Part shown: one piece after another, positions 1-64,000 of the stretch
How positions within the stretch are numbered: the first letter of the stretch is position 1
How the letters are laid out: the number at the start of each line of letters is the position of its first letter
NCBI GenBank assembly: GCA_003971905.1
Contig: RSEE01000020.1
Span: forward strand, 248,001 to 312,000
DNA from: Moniliella sp. 'wahieum'
Taxonomy: Eukaryota
Reading direction: 5' to 3'
Length of the DNA stretch: 64,000 bases
Translations under genes and position numbers: made by a program
The notes under the pieces: generated by a model
What the model saw: the letters and a program-made list of their open reading frames with translations, nothing else
Database searches by the model: none
What the model was told of the DNA's origin: nothing

Positions 1-971
1 CGGGCATTTTGGGCATGAATATGGATATGGAATGGACGTACCACTGCGATTAAAGCCATCAGTGGTTTCTTAGGTCTGTTAACGTTTAACCGTCATTGTC
101 TATGTGGAAACGACTCTCGCAAACCAGCCGAATTTGGCCAAGTGGTGCCCCTAAATGCATCTCAACTGACTGATGCGCACTGTGGACGGAAGTTGCTTGT
201 TTCGTACACCTGTGGTTCGTGGCCGGCACAGCCGTCGACGCCGTATCGCTGAAGGTGACAGCCTCCTCACACCAGAGAGAAATGATATTGGCTTGGTGTT
301 GTGGTGAGAGAGTAGTGTAATAAGTGTGGGGGGAGCACAGTGCGTGGAAGTATCAAGAACAGGCGACACCCACACAGTGGTTGCAGTTAGCAAGGACGCG
401 ATAGGCATCATGCATCTAATAACCCCGTCCAAAGCCACAGGATGCCTTGTGCGTTTGGCCAAAAATGCCTTCGGTCAGTAGCTCATACAGTCTCAGATCT
501 CACGGCAAACCGTTCATTGCGGCAGAGGATGTGTGTTGGAGGCACATGAGTCGGAGGATGTGTCTCAAAAATGGGACTGCTATCCCAACAGGTCAGCTGG
601 TACAAAAATGAGACAAATCGCATGCACCACACCTACTGATATTTCAATGGGGCCCCGCCCATCGATCACCTATCATCCATGCATCATACATCATACATCG
701 ACAATCCGCGCACACACTGACCTCCTGCCGCAATCCCGCTAGCCCAACTGTCCGCACGGCGTCACTGTGTGTGCCTAAAGTACGCTCGCATGCCAGGCAC
801 TGGCGCTGTGCCCAGGCGGGCCCAGCAGCACCCGAGCGCCTGAGCCTCGACCACGCCCGCTCCCTGATGGCCACATAAAAGGCCTGCACGCCGCCATCTG
901 GCCCTCTTCTTTCTCCCACCACCGCCTGCCTTCATTCCTGCGACGCCGGCAAACGACACACAGCATCTGCA

Positions 972-2718
972 ATGGCCCCGCTCAAGTCGTCTGCCTTCTC
1001 CCGCCGCCCGCGCGTCGGCCAGCTTGGCCCGCGCCTCAAGCAGGCCCTCCCGCACAAGGGACACAAAGCCAGCACCCTCCTCCGTCCTTGTCTTATCCCT
1101 CCCCTCCCACGCTCAGCGCCCGCGGCACCGTTGCTCCCCACCCCTCCCTGCGCCGGCCCTGCTTCCGATGCCCCGGCCGATTTGCAATCTGCCACGCCGG
1201 CGCCACGCCGCCGGCGCTGTTCCTCATCGGACACCTGGTGGCGCAGGAGCACCACCTGCCTCCATCGCCACCGCTGCCAGGGTTGTACCCGCCACTACGC
1301 CCCCTCCCGTGTTGCGCAAGCGCTCGAATGAAAACGTCTTTGCCACTTTTGGTACACCGCCACCCAAACGGCACCAAGTGAAGCATGCTCGCATCGCTGA
1401 AGACGACAATACCACCCATTATTTCTCACCCTATCCCAATGAAAATGCAAGCGTATGTTCTCTCTCCCTTACATGCCCCCATAACTTGGAAGCTAACCCT
1501 GAACTTCATGTGCAGCCTGCTGTTTCCGACGAGGTGCAAGCCGACCCAGTGGAACTGGACAATCTCGCCAGCATTGGTGGCACTCAAGTCATTGGCCCCG
1601 TCCTCCGCTTTTCTCGGAGCGACAGCTGCGCCTATCTTCTGGCGCAGCGATACATCATTACCGGGGACCGTGGCAAGACCCCCTATGGACATGCAATGCT
1701 GGCCCATGACATGATCACCAACCAAGAGGTGGTCATCAATGTCAGCCACACCGCGACGGACATGCGTGCCGAGAGCATGCGCCAGGCCCGGATCCTGCAT
1801 GCTGTGGGAGCCATGAAGCCGGACGCCATTGGCTGGGTGCACGTGCGCGAGGTGTTTCTCTACAATCACGACCGCCTTTGCATCGTGTTTGACAACAAAT
1901 CTTGCACGCTCGACCGCTTTATTAAGCATGACCTCCATGGCCGTGGGCTCCCACTGGAGCACATCCAGGCCATCATGAAGCAACTCCTTCTCTTTCTCGC
2001 CTCCCTCCATGACCAGGGCTTCGTCCATGGCAATCTGACCGCAGAACACATTCGGTTCGACAGCACCACCTCATCCCCAACCCCTCCAATAACGGCGAGG
2101 TGGTTCCGTTCCTCTCTTCGCCAATGGTCCACATGACTGGTGCGGGTAACATCCGCATTCGCCCCAGCACCAAACCGAGTGCCCTTCCCAAGGCCTACCT
2201 TCCCCCCGAGGCGCTGCTTGGCACCCACGCCTGGTCGGCTCCCCTCGACATGTGGGCAGCTGGGTGTGTGATGCTGGAGCTGATGACGGGCAAGCTTCCA
2301 TTTGGACCCCATCAGCGCGATGTCTGGCCGACGCAGGAGGCGTACAACCAGTACCAAGCGGAGAAGCACGCCTTTGAGGCCAGCGACACACCCCTTTGGC
2401 GCAGATGCAGAGCGCGCTGGGTGTGATGCCCAACAGCCTGCTGGCCAATCTTCCCGCCGACAAGCGTCAGCAGCTCTTCTTTCCCGATGGCACTGTGCGC
2501 ACCACCAAACCGATCCATCCACCCCACTTTCTCGGTACCGGTACCACCAGAACGAAGCGAAGTACATGACCTACGACGTTTGCTTCCGGGACCTTGTCGA
2601 TCAACTTCTCGAGCCCGACCCCAGCCTGCGCATCTCGGCCGAGAAGGCCTTGAAGCACCGCTTCTTTGACCTCCAACGCGGCACGGACTACCCACGTAAC
2701 ATTCACCTGCCGCAGTAA
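972..2718 (+). CDS. CMGC (CLK/LAMMER-like) protein kinase-fold protein, probable pseudokinase; frameshifted in this sequence
   Basis: Joined ORFs 1024-2136, 2100-2426 and 2302-2718 give kinase subdomains: RYIITGDRGKTPYGHA, EVFLYNHDRLCIVFD, LPLEHIQAIMKQLL, FVHGNL, YLPPEALLG..WSAPLDMWAAGCVMLELMTG, FRDLVDQLLEPDPSLRISAEKALKHRFF. Low-complexity Pro/Ala N-terminus from ATG 972. Confidence 0.75.
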
Positions 2719-3285
2719 CCGCCATCCGGCTTACGTTTACTTGAACTTTTTATTTGGATCAGCACCCACACTGGCCCTTTGTTGTTCCCACGGCCCAGAG
2801 CCCCACCATCAAATCTAGCATGCATTGTGGGCATGTTGAGTGCGTGGAAGGAAGATGTCCAACACTCTTATTGTGTACCCCACGCCAACCAAAATGGGTT
2901 GGCAACATGTGGGGAGTGGAACCCTCTCCTGATGAGCGATGAAAAGGACAGATTTAACGAGGTCGAGCACATCCCTCCCTCGGCCCTACCTCGAGGTTTA
3001 TCCACCTACTCGTCTGCGCCATTATTGGAGCATACAATGGCCAAATCATGTGGTCCATCCGGCCAACTGAGGACGCATCCGGCCCCGTCGGATGTTATGT
3101 TTTCTCGCACCGGTTCCTTTTACTTCTGTTCCCGCTTCCCCGTTTTCCCTACCGCGGGGCTCTCGTATTCAATTGAATTGTCTTCTCTCTACGGATGGAT
3201 TAAGCAACCCCTCCGCCTTTTGTAGTGATATCATTGCCACAGCCGCTATATATTACTGCTTAGCATATATATAGTTGATTATTGC

Positions 3286-3312
3286 CTAAACCGAACCGTT
3301 CATCTTGCAGGG
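3286..3312 (-). mobile_element. Small fragment of the 3' UTR of the RLE retroelement family
   Basis: ctaaaccgaaccgttcatcttgc matches 14448-14470, and nearly matches the reverse complement of ~16872-16893. Confidence 0.6.
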
Positions 3313-3903
3313 CATGTCGGTATGGTGTCTAAAGCGGGTCCGTTAGCGGGAAGGTGGTATACGAAAGTATCACCGAATGACTAAGCTCTCTCCAATCATA
3401 TGTCCAATTCTGCATCATGTATTAGCTCTCGCTCATCTTCCCTTTCCTTTTGCTTCTCTGTTCTCTGCCCGATGCCTTCTGTTTCCTCCCACGAACGATC
3501 TTGCCTTTCCCCCCACCTCTGACAGGACATTCGTCTTCCTCGGTTAGCCCCGACTGTTACAGAAAGCTTTTGTCGATGTTATAACGGGGGATGGTAAACC
3601 AGCGAGTCCGGCGGGTGCCGTGGCAAAAAACGTTTACATTTTGCAATCATCATGTTTCCTTAGACAACAATGAATATTGAATGGACTGGTGACCAGTGAT
3701 GCATGATGAATCAAAAGTTGGTCAAGCGTTGCATAACAATCCAATAACGGCAAACCGGCGCCCAGTTTACCCGGGTGTGCCTCGCAGTGCCTCCATGTAG
3801 CTTGTTCGACAACGGATTCCAGCTTGTAAGTAGATTTGGAAGCGTCGTGGCCAGTAACTCGGTACGACTCAAGTGTATATTACTCCAAATGTACACTCTC
3901 CGC

Positions 3904-5105
3904 GAAGCTTGAAGCTTGAAGCTTGCTGAAGCTTGAAGCTAATAAGCTTGACGACGACTGTGAAATGGGTGTGACCGCGTGTATCCGGTAAACATGCGAT
4001 GCGTGTAGACCATGTGAGTTCTGAGGCCCCCCGGTCTCAGGACATCAAATCCTCAGAGGTGAGATCTGAATGATCTCTGAATCGATCTGAGGTGCCCTCT
4101 TGGGGCCTGTGACATGTGAGGCCTCAGCCTGAGGCCTGAGGCCCCCCTGAAGCTTGAAGCTTGAAGGCCGGGGAACGTGTGAACGTTGAACTTCAACGTT
4201 TTGAACTTCAACGCTGAAGAACGTGCGGAATGTTAACTCAGCGTCGAACGTGGGAAACGTGTAGCGAACGCGGTTTGAGCGCTCAGGCTGAGCGCGCTGA
4301 GCAGTGGAGGAGCAGCGGGCCAGCTAGGGCCAACTAGGAATACATGCGCGTGTTCTGGGAAAACGCGTGCACGCGGGCCTGCGTTACAAGTTACAGGTTG
4401 CACACTAAGCTTTCAGGCTCGCAGTTACCGGTTAAATTGTGCACTTGAATGAGAACTAGGAACTAGGAACTAGCAACTAACTACGACATCAAATTCAAAT
4501 TTCAACCCCGGAACAACTCTTCGACACAGTTCGGCAGCCGAAACAGATTTGCGGGATTCGGCATCATGCATCACATGCATCACGTGTCACATGTATCATA
4601 CATCATGCATCATGCACCATGCATCAGAGCTCAGCGTCATGCATCATGCATTACGGGGTGCGTGACGAAATGAGTGGTACGCATGACGTGCATGACGGGG
4701 CCAATTGGCCAACCCTATCGGCCCGAGCACCCCGGCACGGAGCAACTACTGAGCGCTCAAGCTGAGCACCCGAATACGGACGAAATGCGCGGCCATCGAG
4801 CGACATCATGCATCCGCTATCATGCATCCCATATCACCATGCAACATGCAGCGCGCAAGTTCACTCGTTTCCAATCCAACCGCCAAGTGCAGTGAGCGAG
4901 CCAGCTGGAACGGCCCGGAACGGCACCACCCGGCCGACGCGAACAACTGCAGCCCCGCCTTGTTGCCAGTCTGTCACAGCGTGCGTTATGCGTGGGCGAT
5001 GGACTTGTTCGTCGTCATTAACGTTTAACGTCATTAATCATTGATCATCGACATCGCGGGTAACCGGTAAACGGTAACCGGCAACCGTCGGCAACGGTAA
5101 CCGTG
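3904..5105. repeat. Patchwork of 7-bp-period quasi-palindromic microrepeats upstream of the Zn2Cys6 gene
   Basis: (gaagctt)n at 3904-3950 and 4148-4165; aggcct[c/g] at 4118-4143; aacgtt[g] at 4180-4215; (aactagg)n at 4454-4475; (catgcat)n at 4562-4652; accggt[a] at 5060-5105. Confidence 0.85.
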
Positions 5106-5197
5106 ACGGGACCATGCAACCGTCTGTTGTGGCCATCATCCCCACCATTCCCTTCGCATCGCCATCGCCATCGCCTCTCTCTCTTCTCTCATATACC

Positions 5198-8100
5198 ATG
5201 CCCGCTGGCCAGGGTCCCTCCAGCAACCCCTGGCGGCGCTCCACGGAACCAGGTTATCATCATGCCTCGTACCTGCCCCCGCCGTCCCACGCACCTGGCA
5301 CTTCCTACTCTGTGCATGGGCTCCCCACTATGGACACAACCGAACACACGCCCCCCACGCTTCTTCCTATACTACGCATGCCCCTGCTCATCTCCAGCAT
5401 CCGTATGTCATGGCGCCCGACCACCACCACCACCGGCAACCGGGCCATTGGGACCAGGGCATGTATCCCACGCCACCCACCCCGACCTACCTACCGCTCG
5501 TCCTACGCACCAGCCGCTAGTAGCCATCGCCATGCGCTTCCTCCAGCTGCCTCACTCTCTGCTTCTGCGTCGGTACCGGCTCCGCCAGTAGCTGCGTCGT
5601 CATCAACTCCTTCTGTATCCACCACACTCGTCCCTCCCTCCACGTCATCAGGTGCATTGCCCCGACGTGCTCTCTCGCCTCCAGTGCCTTTGGACCCCGC
5701 AAGCCAACCAGATTACTTCAGTCAACCAGTCGATCCAGCAAGGACCACACGTCCAGCTACACGCTCTCTAGATCAGCCACCACCCCAGGAACGGAAGGAG
5801 AGACGCAAACGACAGCGTGAGCCCGATATACCATCAGCCACCCCGGAGAGTAGTACGGCCAAAGACCCTCCGCGCAGCCGCCTGCAATTCAGCTGTGCGT
5901 ACCCTTTGCAACCGAGAGAGGGGATCAAGCTAACCGATGCAAAGGCACCGAGTGTCATCGCCGTAAGCAGAAATGCAACCGAGAGCTGCCATGCAACCAC
6001 TGCACGGCGCGCAAGGTGCCGGAGCTTTGCCGCTCGTTCCAGCCGGGTGATGATACTCAAGACCTGACTGCCCGGGTTGCTAAGCTCGAGAGTCTGTGCG
6101 AGTATCTTCCGTCTATGTCCGAAGTGTTGCAGCAGCTTTCGTCCAAGCAAGATAAAGCGGAGGTAGTCTTGCAGACCCTCCTCCGCAGTGCAACGAGGGC
6201 GTGGTCTCCGGAGCCGATGAGTCCCAAGTCGCTCCCTCGGACGTCCCTTCATTCCTCATCCGAGCAGGATGAGGATTTTCCGGTGAAGAACATGGACCAC
6301 AAGACTGGAAAGTATTCCTCTTCCGGGGCGATGGCGGTGCCACTCCACAAACTTCTGGACACCATTGGTGACGCGACCGGCGGGAAGAAAGGTTCCCTTG
6401 AACCTCTGGAGAAGACCCAAGAAGAGGGACGAGATGATGTGCTGGGCAGTCCTATGCATCGTCTCGTGGGTGACGACTCGGAAGGGGGAGGAGATAATAA
6501 TTATTGCTGCCTTACTTCGATTCGGTGTAACGGCGGAGGAGGTCAAGGCATTGCATGATTGCTTTCCGAGCGAACGCTTCGCCCGTCATCTGGTCCATTT
6601 CTTTTTCTATGAGGTCAACTGGATGCGTGTGCCTCTCCCTCAAAAGTACATCATGGCGCAGTGGGAGCCATTCTGGGACCAAGGCATCCTCACAATTAAC
6701 AACATTAATTCGGCCGCCCTGCTCCTTGTCACATGCGCTGTTTCCATCCTGTCCTGCCCTCTGAGCGAGCTAGACCGGTCGGAATTGCAGTCCTCCATTC
6801 ATTTGAGCAGAGGGGAAAAGTCGCGGATGTTGGCGGCACGAAAACTTAACTACACAGCTCTCCGGTTGCTCGTGTTATCGGATCTTCTGGGGCTGGAGGA
6901 CATGCCAAGAGTTATGGCCTTCATCCAGATTTCCCGTTTCACCTTTTTGGATGGCAAGTTAGACGAAGCTCACGCTATGCTGGCCCGCGGCGTGCGTACC
7001 TCCTTCGCTCTGGGACTGCATCGCGATGGAACCCGTCTCGGGTTCGATGCGGTCGACACGCGCTACGCAGGGTGGTCTGGGCTATACTCCGGACGTTTGA
7101 CAAGGCGATCGCTTTTATCATCGGTCGGCCATCCGCCATTATTGATGCCACTTGTGACACCAAGGCGCCTGATGATGTGGCATGGCAAGAAGAGTGGCCG
7201 TACTTAGCCGGTCAGCGTCCTAGCTTGTCCCCGGTGAGGTGGAACAACCAGCCCATTCCTCCACCCAGTGTCCACGTCCCACCTGCATGGCCTATGCCTC
7301 CCTCCTTAACAAACTCGGTGACTTCTACCACGAGATGATTGAGCTGAATCAGACGGTCGGACCCGAGATATCGATGCGGACCTTTGGGAATACAGTCCAT
7401 AAGATGGACACCAAAATGCTTTCATTCCGGGACTCTCTCCCGTCTTACTTTCAAGTCACCACAGCTACCTTCACGACCGAAACCAGTGTGTGGGAACAGC
7501 CGCTGGACAACGAGCTCCCCTTCTTGCCCACTCAACGCTTCGTCCTTCAAGCGGAAATCCATATCTTCCGCTTGCTCTGTATCGCACTTATCTCCTCCGC
7601 GTTCTCGCCCATCGCCCGAGTCGCATGTCCAAGCTCTATCCCTCCACACGGGCCAGTTGTGCCCGCATCGCTTTGGCCGATATTGCGAACAGGTCACACT
7701 TTATCCTTGCCCTTAATGCGGCCTTTGCACCTCGTCGACCACCTGTGATGTACAGCTTCCAATTGGCGCTTGTAAGCCCGTTCTACGCTCACATCACTGC
7801 CGCCATGGTACTGCTTCTGGAAGCGTCCCAGTCCACTGATGGAGTGTCCTTTGCTGATTCAAGCCTCTCCTCCGACCCACCCGCCCAAGGGGAGGAGGTT
7901 TCTGACTTTGATGTCTATCGATTGCTCTACCAACACTTGAACCGGTACGTGCGGCAGGCGGCCCCGCGGGGCTCACATGCTGCATCTGTCAGCTCGGGAT
8001 CCGTCTCGGCTGGCACCGAAGCGGATGGGCGAGAACGCGAGAATGAAGTACTCACTCTCTTCTTGCAAGGATCGCTCGACTGCGATCTACATACCTTCGC

Positions 8101-8858
8101 CGTTCGCGCACCTCCCCCGATTTGGAGATGAAGAATCAAGAGAGAAGAAGAGATAAGAGCCGAGCCGACAAGGCAAGAGACAACAGAAGACCATCCAAAC
8201 GATTCGGCCTCGCCGCCTCCTCCCAAGAAGACCCCCCTAGACTTGCAGAATGGCATCTTCCCTGCTGGCCCCGGGAGCGACGATCTCGATCAAGACCTCC
8301 TCTCCACGTGGGCGCACGCTGCTTCGTCGCTCGGATTGAATCAGACGGCTAATGGGGTTCGGTCTTGGGAAAAGAAAAGCGCCCCATACGATCAGGGCTT
8401 CCCCGTCATTCACCCGACAATTTTCTGACCACCCCTTGTCCCAGCAGGGCTTCGACCTTTTTGAGAAAGAATATCACTCGTCTTGGGAACCAGACCCTAT
8501 CTATCCTCTTAGTGGCACAGGGGCCGTGGCTCCGCCCCCGGAAGAACCTACCGCAGTTCCCGTCCTGGGGCCCTTCGCATCCACTCCATGGAGTTTCCCT
8601 TCTCACATCAATGCTCCGGTTGTTGTTTCTGACACTTCCAATGCCCCGTCTGCCCCACCTCTGACTGCGCCATCATCTGTTCCAGCCGGGGCTGCGTGGC
8701 GGGAGACGGAGCCGCTAGAGGATACGAGCAGAATGCAAGACTCGCTGGTTCCTGGCGATGCATTGGGCGAACTGTCCAAGGGGTTTATGCCCCGCACTCA
8801 TTATTGGCATGCTTTCATTGACAAGATTGCCCACGTCGACCCCCCCTCGCCCCCCTAA
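5198..8858 (+). CDS. Zn(II)2Cys6 binuclear-cluster transcription factor with fungal TF middle-homology domain
   Basis: Removing intron 5895-5944 (GTGCGT...GCTAAC...AAAG) gives FSCTECHRRKQKCNRELPCNHCTARKVPELC. Downstream are PSERFARHLVHFFFYEVNW, LARGVRTSFALGLHRDG and VWAILRTFDKAIAFIIGRPSAI. Several frameshifts. Confidence 0.9.
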
Positions 8859-8969
8859 GCTATTTATCATGCATCAAAACGTGTCCCATTTTCGCAGCGC
8901 CTGGCCGCCCCTTGGCTAATGCAGCTAGTCTCTGATGTAGCAAGAGCGACTGACATGAGGCCGGTGTAA

Positions 8970-9639
8970 GTATTATCCCCTTGAAACAAGAGCGAGAGAC
9001 CGAGCACACCAAAGAGTGCTACCTTCAGCTTGGGATAGTCGTTGAGGACAATGGTGACGTAGCCCACTAAGGGAGGTACCTTGCAAACAGTTAGCTTTCG
9101 GCCAGTGTCCGGAATCCCAAGAAGAGGAGGGGAGACAAACCCTTGGACTTTGCCCACAATGTCATCCTGATGTAGCCACAGGGGGCCTCCATACAACCCG
9201 ACATCGTCCTGCTCGTTATTGTCGCCCTTGGTGAGGAGGATGCGTTGGTCGGTCGTACCTTGGCTGCGGAGGGGGGGGGTGGGGGTGGGGGTCAGTGGAG
9301 TCGCAGGCACCGGCAGGAACGCACATATCGTGGACCTCCAGGACACGGTGGACAATCGGCGTGGCCTGTCCGTTGGATCCGGGAACATTGTAAACGGTGA
9401 TGTCTCCGATCTGGTAGGGCGTGCTGGGACGAGAGAGGAAGAGGAGGTCGCCGCGCGCTGAAAGCCAGGCTCCATGCTGCCCGATAAGACCACCACAACG
9501 GGGTCTCTGTATCTGCGACGAGCGCCAGTGCCTTCCACATACACAGCGCGGACGTGAGTACGCTGAGGATTGCCAGTCCCTGCACCAGCAGGGCACGCAG
9601 CCCCACCCGTCGCAACGTTGCCAGCTCCGAGGCAAACAT
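8970..9639 (-). CDS. SEC11: Signal peptidase complex catalytic subunit
   Basis: MFASEL..., [68 protein letters not shown]. Probably two short introns. 3' end approximate. Confidence 0.93.
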
Positions 9640-11058
9640 GGCCGGCAGGGATGCGGATGGAAGCCTGCCAGATGGGCAGCCGTCGGCCAGGTGGAGGCGC
9701 GGGCGAGCGGGGTAGAGGCCTCCTTCGGCCACGTCACACATCGGTGCAAATGAGGCACGGGGTCTGGCGCCGAACCCTACCTGTGGAGCACCACCTGATG
9801 TACCTATCAATATGCCTGTAGTGCTCGCCCAGCGCCGAGATACCGCCACAGACCCCTTCTCCTACACCACCGTCTGAACCCGCTGACATACACACTCGGC
9901 CGTCACTGCCACTACCGCTTCCGCTTCCCCCAATGTGCCCTCGTCCTTCCTCTGGACTTGGTGTGGATCTAATACGCCCGGCGCAGCGCCGCGCTGCTTG
10001 CACAAAAGGGGCTGTCCTCGTCCCTCTTCCCACGATATGCACTGTGGACTATGTGTGCTGGGAACTTAATCCACCCTGTTCCCCATCAAGGCGGTCTGAA
10101 AGGCCCTGCAGAAGCACCCCAATGTTGCGGACAAGGTGAACCATCCAATTGGATTCCAGGACTGAGCTGGAAAGATTCTCCCAACAGAACCTCAAACGCT
10201 CAGCGCTCACCACCTCCTGACTTGCCTGAGACAAGTATACATTCTCCCTGTTTCGCTCTCTACTGTGATTTGAGGCTGAGGCCTGAAGGTGTGCAGATGC
10301 CACGCCTATTAGAGTTGCGAACCAACAGGCTTGTGAAAGTGTCGACTATCGAATACCTGGAACAAACATTTGCGTTTCCTCCGTCTCACTAGGAGAAAGA
10401 CCAATACCTTCTTGTTGACTATTAGTCACCGTCACTAGTCACTAATAGAACCGCCACAGGGGACACACAGCTCCGAGTACTAAGTACTAAGTACTAAGCC
10501 CTGTCTTTAACTTTGGTTGATATGGCTGTGCATAAGTCTGAGACGCGAAAACACGGGCGCGTCTCCCACATATAGAGGAGAGTCGAGGAGCGAATGCGGC
10601 TTAGGCTGGCCCAGTAGCGAGTGCCAACTATTGTCTGGAGCGTCACATGCGTCACAGCCTCAAGCGAGAAGCACGCGCACAGGCTTCCCGCTTCTCCCCA
10701 GTTGCTAGTTACTATTTACACCGGCACTCATCACACGCATCTTGCGCCGTGCTGGGCGACGCGAATTTCTCCCAGCACAATCCATCCCTCGTCAGCGTCA
10801 CCGCCAACCCTCTCTTCCCGGTATGTATGAGCACACTATATAACAACGCCTATGACTGCCTATACACAAACGTCCACGACTCCGCCTGGGACAGTGGGTT
10901 TTGGATAAAAATCCCTAGGCCGAATGCTGTGACAGATCCTGCGCCTTGGGCACACAAAAATGGGATATTGCGATGTTCAAGCGCCTCCCTACTAAGGACT
11001 GTTGTTGATGGCATGCTCGGTGTTGCATCAATCCCACCAGTCCGTAAGCAAAAACGTA

Positions 11059-11146
11059 TGGACGAATAGGGAATCGAACCCCAGACCTCACACATGTTCG
11101 CAACAAAGATGCGAAGCGTGCGCTCTACCAACTGAGCTATCCGCCT
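11059..11146 (-). tRNA. tRNA-Ala(CGC) with short intron
   Basis: Reverse complement folds as (A/G)GGCGGA...TTCGTCCA with G3:U70, D arm GCTCAGTTGGTAGAGC, anticodon loop TT-CGC-A plus ~14-nt intron, and T arm GGGGTTCGATTCCCT. A T-run follows downstream. Confidence 0.9.
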
Positions 11147-12542
11147 ACTTGCGCATTTGCTGTGTGACGTTTACTCATACAACATCATACAAAGAAACGA
11201 GCATCATTAACCAACGCGTTTTCACTTGCGCCCCCTTTGGAGGTCGAGGTGGATCGACGCTCTCGTATGACAGCACGCCCAAACCCGCGAGTGTTCAGCT
11301 GAGCGAGATCACTGGTCACTTCTCAGCATGAGAAGATAAGGAGTCCCATTTGTCCTCCAGTAATGGAGCACGATAATAGAGAGGAAGATGAGGGCGGAAC
11401 AGATATACCGCAGGTGGTTACGGATAGGGGAAGTATATTCGAAGGAGGCATATGCACCAGAAGTGGCTGAGGACGGTGCCCAGTATATCCTTACACGATC
11501 GTTTTACCTCCGAAGGTTGAAGGACATCGAGCCAACGCCTAAGTCTCGAAGAAAAACATGGGTTGGGACAACTCCCTTGCTTTTCATAATCTTTTCTCGG
11601 TGAACAGTTGTGCGAAGGCGAAGAAGAGACTATAGCCGACGTGCAATGAGGCGCAATCATATATGGGACATCCTGCTTCACTGGCTGGGAGTGCCATTAT
11701 AGGGAGCTGATCACGAGCACAGGGGTGACCGGTTGACGACATTTCGAGTGGAAAGTGGGGTGTGAGGAGAGAAGGAAAGAGCAGAGGACAAGCAAATCCA
11801 GAGAATAGCCCAAAAGAAAGCGTAAGCAGGATGGACAAATATCAAAAACGTATTAATACAGAGAGTTTGTTGTCTAGGTAATTGGAACACAATAACTACT
11901 CTTGTTTTCCTTCATGACCCAAAATAGTGCATATTTGGCTATATGCTTAGTACTTATTGGCTCTCGCTCGTATCCCCCACCTCTTACACCTACATATCTC
12001 TGTGTACCCTTGTGTTGCAATGTTCGACAGCAAACATAACTTTGTATTTTAATAGCGTATAGTCTGTGGGACAGTATATTGATGAGAAAAGGCATCCTTG
12101 CTCACTAAGTACTAAAGAGTACCATTAGCTTTTGTGGTGTCACAAGTAATAGGTGTGAGTCCAAAAGATCCTACGAGGGTAATAAGGCCTAAGGGTCAAA
12201 AGGGACCGAAGGCGAGAAATCAAATGAAATGCTTTACCAAAACGTACCAAAAACATCATCCTCGGTGAGTTAATAAGCCGCGGTGATATATGATACCTAT
12301 ATACGAGTGTTTTGTTTGAGACCCCAAAAGCGACGAATCATCCACCCTAGTACGTATTCGCCTTGCCTAGAGGTGATGGGGGTGGCAGTGAGGAGTAGAT
12401 TGGGGGTGTTAAGTAGCGAGCTTCCTCTCCCACGGATGGATTTCCTTTTCAGTCGGGTTGTTCTAATGCATTGTCACTTCTGTTAGTTATTTAAATTGTC
12501 ATCAGTGTACGTATAATATTGTTCGTTGCGCAGTGATCCGCA

Positions 12543-12649
12543 GACACTTTAGGGCAGTGGTTACCCCGTTCGCCTGCTATGTGTAGCACCTTGCTCCAAG
12601 GGCCAGCGAATCCTCTCTGAGGGCGTGAGTTCGAATCTCACAGGTGTCG
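12543..12649 (+). tRNA. tRNA-Ser(GCT) with ~25-nt intron
   Basis: GACACTT/AGGTGTC-G acceptor stem, anticodon stem TTCGC/GCGAA around CT-GCT-A, long variable arm CCTCTCTGAGG, T arm GTGAGTTCGAATCTCAC, followed by a TTTTTT Pol III terminator. Confidence 0.92.
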
Positions 12650-13450
12650 TTTTTTGGTCCAGCTCCGGCCGTTCTTCCTGTTAGGATGAAGTATTGATGT
12701 TCAGTCTGAGAGCGAAATGTTGAGACCAAAGATTCTACATGAAAAGGGGCTTCATAAAGCTTGGCCCGGGAGTGTGCACAGCCTTGTTTCGTTGGTGGGT
12801 ATATATGGCAGTGTGACCGTTTGACAGACAGACGAGCCACTGGCGGTGGTGTGGTTTTTGATTCTTCGGCGGTGCATGTGGATTATCCAAAACCATCGAT
12901 ACAACATCAGTCCCTACTGTCGGCGAACAGGCGGAGATGGCCGTGGTGACCTTAAGTGCAACAGGTGTCAGCATGTCAGGTCCTCAAACTGAAGCTCCTG
13001 TTGAAGAGAGGGAGCAAGAGAGGGAGTATATTGACGCAGGACGCGGGACGTGGTGTGTATCCGTTTGTTCATAACTGACGGTTACCGGTTTTACCCTCCA
13101 ACACATTATTGCATGATCGACATGACCATGAGATCCGACGCGAAGGTGAACTTCACCTCCACACTACTTTGGTATGATTATTCCTATAGAACTTGCTGGT
13201 GCTTTCCTAGTTTCCACATTTGGCGTCGGTTCCGCCAGGCAATGAATGATTCAATCATTGATCTGAACGATCTGATCTCTGATCGGACAATCGTCTTCGC
13301 GATGATGAGCTTCACGCTTGAAGCTGGAGGCCTTGAAGCTTGAAGCTTGAAGCTCGAGGAAGCCTGAGGCCCTGAGGTGACTACTAAGCAACTTTGGGAC
13401 TATACTAGTCCCGGAGAGCTTCAAAAAGGCTTCTTTATCGATTACTAGAA

Positions 13451-13762
13451 GACCACCGGGCCTACGGCCCGGTCAGCTGGGGCTTCGCCCCAGCTTGGTG
13501 CTTGGTGTACCGTCGCCACCTTAGCCACCGTTCCCCCGTCGCCATCGTAGCCCCATAGCCACCATTCCACGCTGGAGGAATTTTATCACCCACATGTGCA
13601 TGGCTGAGCGCGGGGGGTGGGTTGCGGGGCTGCGGCCCGCGCAAACAACGCAAACAAATAGGTAAGCAACAAATAGGTAAGCATGACGTAAAGTAAAAAG
13701 GGGGTCTGCGTTATATAGCGTTCCCCCTGTCCCAGCCTTAAGCTCTGTCAATGATGTGGATT
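13451..13762 (+). mobile_element. Short non-autonomous element: double-hairpin head plus RLE-retroelement 3' tail (SINE/SIDE-like)
   Basis: Head gaccaccgggcctacggcccggtcagctggggcttcgccccagcttggt is shared with 48801 and 61347. Tail gcgttccccctgtcccagccttaagctctgtcaatg (13718-13753) is near-identical to ~16899-16933 and to the reverse complement of ~14408-14443. Confidence 0.7.
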
Positions 13763-14392
13763 CAAAAAGGGAGATCCTTTAAGCTTTGAGCACACGCACA
13801 GGTCACCCTGGTCACCGGACTTCTCACCAGCGATTGTTTGCGGACATGGTGAACACGTTCACTGAATGAGGTGACGTGAACGCGTCGGAAAGGACCCAGC
13901 AACATGTGGGATACACATGTGATGGGACGTGGGACGTCGCATGTGACATTGTGACTGGACGCTGGACACTGCCTGCGCTGCCAAGCGCTGTGAGGCCTGA
14001 GGCTCAGGCCTGAGGCTCAGGGACCAATAAAACGCGAAATTTTATGCACTCAAGAGCATCTTGATTCGGAACGCGAACGCTATTATACCGGTCGCGGGTA
14101 TATAAATCGCCCCCACACCGTGTAGTATTAGTCCTTGCTGTTTTTATAGAGAGCTTTGACCACACCGATGGTTATTAATGCGCTCAACCACACTTAACTC
14201 TCCTCCATCCCATCAGCCGCGTGCTGCCTCCTGCTCATCGACAAGCAGGTTCAGGCCTCCGGTTCTATATATGGGTTATAGCGCCAACAAGCAACACACG
14301 CTGGATAAGCAGGTTGGTTAGGTTCATCGAGTTCATCGTTTCTTTGTCTATGGTTTTGGACGTAATTGGAGGCAGCTGTCATGGCCCTCTTA

Positions 14393-14752
14393 TTGTGTGT
14401 GCATTCCATTGACAGAGCTTAAGGCTGGGACAGGGGGAACGCTACGTCTAAACCGAACCGTTCATCTTGCGGGGGTTACTTGGAGCGCCACCAGATTAAG
14501 GGACCAGGGGGATCGCAGGTATCAGGACCCTCCGGCTCACGCCATCCGGTCCGTACCCTAGGAAGCGCGTGTGGACACGGAGGAGGAACGTGGTTGACAT
14601 ACGAGCGAGGAACCATTTCCACTGAGACTTAGTAGCCAATCCTTCCAATGCGCAAACAACTTGCGCCGTCTTGGTGCCGTAGTATCCTCGCGTCGTCAAA
14701 AACCAGGGGGAAAACGGTTCTTGAGTGCGTCCTGTACTTGGCGTTCTTGTCG
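14393..14752 (-). mobile_element. 5'-truncated copy of RLE (CRE-like) non-LTR retroelement
   Basis: Near-identical inverted copy of ~16587-16945; encodes DKNAKY..TQEPFFPLVLTTRGYYGTKTA...QWKWFLARMSTTF. Confidence 0.8.
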
Positions 14753-14959
14753 ATAAGTAATCCGGTAATTGGCAATCCTTCCCTCCTCTCCTTCCTTCCT
14801 TCCTCCCTTCCTATTAGCCAGTCTACTCTCTACCAACGAAGCCTTTGTCTCCTTGAGTACCTGGTTCTACCCGTCTCCCCCCGACCCTTTATACTACCAC
14901 ACACACGGAGAGAAAGTCGTCGCTTTTAGCGCCCAATACCCCACACTCAGTATACACAA

Positions 14960-15150
14960 CACACATGTGACATGCAACACCTGTCGTGTGACTATGTGAC
15001 GTGACATGTGACCTGTAGCTGGTGCTGTGCTGCGACCGGGTGCGTGTCGGACAGGGGCCAGGTGAGTCCGGTGACCGATGACCACTGACCGGTGACCAGG
15101 TGAGTACTCAGACTGAGTACACTGAGTGACTGACTGAGTAGCTGAGTACC
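14960..15150. repeat. Heptamer quasi-palindrome arrays (acatgt[g], accggt[g], agtact[c/g])
   Basis: cacatgtgacatg, gtgacgtgacatgtgac, ccggtgaccgatgaccactgaccggtgacc, tgagtactcagactgagtacactgagtgactgactgagtagctgagtacc. Confidence 0.8.
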
Positions 15151-15711
15151 GAGAGTGCGGGGAAAACAGGACTCGGTATTCAGTTGCACACATGCAAGGT
15201 GGTTTGCCACGATGCGTGGGGTGGATCCCAACAAGCAATCGCGATGTGCTCAAAGTATTGTGGGGAGGCGAGCAAGGCAAAGGGGAGATCGTGTGATGCA
15301 GTCAAGGGGAGGCCGCCCGGAGGGGCAACAGGGAGGAGCGGAACAGGGGCGGAACAGGGGCGAACAGAGGCGGAACGGGGCCGCCTGGCCGCCTCGCACA
15401 AGTATTTACGAGGAGTGCAACGACCGATGAGCAGGGCCAGAGAACGGGTTGGGGTGTCCTATATGTCCAGGGCCCAGCGCCCAACGGCGACCAGCCTGAC
15501 ACTCGTACTCAGACTGAGTATCGGACTAAGTACTCAGTGTGCTCAACAATCGCTCTGTCGAGCCACCGCGGTCGCTCGTGTGTTTTGGCCAGCCTCCCTT
15601 CAGTCCATCTTCAAGCAGCTTCAGGCCTCACCTCAGTTAAGAGTTCCTGATAAGAACCTGGAATCTGGATGGTCCTCGAGGGTGATGCAAACGCACTGAT
15701 GGTGGTGGTGG

Positions 15712-15982
15712 GGTCTAAGCCAACCAGCAACGCCTACTGAGGAACATCAAGCAGCGAGTGGCCACACACCAGGGACTATACTGTTGAGCAAGGAAAACAG
15801 GGGAGAAAAAACAGAACTCCCAAGCATGAGGAGGAACTGAAGGGACATTGGCCAAAGCACGAGTCACCCGGTGGCTCAACAGTTCCTTTGTTTTCTCGTT
15901 TCTGCTTTCCTTGTTCCGTGGCCTAGCCCCTGGTGGCGACTGGCTGTGCTTGATGTTCCGCAGAGAAGTTGGTTGACGTAAA
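15712..15982. repeat. Two tail-to-tail inverted copies of a ~100-150 bp dispersed repeat (fold-back/MITE-like)
   Basis: 15712-15820 (caaccagcaacgcctactgaggaacatcaagcagcgagtggccacacaccagggact...caaggaaaacagg.gagaaaa..gaact) aligns with the reverse complement of 15880-15982. Further copies at ~16974-17125 and ~56541-56660. Confidence 0.65.
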
Positions 15983-16218
15983 ACTCCTGATCTCATCGAC
16001 CATCGATCATTATCATGCATCACGCTCAACCGCTTCCTTACTCCGTTACACGTCACATGCATCATTTGTTTCATGTTTCATGCCGCATGTCACACGTCAC
16101 GTGTCACACAGCATACATCACGCATCATGTCAATCGCACGTTTGATTACGGGGATCTGAGATCCGAGATCGATCCGAGATCTCGCCTGGAGTCGTGCTGC
16201 GTGACGCGTGATGCATGA

Positions 16219-16945
16219 TGGCCCTCCAGCGTAGTGCAATTTTGCACTAACCCGCACCCAGGCCAAGTTTGGTGCGTTGCATGAGGCAGTGCGGGAGCCC
16301 ATTCTCCAGCTCCTACGCTCCATCCCCGACACCCACGTCCACAACGAACCTATGGTGGAGGAAGAGGATGGGACGAGGCGCGGACGGAAGGCACAGCGCA
16401 CCGATTACCGCGTGATGGGGCCCGGAGCACTGGGAGGAACCGGAATGGAGGTAGACCACACGCTGCGCGACACGGGATCGCAGGAGGCGCAGAGCGCGTA
16501 CCGGCGGGTGGTGCATGAGAGCACAGCGTCGCCTTTGGAACGCCGGGAGAAGGAACTGCTTCGGCTGCTTGAACAAGCAGAATGCGACAAGAACGCCAAG
16601 TACCAGGGACGCACTCAAGAACCGTTTTTCCCCCTGGTTTTGACGACGCGAGGATACTATGGCACCAAAACGGCGGGCAAGTTTTTGCGCATTGGAAGGA
16701 GTTGGCTACTAAGTCTCAGTGGAAATGGTTCCTCGCTCGTATGTCAACCACGTTCCTCCGTGTCCACACGCGCTTCCTAGGGTACGGGACCGGATGGCGA
16801 GAGCCGGAGGGTCCCGATATCCTGGCAATCCCCCTGGTTCCTTGACCTTAGTGGCGCTTCCAAACAACCCCCAAGATGAACGGTTCGGTTTAGACGTAGC
16901 GTTCCCCCTGTCCAGCCTTAAGCTCTGTCAATGGAATGCACACAC
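16219..16945 (+). mobile_element. 5'-truncated non-LTR retrotransposon, restriction-like endonuclease (RLE) C-terminus plus 3' UTR (CRE-clade-like)
   Basis: ORF 16277-16780: LHEAVR..VHNEP..RTDYRV..EVDHT..AECDKNAKY..PFFPLVLTTRG, a PD-(D/E)xK RLE motif order. C-terminus continues in a shifted frame (WKWFLARMSTTFLR). Three copies in the window share this 3' end with different 5' ends. Confidence 0.78.
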
Positions 16946-19111
16946 TATAGTGTTGGAGGGTGGTTATGCAATGGTCTAAGCCAACCAACACCAAATACAA
17001 CACTTATACCGTGAGGCACACTAAGCAACCAGTCACTACCGGGCCTGGCCTGCCTGGCCGCAGAAGGAAAGACAGAAGTCAGAAAATAGTGGAGCTCCTA
17101 GGTCTGAGGAGGGGCTAAGCACGCTGCCGTTGAAGGGACCATGGCGCCTTGCCCAGCAAACGCAAGACCACAGGCCACACTCTGTGACTTAACAATGAAC
17201 ACATCATGCCGATCACATGTGTCCTGCGTCCCTTGTCCACCGTGTCAGACACCAACATGCAACAAGGCCTGGGTGCAGTACAACATATTGGACCCGTATC
17301 ATATACTAGAGCTATCGGCGCTACTGACGCTCAGCAAAACTCCGAGCCACGAACAGACAACAAAGCGCTGAGCCATAGGGGCACAGGGACCACCCTGGAC
17401 CACCCTGGATCACCCCAGACTATATACTTTACATAGTGAGTGAGTCTTAGCGTTCAGGCGCTCAGTAAAAGGTTGAGCGTTGAGCTGTAGGCTAGGCTCA
17501 GGCCCTCAACAGGCGCTGAAGCGCTGAAGCTGGCTCAAGCGCTCAAGCTTCCAGCTTCAAGTCGGTCCGCCATCCGCATCCTATACGCCAGAGCACGGCC
17601 GCTCCCTTCAGGCCACAGGGCCTCATCCATGATCATCGACTATCCGCAACCACCGCGGCTTGATTCGCCATAGGCGCTGTGACCGTGACGTGTGATGCAT
17701 GATGCGCGACGCATGACATATGCCCCCAATGGCCCTTTCTGACGCGTAGTATATGGCCTAGGCGCTGGTGGCCCCGGTCTACGCCCATGGTGAGTGGACG
17801 AGGTCGAGTGGGGTATTGGGATCCAAGATCGATCTGAGAGGCAATCGAAATGATTAACGACCCCTGGAGGTTGGGGGGGGGGGGCTAGGCCTGAATCTCT
17901 GGCCTCACGCGGACCGTCACGTTCAGCCTTATAGGCTTTAGGCCCCTTAAGCCGTAGACCCCTTAGACGCTTAGGTCTTAGGCTCCTGGATCGTGAATTG
18001 CGTGGCAGGGGAGGGTAGCACAGGCGCGCGCAGTGGCAGGTTTAAGCACGTCCGCGTGTTGAGTGCATTGATTATTGAGCACAAGCACCGCATGTGTTGG
18101 GTACTGAGTTTTTCCTCGGTGGACCCGGGCGAGTACGAAGGACAGGGTGCAGCGGCGTGCGCGTCCCAGGGGAAACGTCACACGTCACACGTCACATGTC
18201 ACACGTCGTTGCATCACGTGTCACATGTCACATTGAATATTGAATGTCTAGCGTGATACGATACAAGCTGCCTGCGGCATATGTTGCTGCATGTGCCCAT
18301 CCATGCGTCCGGCGCTCACGCACCGCTAAAATACACACGCCCATTCGGCTCCCGACCCGCGACCCCTCCTGTTCCCCACCTCCCTCTGCCCTTTGATTGG
18401 CTCTTGCTCGTGGCCTGGCTTCCTGCTACCACCACCACCCTTCCCCGTCGCCCAATCTTTCGCAACCAGACGCCTCCCGTGCCTATATCCGAGCGCTAGT
18501 CTCGACTTCCGCCTCCGGCCCGAATTTCCAATTGCAGCCACCAGCAGCGGCACGCAAGAGTCTCCTCCTTTGCCTACGAGCTGCCGCGGCCTGTCCTTCT
18601 TTCGGTCCGTTGCCGGTTCCTTGGCGTTGCCCATATTGCACTTGCTCGCCGGCACTTGCACTTCCTCCCGCTCAGCGCTCACTCACTCGTCACGGCGCCC
18701 CTCTCCACGTCGCGCACTCCCTACTGTTGTTATTCGACTTCCAGGGCCCATTTCTGCTCAGCCTGAGCGCTCACCCTTTCTGCTCACGACACGCCGTATC
18801 TCCGTCGCGCCACCTAAACTGTGCGCTACCCGCGGTTACCACTACTAGTCGCCCAGTCCCATCGCCCTTTGCCGGCCATACTAAGTAAGGTTGCGACTGA
18901 GCCCACCTTGTTATCCCGTGGGCCCCACACACCTCACCCGCCTCTTCCCTGTGTCCGAATCAAACTATATCGTTGCTCATTCCATCTCGCGCCTGCAACC
19001 ACGCCCGCGCCCACATTTACGCACCTGACCACGACCACGACCACGTCCACGACTACACTCACGCCGACCCCACCTCACCCTTCTCGCCCCCTCTCCGTTG
19101 TTCTTTAAACC

Positions 19112-19930
19112 ATGACGACCTCGACTAAGACTTTTACGAAATCCGCGCGTTCTTCCCATCTCCTCGCGATCCCGTTCCGCCTCGTCCATTGAACCACCCC
19201 CTCCCTCTTCGACGTCAATGGAACGACCACAAGCGATGCATCAGTCCCCCCGCTGCTCGGAACGAGCTCTATGGCTATGCCCTCTGGCGTACCTGTGTGA
19301 AGAAGTGGTGCTTCGTCTCTTTGCCTGCCCGACTACCTCCCATTCCGCCCGACGGTCACGATCAAGTACCTTGTCTATGCTTCCGTCGGTGCCGTTGATC
19401 GAGTTTATTGCGTATGCGCTGCACCGTACACAACTACCCCTGTTGGTTATTTACCATGCGCTGTACCTATTGCGTCGTCTCAAGCACCGCTTCCCTTTTC
19501 GCGTGGCAGCTGTGGCCATCGCCTCTTCATCTCTGCTCTGATACTGGCAAGCAAGTCGATGTGCGACGATACGTACTCCAACCAGTCCTGGACCATCGTG
19601 TCGCACGGATTCTTTACCTTGCGCGATATCAACACGATGGAGAAAGAAACTGTTTGCCTTTCTCAACTACCGCGTCAACGTACGGGCAGAACAGCTACTT
19701 TCCTTTGCTCACCTACTCGAAGCAGGCCAGCTGGACCGTGCCCTTCTGCCCCCGGACGAGCTGGAACGGCAAAAGAGCGAACAGGAAACACCAATATCCC
19801 CACCCCGTGCCGCTATTGCCTCTTCCTCTTCCTCCCCTGCACCTTGCCCGATTCGGCAGCTCACTCCTATCGATCCACGCCACCGTCTTCAGTGGATTCT
19901 GATTTAGAACCCGAGTGGGCGCCTTGTTAA
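19112..19930 (+). CDS. Pho80/PCL-family cyclin
   Basis: LIEFIAYALHRTQLPLLVIYHALYLLRRLKHRFP, [GHRLFISALILASK], CDDTYSNQSWTIV..FTLRDINTMEKE: cyclin box of Pho85-type cyclins. Frameshifted. Confidence 0.88.
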
Positions 19931-20234
19931 TTTTCTAATCGACCTCAGGCCTGAGCTTCAGGCTCTGAGGCCTCACCGGTTGCTTGTGCTTGTTTGCGTC
20001 CGAATTGCATCCACGATATATGATCTTACGGGTTCCCATCAATTTCTAGTCGATTGCCCCTGGAGCGAGTTTTCTTGCGGTAGTAGCTGTGTTAGAGGGT
20101 ACTGCTAGGGTTCTCCAGCGCGGCCCTCAATGGATCGGTGACGCTCGCCTAGCCGAGCGGAAGCGTTCCGCTCGCAGGCCGCGCACGCCCTGCTCGCTCC
20201 ATCTCCCTTCTCTCTCTCCTTTCTCCTTCCCTTC

Positions 20235-20385
20235 AGACGTTGCTTGAAGACTTGTGGCTCACCCTTTGCCTTCACGCCTTGTCTGAAGTACGCCTCTGCT
20301 TCCTTTCTTGACCTGTTGCTCCTCACAATGAGACGTTGCTTGAAGACTTGTGGCTCACCACTTTGCCTTCACGCCTTGTCTGAAG
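20235..20385 (+). repeat. ~54-bp direct duplication
   Basis: agacgttgcttgaagacttgtggctcacc(a)ctttgccttcacgccttgtctgaag at 20235-20288 and 20331-20385. Confidence 0.9.
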
Positions 20386-22285
20386 GCTGCTTCGCAGCTG
20401 ATCCATAGGATCGCGAGTGCTCCCAAGTCGCACTCTAGCAAGCTGTTGTAGTCGGGCCAAAATGGTTGAAAAGGCTGGAAGGCTTGGCGCTTCAACTGTG
20501 GGAAGCTTAAAACTGTGAGAGTACTTGGTAACAGACAGTAAGAACTCCGACCTAGTATACTCTCCACATCAGGTCTCAGTCCCGCAGCCTCAGAGGGACT
20601 CAGTGGGCCTCAGGCCTCAGGCCTCAGGCCCTTCAAAAGGCCATCTCAGATCTCAGGCCGCCATATGAGGCGTAATGCGTAAGGCCGGGCTTAAGGCTGG
20701 TAATGCTTTATGCCTTGAGGGCACTCAGTACTCAGTGGTCTTAGAGCTTAATACCCCAGTCCGTCCAGTTATTATTAATAGTCAACATTCATGTTGTGTG
20801 ATCTGCGCGATCGTCATAATTGGATCGATTATTGATATCGATTAAATGTTCGTGCAGAATCATATGATGGTCCAACACAACCAGGGGTTGCTCCTGCGGC
20901 CGCACAAATGGCGCTGATGAGCTCATGCATGCAGAGGGCCGCTCACGCGCGTATGGCTCTCTTTGGCAATTTCTCCATCCCATTATCGGCACGGGTGCGC
21001 TTCCCCATAGTTCAATGACGATGCGACTCGGAAGCCCTTCCAGAAGGACGACGCTTGCTGCGCCCAACACACCCCTTCCAGACTCAAAGGCTCTAAACCA
21101 AAAGGGATATATGATCAACCGACATTGGACGTGCCCCTGAAGGACACGGAGTTTGAAAGATTGACGTTCATGACTATTAGTCCAAGGTTACTAGTTACTA
21201 CTAATAGTTGCTAGTTACTAGCTAGTTCTGCATAGTATAGCTTTAGTTCACTAGCTTCTCACTAGTCACTTGACTCCTAGCTTCCGAGAATATATTCCCT
21301 CAAGTACTTAGTGACTCTGCCTGGGTGCTCAACCAGCGCCTTCGAGCCCCTGCCTTTTCTTTGGGGAGGAGGAGGGGCAGGGTGTATGGGTGTGTGTGGA
21401 ATCGATAATCGATAAACAGAAGCGCAAAAGTGAGCTATGGGTAACCGGTAATAGTAACCTGTAACGCGTAACAGTATACTATAACGCACGCACGCGTTGC
21501 CATGATCTCGTACGATCGTAGCCGCTGCCGCAGGGGATGATCATGTTTCAATCCCAGGCATAGTCTTGGAGCTTGAAGCTAGTGGAGCTTGAAGTTGACG
21601 TTCGGCTCACCTTTGCAGTCGTTGAGCTTCTCGAAAACGTATATAGTACGTTGATGAGCTCAAGGAACTCAACGTCATTAATCATTGTCGCAGTGTCACA
21701 TGTCAACCTTGAAGCTTGAAGCTTTTCAAGCTTGAACGTCTTCAACGTTGAACGTTGAACGTACGTCTCTACTTGTATTCATGGCGTTCGTTCTTCGGAT
21801 GCATCAGATCTCACAGGTCGGCAAGTACTCCGTACATATCTTCGATGAAAGTTGCCACCTCATTTACTCTCCTCGCTCTCACGAGTACCACATACCTCAG
21901 CCGCCAGAATCTCTCTCTCTCTGCCGAGGCTCAATTTCGGCGAGATGAAAGCATTGCCAAATCAAGGTACTAGGACTTGCAGTCAGATTCCAGAGCCACT
22001 CCACTGTGAGCTCGGCTACTCAATGCACTTTGTTGGATTCAACCTTCGAGATCCCCTGGGGCGTCCAAGTAAATCCACCGTGCGCCTCGCCCGTCTTTAT
22101 ACCTTCCCCCATCCTGGTTCGCGCAGCAGCCACGACAAGGATACAAAAAAGTGCACATTCGCCAACCACAGTGAATAGGCTGGCCTGGGGTGAGGAGACA
22201 AGAGGGGCACGAGCCAGCCCATCCTGACTCGCCCTCGTGATAGAGGGAGATAAGTTCGATAAGTGGGCTTGAAACAGGTACACGA

Positions 22286-23461
22286 CTAAAAGTCCGGAAA
22301 CAGGTACCCGTACGGATCGGGTCGTTCGGGTTGGTTGTACTCGCTAGTGTCGACCTCCTCATAGCGTTCAAACCTGCCAGGCAGATGCAGATCGTCAGCG
22401 ATGAGTACACTTTGGGGAATACATAGGGCGCAGGAGACGGGGAAATTGCCTGCGGGAGGTGTTCAACGTACTGGCTGCCGTCTCCGTCCACACCAATTGA
22501 GGGAATGTAGGGCGCATGGATCTCTCTCCGAGCCAGTTTGCTCCAATCCACCTCGGCAAACCACAAATGCGAAAAGACATCATGGGACCCCCTAGCGAGG
22601 TTACCATACCTCTTGGTCAAATCGGGTGTGAGCAGGTTCTTGAGCAGGTCCTTGACCCCCGTGTCAAAAAATGGGGGGTAGCGCACTTTGCACGCCACGA
22701 TTTTCTCATACAACTTGATGGGATTGCCATCATCGGTGAAGAACGGTGGATGACCCGCCAGCATCTCATACAGTAGCACTCCCAGCGCCCACCAATCCAC
22801 TGCCTTGGTGTACGGCTTGGACGACACAATTTCGGGCGCAAGGTAGTCTGGCGTGCCACATAGCGTCCAGGTCACATCTGGCACGTACTTGGCAAACCCA
22901 AAGTCGGTCAACTTCAGGTGGCCATCAGAGGCAATCAGAATGTTCTCTGGCTTCAGGTCGCGGTAGACAAACCCATGGGAATGGAGATAGTCGAGAGCAA
23001 GCGCCACCTCGGCAGCGTAAAACTTGGCCACCGGGGCTGGGAAGCGTTGGCTCTTTCGCAACAGCGTAAACAGCTCTCCCCCGGGACAAAGTCCATGACC
23101 ATGTAGAGAAAAGAAGGGTCCTTGAACGTGCCCCAGATATTGACGAGGAAAGGGTGGCGCACCGCGGCCAGCACGGCTCGCTCCGAGTTGGTGTGTTCGA
23201 CCTGCTTCATGCGCACCACCTTTTCCTTGCGCAACACCTTGATCGCATACGGCCGGCCATTGTGCTGGGAGCGGACAAGATGCACGCGGCCAAAGGAGCC
23301 GGTGCCGAGGGTTTTTGGATGGCAAAGTCGCTGAGGGTGTAGCGGCCACTGAGGGTGCGCTGCTGGGGCGTGGGCAGGTGGGGCTGGGCTCGGGGGTGGG
23401 AACTAGGCTGCGGGTGGAGGTGGGTGACGGGCTCAGGCGGTGCAGTGAGGACCTGGGCCAT
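22286..23461 (-). CDS. PKA1: cAMP-dependent protein kinase catalytic subunit (Adr1/Pka1-type)
   Basis: [73 protein letters not shown]. Intron 22374-22471, then FERYEE...[12 protein letters not shown]. Confidence 0.95.
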
Positions 23462-26400
23462 GGCGGGGAGGGTGGGGAGAGGGAAGCGGTGGGGGACGCG
23501 TTGATGAGGACGGGGATGAGGATGGGGACGGGGATGGGGATAGAGATGGGGTCTGCGGATGGGTTGCTAGTTGGGGTCGAGATTCGAGATAGGCTTTGCT
23601 GCAGCTACGCTCCCGCGAGCGCCCGCACATACTGGTTGGGCTGGCACGGGCCTACTCGTGCGTGCGCTGTGTCCGGCTGGGCGTTGTCGTGCTGCCTACT
23701 GCGTGCTGCCCTGTGCGGACTCAGACTGAGTACTCAGACTACGCTCTCAGACTAGTGCTCAGACCGAGTCGGCAGTTCAAGTGAAGCTTCAAGTGAACGC
23801 GGACGTTGATCGAGGACAGAGCACTGGCGGCTCGGGCGCTGCTATCGGCTGGCATTCGAACCACGCCGCCCAATCGATAGCGTGGCCACTGCCCCCACGC
23901 AGCCCGCCACCGCCCGGCCACCCCGCCCAGACAGGGGCCGTGCGCGTCTTGCCACCGCGCCGCCGCAGCATTGCAGCAGCCCAGCCGACGATCATGCATC
24001 ATGCATCATCTCATCCATCATATATCCCTCGGCTGCTAACCCTGCCCACAGCACACTGCCCCCGTTCTGCGTCGTTTTAGCCGCCTGGTGCGTTGCGCTT
24101 ATACTGGTTGCAGCTCCGGCCTGCTCAGGGCCTGGCTGCCCACCCAGTCAGCACCCAGTACCCAGCCTTTTCTAGCCTGGGAATCTCAGGGCGGGTTGGA
24201 AGCAGACTCACATGCGTGGAGCAGTCATCGATGTCATCCCTGCGCGATCGAACAGAGTGCTTAGTCAGCGCCCTCTCTCGCACTGACCGGTTGAACGATT
24301 GAACGATTGAACGATTGAACAGTCCACGGTAGAACGCTGGCTGAACCTCAGGAGTTAATAGCCTGACTAGTTACATTAACTGCAGATGTTCTCGCGTTGG
24401 TCTGTGCCGTCCGCGTCGAACACATGCCAGGCATAACTCTCTCCCGGCCTCAAGTCGGCGGTCAAGGCGGGCAGGAATAGAACCCGCGATTCCTTCGTTC
24501 GCCTGTGTAGGACGGAAGAGGGGTCAGCTCGGCAGTTGCCAGCAGCGTCCGCTCTCCACACTACACATCAATCGTCTTTTGGCTTAAGCGAAGACGGCGT
24601 CGCGATTTCTCTTCATTTTCTCCCATCATTTCCTCACCTGCACTCTGCTCCAGTACGTGCATTACCCACTCTCTGGCCGGCAACCTCGTTTCTAGTGGGA
24701 ACGAGAGGATCCTCGCCAGTGCTTCCTTTCCCGACTCGGCCACCGATGCAGGGGGGGGGGGGGGGGGTCTGGAGAGAGACATCGTACTCGGCCTGATGGT
24801 GCTGTGAGAAACTACAAATGAAGTCCATGGAGTCCCGTAGGGCAACCTTCATTCCCGTACCCCAATATGTTTCACCGCGCCCACTCGCCTGCCCTTCTTG
24901 AGCCACTGTGCACCCATCATTCTCTCTCGTTCTATTAATGGCGGCAGGTGATGACATCGTAAATGTATACATATACCTCCTGTTACCCCCTGTCACTTCA
25001 TGACACCACCCCGAAAGCAACGGAGGAGATTCCATGACTAATAGGGAAGGCAGATCAAGCTGCGAAGAAGACCGAACCTGCACTTTCTCCTCCCCAGCTC
25101 ACCCTGTGTTGGAGCAGGCCGAATCACCCGCAGCTAAGGATGTTCCGGTGTCCACTCCGATATCACCTCATCGTTCGGCTCTTCCCGTCTGGCCAGGGCA
25201 GAGTATCAGAACCCCTCAGTGAAACGATTGGCTTCTCAGCCCCTACCAACCCTTGCCCCTGCCTCGCCTTCGACCTTCATCCAGACCCGTCTTCGTCCCA
25301 ACATGCCTGTCCTGGTCCCCTTATTTCGAACTTTGCAAGTCCATCCGATTCGTCTCGCGGTATTCAATACTAGCACGAGGACAATCTTTCGTCCACTTAT
25401 TGTGTCTCAAGCTCCACCACCAAACATCCTGGTCAGACCGAACAATAAACTCGATGTAAATGGTATCCTCTTCCGTCACCTCTTCCTATCGAACGGGTGT
25501 CAATCCGACATTCTGCTTATGCATTGGCCCAAGGAGACGGCCAACGCGGCGCTCACACATTCCAGAGTGCTTCTACCAGGGGCGCTTGCCACATTGAGGC
25601 AGCAGCGCAAGCCCCCAGTGCAACTAGGCCGATGACGAAACACAGGTCCGAGATCGGGCTTAATGGCCCTCTGACCGCTGCATTGTTTGCCAGTAGGGCT
25701 GCCTCGAAGAGGCATGTGCTATACCACTGCAAAAGCGCCGGCCCTCTTCCCCTCTGCCCCAGCTACCTCTTTCTCGGACGCAGTCCTACCGTGGTTCTAC
25801 ATGGTATCAACCTCATGTCTCCAGACCACGCGACACCACCGTTTTTGCCGCCGTTGGTGCCCTGTGTGACAAGTACGACAAGGAGCGTGAGGGAAGAGCG
25901 ACTCAAGGAGTCATCCTTGACTGTGGTTGGCAAAATGCCACTTTTGAGGACGAGAGGTGAGGCTGTCCCAGCATCTCTGTGCGCCTTACACTCGGATGTG
26001 ATGGGTCTTTGTTTGCCCCCCCCCCACCTGCTGCTCTGCTTTTCACAACCGAAGAAGCACAGGATGTGGAAGAGCACGAGGGGAGGATGGCCAGGGCGGT
26101 GTGTGATGTGAGCCTCGCGGCAATTTTCTGCAGGAGTGGATGCCTACCAGAACGTCTGCCTCAACGGGGACATGAAAATCTACATGGCCTCTCCTTCCCC
26201 GGAAGGGTCTCTAGCCTACCCCTTGGGAACGTCCCTGAGCACGCTCTATCCTAGCTGATCAATTTTCGTCCCCCTCCTAGCGACCGCCTTAAGTCCAAGG
26301 GCCACCTGTAGATGCCAAGATCAGTCGCCCAATTCCTCTCACTTATTGGGCTTTGATGTGTTTGTACGACGATTCGGATACCAAGGAGATGATCATCTCC

Positions 26401-26570
26401 ATCGGCCGCTTCCAGTACCATTTGGTGCCCTTGTGGTTAGGTGTAGCCGCGTCAAGCGTCCAGCCTTCAAGCTTCACCCTTTCTACGTTTTGAGTTGGAC
26501 CGCCTTCGCACGTGCATTGGATTTTGCTGTGACTGGCTAGGAAGATAGCATTCACGAGGACGGGTCCGGG

Positions 26571-27230
26571 TTATCCTTCTCTTGTAGCCCAAGCCACTTC
26601 CACAGAGTCCACTCTTCGTATACTTGGGGCTGTGGGGTTACCGTACCGCTCCTGCCAGCCGGGGCGCAAAGTCAACTCGACCTCGCGCATGGTAGCCAGG
26701 TTGTTGTAGTAGGACGTTAGGGAGAAGATGTAGGCCGACGTGACCCCCGCCGCTGTGCCAGGAAATAGATCGGTTAGCGATCTTCGGTTGAGCCTACACG
26801 AGGGAGAGACAAGAACGTACCAACACCAGCGGCCATAGAGGCATTCCAGGTCATGCCCATATAACGCGAACGTGCGTACAGGTCTGTGCGCAGCAGCAGG
26901 CAGGTTAGACGGCAGGCGGAGGGAAGGCAGACACAAGATGCGAGGGGGGAGGGGGGAGGAACGTACAGGTGATGAGCCCAGTGCCGAAACCCATGGGGAT
27001 TCCCTTGTACTGAGCATTGTTCATCGCCTCGGTGGCATCGACGGCAGAGAGGGTGTCCGCGTAGGCACGCAGGATCTCGGCATTCTCCTTGCCAGGGGAG
27101 GGGTAAGTTCACCGTACGGGTCGGCCACATGAGTGGGCTGAGCTGGCGCTGGCGCTGCTTCGGGTGCCCCTTGGGGAAGCGGGCCAGATGCGGCGGCGGC
27201 GGATGTGGGCTTGGAGGTGGAGTTGCCCAT
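26571..27230 (-). CDS. Small hypothetical membrane protein with N-myristoylation-like start (MGNSTS)
   Basis: ATG 27230 MGNSTSKP. Coding-like segments are separated by two probable introns (GTACGT...CAG near 26965-26895, and near 26820-26758). Hydrophobic segments GIPMGFGTGLIT and GVTSAYIFSL. Ends WATREG-stop at 26571. Confidence 0.55.
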
Positions 27231-27601
27231 CGCAGACGCGGGACGCGGTGGGAAGGCAGGCGAGGGAAGAAGATGGCTGATGGGTGGGGAGCGAGGATGT
27301 GCAGCGTTGGTTTCAAATTGCAAACTGCTCCGGTGGGGCATGGAACGCGGCGGTCAGTATTTGAAGTAGGACTATTAGGTCTGGTAAAGCTATTAGCAAC
27401 CAGGAACTCGCAGACATGGGAAGAAAGCAGCAAGTTATAAAGCACCGCCGCCTCGAGTACTGATGGTGGGCGGACGTACAGGAGCACTGTGGCGGCCAAC
27501 AGCCCCTGTCGCCCTCCCCTCCTCGGAAGCCAGCACCCAGCACCCCACCCCCCCCCTTCGTATTCACTTCCGTACCATCTACTCTCGTTCGGTGGGCCAT
27601 A

Positions 27602-30600
27602 ATGAGCACCCCCGCCTCCCCCTCGCCCCCTGCCCTGCTGACCAACAGCGACGACGACACCCGTTCGCTCCGCCGCGAAAATGCTCGGCTGCGCCGCCAG
27701 CTCAATGCCCGCGCCGGTATTGCGACCGACCTGGAACGCCTCGCGGCCCAGCTGGCGGTCGAGCGCGACCAGGCCGCAAGCACGATTGCCTCCCTCACTG
27801 CCTTGGCTGCCGTCTTTTCCCATGGACCCGCCTGGGTCCACATCCTGGCCAACGCATTGGCTTCCGTGCGTGCCGCGCTGGAGACCGCATCGCAGGCCGA
27901 TGGGACGAGGCACGTGGACACATCAAGATGCTTGGCCCTGCCTTTTCCCTGGCCCAGGGCCTGGGCACCAAAATGAGGAGCAGCAAACGGAGCATCCTCG
28001 GCATGGAAACGACCTCCCCCACCCCCACTGGCCACCAACAGGATCAGGATCAAATCGACCGGTTCCAACCAGATCCGTCTGTTGGAACAGATGTGCGAAC
28101 AGGAGCGTCAGCTGCGCATGTTGGGCGAGCGCAAATGTGCACATGTGCTTCGGGCCTTGCGCGATCCCGAACCGTCATTGGCCGCTTTGGTCAAGGACCG
28201 GTCTAGGGAGGCCCCATTCAACCCAGCGCCCCTGATGCACGTGGGCCAAACGCCCCACCATCAGAGGCGCTTCTGACGGAACAAAGGAGGGGGTGACAGC
28301 TGATCAAGCCGGCCTGTGGCGAGCTGTCTGTGAGCGAAAAGGACCGGATGGATGGGCGGCTTGCTAAGCTAGGGACCAACCTTATACCGCGCTTGGCCAG
28401 TGCGACGTGCTCGAGGAATGCGCCTCAGCAAGACCGAGTCGGAGAGTGATGGGGCCTGTGTGCAACTCCATGTGCTGGCTCAAGCAGTGGGCTGCAAGCA
28501 GAGACCCAGCCTGGTGATTCTCAGCTGGTACAACAGGCAAAGGATGAGACCGATGCGCTGACGCAAGCAAAGCAACGGGAGGCGGATGCGCTTGCGCGAG
28601 CCGAAAGCAGAGATCCAAGCGCGCCAATACAAATGCGAGACGCATCAAGCACAGTCGCGCGCCGATGCGGCCGAGATGCGGGCGGATAAACTGGCGCGGC
28701 AGTTGGACGAGCAGGAGGAGGACCAGGTGCGGCAGATTGCTCACGCGGAACACACCAGCCCAGTCCCGCACCCTTGCCATGGAGCTGGAACAGGCACTGC
28801 ATCGCTCCAACGAACGAGAGGTTGAGCTTACCTTGCGTCTGCGGACGAAGAAGAAGAAAGTTGCGACAAGCTCATCAAGCGCGCGAGGCGCTTGCGTTGC
28901 AGGTGGCTGAGATGCGATCGGAGTTGGCGTTGATGCAAAAAAATGGACGAGGTATGGTTCCACTCCGCACGGTGGATAGAGCGTTGGACTTGAGCGATCG
29001 ACTTCTGCGTAAAGGTCACCGCTTTCGAATCGCTCCAGAAGACGAAAGACAGCTGGAATCGCGTTTGTCAGATGCGCAACGCAATATGGCCCTGTCACAG
29101 CACTCGCAGGAACGATGGAACGTACGCGCGATCAGTTATTGCGCCAGCTCAACTTGGCCAAACCAGAGCGGCTACCCTGGCAAAGGAAGTGCAAGACCTT
29201 CGCTACAGCCTAAATAAGGACCGTTTTGAGTCCGAGAGAGGATGATGAGCTTCTCCCCCCCCTCGAGCGGGAGCGAGACGAGACGCTGGCTCTTCTCATG
29301 GTTGTGGGAGGGGAGCGCGACGAACTGCAAGCCCGCTTACGGAAGGCAGAACCACTGCACATGCCTCCCAGTGGGAGAAAGAACGGATAGAGGCGGACCT
29401 ACGACAATCTCAGAGACGGGTGGCAGAAGTGGAAAGCGAGCTACAAAAAGCTCGTGCGGATACCCAAACAGCTCAGCAGGCCAATGAAAATCTGAAGAGA
29501 AGTACCTAGCGCAGGTTGAGGCTGAACGAAACCTGCAATGGGGGAAAGAACTTCATCGCCACCTTGGTGCGATGGAAGAAGTCTTCCGGCGGGAACTCGA
29601 ATCGCACTTGGCCGAAGCACGGATGAATGTGCAATCCGACCGTGCACCTACCCCTGTCACGGTTCCTGACCTGTCACCGCTACAAAACAGGCTGGTGGAA
29701 GTCGAACAAGAGCTGACTTGGCCTCTGTTCGGGCGCATGCTTGGGAAGGGGAGCGCACTTCCCTCTTTCAGCTGATCTCTCAGCTTTGTACCGAGGAAAT
29801 CAAGCGATCGAACGTGCTCATTCGCGGAAGCAGCTGTCCAGCGCCCCTATGCTCGCCTGTATTCCTGCACTGGGCCGGAGGTTCGCACAGAACACGTCCC
29901 TCAAGTCTCAAGTAGCCCATCCCAGACAGATGAGGAGGTCCAAACCCTGCGGGAAGCACTTTGTCTCTCACACCGGGAACGAGAGGAAGAGCGCTTTCGT
30001 CGTATTGATGCACAGAAGGGGTATGCTGTTGGTCTCCAAGAAGTCCAGCACGCACTGTTGGAGGCTAATCGTGCAAAGGATACCGTTGAAACGCACAAGA
30101 GTGTCCTCAAAGAACATGCGCGTGACCTGCTCTGCCGCCTCCAGGAGGCTCAGGAAGATCTGCGCCTTGCTCAGCTGGAGCGAGATGAATTGTACGTGGA
30201 CTCGATGCAAAAGTGGGGCTTAACATTAACAAGAGAGAAAGTAGGCTAACGATTCCAGCAGGCGCACCCACCTTGCCGCTCTCCAAGCTGACTTGGAACC
30301 GCTTCAGGCGACGTTGCCTTGAAGGAGGCAAGGTATCGACTCCCCCTTTGGATCAGGTTACTTCAGATATTGCGAAGAAGAGCTCCGATGAACCGGAACC
30401 ATACGAAGAAGTGAAGGAAGATACTGAGGAGACGACATTGGTCAATTCCCCCACGCTCTCGTTGCAACGCAGAGCCACGCTGTTTTCGCCTTTGGCCTCA
30501 CCAGTCACCGCCATCTACTAGTCTGTTCACCCCGTTGCCCAAAAACTAAAGAAGCAGCTTTGGTCCTCGCCTCGGAGTATGAAATCCCCCGCGAACGCAG

Positions 30601-30690
30601 CCACCCCATCCACGCGCCACGGACCCTGTCAGCATGCGCCTGGCTGCAGCACGGGCTGGCCGAGCCTACGTCCCCCAATGGTCCAGTTTA
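27602..30690 (+). CDS. Long coiled-coil protein, function unknown; many frameshifts
   Basis: Successive + strand ORFs rich in E/R/Q/L heptads (LRRENARLRRQL, LELEQALHRSNEREVEL, LQEAQEDLRLAQLERDEL). Ser/Pro-rich C-terminus; end approximate. Confidence 0.65.
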
Positions 30691-31032
30691 ATTCGCGGAC
30701 ACCCGCGCAGACCTAGGGGGAGGATTGACTAAGGATGCAGCCAACTTACCATAATGCAGCCAATCCAACATCGCCCTGATCATGTTTTCAGTCCAGTTTC
30801 ACTGCTTTTCCATTATGCATTTCCTCACCGCACCACCACCGGCTGCACATTGTCCTTCCATGTCCCCGTTTCAATTTTTCACTATCCCCAGGCTTCAGCC
30901 CCTTCCTGTTTCGCGTCCCATTCGGCCAATCCATGCTCACATTCTATGCTATGCGGAATGCACCGGTTTGGTGGCACCCCCAGGTCAACCCCCTCTTTGT
31001 GCAAGGCCAAGGTATGCATGTAGTTCACATGG

Positions 31033-32078
31033 TTACAAGTCAAAAAAGTCGTCCCCCTCAATTGTGGGAGGCGCCGACTTGGTAGAGGGAGGAGGGGAGG
31101 ATTGTTTCTTGGCCTCTTTTTCGATGAAGGCGCCTTCGTCTCCACCCGGACTCTTTTAGCTGGGGGTGCTTCTGGCTCACTCTCGGATTCCGATTCCGAC
31201 TCCGATTCGGAACTAGAGCTGGAGCTGGAGCTGGACTGGAGCTGGACTGGAGCTGGAACTGGAGCTCGAGTCAGACTCTGATTCCGAGTCCGAGTCCAAA
31301 TCCAGACGGGAGGCCTTTTCCTGTGCGTCCTGTTTGGCATGCGCAGGCTCTTCACTGGTTGGCGAGGTACCTTGTCCTCTTCCTTTTGCAATTCTCGCTT
31401 GGCTTGATACCGCTCCGACAGCATCGTCTCGGGCTCTTGTTCCAGGTCACCCGCTTCAAACGCTTTCCTCACCTGCTCGTGGAACTCCATTGCCGACTTC
31501 AGCGCCGCATTTCCACTTACCGCATGTTTGGCACGCTTCGCGTCCGACGACAAGTCGACCTGGAGCAGCGACACGTACTTTCGTTCTGGCGGATAAGTCT
31601 GTGGCATGTCAGTTGGTCCGCGTCAGGAAAAGGGAGGGGGGCAACATACCAAAATGTAGTGCAGCAACACACGTGCATCGCGAATTCGGTGCTCCAATGT
31701 CTTCTTGTCTTGCGGCGGGGCCTTGACGAGCCGGCGCTTCAACTTGGCTACTTGGCGCTCGAGCTTTGTACGCTCAATGAACTTGACCTTGTGGTAGCGC
31801 TGGGCAGTATGGGCGACCTTGGTCTGTTCCTCGGCGCGTTGGAGGTCGGAGAGCAGTGCAGCCTCTTGCCTCTCGGCCTCTTGTCGCACATCGGCGCCTA
31901 CGTTGGGTTTGTTCAGCAGGAAGCGCACGCGCCGCTGGGCCTTGAGCTTGTTGATGGACACGGCCTTCTTCTGGGCACGGGGCCTCGTGTTGGCGCTGGT
32001 GCTGCTGGCATCACGCGAGCGGTTGTGGGGCTTGCGCTTGGCCGCCGAGGCCGAGTGGGGCGCCTTCTTGGGGGGCAT
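31033..32078 (-). CDS. EFG1: rRNA-processing protein Efg1
   Basis: SINKLKA..RRVRFLL..ADVRQEAER, QRYHKVKFIERTKLER, VLLHYIL | intron 31599-31649 | TYPPERKYVSLL. Ser-rich tract and C-terminal EGDDFFDL-stop. Confidence 0.9.
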
Positions 32079-32392
32079 GGTGGCTGGGGTGGTAGTGGTA
32101 GGCCTCGCCGAAGCGCGGAAGGGTGTGGATGATGATGAGCATCTGGGATGCAGGGGGCAGCCGTCCAAAAAAATAAATCGGTGCAAAGCCACCCTGCTGG
32201 CGGGGTCGACGGTCACGTGACTCGATGTGGTTAGCGCTAAGCCGCTAAGCGTTAAGTTGGGTCCTCAATATTCAATGACGTCACGCGTCATGGCCCGCGG
32301 GGGGCCCGGAGCGGGGTGTTCGGTGGTCGATGGGCGATCGTCCGTCCGCGGCTTCGTCGCTGGCCGACGCACCCGTAGCCCATCCACCCGCC

Positions 32393-33169
32393 ATGCTCAC
32401 CGCCTGTCTCCGTGCCCGCCCGGCCGCCGTCGCGCTCGGCATGGGCTCCAGCACCAGTCTGGCCCGGTGCATGCGTCCGGTGCCCCGCCGCCTCCTTACC
32501 ACCACCATCCGCGCAACCGTCCTGCGACCAACACCCCCGCTTTCCTCGCTGCCTATGCCCACCCCGCCCTCACGCCCACCCGTCAGCCCCCACTGTGAAC
32601 CACACCTCTGGGCTGGCGTCGCGGCCCTGGGGATGGGCGTCGCTGCCTGGAGCGCCCAGGCGGTATATTGTGACGATGGAACTCCTCTTGCTGCCAATGC
32701 CAGCGCCGAGCCGCTGCCGGACCCTTCGCAGGAGCCCCCGCCCAAATCCATTGTTGATGCCAAACAGCTGGGTTTTGGGACGGTCGCTGGCATTTGCACT
32801 GGGTGTTTGTCAAAAAGGGTCTCAAGTTGATCGCGTTTGCCTTGGGGGGGTCTACATTCTTCTCCAGTACATGAGCTCGCAGGTACGTCTTGCTCTCGCC
32901 TCTCTTCTCCCGGGCCGATCAAGGCGGCAGTATGAGTCGGCACAGATACCTAACACGCTGGGCAGAGTTGGATCACAGTCCATTGGGGCGCGTTGCGTCG
33001 CGGTACGATACTTGGGTCGACGTAGCAGCTGGGGGCCCCGAGGACCCAGCGTCGGCTCACTCGTCCAAGGCCTGGCGCATCTGGCAGCGTTTCGCCCACT
33101 TCCTCACCCACAACTTCCAGGAACGCCACCTTCCTTGCTGGCTTTGTCCTGGGAGTTCGTTTGGGCTGA
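32393..33169 (+). CDS. FUN14-family mitochondrial outer-membrane protein
   Basis: Presequence-like N-terminus; QLGFGTVAGICTG[VFVKKGLKLIAF]LGGVYILLQYMSSQ; intron near 32883-32945; FLTHNFQER[ATFLAGFVLGVRLG]-stop. Confidence 0.85.
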
Positions 33170-33423
33170 AGCTCGAAGCATTCAGACCTGCTGCTTAAAT
33201 GATGACGGACCTGCCCCCTCTCACGCAGTTGGGCTGCCTGTAACTGCAAACTATCGTTCTCAATGGAAGCCGTGCACTCATGCTGCCGTAACTCCCAAGC
33301 AAAGGTATCACCACAATGGAGCTCTTAGGAGTTAGGTGGGCCAGAACAGGTCAAAAGCAAACGGAAGGGAAGTAGAAAAAACGAAGAGAGACGCGGACAA
33401 ATAGCCAGGCGCGTGTTAAGACC

Positions 33424-35853
33424 TTAGGTCTTATACCTTCCCTTTGACCCGGGGCTTGGGTTGAAACTTGCTCCCTGCCTTCGCGATTGCTTGGAATGGA
33501 AGCATACTCTGAGTCGCCGGTTGCGCCCGTTTCTGACTCGGTTTGCTGGGCTCCTCTTCTGAATGGGCACGTAGGAAATCACGCGCTTTCTTGAAAGCAA
33601 GCCAGCTGTTGCCACGGCGGTCTAGAGGGTCGGGAGCACAGGCGTCCCGCACCTCGTGGAGAGTGGAAAGTCGGTCAGGGTAAGGTGGAGAAATGGCTGG
33701 CACTGGCCTCCAGCGTGGGTGCCAGGCCCAACGCAGCCTCCTGCACGTCACCCTGTAGCCAAACATCAAACACCCCGGCCCACTCCTTGGCGGGATGAGG
33801 GAATTCCTTGTTGATCAGCACCGTGCGGATCGGGAGACGGTCGTACTCCTCCTCGCTGTCATAGTCCTCCTCCTCCTCGTCCTCCCCCTTCTCTCATCCT
33901 CGTCCTCCCCCTTCTCTCATCCTCGTCCTCCCCCTCCTCTTCTTTAAAGACTGCGCACGGGCTTTCCTGGCTTGCCTTTTGGCGTGCCCAGGGGCTGTCG
34001 CACTAGAGTAAGTGCTGGGGTACCACCGTGCATCATGGGCGTGGCAGGCTTTGGCAAATTCTCGCACCACCCTCTTGGTGCCCGGGACCTTGAGTGACGT
34101 GCCGGCGACAATCAGGAGGTCGGGAGGGAGGGGTTTAAGCTTCTCTGCCCTCTTGCGCGGCGGCTTGGGCTCAGGTTGGCCCTCGTCTTCCTCGAATAGC
34201 GATTTCAACACATCCGTCTCAGGCACCGGACTGAGTCCGGTTGACTTCTTTTGTGGGGGTGACGGGCAGGGCAGACAACTCTCCGACAGGGTTTTGTTGA
34301 ATGAGCGCTTGGGAAATGGGTTTGGTTGGGCTTCCATTCTTGGGGCGCACCTTAACCTTTTTGAGCCGCACCTGGGTTTCCCGCGCGCTTTCGGAACTGG
34401 TGCTTCCCATGGATCCCTGAGGCCCAACAGGTCGCGCCCAAGGCACTCCCCCACCCGTTCTGCCGATTCGTTTTGTCCCCCATATAGAACCACATCCACC
34501 TTCATCTTTCCGATTCCTCGCGAGCGCAGCCCATTCTCCCGCCGTACCTCATCCGACACTTCACAGCGCGGACACGGCACCGGCTCACCCGCTTGCAAAA
34601 GTTGGAGTGCGTCTTCGCAGCAGAGCACGCTAGCCCCAGACTCTTTGGGAGGATACCCCACATCCTCCGAAAGGGAGAGCGTACAGGGGCAAAGGGAGCA
34701 TGTGAGTGTATGCAGCGATCCGTGCAGGGGAATGCAGCGTGGGAACATGGGTTGTGGTCCTTCCTTCGGGCGTGACCAGAGCAACGCAGAATCTGACTGG
34801 GACCGAGCAAACGTCCGGCGCGACGAAAGCGAATCGCCCCGGCGGGCTCAGCGCGTTTTCTCTTCCGCAGCGGCGCATCCCCCTCCACCTTTCCCAGTCC
34901 GAACGTCAGCCCCGCTTTGGCTTCAAGTCCATCAATGTTTTGTGTATAGACACGCAAGAGCCGTCCCTGCTCATCGAGCATCTTGAGCAGATAGTGAACG
35001 AGGTGGGTTGGGCGCATCGGCCATCCGCTTCAGTTCCGAGACCATGGAATAAAATAGGCCGGTCGTCTTGCTTGAGCTGAAGAGGCGGGCGTCAAACAAG
35101 TCTTTCCCACTGGTCAATCCAGCATCGGGGTGCTGCTCCTTGAGCCGGCGGAACAAACCCTCCGACGAGCGAAAGTCGGGGATGTTGGCGGGAGCAGAGA
35201 CACTAATGCCGGCCCCGCACACCACGGCCACCCTGCGCGCACGCATCATTGCTTCAAACACTTTCCCCAGATCCGAGATTGGGTCGGTTGTCATGCGCGC
35301 AAACTCGGGAATAGATACCGAAGGAGGAAGCGGGACCTCAGCGCGTGCCCGGAGCTGTGCCAGGTCCTCAGGCGCGGGTGTAGCGCTTGGCGCACTTGGG
35401 GGCATGAGAGTGACGTTCTCTTTCTGAGAAGCAGTAGTGCTGGAAGCAGAGGACGGGGTCGGTGACGAAGAGGAGAGGGGAACCGAAGGGGACGAGGCAA
35501 GTGCCGTGATGGGACTGGAGTAGATGCTTGTGTTGGGCGGGCACGACGGCGCGTCGGGAGCGACGCAAGGGAGGCGGCGCGGGCGCAGGGCTCTCGGGCG
35601 GGTGGGGAGCGTGTGGCGCACTCCTCCTCCGTGGCCGTCTTGGGTGGCGTCTCGGCCGCCGGGCGCGCGACAGGCAGCACGATCGTCCGCCCCATCCTCG
35701 AGTTCAAAGGTGGGGGTGATGGGGTCGGAAGCGGCGTCGTGCGCGACAGGCTTGAGCTGGGGGGAAATACACGGCGAAGGCACGGCTAGGGTTGGGGCTT
35801 GGCTTGGCTAGGGTTAGCGCCGAGCTCGGCAGGCACAACCTACCCGCGGCCAT
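33424..35853 (-). CDS. Sir2-family NAD-dependent deacetylase, Hst3/Hst4 subfamily
   Basis: VVCGAGISVSAPANIPDFRSSEGLF, KDLFDA, LLRVYTQNIDGLE, PLHGSL, two CxxC pairs, VVLYG, DLLIVAGTSLKVPGTKRVVREF. ATG 35853 joined in frame through a micro-exon (intron ~35786-35843, GTAGGT...GCTAAC...CTAG). Confidence 0.9.
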
Positions 35854-37068
35854 TGTCTCGTGTTGTTGTTGGCTCGATCGTCACGTGCTGGCGGGCGCAA
35901 TTGGCATGTGGCGTCACGTGCCACACGGGAGCGTGGAAGCTCAACTCAAGCGCGCTCAGCCTGAGCCGCTCACGCACTCAACGTTACGCGTTAACTGCAA
36001 CCGCGCGTGACGCGTGAGGCGTGACGATAGAATGTTGATCGTCCTGTTGAACAAATGCACGGTGGTTCAGCCTGGGCGCTCAGTCTCAGCGGAATATGCG
36101 CTTGCGGAAACAACCACTGCAGAGGCGGGCGTCCTGTTGTGGTCAATATCAATGAGTTAAGCAACCGCGGCCCGCTAACACGCCGGTCTCGTTCTGGCAG
36201 GTTCGGCAACAGCTCGGCTTCATTGGACCCAACGGTGGATCGGTTCCACCTGCCTATACCACTTATAGATGGCTGGCCAGCACGTGTCTGGTACTTTTCC
36301 TTCCCTCCGTTCCTGTGTACCACAAGCAAGGGGATGAGATGCGGTGTTATTGTCTAGCCGGTACACACCATAAATGCAGCCTGTCCCAGAGACTCGTTTC
36401 TCGGAAAAGCCAAGCGGTCTACTTCCTTGGGATGCATCTCGACTCAGCTAGTTTCTTCTTGGACGGATCTTGGCAGGAGAAACATTTCGACCCTGTTGAC
36501 GTCAATGATCTCCCCAATCTCCACTAACATTTAACCTCCTCCGTCGAAGGCATGTCTCTCCCACCCCTTCGGTCTCAACTCGACCATGACGTTGTATTCC
36601 ATGGACTCGCAGTCCACCATTGGCATGATATGGAGCAAAACTGCTCTGTATTTTACCGCCCTTGTTTCTCTCTATGTCCTCCGTATAGTCGGTCTCGTCA
36701 AAGTCGCCTTATAGCAAGCTGTACTAGTACGAACCTATTGTATTAGCTGTCAATTGCAGATTACTGTTAAGACGAACTAACCCCAAATCAAGGCGAAAAA
36801 TATGGGCGACGGACAAAAGAGAGGAAGTGCAAACCCCACCGTCAAACGCTCTACTGCTCAACGAATAACTTCCGTGATCCACCATGATGCATGATGGTGT
36901 CCTCCTACATTTCCTGGGGGCTTGAGCCTTGAGCTCTGAAATACCCCAATTGGATAGTATAGCAGTCGCTCACGCATACATCTGCCCAGCAATGAAACAC
37001 AAGACTAAAAGAGCCGTGACGCGTGACGGTCCACTCGCAGTGGGGGCTCTCCGAGTGGCAAAAAACTT

Positions 37069-37155
37069 CTCTCCGACCGGGAATCGAACCCGGGTCTCGT
37101 CCGGACGTCCAGATCAATGACAGGGACGTGTCATAGCCACTAAACTATCGGGAGA
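37069..37155 (-). tRNA. tRNA-Asp(GTC) with short intron
   Basis: Reverse complement TCTCC(C)GATAGTTTAGTGGCTATGACACGTCC-CT-GTC-A[intron]CGGACG...CCGGGTTCGATTCCCGG-TCGGAGAG, with a T-run downstream. Confidence 0.9.
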
Positions 37156-37482
37156 TACGTACTGTGGATGTTGTGGCTACAAAAGTAGTTGACTTATTTT
37201 TCGCCCTGCCCTACACATCGACCGGACTCCCCCTTCCCGATTCACAGAAACTGGTATCATATTCTTATGCCAATAGCGATTGATCGATCTACGTGCAGAA
37301 ATAGACATAGATCACTAGCGTCCTTCCGAGCGACCAGGGAAGGGAGCCAGCAAGCATGCGGCATGCTGCTCTCGATATATCCAGGGGGAATAGTGTGTTG
37401 ATGTAGCGGGAAGTACAGTGGCGAGGAAAGGGGGGGAAAGAGTAGAAAAGAAGCCATGGGCATGGGGGCACCGCGCACATCT

Positions 37483-40400
37483 TCATGACCTTCCCAATAA
37501 TGGGTCTGCCGCTCCAGAGTGGGGGTGGCCACCGAAGAAACGCGATGCGGGCGAATCGATTTGTCGGTCACAGTGGCCGTAGACAAGGGCCGGTCTTGGC
37601 CAGGATAGGATTCCTCCTATTCTGGAGGAGGAAGTTCGGTGGTCGATAAACTTTCCGCACGCACGCATGTCTCTTCCAGCGAGGACCGAGCGAAGAGGAG
37701 GACACACTGCTCCCGGGGGCTGGGCTCGAGCTGAGAGAGGGGAAGGACTCGGCTTCCGAGTGGTGTGGCGTCGGCCGCGCTCGTGATCCCTCTTCGTCCC
37801 CTTCATCCGTCCAGAGACCACTGCTCATCCGTCCCGACGCACTCAGCGGTCCGACTCTCCCACATCCGTCTCGTCCTCCATGTCAAAGAGCACATCATAC
37901 TGCTCAATCATGATCTTGACACGTGCGCCGCACGACCAATGTTGCTCATCCCAATGCAACCGGGTCCGCCCCGGGGGGGTTGAGCGACGTGCCGAATACC
38001 AGCCCGAGGTTGTGGGCCGGCATCGAGTTGAGTTTGGATTCGGCTGCGACACGGGTCAGATGCTGAATCGTTCGCCGCAGCAAGACATAGTGCGCGGTGG
38101 GAAGGAACGGATAATGCCGCGGATAACAGCGTGGAGTTGACTCGGCTCGTCCAGTTGCTCTGCTGTGATAAGGTGGTGGTAGAAAGCAAAGGGGACCACT
38201 GGCTCGGGCATGTCACGGTACCACTGCTTGACCACGCCAGAGAGCGTGTGCGGGTCGGAAAACTCGCCAGTGAGCAAATCAATCGAGGAGAGGGGCTTGG
38301 TGTCAAGAAGTTTCTTCAGCACATTGATCGTGTTCTTAGCGCCCGAGACGCGGTAGAGCCCCACCTCTGTCAAGTGCCGGGCCTCGATCACACGGAACAG
38401 TGTTTCGATTGGAGCGGGCACAGCGCCTTCCCGCTCGGCCAGGGTGAGCAGGTTGACTCCAAAATGGGCTGGACAGCCAGCGAGGATGGCATCCGCCCCC
38501 CATGCAGCAACGATTGGTCAAACATCGCCGCCGCATTATCGATCGCCCGGACCCAGGAGGAGAGCTCAGATGGCCCCGTAGCCTGGAATACGTGTCGGCC
38601 CCCATCAGACGAGGTGAGATGGAAGACATACGGCCGGTCGGCAGATGCAGCGGCGGAGACTGTCGCACGGCCGACCTTGATTTGTGAGCCGGTTTGGACG
38701 AGGTTTGAACCACCATTAAGAGTTCATCAACGGAGCGAGGGCCTTCCCGATCGAGACTTGCAACACTGTTGCCCCTCGGAGCGCCCCGGAAGGGCGGAAC
38801 AAGGCTGTTACCCTGCGCGATCGCCGTTCGGGTGCTGACGTCGGCCGAGAGGGAAGCAACGAGGACGAAGATTGTGTAGGGTGGAAAAGGTTGTAGAGAG
38901 GGCTGTGGGGAGTGGTACCCGAGAGGTGTGCTCGGCACAGGTGAAGGGAGCGCTGCGCGCAGCGGCGGCTCCTCCTGCCATTGGCGAAAGGGGGAAGACA
39001 GAGGGAGGGGGAAGGCTAACAGGGGTGGGGGCAAGGCCAGAGACAGGAACAAGGGAGGGGGAAGAAGCCATAGCAACTGGGCGAGATTGGGCAACGTAGT
39101 TCTGCAGTTCTGCTGCAGCAGCGCGGATACGTTTCCGAGCAGCATGCTCTTCGGCCAAGAAAGCAGAGAACACACGGCTTTTGGGTGGAGGGATGTTCCC
39201 CGCCTCGCGCTGTGCATCCTCCTTGAACAGCCTTCGATCCCACACCGAAGCTGCCAAAACGCCTTGGATGGTCCGCAGCCGAGCCCCCGCCACTTCGGGA
39301 TCCACGATCGACGGCCCTGCCCCCGGGGCAACCTGAAGGCTTCCTTCCACCAAGCCATGGACAAGACGATGTGGATCCCACGCAATCAAGCCCGCGGGCG
39401 CCTCATAGGGCTGAGTATAGGTCTGGGCTATGCATCCCAACACCCAACCAATATCGATCGCAGACGCAGGAGCATCCGAGCCCGTATCTTGCATCCAGAG
39501 GAGACGGCCTGGGCAGGTGTGGGGCCCAACCCCCACAATGTTTCCAGGTCGGCATTGCGTTCCGCAGCGACCGCCTGCCATGCAGCAGAAAAAATGCGCG
39601 ACTCGTGCGAAGTCAAACCCGACGCCAATGCACTTGCGACAAAACTGCTCACGCACGGCGTCGTCATCACTTCTTCGGGGGAAGGGGGCGTACCCACTGG
39701 CCGCTGACGCGCCAAACGGGCACGCGAAATATACAACGCGTCCAAAAGAATCAGCATACGCTGCTTCCTGCGCTGGATACCGAGTTGCGGAGTAATCCTA
39801 GAGTATAAAGTCAGTTTTCCATAGCACATCTCAAAAGATGACAACGTACACTTGCGCAGCCACCCATCCACGGAGCATATGTTGCACAGCACACCCGAAC
39901 GTCAGGGCCGCTGGGAGAGCACGGAGGAGCAATTTGGCATCCTTCACGGGGGCAGGGGCAGGGGAAGGGCTGGGCGAAGCGAAGCCGAAGTCGAAGTCGA
40001 GGAGGGAACCCCCGCCACTTGGGGTGCGACCGAGACAGAGTCAAGCACACCATACATGCTCAAATCGTGCCAGTCATCCTTCTTCTTCCCTCCTAACACC
40101 TGCGACGGGAACCACGCCAACGGAGAGGATTGTCTTTGCCTCTCCAACAGAGACGCAGCGATAGACCAGTCCCGACGGGTGATCTTGTGGAGGTAGATGC
40201 ACACCACACTCTCAAGGAATTGCACCACCTCACTTGCCGATGCCGTGTCCACGTCCAGCGTTTCCTCTCCACCCATAGAAGTTGGAGGAGGGAGGCTGGG
40301 CAGATCTGAGTCTCTCGAATGCACCAGCGTAGCCAGGGCGAAGGACTGCACCAGGTCCGCGTGCGCCGAAGCCACGTCCCCGCTTAGCTCACCAGGAGAA

Positions 40401-43400
40401 CGCAAAAAGTCCGAAGCTAACCCCCATAGTTGAGGAGAGTCATAAAAGTCTTGTGCACCGTTCCACCCATAATCTGAGAATCGAGACGACAGCTAGTTGC
40501 ACACTGGCTGGGGTGGGCGATGGCGCGGTCGTTGTCGCAGGCCGTGCAGGGGCTGCTGTCCAAAGCGGAAAGAAAGGAGGGGTGGTCGTCTCGGTAGCAT
40601 GATGGGCATGTTGGAACCGAGCAACGAGCAATTGGAAAAATTGCACCCCCGTGCAAAGGGAACGATATGTGTCGATAAAGATTTGTTGCAAAGCAAGGGT
40701 GTCGAGACGTAACTTAGCAGGCGATGTAGCGGGCATTCGGATTCCTGGTTGGTCACCACGGCGGGTAAATGGAAACTCCCAACACCATTAGATCGACTTC
40801 AAGCAGGTCAGTGACAATTGAACAATGGAAATGTGAGGTGAACAGGGTCTTACGTACCAAGACGGTCGAGGGAAGCAAACTTGACCTCAACATGTACCGT
40901 CACCTGGTGGGAGATGGCAGAACGCGTAGGCTGGCGGAAGGAAGACGAGCGCGAGTGCCGCTTGACTCCAATCTCGAGGTCTTGCGAAACACGGCGCGCA
41001 GCCTTGGAGGATCGCGAACGAAGGGGGCTGGTCGGCGTAGTGGCCCCGAGTTGGGGTCCTCATCTTCGACCCCAATGGGGCGAAGTGTCAAGGATGAGTC
41101 CACCACCAAGTCACCCACATTACGCCGCAAAGTATCCCCAGGACCAAAGAGGTCGCCCCATCCACTACCAAAAGAGAGAGGTGAGCGTGGCAATCGTCGC
41201 TCGGGGAATAGAAAGGGCCCCATCCAAAGATCCCTCCAGATGCAAGCCGAGACCCGGTACAAGCGCAGGGATGGACTGGGTCCGTGGGATGGGCTGGGAC
41301 ATGTCCGCGACCGAAAGGAGCGGAACGGGCGACGTAGTAAGTAGAGGGAGGGTCGCATTCGCTTCCACATATGCGGGTAAAGTCGATTTTTCCAAAGGAC
41401 CGGTAGAGGAAGGGGGTTCAACATCGAATGAGCGCTGGGAGAAAGTGTGCCAACACCCCATCCGACACGGGCGGATCCGGGGTTTGCCCCCATGAGGCAA
41501 ACAGAGCCCGATACTCTGGCCGGAGTGGGGCCACAGGAGTGTAAGGTGCTGTGGGACGTGCAGCGAGGATGGTAATTCTGTCGGCTTGCTTCGGGCTAAG
41601 AGACACTTTGGGTATCTGCCGCCTCAGTCGGGTGCAACAAAGGGCGTCCCCAAAGAATGGGATCGGGGCAATTGCTGTTCCGCTGGGAAGGCGTGCATAC
41701 GCGCGTACTTGCACTCGGGAGGGCCGAGGGCGGGAAGTAAAGGCCGATCCAGTGCGAGCTCAGTGAATCCAAGACGCTCCAAGGCAGGAGCCCAACCACG
41801 CGTACGCGATTCTGATCTCCGGGACTAATAAAGCGCCACGCCGAGTCCAAGCGCGCCACAGGCGAGAGCAGATGGCGGCTGCCACGCTGCCCACCCGATG
41901 TGGTCCCCATACGTTTGAAGGTAGGTTGTCACGGCGATCCAATGACGCAGCACCTTGGCACGTACGCGAGCGTCAGATTCCCCACTGCCCAAGGGTGCAG
42001 GAGAGGAGTTGGTCCAAGCAGGCCTTGGTGAGGGGATGGACTTGCGTTGACGACCACGAAAGGAAACGCTTCCAGCACGGGAGGTAAGCAGCGCGCCCAC
42101 ATCCGCATACGGAACCAGAAACTCCCTGCCAACTCCACATGCCAGCTTGGACTTGTTCAGCTACCTCAGTCGGGTCAAGGGATATAACGAGCTCGGGGGG
42201 GAAGTGCCCCTGCAACAAGGGAGAGATCAGGGCGCTCTTGCACCTTGGGGGAAGTCATGGGGGAGGGCGCCCGCGAAGCGCTCCTGGATTGCAGCTCAGC
42301 TACCAATGCAGTGATGGTGTCAATAGGAGCGTTTGTCCCGGTAGCGCGTGCTGCGTGCACTCCCACATCTTGCAGGCTTTGTAGCATAGCAGATTGATAC
42401 CGCTGCGGGATGAGCTCCGGGGTAAGGAGCGTGAGGAGAACCTGTACTCGATTTCCTGCCTTGAATGCAGTAGTGGAAGCAGATGATCCAGTTTCGACCA
42501 TGGCTGAGTTGAGCACACTCAGATGTCCAGCCAACGAACCAAGCACCTGCAGGGACGCCTCCGGGCCCCGAGAAAGAGAAGCGACCCACAGGGCGCGGGC
42601 AAATTCGGCAACCTGAGACTCTTCATCAGTGGCGGAGACGGACTGAAGCTGGGTGGCAAACATAAACTCATGTGCGAGTGCAGTAAGAGTACCCTTGTCC
42701 ACTCGTCCAGCCCAAGTCCAGGGTCCTCTTGTGCACTGGAAAGGTCGAGATCACCATGCTTCCCTGGCTGGTGCCAACGCGGAGGGCCCTCAGGCAGTCG
42801 TACCGAGAACTGGAAAGAGACGCATGCGAGTTGCTCCTCTCTCTCGTATCATGGAGATAGCAAATGCACATTCCCCGTAGGGCTTTGGTTGCGCGAATTT
42901 GAAGTCAAGGCCAGGGTCTTGAGTGTGTCCGGAAGGGAGTGGGAAAGCAATGAACCAGTTGAGTCTTCTCGTTGCGGGGGAAGGGGGCGTGAGGAGCTGG
43001 ATGAGGAGGAAATTGGAATCGGGATTGGGAGTGGAGTGGAGACGTTTGACCCCGCCTCAGATGGGGGAAAGAGGGCACGCACTTCGTCCGCAACACTCGA
43101 AGGCAGTTTGTACATGCACAAGTTTCCATCCCGCAGCTGGACCTTATAAGGCTTCCACGGTTTCTTTTCTTTCGATCCCTTTTCAGGAGTATAAGATGTC
43201 TGGCTACTCTTGGATAAGAAGCCCTGCAGCTGCACCCCGGGGGGTAGCTCAGCTACTCCACCTAGATGAAGGGTAGACTGGTGTCGGAGACGTGTTCCCG
43301 CACTTCCGGGTCGTTGAGGTGGGAAAAAGCGCGGACGGCTGAGGGGAAGGGCAGGCGATAGCGGCCGTTTTGAAGGCGAGCCAGGTGAGGGGCCACCTTG

Positions 43401-44387
43401 TACCCCAGAAACAACAGCGGTAGCAGACGAAGAGGAAGGGAAAACGCCTGCCGGGTAATGAGGGTGCGCTGAGGGCATCGAGGACAACTTGGGGGATACC
43501 CATGGCACTCGCAGCACCAAAAGGTCCGGATTGCCCCGATTGCGAGGGCGAGCCAACGAGTCAGAGACGGAGAACGAGAATGACTCAGATGCCGTTCGCA
43601 GAGGCGAAGGTGCGCGTGCATACTCCGCCTCAGTGTCCTTGTCCTTCTCCTTGTCCCGCTTGCTCAACCCAAAAGGTAGGCGGGAAGGCTTGCGCGTGTG
43701 GCCAGTCTCCGTTGAGTCCCGCCGAGGCCTAAACTTGTGAGGTGAGAGCGATGAAGTTTTCCCACCAGGCAAGAGGCGAGGGAGGGGGCTGACCCTCCCT
43801 GTTGGCGTGGGCCCGCTTGGAGCCGAGGGCATTGAAGGCATACCCGGTAGCGAGCCCATTTGGGTGTCACTCGATGCCTGGCTGCTGGGACTGGGGGCTT
43901 GGATGGGAGAAGGGGAAGGACCGCGGGGAGGGACGGGTACCGTCATCCTTGTCGCCTGGAAAGGGCGAGCAGGCTGGGGTTGGAGAAGACCGATCCCACC
44001 TGCGGGAGGAGGGGTGGGAGAAGCAAGGGGCAATTGGTCATCGCTGGGATGTGGGTTCAAAAGCGGGGGGTTGAGGTGGGCGCCCGGGACTGGGGACACG
44101 GCGGGTGAGGAAGCGGGCGAAGGGGAGGCGGCGCGCTGCACGAAGTAGTCGCGGTTGGAGCGCGGAGCAGGAGCCTCGCGCAGTTGCTATGCGAGAGTGA
44201 CTTGAAGGGAGCCAGGGCAGGGTGGCCCCGGCATGGGAGGAGGGGTGCTGGATGGCTGGTCGGGGGCAGCGCTGGGCTGGTCGGAGTGCTGCTCGGCGGG
44301 TGGATGGCGGGGCGCTGACTGGCTTGGCTTGCGTGGGCGGAGGAAGAAGCCGAAGGAGCGCGAGGACTCGGCGGGAGCGCTGGGCAT
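37483..44387 (-). CDS. Large PH + RasGEF + RhoGAP protein (Bem2-like)
   Basis: ATG in gccgccATG context. PH-like LQGFLSK..KPWKPYKVQLRDGNLCMYK; RasGEF-N/RasGEF-like segments (IFIDTYRSLCT, VLRHWI, IPFFGD); C-terminal RhoGAP (PAPIETLFRVIEARHLTEVGLYRVSG..DPHTLSGVVKQWYRDMPEP). Many frameshifts. Confidence 0.82.
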
Positions 44388-45964
44388 GGCGGCGACGGAG
44401 AGGGGGACGGGGAGGGGGGCGGGGACAGAGCCGGAGCCGGAGACGAGACAGCGGCAGCAACGGGCGTGGCGTGGCGGAGCGTCGGCGTCTCCGCGGGCGA
44501 GGAGGAGGGCGGGGGGAGGCAGGGCGAGGCTGGGCGGGCACGTGGCGGTGGTGGTGAGGCGTGGCGATGGGATGCTTCTGCCGGCGCTGCGCTTGATGCT
44601 GGTGCTGCTAGCCGCCTGCTGCCGCCTGCCGCGCCCTGCCGCACCTCGCTTCCCGCCAGCCAGGCGCGCCGCACGCACAGCAGCGCAGTGTCCGCGGAGT
44701 GGCACCCGCTGCGCTGCCCTCGCACGGCGCCAGTCGCCTGCGCCGCGCGCTGCGCTGCAGGGAAGGCGCGTCGCTGCTGTCGCGGGCGGGCTGATCAGCA
44801 GGCACAGCCCCTGTGCTGCCCCTTGGCCCTGACGCAGACGTGGAACCTGGAAGCTGGGTAGGGTTGTGCCTGTTTCCGGCCGCCAGCGCAGCCCAGCGCA
44901 GGCCACGAGCCAACCCTGCCCAGCCAACCCTGCCCACCGGCAACCCCAGATCATCCATTTCGATCAGCGTTCCATATCCAATGTGCCCTGGTCCTGAATC
45001 GGTGTGTTGTGCAATGTTCAAACTAGTCACGGTCACTAGCACTAGTCACCAGTCACCGGTCACCGCTACTAGTCAAGCTAGTCACCGGGCATTACCTAAC
45101 TGTGATAGTCACCTACTAGTTACTGTGGCATGTGCCCATCATGGTCCCTTGACCAAGGCAACCTGACCGGTGCCCCCCTGCCCAACCTGCCCAACCTCGC
45201 GCCTGGTCGCATACCTCCGTTCTTCCAACCCTGTAGTCATCTCCCCGTGACATTGACATGTGACAGATCGCCCAGGGTCATCCAGTCCCAGGGTCGCCAC
45301 CTGTCATGCATGTCACCACTGTGGCGGAGCTCAGCTGCACTGCAGACCCTCCTTGGTAGCCACCTCCCGCTCCTCGGTCATGCAACGGGGACTTCCACTG
45401 TGGAGCCTGTGGGTGAAGCACATTTAGGACAGTAGTAGCGTAAGCAATCGATTGCGGTCGCAGAAGGGCGTGGGGGTAGGAAGCAGGGGGAGCTGTAGGT
45501 AAAGGCTATGAGTCGCTGGCTTACGTGCTAAGCGCTAATAGCCACGTGCAAAACACGTCAACAATGTTCCGAGTCGGATCATCGAACATCGATTAACGCA
45601 AGTGCTCCACCAGGCTCCACCCTGTGCCCCACCACACGTCTTCCAAGTTTCAAGTCAGTCACCGTCACAGCAGTTGATTAGCTTGATGAGCATTATATCT
45701 CTCTTCGGCATCCACATCTGGATCCAAATTCACAGCTCCCGGCGCCGATGCCCAACTATTACGACTTCAACATTAGTACCTGTATGACTCTCTGCACCAT
45801 AATCGCTATAAAATGCAAAGCGAATCAAAAGTTCCCTTGATGTGTGGTCGTCTCCACAGTGTAGATCATTCGGTCTCTCTATCGAGAAGGTGTCTCAATT
45901 CCGGATACAGATATTGGCTCTATTCTAGCAGTAATAGGGTGCACGGCATGTGACAGTAACATAC

Positions 45965-48257
45965 GGAGATGGGGGAAAGGATGAGGATCATATTCAAGGA
46001 GAACTAAGGAGGCGATGTAGATGTACCTCGGAGAAGATAACATGTGAGTTGTTGAGTCAAACGGAGAAAGGAGAGCGTAGATAAAGGGGAAACAGGAGAT
46101 TCAGGACAAAACAGGGTCCAGCAAAACCTGGTGACTATTAACTATGTGGGATCATCGATCAGATGGATCTGATCCCTACTACAGACAATGTAAAGAAGCC
46201 ACACAAGAGGGACGCCCTGTGATGGGGCGGGGACGCCAACAGCAACCTATCCTCCACAGTGTCGCTGATGACATGCGATGACAGCTATATAGAGGGGAAA
46301 GAGCCTAGGTCAAACAGTCTCTACTAAGTATAGGCAGGATCTTCAAGGAACATAGTCAACACAAAGAAAGGAAGCAAGTGAACGAACCCTGCAGCCCTCG
46401 CATCAAAAGAGGAAAACATCAGAGACCAACGTGAAGAGGGACGGAAGTCCCCCCCCTCAGGACCTTATCGCCAAGAGAGCCATGTGAGCAAGAAAAACAA
46501 GAAGGGTATACAAGGAAGAGGGGTTCTCCGCCCCCATCGTTCAAGAACGGGGAAAGCATAGGAGGAGAGCCTCCTAGCGAAAATGGGACGCTCACATTAT
46601 CACGAAGTCCATCTCAGAGGTCATTTGCTTACAAGACCTATTAGTAAGTATGAACGATTCAAACAGAATAAAGGCAGAAACTTCATGATGGATCGCCTGA
46701 GGACCATATACAAATGGAATGCAACCCATGTCGCGCAGATCGAAGGAAACAAAAGCCCATTTTGATATATATGAAGATGCACATGAATGGGCCAACGCGT
46801 AGACATGAACCCAGCCCAATCTTGACGTAAACACAACCCAGGCAATAAGGGGAGGGAGGTTGTACAGTCACACCCGGCTCGCCTATTATACTGCCCAAAC
46901 ACAGTCCACCGTGACAGTTGCTCCAGTTACCTTAGACTGAGAGCTGATGACAACAGAGCCCCGACACTATAGACGTTGCGAATAAAACCACAACCAATGT
47001 TTGCATCCCCGAAATGATAAAAGACCGAGGGCTACAGGCCCAAAAGTCCAAAATGTATGCCAGGCGCATCGAGTAAGATCGATAAGACGCATATGTGCCT
47101 CGCAACAATAATACGGCAGGCGACGAGGCCAGAATCAGTCTGTGTACATGGTGATCTTTTATAGCCTCAAGAACATCCAAGGCACGCAGGTGTTCACATT
47201 ATCTGAACAGAAAATACAAAAGAGCGGCACAAAGATGATAACGCATGCGAAGGTATACCTTGTAAAAACAATAATGGAACTGTCAGCGACTTCGATTCAA
47301 TAGACACATCAAACTGATGCACTCAACTTGAAGATAAAGGACGCCTGTGTACATTACATGGTGCTTGTTACCCCGTTCCATACCGGCCATGAACCAAAGC
47401 ACTTGTACAAGATGGTCAAGCGGGAAAAAGTAAATTCATATAATAGCCAAGTAATATATGGCACTGACGATCGCCTGTAAGCGACAGTACTATAACCATA
47501 TGAAAACCGGCCGTCTGTTCAACATTCCAGCCGTCCATTTTCTGTATATGTCGAGGGGGGATACTCAAACATCAAAAGGAGACTAGTCGCGTCGGTTTAC
47601 CAACAGCGAGTTGAAAACGGCGTAGCGGATGATGTGCAGGCCAGAAACCGTCACAGGCACCACAGTATTACCCACGGAGAGCGCGTTAATATCTTTACAC
47701 AGTATGCTACGTATGTACCGTAGAACATCCACGAATCATACAGGAAAGCGTATGCGGCTATGTCAGTGGGTGGCCAACGATGTCATAGGGGAGGAGGGGA
47801 AGGCAATGCGCGGCCACCCCTCTAACCCCCACCTCTCTTAATAGATCTCAACTCACGGTCAAGTGGCGACTTGCCTAGAAATCTTCTCAGCAAGGCGCCA
47901 CAGCACGACCTCTCATCCTTGCCCACTACAGCAGATCATGTCGCCAAAAAATATACCTTGTCATGTGGGGGGAGTCCCGAAGTGGGACCCAGCCCTGTAC
48001 TTTAGGGGTACACACCCTTGGACGGCCAATCGGAGCCACGTTGTCGGGATCATATCCACCTCTGCTCACACTTCTAGTCGTCACCAGGTTGATTCGTCCC
48101 TGATTTGATCTAGGCACTGTTTTCCCCCTTTGACTAGCTCCCCTTTCCTTCGCGGTGTGACTTACCTCGCATGCTCTCTTCTTCTCCGAGGCATATATCC
48201 CTCGCCCTCTTTCCACTCGATGAATATGATCCTCATCCTTCCCCCCCCCATCTCCTG
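45965..48257. mobile_element. Degenerate element bounded by diverged inverted repeats (possible DIRS-like relic)
   Basis: 45965-46140 (ggagatgggggaaaggatgaggatcatattca...cctcggagaaga...aaaggggaaacag...aacctggtgac) aligns with the reverse complement of 48078-48257. Interior minus-strand remnants are faintly RT-like (IKDHHVH, FWACSPRSF, VYV). Confidence 0.45.
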
Positions 48258-48800
48258 TTACACGTACCTTAGGTCCTTCTTCAGATCCTGGGTGAACCGA
48301 CCGGGTGTAGAGACGAGGGAAAGACCCTTTAGTTTGGGTGGCTGCCTGCATGCAAAAACTGCAGCTTAGACTCTCCGAGACAGGAGCCCCGTACCTAGGT
48401 CGTCAGACTAACAGAAGAGGTCCAGGAGCTCCGGGGTAACGCTGTTCCCGGTGGCGTTACCACATTCGACGCGCTGTGTAGTAAGCGGAATCAGACGGAG
48501 TCCTAAGGACGAGCAAGCGCTGTAAGTGCCTCATGCCAGGTATAGTACAAACAAAAACCCCGCCGGCCAGTCTTGGGCCCCGGGGTTTCTCTTCAGGGTT
48601 GGTCGCCCAAATGGACATCGCAGTATGAAACCGATACCCCTCCGGCCATGTTATTGACCTTTCCCACAAAAGTCAAAAAAAATGCTGCGTCCTTTTCTTT
48701 ATTGGTTGGAGATTCATGCTGTTGTTGATGGCCAACGCACCTTGACAAAAACATCATTTTCCCTCCGGCTATTTAGTAGTTGCAATAACAACAACGAGGA

Positions 48801-48955
48801 GACCACCGGGCCTACGGCTCGGTCAGCTGGGGCTTCGCCCCAGCTTGGTACTCGGTCGCCACCTTAGCCACCGTTCTCCCGGCTCACCATCGCTACCGGA
48901 GCCAACGTTCCACGCTGGAACCCTTCCACGCTGGAAAGTCGAAATAATATCACCG
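48801..48955 (+). mobile_element. Double-hairpin head, second copy
   Basis: Similar to 13451-13590 over ~140 bp (gaccaccgggcctacggctcggtcagctggggcttcgccccagcttggt...cgccaccttagccaccgtt...ttccacgctgga). Confidence 0.75.
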
Positions 48956-50244
48956 ATACTCGCTGGCAGTGGGTGGCTGGGAACGTGGCACGGGGCAAGC
49001 TGATGTAAAAGTTCGAAGCGATTCAATTTTGCGTATTAACAACAATACTAGATACTAGATAGCAGGGCCGCAGTAGTTCCAACTGGCTCCATCTTGGTTC
49101 TCTCATCTCTCAGTTTGTTTTCCGCGTCAAGATCTTGTCTTTAGCTCGGTGACACGACGAGCACCCACACCTATTTGGACGGTGTATGCCTACCCTTCCC
49201 TCCTTATAGCACAGAAGATGAGCATGACAGGAGTGGGGTCAGCAAAGCCGCTGCATGGCGTTTCGCCCCGTCAGCACAGCGGAGATGAAGGGGCAAAAAG
49301 AAACGCATGTTATAGAGACCAATGATACAAAACTGCCACACAGAGCCTCACGGCCCCGTAACAGAAGATGGATGTGGGAGCTACTAAACTGCTATGGTGT
49401 GTCCGGCCCCACCTCCACCTCTCACCGGGTTTGGTCTACGAAAGTACTAGAGCTCTCCCTCGTGCTTTATCGTTGCTTGTTCTCGCTCGAGCCCCATCGT
49501 TAACAGGCAGGGTAGCTTGGCTTCGATTGGGTGTTAGTAGTGGCAAACCGAAGAAGGGAATACACAACTGTCACAGTCGGGGCTAAGGCGAGGGAGACCA
49601 GGATCGGACTAGGCCAATAAGGGGTGTAGCAATCGTTCGTGTGGGGAAGAAGCATCAAGAACAGAGGACATGGTGCGAAGTGGAAGGAACAGGGAAGGAG
49701 CGAGAAGCTCGAGACGAAGAAATTGGAAATGGGAGCGAGATCAGCCAAACTATGACAACAACATCCATCCTCCCATCTGTATGTTGTACTATACTGGGCA
49801 ATGACCTTCATGTTATTTTTTTGTCACCTCACACCCCTACCAATGGTACTAGGTCATAGGAACACACTGGCGAATAGGTTCAATGATTGGGCATCCTATG
49901 TATAAAAGGGATTCTCAAAAGGTTTTGACTATACCGTTGGTTGATAATACAGTCTGCTGGAGTGTGTTGGTCTTCCTCTCAATTCGCATGTCCTCATCGA
50001 TCATCCCGTACGTCCCCTTTGTATATACAGCCTCTCTCCCTTTTCGCAATGTAACTCTTTTCATTTGTCCAGGCTGGCTAGCACAACTTTCGCTTGCTCT
50101 CTATTATGATCCAAAACCTCTACTTGCTGCCCCCCCTTGCATTCCTTCCAACCCAGCTAGTATAAGTATGCTCCCTTTGCATCTGTTCCATACACAGCGC
50201 TACAACTATCCCCCGTGTGCTTTTTCCTGCCATCTTCCTATACT

Positions 50245-50690
50245 GCAACCATATCATTGAGACAGAGCATAAGGGTGGGACAAAGGCACGCTGCGTCTAA
50301 ACCGATCCGTTCATCCTGCATGTGCTGCTTGAGAGCGCCAACCCTCCCGCTTAAGGTATATACCAGGGGGATCGCCAGGAGATCAGGACCCTCTGGTGCC
50401 CGTCATCCCTTCCCAACCCAAGGAAGCGCGTGTGGATACGGATGGACGTGGTAGACATCAAAGCGGTGAACCTTCTCCATTGGGAGCCAGTAGTCAAATC
50501 CTGCCAGTGCCCAAGCATCTTGCCCGCTGCCTTGGTGGCATAATATCCTCGCGTCGTCAAAACCAAGGGGGAAAACGGTTCTTGGGTGCACTCCTGGTAC
50601 TTGACGTTCTTGTCGCGTTCTGCTTGCTCCAGCAGCCGAAGCAGCTCCTTCTCCCGGCTTTCCAAAGGTCGCGCGGCGCTTCCGGTACCC
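50245..50690 (-). mobile_element. Diverged 5'-truncated RLE retroelement copy
   Basis: PLESREKELLRLLEQAERDKNVKYQECTQEPFSPLVLTTRGYYATKAAGK..QWRRF..MSTT. The 3' UTR is homologous (ggtttagacgcagcg..tgtcccacc..ctctgtctcaatgatatgg). Confidence 0.8.
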
Positions 50691-50774
50691 TCAATAACAT
50701 TCACGTATGCCAAATGACTTTTGGACCAAAAGATTTTGCCAAAAGGATGAAATACGCACAGCTTGGCCTCTGTG

Positions 50775-52517
50775 TGAGATCTGAGATCTGACATCTGATT
50801 GCATAGGGAGGATCTCAGATCTCACAGATCTCGCAGGAGACTTGATCTAATAGACAAATTTTAGGGGGGCAAAAAACATGTGGCTGCTTCTTCAGAGTGA
50901 AAAACTACTAGTCACTAATCACGCGAGAGTCACACATAGAACGAAGTGCCAGCCACCTATGGCGCACAGTAGGTTTTAGATGCGGTACAATATATACACT
51001 GCCATGGTACGTGGTACATGAGAAACATGGAGGATCGATGATCGATGGTACATGGTACCACAGCGACTAGTGACTGTTTAAGTGAACGTTATAAACGAAC
51101 GCTCGTTGCGAGGTTCAGGCGGAGCCAGCGCTCAGACGCTCAGGCTGGACGCGCCGAACGTTGAACGTTGGACCCTGCAGGTACCAAGAACTGAGTTGAA
51201 CGTGTTGAACCGTTGAACCCTGTTGAACATTAAACGTTTAAACGTTAAACGTTGAGCCACTACAAGGCCCAAGGCACGGGCGCCACATTTGCTTTCAAGG
51301 GGGGGAATGATTACCATGGCATGCATGATGCGTTATGTGATGCATGACTGACGGAAATGGCCGTGGGGTGATCTATGTGATCTGGGATGATGCTACCGCC
51401 GCATAGCGGAAGTGACGCGTGACGGGCAAATATCGGGATTTAGCCGGGTGTTGTCCCGGCCTGGCAGAACGGCAGTCCGCATATTCAGCGAACCAACCTG
51501 CCAAGCCCGATGGCCACGGATCTTGTGTTTCACGGCAAATCGCGGTCGTTCGCTAGAACGTTAGGCGTTAGGCGCCGGGAAGAAAGTGTCACATGTCACA
51601 TGCCGCCAATACACACCACAGGCGCCAAACGGTGCTCCCTCACGGGCCTGAGCCTCAGGCCTCAGGTGAGGCCTCAGGGGGGCTTCTGCAAGGAATATGG
51701 ATTGGAGAGGAACGAGCTATAGCAGGCTGTATTAATAGCCGTGGGGGCTGTCTGTACTTATAGCCCCGAATAGGCCCTCTAGAGCTGTTTCCCCCCACAC
51801 TGCCTTCAAGCTTCAAGTATCATGCATCATGTTTCATGCCACATTATGCACATGAGTATGATGCGTGACAGCGGTTATACTATAGCGGTTCGCTACCGAA
51901 CCATCAGGCATATATTGAGCACTCCTGGGCTTTATGTGAAAGGCCACAGAGAAAAGAGCCGGTTGTATGGATGGCATCAGGAGGGTATTGCATTAATTAG
52001 CACCCAACATGAGCATGAACGTTGAACGACGTTGAACTATATGTCGCCGCGAGAGGCTAGGGAATATTCCAGCCCTTGCCAGCAGGAAAGCGGAAGGAAT
52101 GCGCCGAAAGAACCCGCGCGCTCGGGCTCCCAACCGGCGCTACTAGCTACTACTTCAGGGTGGCACCATACTTGTTGTAACATGCAACCATCTAAAGCCA
52201 TGCACCACGGGCATGTGTGGGTTGCCAGACTTTTTTCGGGCAAGTTTATATTTGTTGAAAAACAGGCGCATCAACAGGGTGCAGCTAGCAAATCACCAGG
52301 TCACTGATCACCGACCACTAGTCACTGGATCACCATAGCCACTCGTACGTGTCCTGATCACCATTTGGACTCGTACTCACCGGTCAATCTCACGTCGACT
52401 GGTTTACTGCTTGTGACAGGTGAGGTACCGGGTACTGAGTGTACTGAGTATAGGTACTCTGAGATCTGACTGACTGAGTACTGGTGTACATGTCGCTTCT
52501 GTCACATGTCACATGTG
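50775..52517. repeat. Heptamer quasi-palindrome arrays upstream of the amino-acid permease
   Basis: agatct[g/c] at 50775-50831; atcgat[g] at ~51032-51046; aacgtt[g/a/t] at 51154-51256; aggcct[c/g] at 51645-51677; agtact[g] at 52430-52482; acatgt[c] at 52499-52517. Confidence 0.85.
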
Positions 52518-52854
52518 GGGGAGCAGTGCAGGGTCGAGGACAGTGTCTCAGGAACACGTCTTTCTCGCTGGGATATCGATACGCAGATATCGATTTTTCT
52601 TCCAACCTAGTTAAGCCGCTCAGGGGTTTGGGACTCTTTGCAACGGAGGAGAGCTAATTGGCTGCTCATGCGCTCATGCGCTCGCTAGTCACTAATGAAA
52701 AACTGCAGCACGAAAAAGACTCGGAAGGTTTCCTTTTTGATTGCGTGGCGGCATGTGTCCACCTGGGAACCTGGGTGGTATATATCTCTTGCCCTTCCGA
52801 GTGAATGGTGGGAAGAGGGCTCTACCATCCCTTTTACCGCCTCCCCTGCTCCCC

Positions 52855-54788
52855 ATGGCTACAATCCGCAATTTTGCGGCGAGCTTCAAGCTGCAACGGT
52901 CGGATCCTGCAGGGAGCCATCCCCAAGCTATCACCCGTTCTTCGACGTCCATTGGCCATGACCTTGAGAAACTTGATTCGGCGCCGCCACGCCGTCGGAA
53001 AAGACCGATGGCGAACACGTGCAGGAGCGGGGCGAGGATGCCTCTGTCGACGGCAGCGATACAGGGCTGAAGCGCGACTTTAACCAGTTCCATCTACAAG
53101 TATGTTTCCCTTTTGGAACTTCCAGATGTTAGAAGGCTGGGACTAACGATTAAGATCTAGATGCTTGCCTTTGGTGGGAGTATCGGGACTGGTCTCCTAA
53201 TCGCATCGGGAGGAGTGTACTCCACGGGTGGAGCTGGATTCTTGATCCTTGATTATCTTCTCGTCGCTACCATGCTGTTCACTGTCATGATGTCCTTGGG
53301 TGAGCTGGCCTGCATGTTCCCCGTTGCGGGAACATTTTCTACCCTGGGCAGCCGCTTCGTGTCCAGCTCATGGGGGTTCGGCATGGGGTACATGTATGTG
53401 CTTCAATGGCTTGTTACCACCCCGCTCCAGATCGCCTCCTGCTCCATCGTGATTACCTATTGGGACCCGAACAAGACCATCTCCCCCGCAGTCTGGGTTA
53501 CCATCATTTGTGTCATCTTCTTCCTTAACCTTTTGGCGTCCGACTCTATGGCCACATGGAGATTTTCATGTCCACCATCAAGATAATTCTGCTTCTCGGG
53601 GTAATCATTTGCTTTTCTGTCGTCTCGGCAGGTGGGGGACCAACCCATCATCACATTGGCGCCGCCTACTGGAAGCCCGACCTGGCCTTCCTTAATGGGT
53701 TCAAAGGATTTGTACGTCATCCAGCGTTCGTCCCCCCAGTTTGTTCAGTCACTGACGTTTGATGATAGTGCTCTGTATTCGTTTCAGCTGCCTTCTCGGT
53801 GGCCGGCGTGGAGATGATCGCCCTAGCGGCGGCGGAAACGTCCACCCCTCGGAAGGCGGTTCCCAAGGCAGTCCGGCAAGTCTGGATGCGCGTTGTGTTG
53901 ATCTATGTCGTCACTCTCTTTGTCATCACCCTTTGTGTTTCACCGAATGACCCTCGTCTGACTGAGTACGGATCAAGCAATCCCCGTTCTTCTCCCATCG
54001 TTGTCGCTCTCATCGATGCCAAAATCAAGGTCCTTCCTTCGATTGTGAACGCTGTTATCCTGTTGGCCTGCATTTCGGTTGGCGTGACCAGTGTGTACGG
54101 CACCTCTCGCACGTTGCTTGGTCTCGCACAAAGTCAGGCTCCCAATCTTTGCTTACGTTGACCGTGAGGGCCGCCCCACCCCCGCGATTGTGTTCGCCAT
54201 GCTATTTAGTCTGATTGGCTACGTCGCTGTTTCGGGAAGCGAGGGGGACGTATTTGCTTGGCTCTTGGCCATATCGGGTCTGTCTACCCTTTTTACGTGG
54301 TTTTCCGTCTGTTTCTGCCACATCCGCTCCGCCTTGCCTGGACCCACTCCGGTCGCTCGCTCGACTTGATTCCTGGCGTGCGCCTGGGGGGATTTACGCT
54401 GCTGCTTACGGTGCTGGCTTTTGCATTCTTATCCTCATCTTGCAATTTATCATTGCCGCCGCCCCAATTGGCGCCAACTCGATGTCAGCGAGCGAACGGA
54501 CAATCACCTTCTTCCAGGCCTATCTCGCTTTCCCCATTCTCATCCTCTTTCTCGTTTATGCTGAACTGGATTGGGCGGCGCTCAAGTCACGGTGGTTGTC
54601 AAGCGCATTGCTGGCGTTCCCGTGGGCTGGGGCCCTACCCGCTGGTGGGTTCGTTCTTGGGTGCGGATTGAGGACATTGATATCGACCTGGGCCGGAGGA
54701 ATCCCCCGTCGCTCGAGCAGCTCATGGCCGAACGCCAAGAAGCTCGTGAATGTCTCTCGGGAAGAAGATAGTCGAATTCTTCTTCTGA
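52855..54788 (+). CDS. Amino-acid permease (YAT/APC family, Gap1-like)
   Basis: LKRDFNQFHLQ | intron 53100-53160 | MLAFGGSIGTGL..LGELACMFPVAG..GFGMGYMY, AAAETSTPRKAVPKA, SPIVVA, VNAVIL, VDREGRP, FAWLLAISGLS, FFQAYL. Second intron ~53712-53787. Confidence 0.92.
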
Positions 54789-55299
54789 TCCGTTTGTCGT
54801 TTCTTCTTCTATACCCTTTCCGCACACTGGCCAAAGCCTTCACTTTTACGGTTTGATTGTAATGATGCGTCGAGATGTCATTTTGACTTTGACTTTGACA
54901 CTTGATACTCTATCTGTGCTGGGCTGAATTGATTAGCACTACGTATAGCAAAATACACTGACCGCCCAGCGTTTCTTTTTCTCTACTGCCATAACCTTTC
55001 CAAATGCTGTGTACGGCAGCGACATTATAAGAAGCGTTCTCCCCCAGAAGCTCTCTATCCGGCGTAGTGCTGACAACTCGCGCTCACCCCGTAGGAGGCC
55101 AATGGTATTGTCAGGAGGTCACGCCGCCCAGGAGACCATTCAACTCTCGCCATTAGTTTCGCTATGTTGGCACATACGGCGAATAAGGAAAGCCGTCGAC
55201 ATGTGAGTCATAACATGAATGAACCATCATGTGTTTCAAGGATACTCTCCTGGGGTAGTTCCTTTTCCAGCGTTCATGCATGCTTCCCCTCTCAAAAAG

Positions 55300-56240
55300 T
55301 ATTGAATTTTGCTAGAATCTGTGCGGGGATACTGCGTTCTTGTATCCTCTAGTTGTACGGAAACAGTTATAGATTAAAGTATGTACCAAAGCTTGTTGGG
55401 CGTCTTCGTAACCAGCAATGTGTGTCGCCCGCGCATAACAGGTGTGGGGGTGATGGCTGAAGCCACCCCTCAATGATGATGCATTGTATGCCGCCAAAGC
55501 AAAGGCATTGCGGCGCCCAGGTATACGCTTCTTCTGCTTATTGAGGTGAGGCATTCGGGTATTGTCTCTCCTGTATGGCACACAGGCCAACAGTCATAGG
55601 GCTGAGAGGAGAGAGGTCGGGAGGCTCAGCCTAAGAGACCAGGGGGCGAGTCTGGGTGTCTACATTCTCACGAAGAAGGCGCCGCACAGACTACATTGCC
55701 ACACGCCAGGCTTGATATCGAAGCATGGGGCCAGATGCGTGCATTCTGGACACCTGAGAGCGAATCCCTGTTGTTTTTCTGGTTAAGACCTGCCAGTGCG
55801 CAGCAAGATACAAGGGAAACACTTGCACGACGGGCCATATTAGGCTGAAGAGGCAGCGTTGCGTGATGACGTGGTGTGGGGAAAAAGAAAGTAAGATAAT
55901 TGATGAGCCTCTCCGTTAGTCGTCCTTATATATGCACCCCAAGTTGGACGAGCTGCGTTGCCTGGGCGATGAGAGATGCGTGACGGTCGATTCCCTCTGT
56001 CCTCGCGCTGTAGCCGCCCATGTAACCCCTTTATGCTTGTGCACCCCATGCAGGCGGCTGCATGGGACACAGTCCTCTGCCCCATAACCCTTTCGGGCCT
56101 TCGGGGGAGCGCCCAATGGTCTCGGTCCATGATCGGGACCCGGTTCTCTGAGTCCAATTGGCTGTGCCGGTCTAGGCGGTCACGTGCCTTGAAGCTTGAC
56201 ACCCAGCCTGGTGATATTCCGCGCGTGGATTTCACTTAAT
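55300..56240 (-). mobile_element. Degenerate pogo/Tigger (CENP-B/DDE_1) transposase relic
   Basis: SPGWVSSFKAR resembles the CENP-B HTH motif S.GW..RFK.R. It is followed by a frameshifted MD/ET..WALP.R and, further on, RR.....YNASS (resembling R..LLLDNASSH). Confidence 0.4.
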
Positions 56241-56970
56241 TGCCGATGTGGTTGAGTAGTTGGATATTTAAGAATACTACGTTAGCTTCAAGCTCGCTTG
56301 AAGTTGAATGTGTGGGGATTCCGTACAGACCTCTCCACAGTGGTTACGGCGGACGTTGTTGGACATAGTGATGGACGCACTCGGCCGACCAAGCGAACAT
56401 CGGTTGACATGCTGCCGAGTCCTTAGCGCATCGAGCAGTATATTCCCTCTTACATAAAAGGCGCGTGGAAGATAGTTTCTTCAGCACCCTACTCTCATGA
56501 GACCAGAAGTCCGGATAGTCCTTGAGGGTAATGCAATCACAGGTGGTGGTGGTGGGTAGTGTAAGCCAACCAGCAACGTCTACAGAGGAACATCAAGAAC
56601 CCACCCTCAGGCCTCACGCGCCACGAGGCAAGAGCTGCCGAGGAAAGTAAGAAGCTCAACTCCAACTCGGGCAGCTGGCAAAGGCATAAATGAAGGGTAC
56701 GGACATATTGTTTTGGTAGTGGCGATGCAGGCAATCGCTCGTTGTACGGCAAAATAAGCATGCCCGCGTCCAGCCAAAGGCGTACAGTTGCTCTAGCATT
56801 CTCGAGTGCATAGCGTAGATCGAGAAGTGCTGATGTCCCGCATGCGTGCAATGCGTAGCAGGGGATGAACATGAGCAATGAAGCAATATGGGAAGCAGGC
56901 GTCAACATCGAGCAGCAGTGAGCGAAAGTTGGCTTACAAAAATGTTCCAAGAGCCATAGGCCGAAGACGT

Positions 56971-57488
56971 TTAGTCAAAGAGACCGAAGCCCATGTCGTC
57001 GTCTGACTCCTCCTCTTCCTCCTCCTATTCTCTCCTCAAACAGGCGGCGGCGGCTTCACCAGCACTGGCAGCGGCAGCGGAAGGCGCCGCACCTGCAGGG
57101 GCGGCACCAACGCGCCAATACCAGCCAAAAGCTCCTTAACGTCCTTGCCCTCAAGCGCCTTAGCCAGGAGGGTGGCCCACACGGGCTCAACCTCGACCTT
57201 AGCGGCCTTGGTAAGGGTGGTGATCTTCTCTGCCTGAAGACCAAATATATACAGGTCAGTTGCCTCGATCTCATTCAAAATTCAAACTCCGCAGCACCAC
57301 CCCCCGGGGTCCCCAGCAAGTGCAAGGCAAAATGCACATCGTCAGCCAAAGCGACTGTCATCCAGCAGCAGTCGAAACAAGGGGACGGGGGAAGCGGAAA
57401 TGGAAAGAGAAATAGCGTGACGTACAGAAATTTCGACCCGCTCGTCGGCGAGGATGAGAGTCGCGAGCGTAGCGGCGTTAGCAGACAT
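56971..57488 (-). CDS. RPP1: 60S acidic ribosomal protein P1
   Basis: [21 protein letters not shown] | intron 57234-57425 | [36 protein letters not shown]...[19 protein letters not shown]. Confidence 0.96.
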
Positions 57489-57666
57489 GGCGACGAACGG
57501 CTTGTGTACAGCGAGCTATGAGGGACTTGGACCTGGTGTCACAAGCATTGGATGCGACAATCGTCCCGCGAAGTGTCGGTGAAATAGGGTTGAATAGGAA
57601 CATAGGCGCAATAAATATATGGCGCCTCATGTCGATCATTGATCACTAGATCACTTGACCACTGGT

Positions 57667-57705
57667 CATGCATCATGCATCATGCATCATGCATCATGCA
57701 TCATG
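57667..57705. repeat. Perfect (catgcat)5 array upstream of RPP1
   Basis: catgcatcatgcatcatgcatcatgcatcatgcatcatg, about 180 bp upstream of the RPP1 ATG. Confidence 0.9.
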
Positions 57706-58507
57706 TTCGAACAAATGGAGCATTGAATGCGTTCCAACGTATTCAACATCTCACAGGCCTCACCGGCCTCATCTTCTGCCTCACCGCCGGCTGTATATGG
57801 CCCGGCGTTATATACAAGTATCGATTTGGCCAGACTTGCGGCGAAATGTCTATATCTACCAGTCCGCTCAAGACTCCTCCGTCTGTATAAACCACACCTC
57901 CATCTCCTTCTCTCACTCCCTCAATAGTACGGGTGACAATCACAGAAAAGAAACGTGGAGGATAAACAATGGGGAGAAAGGGTTATAGGGCCCCCGTAGA
58001 CATTGTACTATATACACGTTCGTCAGCCGCGACGAGCAAAGGGTATCATCAACAGGAGATGGAGAGGAAAAGGGAAAGGGGTAATAGGTGATCATATTCA
58101 TCGAGAGTGGAGAAGAAACGATGGAGTATGTATATATCGACGGAGGAGCTTGGGACCGTTCGAGTTGGGAATTGCGTAAAAGAGGGCTTCAACAGCATCG
58201 ACGATGAAGAAGTCTGGTCTAGGCTCACCTGGTTAGTCGACTCAAAGTCCTTCCACTGGGTTTACAATAACAGCAAAGAGTCGTTCTCGTTACGCGTTAT
58301 TCATATTGGTGAAGTTAAGAGACAGATCATGTGAAAATGAAAGACATCGCATATAGAGCGATCAGCACCAGAAAAAGCCCACGGCCGCAGGGGAGAGGAG
58401 AAAAAGATCACAGTATCATTGCACAAAAAAGGGGTCCAGCGGAGGGGGCATCGCCGAATGGTGGAGCTGATCTCAAAGGCCAGCTCTCAGTAACGGATGC
58501 CTTCCCG

Positions 58508-60722
58508 TCAAAGCTTACTACGCGCGAGACTTGACGACGGCATCTCTGGAATGAAGCCACTGGCAGCGCTGGCCAAGGGCTGCTTCCCCTCTGCGCTAGT
58601 CGAAATCATTGAGAGAGGGACAGGGTAATCCTCGTCGAGCTTGCCCACTTGAGAACGAAGCACATTCTTCTGTACTTTGCCTGTGGGCACTTTGGGGAGG
58701 GAGGGAACCAACTCCACCCAGGCCGGCACAGCAAAGTGACTCATGCGTGAGCGACACCAGTCCCGTAGGTCCTTAGTCAAAGCCAGACGGAATTCAAGAC
58801 TGGAGTTGAGTTCCTTGCAGACGGCGGCCAAGCGACTGTCGTGGCTGTCCGCATCCACATCGGGCACATCAGTCGGCTGAAGTGTGAGCAGGGGGGACCA
58901 TTCGGCTTGCCCATGGCGTGCATTTTGCCCAAGTAGCTCCGTAGGCCCGAGGGCGAAAGCACGACACATGCATGGCCTGCTTCCCCCCAGCGAGCATGGG
59001 GCCGCGCCACCAGGGCGCATTCCCGCACCAGTTCATGAGCTGAAAGTTCCTGCTCGACCATGAGTGAGGAGACATTCTCTCCCCCAGGAATGATAATATC
59101 TTTGGACCGGTCCCGAATCACAATCCCGCCGTTGGGCAAGCGGACGGCCAAATCGCCACTGCACAAGTACCCGTCTTTGGTGCATTTGGCCGTAGCCACG
59201 GGGTCGTTAAAGTACTCGCGCATAACAATGTTGCCCCGCATCACCACTTCACCCACTTCTTCTCCATTCAGCTCGACGTCTTCGGCTGGTTCTTTCACTT
59301 TGCTCCAGTCGCCATCAAAGTCTTTGGGGATGCGGAAGACGCGAACCTCGTCTGCAGTCAAAAATCCATGACCTTGTTGGGCCATGAGTCGAGACCGTTC
59401 GTCCAATGAGAGGTCCTTCCATGTTTCCCCCATTGCTCCTCCCTTCTCGTCATAGCGCCGAGTAAAGGGGCCGTAGGTTTCTGTCATCCCATAGATGGCA
59501 ACCGGAAGAAAGCCCAATGTCTCCAACCGGCCGATGAGAGCCGAAGTGGGCGCTGATCCCGCCACTCCGAGCCGAATAAAGGGGCGAGTGGGAGTTCGAA
59601 CACTGCGTGCTTTGGGGTGGTACACGACGCCTACTTGAACCGTAGGGGCTCCACATGAATGGGTCACCCCACCGTGGAGGTAGGCGTCCCAAATTGCATC
59701 ATAGTCCACTCGCCGGATCGTATAGCTGCACGAGAGTGCTGCTGTTGTGGCCCAAGGGAAGGTCCAGCCACTGCAGTGAAACGCGGGTAGGATCCACAGA
59801 TACACACTGTTGTGATCAAGGCGTAACTCGAATGCTGGTAACATTAACAATAGTTAATCAGCATTCACATACGAAAGAAAAAGGGGGAGAGGGGATCAGT
59901 ATGTTGCCTCCACAACGAAAATGCAAGGGCAACAAAACGGTACACACCATTGGCTAGAGCTGCAAGGTAGGAGCCCCGAACAGTGGTCACGACTCCCTTA
60001 GGGCGACCCGTAGTACCCGAGGTGTAGCAGAGGGAACTGGGGGTGTCTTCAGACGGGGGCAAAGAGAATACTTCCCAGTCCCGCGGCGCTGTGGCCGGGT
60101 TTCTTCCTTGCATGCGGGCAACTTCGGCAGACTTTTCGTTTGCCTGCTGCCACTGGAGCCAACCTTTGTCGAGAAACTGCTCGTAGGGATCGGCATCAAT
60201 ACCGTTGATACCGCCGCTATCGTGGCTAACGACGACGGTGATTCCGCGTTGGGCATGCTTGGGCTCGATCAGATGGGCAAACATGTGATCCACGATAATC
60301 ACGCGTGCGCCGCTATGCTCGAGGACATACGAGATTTCCGCGGGTGTGTTACGAATGTTGATCGGCTGTACGATGCCTCCTGCAGCCAGAACGGCATGAT
60401 GGGCTTCGAGAATCATGGGGCAATTGGGCGCGACGATAGCAACGGGGGCCCCCTGTTGGAAAGAGGGATCCGTACGGAGTGCGTGGGCAAAGCTGAGGCA
60501 ACGGGCGGCCCATTGGCCGTAATTGAAGCCGTAGTTGCGCTCAGGGTGGACAATGGCTTGCGCAGTGGGTGCAACGAGGGCGGCACGAAGCAGGAAGGAG
60601 ACGGGCGTCAGAGGTGTGTGGTTCATTGGTGTTCCAGCGGGGACGGCAAGTCGAAGGATAAAGGGGCGCCCCTCGGGCGGCTGGGACGAGCGGGGCGGGG
60701 TGTAGGAGACTGGCAACGACAT
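58508..60722 (-). CDS. AMP-binding acyl-CoA synthetase (acyl-activating enzyme) with C-terminal PTS1 (-SKL)
   Basis: PLTPVSFLLRAA, LCYTSGTTGRPKGV, YLWILPAFHCSGW, YGMTETYGP, SGDLAV, RDRSKDIII.GGENVSS, LPKVPTGKVQKNVLR...ARSKL-stop. Intron ~59838-59945. Confidence 0.92.
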
Positions 60723-61346
60723 GGGGGGGGTTAGGGCAATGCAGACTGGTGGTGGCGAGGAGTAGAGGATATAAATATGAGAGGGATGAAGCAGCCGAGG
60801 TGCCACCACAGTCCATGTCCAGTAGAGCGCGGAGACCGGATCTGTTCTTTCCGGTTGCGGCGGAGTGCTGTGTCAAAAGTATAAGGGGTGCCCCAATCAA
60901 ATGTCATAGGAGCAGGAGGTGTATACGCATCAATCTCGCATCAATATGTCAGTCGCGGAGAGATCATTAATTATTCCCAACCCACTAATGGGCTGCAATA
61001 TGCATCCACTGCCGTCCCGCCCGCTTACGAGTGCTGCCGAGCGCCGGTGGGCGGCCCGCGTGATGCATGATGCATGATGCATGATGGGGCACTGCTATTG
61101 TTACGCTTCGCTGCTAGACGCACTAGCCCGGCTGTGCGGTTCGAAACAATCCTCAAAGCAAAAGCAGTCCTTCCCCGCCCCCCCGCACCCAACACTGAAT
61201 AATGTGGAGCCCCGCAATTCAATCCAGAAGGCTCCACACGCAAGGTTGCCATTACATTTACGCAACGAATTACGTGGACCCTACACAGCCAGTCGCGGCC
61301 AAGCCGGATGAGAAATCACCGGCCACCCCCGATGTACACGGAGGTG

Positions 61347-61457
61347 GACCACACCGGGCCTACGGCCCCCGGTCTGCTGGGGCTTCGCCCCAGTTTGGTG
61401 CTTGGTGTGGTGCTTGGTGCTTGGTCGCCACCTTAGTGTCAATGATATGGAGATGCA
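61347..61457 (+). mobile_element. Minimal ~110-bp element: double-hairpin head fused directly to the 3'-terminal motif
   Basis: gaccacaccgggcctacggcccccggtctgctggggcttcgccccagtttggtgcttggt...cgccaccttag followed by tgtcaatgatatggagatgca, the terminal motif also seen at ~13747 and ~50258 (minus). Confidence 0.65.
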
Positions 61458-62062
61458 AATAGAGATACACCACTACCATGTGTGCGACCAGGACATGGGT
61501 CCTGGACCGAGATGATGGGATGGTCAACATTCCATGTTGTGATGGTTGCGCGTTGGTTGTTGTGATAATGCGGACATTATTCATGCATGGGGTGGGTGCC
61601 CATCCTCTCGGTCTTGAAGATAATAGGCAACTTTTCTCGAAAGGAGAGGGAGCCATTGTCACCGAGATGGAAGTAATGCTGAAGGAGAGTACATACCATC
61701 ATCCCAAGTTACAGGGCACAGCCTGTCCTGAAATAGAAGCGCGAGCGATATCAGGGAAGATTGGGGACTGTGGGAACGGCGGGGTTTTGTTAGCGACGGG
61801 AGTATTGCGCACAAACAGGAGGGTATAATAGAGTAGCGCATGCTTTGTTGCCGGTATAGTGGCCTGCCTTCAGCCTTCTTTTTTAGGGGGCGTTGAGCGA
61901 GTGTGTGGCCTTTGGGGTGGAAGTGACCGTACCCTGGCTCGACAGAGCAAAAAGGTTGGACGGGGCTGCCTCCAACAAACACTGGAAACAGATGTGTATA
62001 TTATCCTCGGCATATAGTCCTCGGCCAAGGTACACTTATTGAATGCCAGTGTTCCTATGCAT

Positions 62063-62145
62063 GCCTCGCTATTTCAATCGGTAGAATTTGAGACTCTTAA
62101 AGAGTTGCCATCTCACGGTTGTGGGTTCGAGTCCCACGTGGGGCG
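62063..62145 (+). tRNA. tRNA-Lys(CTT) with ~10-nt intron
   Basis: GCCTCGC/GTGGGGC-G acceptor stem, TGAGA-CT-CTT-A[intron]A-TCTCA anticodon arm, GTGGGTTCGAGTCCCAC T arm, T-rich terminator. Confidence 0.88.
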
Positions 62146-62224
62146 TATTTTTATTCGCTGTCTATCGCACAACCTGTTGACTAAATTAAGCAGGATGAAG
62201 CCTCCCCAGATTCAAACACCTTCC

Positions 62225-64000
62225 CTAATGACTTCTGCGGAGGTGAAGATCCGGATGGCGATGCACTGCATCAAGAAAACGGCAAACTGCTCCGACAACT
62301 ACTAAAGCTAAGCGGTCCGGAGCCTCGGATGCTGCTCTCGGGCAGTCGACTTTGTCCGACATGATCTCTTCCCGTATTCCTTCCGGGCAAGATACACTAG
62401 ATGACATTTGGAAGTGTTCCATGTCCGAGCCATTTGAGGAGGAGCTCAACGTGATCTGTGAGGTACGTTCCTGCGTCACTCGGCAGTTTTGCTCGTTTTG
62501 CTCCTCGGGTTTACGTGTCTTTCAGGCCAATGTGACTCCGGCATCAAACCCAGAGCGGCTTCCCTTGCTCATCAACTCGCTTCGCGCTGGATCCGATTCA
62601 CTGGTCTCTATAAGTACAGACAGTATTTATTTGAGAGTCACAGGGTGTGAAGCACCAGCACGCCCCGCAGCTGGCTTTTCCTGGGGCCAAGACCGACACA
62701 CCTCCCGTTTACCACATGGACATTGTCATATGGACCTGTGAATGGAGCGGCCTTGCTCGAATGCTATGTATGATGCATCCCTTCTTGCACACCCATTCCG
62801 TGCCGTAGACCATATAACAGAACCATTAATAACGCTAATTCCACAACCACCCTTCGAATGTTGACATGGTAAAACAACACCAGCACAAAGTTGCTACTGA
62901 TGAACCTGAGCGGGTGGAGGAACGGGAATATCGGTCTCCAGTCTGGCCCGAACAGGGGCCAGCTTGAATTTGAGTCCTTGTACTCCCCGGCGCTTGATCG
63001 TACCGAAAAACCCGCCTGGAATGGCCGTGCGGCAGACGGGGCACGCTCCCACCAGGGGGTCCAACTCGTGGGCAAAGAGGCGGACACCCGAATGCGAATG
63101 CGGGTCACGCCTCCGTTGCAGATCCGCCCTTTGGGTTTGAGCGGCAAGCAAAAAGTGATCAAACGTTTGGCTCGTGTCCGTCAGGGCCCATAGGCAAGCA
63201 GACAAATGGTCCAGCACTTGGTCTACCGAGGAGGTAGCGGCTGAGGCCGACTCTAGCACTTGAATTGCCTGTTGGGCCTGGGCAACCTCCAGAACCGCTT
63301 CGATCCCATGAGGGTGAAGGGTTAGATCCAGATCCGGCGCGGCTCCCGTATTGATGATGGGTTCATGAAGCGACAGACGAGCGCCAGCCATCTTGAGTGC
63401 CTGGGAAAGAGTTGTTGCAGAAGCGAGGCGATCATATATCTTGGCTAGCTCTGCGCTGGCGTCACGAAAACAGGCCTGTATCGGAGCCAGAGGTCCAGAA
63501 GAGATGCTACCATCCCTTTCGGGACTGGCAGCACTAGCTGGGTCGCGGTGGGGAGTTTGGCCAAGGCATCAACAATTGCCTCCTCAACGGGCCCAGGCAG
63601 GGGACGTGAAGCACAATAAAAGAAGCCAAATCAGACGGTGAGATCACAGTCAAGAAAATTGCTGTCTCTCGGGAAAAAGCGGAGAACAATGCACCGTCCA
63701 CGTCCTCCGTGCACGCTACTCGAGTTCGAGCAGCCACGTCAATGAGATGGCACATAAGACGAAACCAAGGCTGATATGCACGCTCTCCTGGGTGGTTTCG
63801 CGCACCGTCGATGAGAGTTGAAAGCGCTTGCTGAGTTGCCGAACGGATTGCATCGTCCAGGATGACAGCGACCTGACTTGGAGTCAGAGAGAACGAGATG
63901 CGGCTTTGGATTGGGGTGCTGGGCCCTCCTAGCTCTGCCCGAGACGCCGACTCGGGAACACCACGAGCCATGTTGCACAGCACTGCCAAGCGCTGTTCCC
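62225..64000 (-). CDS. Hypothetical protein, likely continuing beyond the window edge
   Basis: Chain of coding-like minus-strand ORFs (63534-63989, 62894-63391, 62225-62479); no motif recognised. Confidence 0.4.

What the first reader, a model, noticed from the sequence alone, without database searches (positions are those of the whole stretch)
3904..61086. Window-wide grammar of TNA-centred 7-bp quasi-palindromic arrays: a possible footprint of an undescribed cut-and-hairpin process
Seen in sequence: intergenic DNA repeatedly contains tandem arrays with period 7 whose unit is a 6-bp palindrome A....T plus one spacer base, i.e. (xyTNAy'x')n. Many different cores occur: AAGCTT (3904, 13318, 21708), ATGCAT (4562, 57667, 61061), AACGTT (4180, 21742, 51154), AGGCCT (4118, 13990, 20606, 51645), ACATGT (14962, 18190, 52499), AGTACT (10476, 15100, 52430), AGATCT (20643, 50775), ACTAGT (10430, 45021), ACCGGT (5060, 45054), AGCGCT (4276, 17510, 32233), ACGCGT (~36005), ATCGAT (51032), plus traces of AATATT and AAATTT. 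The geometry is constant while the sequence varies, and the spacer flips C/G within one array (gaggcctcagcctgaggcctgagg). Inference: ordinary slippage would not converge on this form. Repeated cycles of cutting 2 bp outside a TNA trinucleotide, hairpin sealing and opening (inverted duplication, like the P-nucleotides of hAT/RAG-type excision) would generate such arrays. They could therefore record recurrent visits by a transposase or nuclease with an nnTNAnn target.
Basis: partly seen in the sequence, partly recalled or inferred. Interest (0 to 1): 0.85.

Follow-up and report, generated by a model that had tools for sequence, protein, structure and literature searches.

The report
TNA-anchored seven-base palindromic insertion scars
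The DNA between genes of this smut-related fungus is peppered with short seven-base repeats that all follow one strict rule (T-any-A plus a four-base palindrome), which looks like the scar of an unknown DNA-cutting or copying process rather than ordinary repeat slippage or protein-binding sites.

Summary
In this 64-kb window of an unplaced Ustilaginomycotina fungus, 10-mers of the form TNA + 4-bp palindrome + the same TNA occur 98 times against 2.6 expected. No other period (4-11) or class exceeds about 7-fold. The density is 34 times that of 418 kb of control DNA. All 16 four-base palindromes are used. None of the 98 lies in Pfam-supported coding ORFs.

The grammar can be refined. N may be any base, so the G/C excess is compositional. 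The basic object is not a tandem copy but an asymmetric 12-mer, D-P-D: D = T-N-A-w-x, a 5-nt direct repeat, and P = x'w', the inverted copy of D's last two bases. That is 110 positions against 0.5 expected. P lengths of 0, 1, 3 and 4 are rare, the mirror form is at chance, and the flanks are random. The longest arrays are exactly D(PD)n.

This rules out simple tandem duplication as the origin, and a symmetric nnTNAnn target as well. It fits a one-sided +7 insertion with a zero-loop 2-nt inverted junction, like a P-nucleotide left by hairpin opening. No enzyme or transposon was found, and no relatives or reads were usable. Four literature searches aimed at the pattern (of eight) found no description of it.

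The parts
3904..3940 (.). (TGA-AGCT)n array, interrupted by 3 nt
4117..4143 (.). AGGCCT-core array with one G-to-C spacer flip (TGAGGCCTCA is a perfect 10-bp palindrome)
4148..4166 (+). D(PD)2 array, D=TGAAG, P=CT; exact 19 nt = 12+7
4180..4191 (+). isolated 12-mer D-P-D, TGAAC-GT-TGAAC
4561..4651 (.). degenerate TCA-phased ATGCAT-core cluster (TCA every 7 nt, with the inner four bases drifting)
10476..10498 (.). AGTACT core with an A spacer (TAA-GTAC)n: a W-spacer example
13332..13354 (.). (TGA-AGCT)3 array
16200..16220 (.). two D-P-D 12-mers back to back sharing one TGA (CGCG to the left on the - strand, TGCA to the right on the + strand): events on both sides of one TNA
18175..18245 (.). 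TCA-phased cluster: (ACGTCAC)3, then the ACATGT and AATATT cores
20606..20656 (.). (GGCC-TCA)3 array, followed by (GATC-TCA)
21694..21762 (.). ACATGT 12-mer, AAGCTT array, hybrid CTTGAAC/CTTCAAC units, AACGTT array
   Evidence: (I13)
23991..24009 (.). (TCA-TGCA)2 array upstream of the PKA gene
36004..36017 (.). ACGCGT core; a further copy at 37015-37028
45044..45065 (.). ACCGGT core next to a non-palindromic TCA-CCAG unit
50775..50824 (.). AGATCT arrays in both spacer orientations (TGA, then TCA)
51033..51666 (.). promoter-side cluster upstream of the amino-acid permease gene, with ATCGAT, AACGTT, ATGCAT, ACGCGT, ACATGT and AGGCCT cores
52500..52516 (.). (TCA-CATG)2 array
57666..57705 (+). longest array, exactly D(PD)5: D=TCATG, P=CA; 40 nt = 12+28
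61061..61086 (+). D(PD)3, D=TGATG, P=CA; 26 nt = 12+14; inverted relative to 57666-57705 across the AMP-binding gene
   Evidence: (I9-I12)

Best explanation
The repeats are scars of a lineage-specific mutational process, not a set of binding sites. This is inferred; no step has been observed directly.

At T-N-A trinucleotides in intergenic DNA, seven bases are inserted on one side. The two bases next to the TNA (w x) are copied in inverted form (x'w'). A direct copy of T-N-A-w-x follows. The product is the 12-mer D-P-D. The new TNA is again a substrate on either side, so repeated hits give D(PD)n arrays with period 7 and an automatic A-wxx'w'-T palindrome. Point mutation, occasional longer inverted copies (spacer flips) and some ordinary 7-nt slippage then reshape them.

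Shown: the D-P-D anatomy, its one-sidedness, its precision, its strict T.A requirement and its exclusion from coding DNA.

Inferred: the junction is a loop-less inverted copy of exactly 2 nt beside a 5-nt direct duplication. The only well-known chemistry that makes such a junction is a hairpin-sealed DNA end reopened 2 nt off its tip (P nucleotides, as at V(D)J, hAT, Transib and MULE excision sites). It would have to be combined with a 5-nt staggered break or duplication. I therefore favour a DDE-type, transposase-derived nuclease, or an asymmetric mobile element with a 5-bp duplication, positioned by TNA. The enzyme is unknown.
For: - The class (period 7, TNA, palindromic inner four) occurs 98 times vs 2.6 expected, while other periods and classes are at most about 7x.
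- All 16 four-base palindromes occur. The palindrome is therefore generated or demanded by geometry, not by one sequence-specific reader.
- The exact run length of the 76 single loci peaks at 12 nt (10:6, 11:5, 12:31, 13:9, 14:13). 28 of the 31 12-mers extend by 2 nt on one side only and 3 extend by 1+1 (binomial p=0.004).
- With D=TNAwx, inverted spacers of length 0/1/2/3/4 give 5/8/110/3/1 positions against 3.6/1.4/0.5/0.0/0.0 expected.
- The flanks of the 29 isolated 12-mers continue the period at chance (5/29 and 9/29), so they are not decayed 14-mers.
- Among isolated 12-mers of the form X + rc(last 2 of X) + X, 29 of 43 have T.A at positions 1 and 3. No other pattern exceeds 3.
- The two longest arrays are exactly 12+7k nt and start on TNA.
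- Both strands are used equally, 49 vs 45, and two events share one TGA at 16200-16220.
- Location: 0 of 98 in 11,908 bp of Pfam-supported coding ORFs, and 55 of 70 loci in the 34% of the window without long ORFs.
- The control loci hold 4 D-P-D positions in 418 kb, against 110 here.
- Second hits, 6 of 70, match the 9% expected from a 3% hit rate per TNA side.
[quoted passage not shown] Fungal cells handle hairpin-capped breaks made by a domesticated transposase (Kat1, PMC4763223), and MULE excision resembles hAT/Transib/V(D)J (PMC5499845). For the last two I saw titles and abstract starts only.
Against: - No nuclease, transposase or element with matching ends was found. A scan for inverted termini flanked by 3-bp direct repeats gave only chance-size hits. 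150 of the 169 ORFs of 110 aa or more were scanned and showed no transposase family.
- Known hairpin-forming transposons process both flanks and leave variable footprints. Here only one flank carries the inverted bases and the length is almost always 2.
- The target T-N-A-w-x is asymmetric, unlike the symmetric targets of dimeric transposases. Transib families, for example, integrate at cCASTGg and prefer GC-rich sites (PMC1131882 passages).
- I could not derive D-P-D from a single known reaction without adding a 5-nt duplication step.
- Period-7 arrays without TNA also exist (25 of the 61 exact runs). One of them differs in copy number between paralogous copies, so a sequence-blind 7-nt slippage component is present.
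- The 5-unit array is far longer than the hit model predicts.
- All of this rests on one 64-kb window.
Confidence: 0.4

Rival explanations
1. These are hairpin-favoured microsatellites. Ordinary replication slippage makes and expands 7-nt repeats. Self-complementary units are retained because slipped loops fold and escape repair.
For: - Period 7 is in general excess: 33 exact runs against 16 for period 6 and 9 for period 8.
- 25 of the 61 exact period-7 runs lack the palindrome rule.
- A non-TNA (GCTTGGT)n array has about 2, 2+ and 4+ copies in three paralogous copies of repeat R2.
- The 40-nt array is longer than independent hits predict.
- Odd-centred quasi-palindromes are enriched: spacer 1 with arms of 6 or more, 60 vs 18.
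Against: - A tandem duplication of 7 nt gives a periodic run of at least 14 nt. The modal object here is 12 nt, with flanks at chance.
- Hairpin stability does not explain the strict T.A (29 of 43). It also does not explain why palindromic units of periods 5, 6, 8 and 9 are not comparably enriched.
- It does not explain the one-sidedness (28 vs 3).
Confidence: 0.2
2. These are cis-regulatory arrays: homotypic clusters of palindromic transcription-factor sites in promoters, kept by selection.
For: - They are confined to intergenic DNA.
- The same cores recur in several intergenic regions.
- Neighbouring motif clusters resemble known site types: TAAC-N-G runs at 5059-5110 and 21440-21490, ACGCGT and TGACGT. 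This resemblance is recalled and comes from no tool.
Against: - All 16 four-base palindromes share one frame, which no single factor or family would read.
- The 12-mer is asymmetric while dimer sites are symmetric.
- Arrays lie on both the 5' and 3' sides of genes (gene map against clusters).
- Decay products look like free point mutation.
Confidence: 0.12
3. A transposase or nuclease with a symmetric 7-bp nnTNAnn target makes 7-bp target duplications, with hairpins on both flanks.
For: - TNA is itself symmetric, and events occur on both sides of it.
- Symmetric 14-mers exist (5 loci).
- Non-palindromic TNA units of period 7 are 2.6x enriched.
Against: - Symmetric 14-mers are 5 of 76 single loci, against 28 one-sided 12-mers.
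- A 7-bp duplication would not force the flanks to be complementary.
- The mirror P-type product is at chance.
- No such element is in the window.
Confidence: 0.07
4. The pattern is an assembly or sequencing artefact.
For: No read set of the organism could be laid on the window.
Against: - The objects are 12-40 nt, far below read length.
- They are sequence-specific and excluded from coding DNA.
- They show point-mutation decay.
- No known error mode writes TNA-anchored inverted dinucleotides; this is my own judgement.
Confidence: 0.02

Closest known systems
P-nucleotide footprints at hairpin-processed breaks (V(D)J coding joints; excision sites of hAT, Transib and MULE transposons)
   Same: A short loop-less inverted copy of the flank's last bases at the junction. 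A fixed-length direct duplication on both sides; Transib and RAG make 5-bp duplications (PMC1131882 passages).
   Different: Here only one flank carries the inverted bases, and the length is almost always 2. The duplicated 5-mer is asymmetric (TNA at one end), whereas Transib targets are symmetric and GC-rich. hAT duplicates 8 bp. No element is present, and the scars iterate into arrays.
Tc1/mariner excision footprints (TA + transposon-end bases + TA, a 7-bp quasi-palindrome; recalled, from no call)
   Same: A duplicated short symmetric target flanks a short palindromic filler. The footprint has a central ambiguous base.
   Different: There the filler comes from the fixed transposon ends. Here the filler is dictated by the local flank (w x), so all 16 palindromes occur.
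Nickase-plus-polymerase 'ab initio' synthesis of short repeated palindromes in vitro (PMC10520511, passages)
   Same: Tandem units made of a constant recognition site plus a self-complementary part, produced by cut, fold-back and extend cycles.
   Different: That is an in-vitro reaction with bacterial enzymes. No evidence exists for it in a fungal nucleus.
TOP1 indel signature at TNT motifs (PMC8866115, passages)
   Same: A three-base T-N-x motif that arises because the enzyme cuts 3' of T at two nearby positions. T-N-A is what the same rule gives for cuts on opposite strands; that step is my inference.
   Different: TOP1 gives 2-5 bp deletions in short repeats, not +7 insertions. I could not derive the junction at arbitrary bases from TOP1 chemistry.
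Bacterial intergenic heptamer repeats
   Same: Period 7, intergenic location, often arranged as hairpin-forming pairs, origin unexplained.
   Different: They are in prokaryotes, with one fixed word per family, many copies per array, and no TNA + variable-palindrome rule.

Membership tests
Microsatellite born and grown by replication slippage | At least two full head-to-tail copies of the unit at birth | tested here: not met
   51 of 76 single loci have exact runs under 14 nt. The mode is 12 nt, and the flanks are at chance.
Microsatellite born and grown by replication slippage | Copy number varies by whole units between copies or alleles | tested here: inconclusive
   This was seen only for a non-TNA array in three paralogous R2 copies. 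No alleles or strains were available.
Transposon excision footprint with P nucleotides (hAT / Transib / MULE type) | Direct duplication of fixed length flanking the junction | tested here: met
   A 5-nt direct repeat, T-N-A-w-x: 110 positions vs 0.5 expected.
Transposon excision footprint with P nucleotides (hAT / Transib / MULE type) | Inverted copy of the flank's terminal bases at the junction | tested here: met
   The spacer is the reverse complement of the last 2 nt of D. Other lengths are rare.
Transposon excision footprint with P nucleotides (hAT / Transib / MULE type) | Either flank can carry the inverted bases, and footprints are heterogeneous | tested here: not met
   The mirror class has 3 independent cases (chance) and the two-sided class has 1. 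Lengths 0/1/3/4 give 5/8/3/1 positions against 110 for length 2.
Transposon excision footprint with P nucleotides (hAT / Transib / MULE type) | An element with terminal inverted repeats and the same duplication exists in the genome | tested here: inconclusive
   None was found in the 64-kb window. The rest of the genome is not held.
Transib | 5-bp duplication at symmetric, GC-rich targets | tested here: not met
   The length of 5 fits, but the target is asymmetric with no GC preference, since w and x can be any base. The Transib features come from PMC1131882 passages.
hAT | 8-bp duplication | tested here: not met
   The direct repeat is 5 nt. With L=8 there is no comparable excess tied to this form.
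Transcription-factor site cluster | One or a few defined words, conserved in position in relatives | not testable with these tools
   All 16 palindromes are used, which argues against one reader. No orthologous promoters could be fetched: the best relative in metagenome contigs is 70% identical in the PKA protein.

The most novel reading that the evidence does not exclude
This fungal lineage has an endogenous, still unidentified DNA-cutting activity: a domesticated hairpin-forming transposase, or another T-specific cutter acting at T-N-A. It writes a precise 7-nt scar (2 inverted + 5 direct bases) at open intergenic DNA. It re-uses the TNA it creates, and so builds a measurable share of promoter sequence. 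That would be a new, sequence-anchored insertion signature and a new way of generating palindromic promoter words.
Probability: 0.3. Interest if true: 0.9.

Novelty: new variant of a known kind. Interest (0 to 1): 0.74.

Why it matters
Insertion signatures with a defined sequence anchor are rare, and deletion signatures such as TOP1's TNT motif took years to explain. Here a single rule accounts for about 70 loci in 64 kb. It creates 6-bp palindromes of every kind in promoters and downstream regions.

If the rule holds genome-wide, it gives a directly testable handle on three things:
- an unknown break-and-repair activity in a basidiomycete
- how short tandem repeats are born, which is the step that slippage models leave open
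- a possible source of new palindromic regulatory words

It also gives a simple diagnostic, TNAwx-x'w'-TNAwx, that can be counted in any genome to map which lineages have the process.

Tried and rejected
- Whole genome: none is held for this window, so no genome-wide test was possible.
- Sequencing runs: one coded run (a food metagenome) holds 6% of the sampled words. Laid at 80% likeness, it covers scattered pieces, mainly the dispersed repeat R1, and gives no usable cover of the arrays. No RNA holder is listed.
- Orthologous promoters: a scan of metagenome contigs with the PKA ORF gave 80 loci, the best 70% identical on a 2-kb contig. None is a close relative, so I used them only as composition controls.
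- Earlier notes of this scan: none exist for this genome or for look-alike sequence. A word search returned only bacterial heptamer-repeat notes.
- Literature: eight searches in all. Four were aimed at the pattern itself: heptanucleotide, palindromic, basidiomycete and Ustilaginomycotina terms; four 14-mers from the arrays as text; excision footprint, hairpin and fungus terms; and heptanucleotide microsatellites in fungi. None found a description of this pattern.
- TNA + two bases from each transposon end (a PIF/Harbinger-like 3-bp duplication with a Tc1-like stagger): rejected. It predicts 10-nt objects with arbitrary flanks, but the mode is 12 nt and the filler matches the flank.
- Symmetric 5-bp (w'TNAw) or 7-bp targets: rejected on 3 and 5 loci respectively, against 28.
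- Stop-codon reading of TNA (TGA/TAA on either strand): rejected, because TAG and CTA are not enriched.
- TOP2 (4-nt stagger) and TOP1 chemistry: considered on paper only. Neither yields the junction.
- Dispersed repeat R1: its conserved ORF matched no Pfam family and no named Atlas cluster. I found no link to the arrays.
Full report
**What the window is.** The window is nuclear DNA of a basidiomycete of the Ustilaginomycotina, at 56% G+C.
- An ORF at 22039-23349 (-) encodes the catalytic subunit of cAMP-dependent protein kinase. Its best named hits are Ustilago, Tilletia, Thecaphora and Parajaminaea, at 70-82% identity over about half the query.
- An AMP-binding enzyme ORF has no named relative above 60%. 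Violaceomyces is best, and Ustilaginales reach 52-56%. The lineage is therefore not closely represented.
- Pfam hits on 150 of the 169 stop-to-stop ORFs of 110 aa or more give a partial gene map: kinase 868-2715 (+), Zn2Cys6 5854-6555 (+), cyclin 19301-19927 (+), PKA, Efg1 31626-32264 (-), SIR2 33897-35807 (-), RhoGAP/RasGEF 38059-40787 (-), amino-acid permease 53161-54853 (+), AMP-binding 58511-60872 (-).
- There are four tRNA genes.
- No whole genome is held.

- Tandem Repeats Finder gives 137 rows, 45 of them with period 7 by my count.
- Exact tandem runs number 33 for period 7, against 16 for period 6, 9 for period 8 and 3 for period 5.
- Of 61 exact period-7 runs of at least 14 nt, 36 have a unit of 6-bp palindrome plus one base. 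35 of those are A....T and 30 have a G or C spacer (my count of the listing).
12 of the 30 hold two full cores 7 nt apart.
- Against a third-order Markov model, the 10-mer TSA + 4-bp palindrome + TSA occurs 93 times vs 4.0 expected. Only A....T hexamer palindromes are in excess, 346 vs 218.
- A table over periods 4-11 shows one outlier: period 7, TNA, palindromic inner four, 98 vs 2.6. The next highest are (9, TNA, palindromic) 2 vs 0.3, (8, TNA, palindromic) 9 vs 1.7, (7, TNA, non-palindromic) 81 vs 31.7 and (6, TNA, palindromic) 21 vs 8.3.
- All 16 four-base palindromes are used.
- In 418,488 bp of other loci fetched from metagenomes the 10-mer occurs 19 times.
- None of the 98 lies in the 11,908 bp of Pfam-supported coding ORFs.
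- 55 of 70 merged loci lie in the 34% of the window free of long ORFs. They sit on both the 5' and 3' sides of genes.

**Corrections to the description.**
- The spacer is not G/C-specific. At lag 7 the counts are TGA-TGA 65 vs 13, TCA-TCA 78 vs 15, TAA-TAA 18 vs 3 and TTA-TTA 18 vs 3. The rule is therefore T-N-A, and the G/C excess reflects base composition.
- Spacer flips are a minority. There are 13 flipped TSA 10-mers (2.2 expected) against 80 direct. TGA-to-TCA pairs at lag 7 are not enriched overall, 16 vs 16.
- Non-palindromic TNA units look like decay. Among the 81, the classes with one broken pair are in excess, for example CACG and CGTG.

**The refined grammar.** The 98 10-mers group into 85 loci: 76 with one palindrome between two TNAs, 7 with two, 1 with three and 1 with five. 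For the 76 single loci the results are as follows.
- The exact period-7 run length is 10:6, 11:5, 12:31, 13:9, 14:13, 15:3, 16:4, 17:3, 19:1, 22:1.
- 28 of the 31 12-mers extend the 10-mer by two bases on one side only, and 3 extend it by one base on each side (binomial p=0.004).
- The basic object is therefore D-P-D. D = T-N-A-w-x is repeated directly. P = x'w' is the reverse complement of D's last two bases.
- With D fixed as TNAwx, inverted spacers of 0, 1, 2, 3 and 4 nt give 5, 8, 110, 3 and 1 positions, against 3.6, 1.4, 0.5, 0.0 and 0.0 expected.
- The 29 isolated 12-mers have flanks with no further conservation. Those flanks continue the period at chance, 5 of 29 on the left and 9 of 29 on the right, so they are not decayed 14-mers.
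- The mirror product, with the inverted bases next to the TN end, has 3 independent cases, which is chance.
- Among all isolated 12-mers of the form X + rc(last two of X) + X, 29 of 43 have T.A at positions 1 and 3. No other pattern exceeds 3.
- The two longest arrays are exactly D(PD)5 (57666-57705, 40 nt) and D(PD)3 (61061-61086, 26 nt). The array at 4148-4166 is D(PD)2.
- Orientation is balanced, 49 on + and 45 on -. At 16200-16220 two 12-mers on opposite strands share one TGA, so either side of a TNA can be used.
- Control loci hold 4 D-P-D positions in 418 kb, against 110 here.

**What this excludes.**
- A 7-nt tandem duplication, by slippage or by a 7-bp staggered cut, gives a run of at least 14 nt. 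The 12-mer cannot arise that way.
- A TNA duplication with filler from fixed transposon ends predicts 10-nt objects and one filler per element family. Here the filler is set by the flank.
- A symmetric 5- or 7-bp target predicts the rare 1+1 and 2+2 forms.
- A transcription-factor reading does not explain why all 16 palindromes share one frame, or why the object is asymmetric.

**What it suggests (inference).** Each event adds 7 nt beside a single T-N-A-w-x: two inverted bases, then five direct ones. The inverted part has no loop. A polymerase folding back on itself cannot produce that, but a covalently sealed hairpin reopened 2 nt from its tip can (P nucleotides). The five direct bases look like a 5-nt staggered break filled in, or a 5-bp target duplication. 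The new TNA is again a target, which gives period-7 arrays and the A-wxx'w'-T palindrome automatically.

A rough hit model fits this. There are 80 inserted units over 2 x 1,339 TNA sides in ORF-free DNA, which is 3% per side. Three equivalent sides after a first hit predict about 9% second hits, and 6 of 70 loci have two or more units. The 5-unit array is far too long for this model, so slippage must add to it.

Slippage of 7-nt units does occur in this genome. A non-TNA (GCTTGGT)n array has about 2, 2+ and 4+ copies in three paralogous copies of a dispersed repeat.

**Comparison with what is known.**
- P-nucleotide footprints are the closest anatomy. Transib and RAG make 5-bp duplications, but at symmetric, GC-rich targets. 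In 2005 Transib was known in fungi only from soybean rust (PMC1131882, passages).
- hAT makes 8-bp duplications (same paper).
- A domesticated hAT transposase makes hairpin-capped breaks in a yeast (PMC4763223), and MULE excision resembles hAT/Transib (PMC5499845). I saw titles and abstract starts only.
[quoted passage not shown] That is a formal analogue of constant site plus variable palindrome.
- TOP1 gives deletions at TNT because it cuts 3' of T twice on one strand (PMC8866115, passages). T-N-A is the opposite-strand version of that logic. I could not derive the junction from TOP1 chemistry, so this remains a lead only.
- Bacterial heptamer repeats share only the period (notes; PMC4692102 in the listing).

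**Limits.**
- No enzyme or element was found in the window.
- The one-sidedness and precision differ from every known hairpin-forming transposon.
- Everything rests on one 64-kb window.
- No strain, sister species or read set could be compared.
- The literature search covers open-access papers and bioRxiv only. Supplements were not consulted.

**Verdict.** The cut-and-hairpin reading is partly supported in its core (action 2 bp outside TNA, an inverted junction, repeated visits) and wrong in its details (a symmetric 7-bp target, hAT-like, C/G flips). I put 0.40 on a TNA-anchored, hairpin-type insertion scar and 0.20 on hairpin-favoured slippage. Regulatory arrays get 0.12, the literal symmetric-target model 0.07 and artefact 0.02. 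The remaining 0.19 is left unassigned.

Noticed in passing
window 14391-14752 (+), 16532-16949 (-), 50261-50668 (+); partial copy at 13716-13753: A dispersed repeat (R1) of about 400 bp. Two copies form an inverted pair that is 92% alike with 1.8 kb between them, and that interval is itself full of heptad arrays. The copies share a conserved reading frame (…REKELLRLLEQAE.DKN.KYQ…PLVLTTRGYY.TK…). It matches no Pfam family and no named Atlas cluster. Contigs of the one metagenome run that matched the window lie mainly on these arms.
   Followed up: partly
window 13444-13576, 48794-48919, 61352-61408: A second dispersed repeat (R2). Its internal (GCTTGGT)n array, which has no TNA, differs in copy number between the three copies. 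In two places R2 lies about 1-1.5 kb upstream of an R1 copy, so R1 and R2 may be parts of one larger element.
   Followed up: partly
window 20235-20288 and 20331-20385: A 96-bp-period tandem duplication that is 98% alike. One metagenome contig joins across it, skipping 96 bases, which is the single-copy form.
   Followed up: no
window 45956-46095 and 48117-48261; 46000-48000: A low-GC (48%) stretch with strong A-over-T skew (AT skew 0.27), bracketed by a weak inverted repeat (71-74%). No ORF of 110 aa or more lies inside it, between 45163 and 47929. It may be an old mobile element or a long non-coding stretch.
   Followed up: no
window 5059-5110 and 21440-21490; 21187-21227: Period-7 runs with a constant TAAC or GTTAC and variable remaining bases (GGTAACC, GTAACGC, GTTACTA). 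They resemble Myb- or RFX-type site clusters, which is a recalled resemblance. They are partly D-P-D with TAA or TTA anchors.
   Followed up: no
window 57666-57705 and 61061-61086: The two longest arrays have the same ATGCAT core. They flank the AMP-binding enzyme gene in inverted orientation, 3.36 kb apart. I cannot tell whether this is coincidence or a sign of a larger structure.
   Followed up: no
window 15656-15751 and 56502-56597: A third short dispersed repeat (R3), 83% alike over 98 bp.
   Followed up: no
window 24751-24767 and 17873-17884: Homopolymer G runs of 17 and 12 bases in intergenic DNA.
   Followed up: no

What the first reader, a model, noticed from the sequence alone, without database searches (positions are those of the whole stretch)
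13451..13640. T-shaped double hairpin with GNA triloops on the minus strand (three copies)
Seen in sequence: acca-[ccgggcc tac ggcccgg]-tc-[agctggggc ttc gccccagct]-tggt forms a three-way, T-shaped junction at 13451, 48801 and 61347. On the minus strand the loops read c-GTA-g and c-GAA-g. A third, imperfect hairpin at ~13624-13640 gives c-GCA-g. Established knowledge: C-GNA-G triloops are exceptionally stable in single-stranded DNA, and T-shaped hairpin termini self-prime replication in parvoviruses. Inference: the structure may act as ssDNA. The minus strand would be the first-strand cDNA of the associated retroelement family, so its 3' end could fold back to self-prime second-strand synthesis or protect the cDNA. 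That would be an unusual mechanism for an RLE retroelement.
Basis: partly seen in the sequence, partly recalled or inferred. Interest (0 to 1): 0.75.

Follow-up and report, generated by a model that had tools for sequence, protein, structure and literature searches.

The report
Double-hairpin head of a fungal retroposon
A 48-base double hairpin sits at the front of three short jumping-gene copies in a smut-related fungus, and two of them end in the tail of a larger retrotransposon; the structure is real and conserved, but nothing shows that it folds as DNA to prime its own copying.

Summary
A 48-nt module, ACCA / 7-bp hairpin / TC / 9-bp hairpin / TGGT, occurs three times (13452-13499, 48802-48849, 61348-61399), always on the + strand and never in shuffles. 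Its complement carries C-GTA-G and C-GAA-G loops. The "third hairpin" is no better than chance.

The head lies 7-22 nt inside the left end of short non-coding elements. In 2 of 3 copies the element ends, in the same orientation, with the 3' terminus of a retrotransposon whose ORF end carries restriction-like-endonuclease (RLE) motifs. Copy 1 is flanked by a 10-bp direct repeat. So the + strand is the RNA sense, and the head is the 5' module of a LINE-dependent short retroposon (SINE/SIDE-like).

The head is 48/49 identical between copies 1 and 2, whose bodies match in only 92/148 alignment columns. I read it as an RNA-level 5' module for stability or protein binding (about 0.4). An internal promoter is the main rival.

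The self-priming cDNA idea gains no support:
- a leader lies beyond the head;
- there are no snap-back junctions;
- no flip/flop orientation is seen;
- both stem substitutions give G-U on + and A-C on -.

With only 3-4 copies it is not excluded. No full-length element, genome or RNA data were available. Nothing similar was found in the scan's earlier notes on other DNA.

The parts
13452..13499 (+). Head, copy 1. ACCA closing strand; hairpin 1 (7 bp, loop TAC); TC linker; hairpin 2 (9 bp, loop TTC); TGGT closing strand.
   Evidence: 91 bits.
48802..48849 (+). Head, copy 2. One C>T in the 3' arm of hairpin 1, giving G-U on + and A-C on -.
   Evidence: (88.6 bits).
61348..61399 (+). Head, copy 3. 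Two 2-nt inserts, one A>T and one C>T (G-U on +). It has an alternative 8-bp outer stem with 61404-61411.
   Evidence: (76.9 bits).
13430..13760 (+). Short element, copy 1: 22-nt leader, head, non-coding body, and the last 38 nt of the LINE 3' end (13716-13753) plus about 7 nt. It is bracketed by TTCAAAAAGG at 13420-13429 and 13761-13770.
   Evidence: the 38-nt tail is 100% identical to 14407-14444 inverted and 97% to 16897-16933; the only direct repeat of 7 nt or more between the flanks; the body is unlike the LINE's last ~660 nt.
48795..48980 (+). Short element, copy 2: 7-nt leader CGAGGAG, head, and a body homologous to copy 1 up to about 48975. The 3' end is undefined. A 9-bp repeat TAACAACAA at 48786/49037 may mark it, but could be chance.
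   Evidence: homology; the repeat; my estimate of chance in the ~115 x 1400 position pairs compared is about 0.6; the 3' end is not significantly like the LINE tails: 94/300 and 284/300 shuffles score as high.
61340..61450 (+). Short element, copy 3: leader GGAGGTGG, head, four full GCTTGGT 7-mers plus partial units, CGCCACCTTAG, then directly the LINE terminus TGTCAATGATATGG. The join lies at a CCTTA(A)G microhomology with the LINE tail.
   Evidence: TCAATGAT[AG]TGG occurs 3 times in the window, all at element 3' ends.
13500..13512 (+). 7-mer GCTTGGT tandem run directly after the head. The first unit is shared with hairpin 2 and the closing stem. There are 2 units in copies 1 and 2, and four full units plus partial ones in copy 3 (to 61425).
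13624..13640 (-). It is weak and was not tested for conservation in copy 2.
   Evidence: z -1.9; 8-10 of 200 shuffles fold as well.
14407..14752 (-). Fragment A of the partner retroelement: the end of the ORF plus the 3' UTR, with the 3' terminus at 14407.
16250..16933 (+). Fragment B of the partner retroelement: the RLE part of the ORF (one frameshift) plus the 3' UTR, with the 3' terminus ...GCTCTGTCAATG at 16933.
   Evidence: 84% amino-acid identity to P0001; contigs of run X1 cover 16250-16982.
50249..50680 (-). Fragment C of the partner retroelement: the ORF end plus the 3' UTR, with the 3' terminus ...TCAATGATATGG at 50249.

Best explanation
What it is (about 0.75). The double hairpin is the conserved 5'-terminal module of a small family of short, non-coding retroposons (about 110-330 bp). 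These are copied by the machinery of an RLE-type non-LTR retrotransposon, and they carry that element's last 8-38 nt as their own 3' end. The + strand is the RNA sense. The element starts about 7 nt upstream of the head with a purine-rich leader (GAGGAG-like); copy 1 has about 15 extra nt.

How it works (about 0.4, inferred). The module acts in the RNA. Two GC-rich hairpins, loosely closed into a three-way junction, sit next to the 5' end. I propose that they give the template a compact, nuclease-resistant 5' end, a handle for the retrotransposon protein, or both. Only RNAs copied to their very end then yield daughters that keep the module.

This is the role that the HDV-like fold and the 5' protein-binding RNA play in R2. 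Here it would be done without a recognisable ribozyme.

Shown: the anatomy, orientation, conservation and fold predictions. Inferred: transcription of the + strand, the 5' end position and the function. The confidence given (0.4) is for the mechanism; the identity as the 5' module of a LINE-dependent retroposon is about 0.75.
For: - Orientation and linkage. The LINE terminus ...GCTCTGTCAATG lies about 90-100 nt after the ORF stop in fragments A, B and C. The same terminus follows the head on the same strand in copy 1 (38/38 nt identical to A) and in copy 3 (14 nt; TCAATGAT[AG]TGG occurs only 3 times in the window, all at element ends).
- Retroposition. A 10-bp direct repeat brackets head plus tail in copy 1. 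It is the only repeat of 7 nt or more between the flanks. By my estimate its chance is about 0.01.
- Copy 3 looks like a template-switch deletion at a CCTTA(A)G microhomology. This puts head and tail on one template.
- The partner is RLE-type. P0001 and window ORF B (84% identical) show, by eye, a C-x-C-x7-H-x3-C cluster (P0001 only; B is truncated inside it), K..KY and RG.[YF]. CCHC, K..KY and RG.W are named as R2 RLE-region motifs in PMC4838377 (passages read).
- Constraint. The head is 48/49 identical between copies 1 and 2, against 92/148 aligned columns in the body (Fisher p = 1e-7). Counting substitutions only, the figures are 48/49 against 92/109. A contig of run X1 covers the head with no base change listed and has three deletions just after it.
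- Fold. Both hairpins form in the MFE and centroid of the isolated heads and of the whole elements.
- Strand hint. 57/60 cells pair on + and 55/60 on -. Both stem substitutions are G-U on +.
- Precedent. Thermodynamically stable 5' modules raise the template function of R2, which suggests that 5' degradation is limiting (PMC11331408, abstract and passages). R2 SIDEs keep only the 5' module and the 3' end (PMC3414825, abstract). The first 77 nt of L1Tc/NARTc is a conserved 5' hallmark shared by the autonomous and non-autonomous elements (PMC3383444, abstract).
Against: - There is no RNA evidence at all.
- There are only 3 copies plus one foreign contig. 0 of 20 pairs show a compensatory change, and the shuffle controls are uninformative.
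- The G-U asymmetry rests on 2 events (one-sided p about 0.25).
- UAC and UUC triloops are not known stabilising RNA loops (recalled).
- The 4-bp closing stem is absent from the MFE of full-length copy 1.
- Copy 2 has no recognisable LINE tail, and its 9-bp repeat may be chance.
- Copy 3 has no flanking repeat of 7 nt or more.
- No full-length LINE was seen. Whether the head is the LINE's own 5' end (SIDE) or a foreign head (SINE-like) is therefore open. No RT domain was found in the window (0 of 137 ORFs scanned).
- The RLE assignment rests on motifs read by eye. Pfam, PDB sequence search and a failed model (pLDDT 36) gave nothing.
Confidence: 0.4

Rival explanations
1. Internal promoter in double-stranded DNA. 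The two perfect palindromes are sites for dimeric transcription factors that fire just upstream, so the promoter travels inside the transcript. This is what a non-LTR element without a host promoter needs.
For: - Strong conservation of the first ~55 nt relative to the body is what an internal promoter predicts.
- The inferred starts of copies 2 and 3 lie 7-8 nt upstream of the head.
- Pr77 of L1Tc/NARTc is such a 5' internal promoter (PMC3383444, abstract).
- Hairpin 1 contains inverted CGG/CCG triplets, and the start of hairpin 2 contains CAGCTG. Both are read from the sequence. That such motifs are typical fungal zinc-cluster and E-box sites is recalled.
Against: - Two adjacent perfect 7- and 9-bp palindromes with 3-nt centres, bracketed by ACCA/TGGT, look more like a folded strand than like factor sites.
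- Both stem substitutions preserve wobble pairing, which a protein site has no reason to do. This rests on n = 2.
- No Pol III-type head was found: Rfam gave nothing above chance in the three regions, and ARAGORN found no tRNA there.
- This rival is not exclusive of the RNA reading.
Confidence: 0.2
2. No present function. The palindromes are scars of reverse-transcriptase snap-back or template switching at the 5' end of an ancestral template, kept because all copies descend from one recent master.
For: - Perfect inverted repeats with minimal 3-nt turns are what snap-back synthesis creates. Snap-back junctions are a recognised class of R2 5' junctions (PMC11331408, Methods passage).
- Only 3-4 copies are known.
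- The 7-mer run next to the head varies freely in copy number.
Against: The head is 98% identical between two copies whose bodies match in only 62% of aligned columns. Uniform neutral decay or a single recent master cannot explain this. The two hairpins are unrelated in sequence, so two independent events would be needed.
Confidence: 0.12
3. The head acts in the minus-strand cDNA. Its 3' end folds through the two GNA-loop hairpins into a T-shaped junction that primes second-strand synthesis, protects the end, or presents a branched DNA to the resolvase-like endonuclease.
For: - Both loops are C-GNA-G on the minus strand in 3 of 3 copies. My estimate of the chance for two triloops on one strand is about 1/128, post hoc.
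- Hairpin 2 centres on GCGAAGC. That is a GCGNAGC mini-hairpin, a motif called extraordinarily stable (PMC13037366 and PMC3201870; only the abstract starts in the search listing were seen).
- The minus-strand DNA fold is significant (z -5.4 and -3.6).
- How the second strand arises is stated to be not understood (PMC13486585, Significance section).
- The R2 endonuclease was modelled on Holliday-junction resolvases and is proposed to handle branched intermediates (PMC4838377, Discussion passages).
Against: - 7-22 nt of leader would overhang the fold as an unpaired 3' flap.
- 0 of 3 copies have an inverted duplication at the 5' junction.
- 0 of 3 window copies show the inverted (flip) arm order that hairpin resolution would create.
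- Both stem substitutions give A-C mismatches on this strand.
- The closing stem is only 4 bp.
- A further body hairpin (TTCCA-CGC-TGGAA) and the weak third hairpin do not support a GNA rule.
- None of this is decisive with so few copies, most of which are dead.
Confidence: 0.07
4. The head belongs to an unrelated repeat that the RLE retrotransposon prefers as a target. The LINE tails behind it would be separate, heavily 5'-truncated insertions.
For: - RLE elements are often site-specific (recalled; R2 in PMC3414825).
- Copy 2 has a head but no recognisable tail.
- One X1 contig joins 13714 to 16808, that is, the same body position to a longer piece of LINE (table 5). Its shorter side is only 30 letters and the likeness threshold was 80%.
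Against: - The two tails join the head-bearing sequence at different points (13715/13716 and the equivalent of 13524), so the insertion is not site-specific.
- The sequence after the tails does not resume the head-bearing repeat (149/300, 104/300 and 50/300 shuffles score as high).
- The 10-bp direct repeat of copy 1 brackets head and tail together.
- Independent insertions of only 8-38 nt next to 2 of 3 heads are unlikely.
Confidence: 0.08
5. The head is part of a self-cleaving ribozyme (HDV-like, hammerhead or twister type) that trims a read-through transcript, as in R2, L1Tc or schistosome elements.
For: Ribozymes sit at the 5' ends of several non-LTR families (PMC3414825 and PMC3383444, abstracts; PMC8501958, abstract start in the listing). 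Copies 2 and 3 have similar short leaders.
Against: - Rfam 15, searched at E<=10 over the three regions, gave only chance-level hits to unrelated families (E 1.2-5.7, far below the gathering scores).
- The junction has 0, 2 and 0 unpaired nucleotides, which leaves no room for a hammerhead core.
- An HDV fit fails by hand. If hairpin 2 is P4, then P1 would have to be hairpin 1, which encloses only 3 nt where P2 and P3 must lie.
- Copy 1 carries 22 nt upstream of the head inside the direct repeats.
Confidence: 0.03

Closest known systems
R2 SIDEs (short internally deleted elements of R2, Drosophila; PMC3414825, abstract read)
   Same: A short non-coding unit made of a structured 5' module joined to the 3' end of an RLE-type LINE, propagated by that LINE. 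5' junctions are variable. Template-jump products occur.
   Different: The SIDE 5' module is an HDV-like ribozyme and the elements are rDNA site-specific. Here no ribozyme is detectable, the insertions are dispersed, and it is not known whether the head is the LINE's own 5' end.
LINE-dependent SINEs with a shared 3' tail (stringent type), including the EhSINE/EhLINE pair of Entamoeba, whose elements lack targeted insertion (PMC1635306; only the abstract start in the search listing was seen; that EhLINE is RLE-type is recalled)
   Same: The short element shares only its last tens of nucleotides with the LINE, is flanked by a target duplication (copy 1), and has a body unrelated to the LINE's 3' part.
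   Different: Classical SINE heads derive from tRNA, 7SL or 5S and carry Pol III boxes. This head resembles none of them.
Pr77/L1TcRz hallmark of trypanosomatid L1Tc/NARTc (PMC3383444, abstract read)
   Same: A conserved 5'-most block of about 50-80 nt that travels with the short elements; in NARTc it is shared with the autonomous L1Tc.
   Different: Pr77 is a proven promoter and HDV-like ribozyme of an APE-type LINE. Here the activity is untested, the fold is different, and the partner is RLE-type.
T-shaped inverted terminal repeats of parvoviruses/AAV (rolling-hairpin replication; PMC11575299, abstract start seen in a listing only; the anatomy is recalled)
   Same: Two small palindromes with 3-nt turns, side by side inside an outer stem, with a 1-2-nt linker at the junction.
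   Different: The outer stem is 4 bp rather than tens of bp. The fold is not at the extreme end of the unit. No flip/flop is seen. There is no second terminal copy and no Rep-type nickase. The element is retroposed, with a LINE tail.
GNA-loop DNA mini-hairpins, GCGNAGC (PMC13037366 and PMC3201870; abstract starts seen in the listing)
   Same: The minus strand of hairpin 2 contains GCGAAGC exactly. Hairpin 1 has C-GTA-G with the favourable C-G closing pair.
   Different: Those are properties of isolated oligonucleotides. Nothing here shows that the minus strand is ever single-stranded with this end free.

Membership tests
Parvovirus-type self-priming T-shaped terminal hairpin | Two small internal palindromes inside a long outer stem, forming a three-way junction | tested here: inconclusive
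   The two arms (7 and 9 bp) are present in 3 of 3 copies. The outer stem is only 4 bp, is absent from the MFE of full-length copy 1, and sits in another register in copy 3.
Parvovirus-type self-priming T-shaped terminal hairpin | The fold lies at the extreme 3' terminus of the single strand, so that the 3'-OH is paired | tested here: not met
   The leader between the inferred element start and the head is 22 nt (copy 1, bounded by the 10-bp direct repeat). It is about 7-8 nt in copies 2 and 3, on weaker grounds.
Parvovirus-type self-priming T-shaped terminal hairpin | Flip and flop orientations of the inner palindromes among copies | tested here: not met
   All 3 window copies have the same arm order relative to the body; the one X1 contig lies on the head without listed changes. 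The sample is small: the chance of this under 50:50 is about 0.25 for three copies.
Parvovirus-type self-priming T-shaped terminal hairpin | Self-primed extension and site-specific nicking (terminal resolution) | not testable with these tools
   This needs biochemistry.
SINE (LINE-dependent short retroposon) | Short, non-coding, with the 3' end shared with a partner LINE | tested here: met
   Copy 1: 38/38 nt identical to LINE fragment A. Copy 3: 14-nt terminus. Copy 2: not met. No Pfam family was found in the window ORFs that cover the head regions (e.g. 61363-61698, 61463-61825) among the 137 ORFs scanned.
SINE (LINE-dependent short retroposon) | Flanking target-site duplications | tested here: inconclusive
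   Copy 1 has 10 bp (my estimate of chance is about 0.01). Copy 2 has 9 bp, which may be chance. Copy 3 has none of 7 nt or more.
SINE (LINE-dependent short retroposon) | Head derived from a Pol III gene (tRNA, 7SL, 5S) with internal boxes | tested here: not met
   No Rfam family scored above chance in the three regions. ARAGORN found no tRNA there.
SIDE (internally deleted RLE LINE, as for R2) | The 5' end is identical to the 5' end of the autonomous element | not testable with these tools
   No full-length element is in the window. No genome is held. No related loci were found in public collections.
SIDE (internally deleted RLE LINE, as for R2) | The 5' module is an HDV-like self-cleaving ribozyme | tested here: not met
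   There was no Rfam match, and the hand fit to the P1-P4 order fails.
RLE-type non-LTR retrotransposon (partner element) | CCHC motif followed by a PD-(D/E)XK-type endonuclease region with K..KY and RG.W motifs (motif names from PMC4838377) | tested here: inconclusive
   By eye, P0001 shows C-x-C-x7-H-x3-C, K..KY and RG.F; window fragment B carries K..KY and RG.Y but is 5'-truncated inside the Cys-His cluster. No profile or structure support was obtained: Pfam 0, PDB phmmer 0, and an AF2 model with pLDDT 36.
RLE-type non-LTR retrotransposon (partner element) | Reverse-transcriptase domain upstream of the endonuclease | tested here: inconclusive
   No RT family was found in 137 window ORFs. 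All three fragments are 5'-truncated. An X1 loose end shows that the ORF continues upstream in another organism. The nearest Atlas cluster with a Pfam family carries zf-RVT on 42% of its members at score 0.90, which is only a lead.
GNA-triloop DNA mini-hairpin | 5'-C-GNA-G-3' loop with a C-G closing pair | tested here: met
   GTA and GAA on the minus strand in 3 of 3 copies, and GCGAAGC in hairpin 2. Whether the strand ever folds in vivo is not testable here.

The most novel reading that the evidence does not exclude
A dispersed (not site-specific) RLE retrotransposon lineage has no target homology with which to anchor the 3' end of its cDNA. It would solve 5'-junction formation with a built-in DNA fold. 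The minus-strand copy of the head snaps into a T-shaped three-way junction, held by two C-GNA-G mini-hairpins. That junction would either prime second-strand synthesis or give the resolvase-like endonuclease the branched substrate it needs to nick the second strand. This would be a parvovirus-like terminal hairpin working inside target-primed reverse transcription.
Probability: 0.07. Interest if true: 0.85.

Novelty: new variant of a known kind. Interest (0 to 1): 0.4.

Why it matters
Short retroposons that depend on RLE-type LINEs are rare, and I know of none described in basidiomycetes. The text searches listed no such family, but only listings were read and the library is incomplete.

A head that is neither a Pol III gene copy nor a recognisable ribozyme, yet is far better conserved than the rest of the element, points to a further solution to the 5'-end problem of non-LTR elements: how to keep a promoter, a defined end or a protein handle inside the transcript.

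The strand question is also worth settling. How the second strand is made is still described as not understood (PMC13486585, Significance section). This 48-nt module is small enough to test directly, both as RNA and as DNA.

Tried and rejected
- Public DNA collections: the head pattern gave 0 loci in metagenome contigs, 0 in genome contigs and 0 in viral contigs. P0001 gave no confirmed locus in metagenome contigs.
- Protein searches:
  - the fragment B ORF and P0001 against longer proteins gave 0 hits;
  - a translation across head copy 2 gave 0 hits;
  - the representative search gave 4 hits at E<=0.001, of which only P0001 is a true relative; the other three are repeat proteins;
  - P0001 is a single 279-aa product from one 1174-bp metagenome contig.
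- Structure: the AF2 model of P0001 had pLDDT 36.1, so no fold search was made. PDB phmmer gave 0 hits. The Atlas gave only unnamed clusters and a weak zf-RVT lead.
- Sequencing runs: no RNA holder is listed. The only holder is a food-metagenome run with 0.11 of the words. Runs X2 and X3 laid nothing. The X1 joint 13714>16808 has a 30-letter side at 80% likeness, so I give it little weight.
- Rfam: no family at gathering score except four tRNAs elsewhere in the window. Nothing scored above chance near the heads.
- My first impression that the 3' end of copy 2 is a diverged LINE tail did not survive shuffling (43/300, 94/300 and 284/300 shuffles score as high).
- The idea that the sequence behind the tails resumes the head-bearing repeat also failed.
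- The body of the short elements is not derived from the last ~660 nt of the LINE (scores at or below the shuffle means).
- Helitron reading: on the minus strand copy 1 reads hairpin, then 7 nt, then CTAG. Copies 2 and 3 do not end this way, and the LINE tail and direct repeat argue for retroposition.
- Earlier notes of the scan hold nothing on this element.
Full report
**Setting.** The window is eukaryotic. It has four tRNA genes, all longer than a standard tRNA (83-107 nt against about 72), which suggests introns, and ordinary fungal-type genes such as a kinase, an AMP-binding enzyme, an amino-acid permease and Efg1. Earlier notes of this scan on other pieces of the same genome call it a smut-related basidiomycete (not checked here). 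No whole genome is held, so everything below rests on 64 kb plus one foreign contig.

**The observation.** In copy 1 it reads as follows:
- ACCA at 13452-13455;
- hairpin 1, CCGGGCC/TAC/GGCCCGG, to 13472;
- the linker TC;
- hairpin 2, AGCTGGGGC/TTC/GCCCCAGCT, to 13495;
- TGGT to 13499.

Copy 2 (48802-48849) differs by one C>T. Copy 3 (61348-61399) has two 2-nt inserts and two substitutions.

A 45-nt pattern with up to 3 mismatches hit copies 1 and 2 and nothing in 100 shuffles. A covariance model run without filters over both strands found the three copies at 91, 88.6 and 76.9 bits. Apart from their own reverse strands, the next match scored 16.6 bits and is unrelated when read.

The three-way fold is the MFE and centroid for copies 1 and 2, as RNA and as DNA, on both strands (z -3.6 to -5.4; 0 of 200 shuffles as good). 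In copy 3 only the two hairpins fold (z -1.2 to -1.9). Copy 3 has a different, perfect 8-bp outer pairing.

Within whole-element RNAs the two hairpins always form. The 4-bp closing stem forms in copy 2 but not in copy 1.

The minus-strand loops are C-GTA-G and C-GAA-G in all copies. The third hairpin at 13624-13640 is not better than chance. A further body hairpin, TTCCA-CGC-TGGAA, has no GNA loop on either strand.

**What the head belongs to.** All three copies share a sharp left boundary and variable lengths of similarity to the right: 13444-13576 with 48794-48919 at 82%, and only 57 nt with copy 3.

A second repeat family lies at 14407-14752 (-), about 16250-16933 (+) and 50249-50680 (-). 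It is the end of an ORF plus about 90-100 nt of 3' UTR, ending in ...GCTCTGTCAATG.

The only real relative among 1.84 billion representatives is P0001, a 279-aa metagenomic fragment. It is 84% identical to fragment B. By eye, P0001 shows a C-x-C-x7-H-x3-C cluster, K..KY and RG.F; fragment B keeps K..KY and RG.Y but is truncated inside the Cys-His cluster. CCHC, K..KY and RG.W are named as motifs of the R2 endonuclease region in PMC4838377 (passages read). Profile and structure methods gave nothing, and there is no RT domain in the window (0 of 137 ORFs). "RLE-type LINE" is therefore likely but not proven.

**The link.** The 3' terminus of that LINE follows the head on the same strand in two of three copies.
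- In copy 1 the last 38 nt (13716-13753) are identical to fragment A.
- In copy 3 the string TGTCAATGATATGG follows directly after CGCCACCTTAG. TCAATGAT[AG]TGG occurs only three times in the window, each time at an element's 3' end. The join sits at a CCTTA(A)G microhomology with the LINE tail. That is the mark of a template switch or internal deletion on one template.
- Copy 1 is bracketed by TTCAAAAAGG at 13420 and 13761. This is the only direct repeat of 7 nt or more between its flanks.

The body between head and tail is unlike the LINE's last ~660 nt. The DNA behind the tails does not resume the head-bearing sequence. This argues against the idea that the head is a separate repeat into which LINEs insert.

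Copy 2 is the weak point. It has the head and about 125-170 nt of homologous body but no significant tail, and its 9-bp flanking repeat could be chance.

The unit is therefore a short, non-coding, LINE-dependent retroposon with the head at its 5' end. It is preceded by 7-8 nt of purine-rich leader in copies 2 and 3 and by 22 nt in copy 1.

**Constraint.** Between copies 1 and 2 the head is 48/49 identical, while the next ~130 nt match in 92 of 148 aligned columns (Fisher p = 1e-7). Counting substitutions only, the figures are 48/49 against 92/109. Decay after insertion should be even along a copy, so the difference means that the masters diverged in the body but not in the head.

One contig of a food-metagenome run also covers the head. 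It has no listed base change there and three small deletions right after it.

There is no covariation. Of 20 pairs, 0 have changes on both sides. 57/60 cells pair on the + strand and 55/60 on the - strand. The difference is two C>T changes that give G-U on + and A-C on -. Two events are a hint, not a test.

**Mechanism.** No known RNA family fits. Rfam at E<=10 gave only chance hits. The junction has no unpaired core for a hammerhead. The order of helices cannot be mapped onto an HDV-like fold.

The head is not a tRNA, 7SL or 5S derivative, so the unit is not a classical SINE. Whether it is a SIDE depends on the unseen 5' end of the LINE.

I favour an RNA-level 5' module (about 0.4). In R2-based insertion, thermodynamically stable 5' folds raise template function, and the authors suggest that degradation from the 5' end is limiting (PMC11331408, abstract and passages). 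R2 RNA also has a 5' protein-binding motif that drives second-strand cleavage (PMC4838377, passages). R2 SIDEs and NARTc keep just such 5' modules.

An internal promoter is the main rival (0.2) and is compatible with the RNA role, as in Pr77.

It has one real point in its favour. Both loops are GNA with C-G closure on the minus strand, and hairpin 2 contains GCGAAGC, the classic mini-hairpin (only the abstract starts in the listing were seen). UAC and UUC are, to my knowledge, nothing special in RNA.

Against it:
- the leader would leave an unpaired 3' flap;
- no copy has a snap-back type inverted junction;
- all three window copies have one arm order;
- both stem changes hurt the minus strand;
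- the outer stem is only 4 bp.

I put it at about 0.07. Because second-strand synthesis is still called not understood (PMC13486585, Significance section), it remains worth a direct test.

**Limits.** There are three copies, most likely dead ones. There is no full-length element, no genome and no RNA data. The RLE call rests on motifs read by eye. Supplements of the cited papers were not opened. For each paper I say in the evidence fields how much of it I saw.

Noticed in passing
window 13496-13512, 48846-48859, 61396-61425: The 7-mer GCTTGGT overlaps the end of hairpin 2 and the closing stem. It is tandemly repeated 2 times in copies 1 and 2 and four full times, plus partial units, in copy 3. 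This creates alternative registers for the outer stem.
   Followed up: partly
window 13307-13360: A run of 7-bp units (AGCTTGA/GCTTGAA) with palindromic character lies just upstream of copy 1. It resembles the 7-base lattices that earlier notes describe elsewhere in this genome.
   Followed up: no
window 13716-13753 and 14407-14444: A perfect 38-bp inverted repeat. It is the LINE tail of short element copy 1 facing the tail of LINE fragment A, 653 bp away. It could be taken for the ends of a DNA transposon.
   Followed up: partly
window 14391-14752 and 16949-16520: LINE fragments A and B are inverted copies. They are 91.7% identical over the 266-column match and about 78% over the longer 445-column match, and share 12 nt beyond the terminus (GAATGCACACAC). 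This suggests either an inverted segmental duplication or a subfamily with a different 3' end.
   Followed up: partly
window 13754-13775, 61445-61466, 50249-50225 (minus strand), 14406-14385 (minus strand): The DNA just after the LINE termini shares a loose pattern: ATRTGG, then CA followed by an A/T-rich run, then AG. This may be a weak target preference or a variable 3' extension.
   Followed up: partly
window 11058-11147, 12543-12649, 37069-37155, 62062-62146: Four tRNA genes, all longer than a standard tRNA; the one at 12543 was found by Rfam only. Two of the three heads lie within about 0.8 kb of a tRNA gene. My estimate of the chance is about 0.05.
   Followed up: no
window 13651-13684 and 48907-48939: Small tandem duplications inside the short elements: a 14-nt unit (aacaaataggtaagc-like) x2 in copy 1, and the TTCCACGCTGGAA hairpin x2 in copy 2.
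   Followed up: no
run X1 laid on window 16250-16982: A food-metagenome run holds many short, mutually divergent contigs of the LINE's RLE region, and a loose end that continues the ORF upstream into the Cys-His motif. A relative of this fungus with a multi-copy, possibly longer, version of the element therefore exists in public data.
   Followed up: partly
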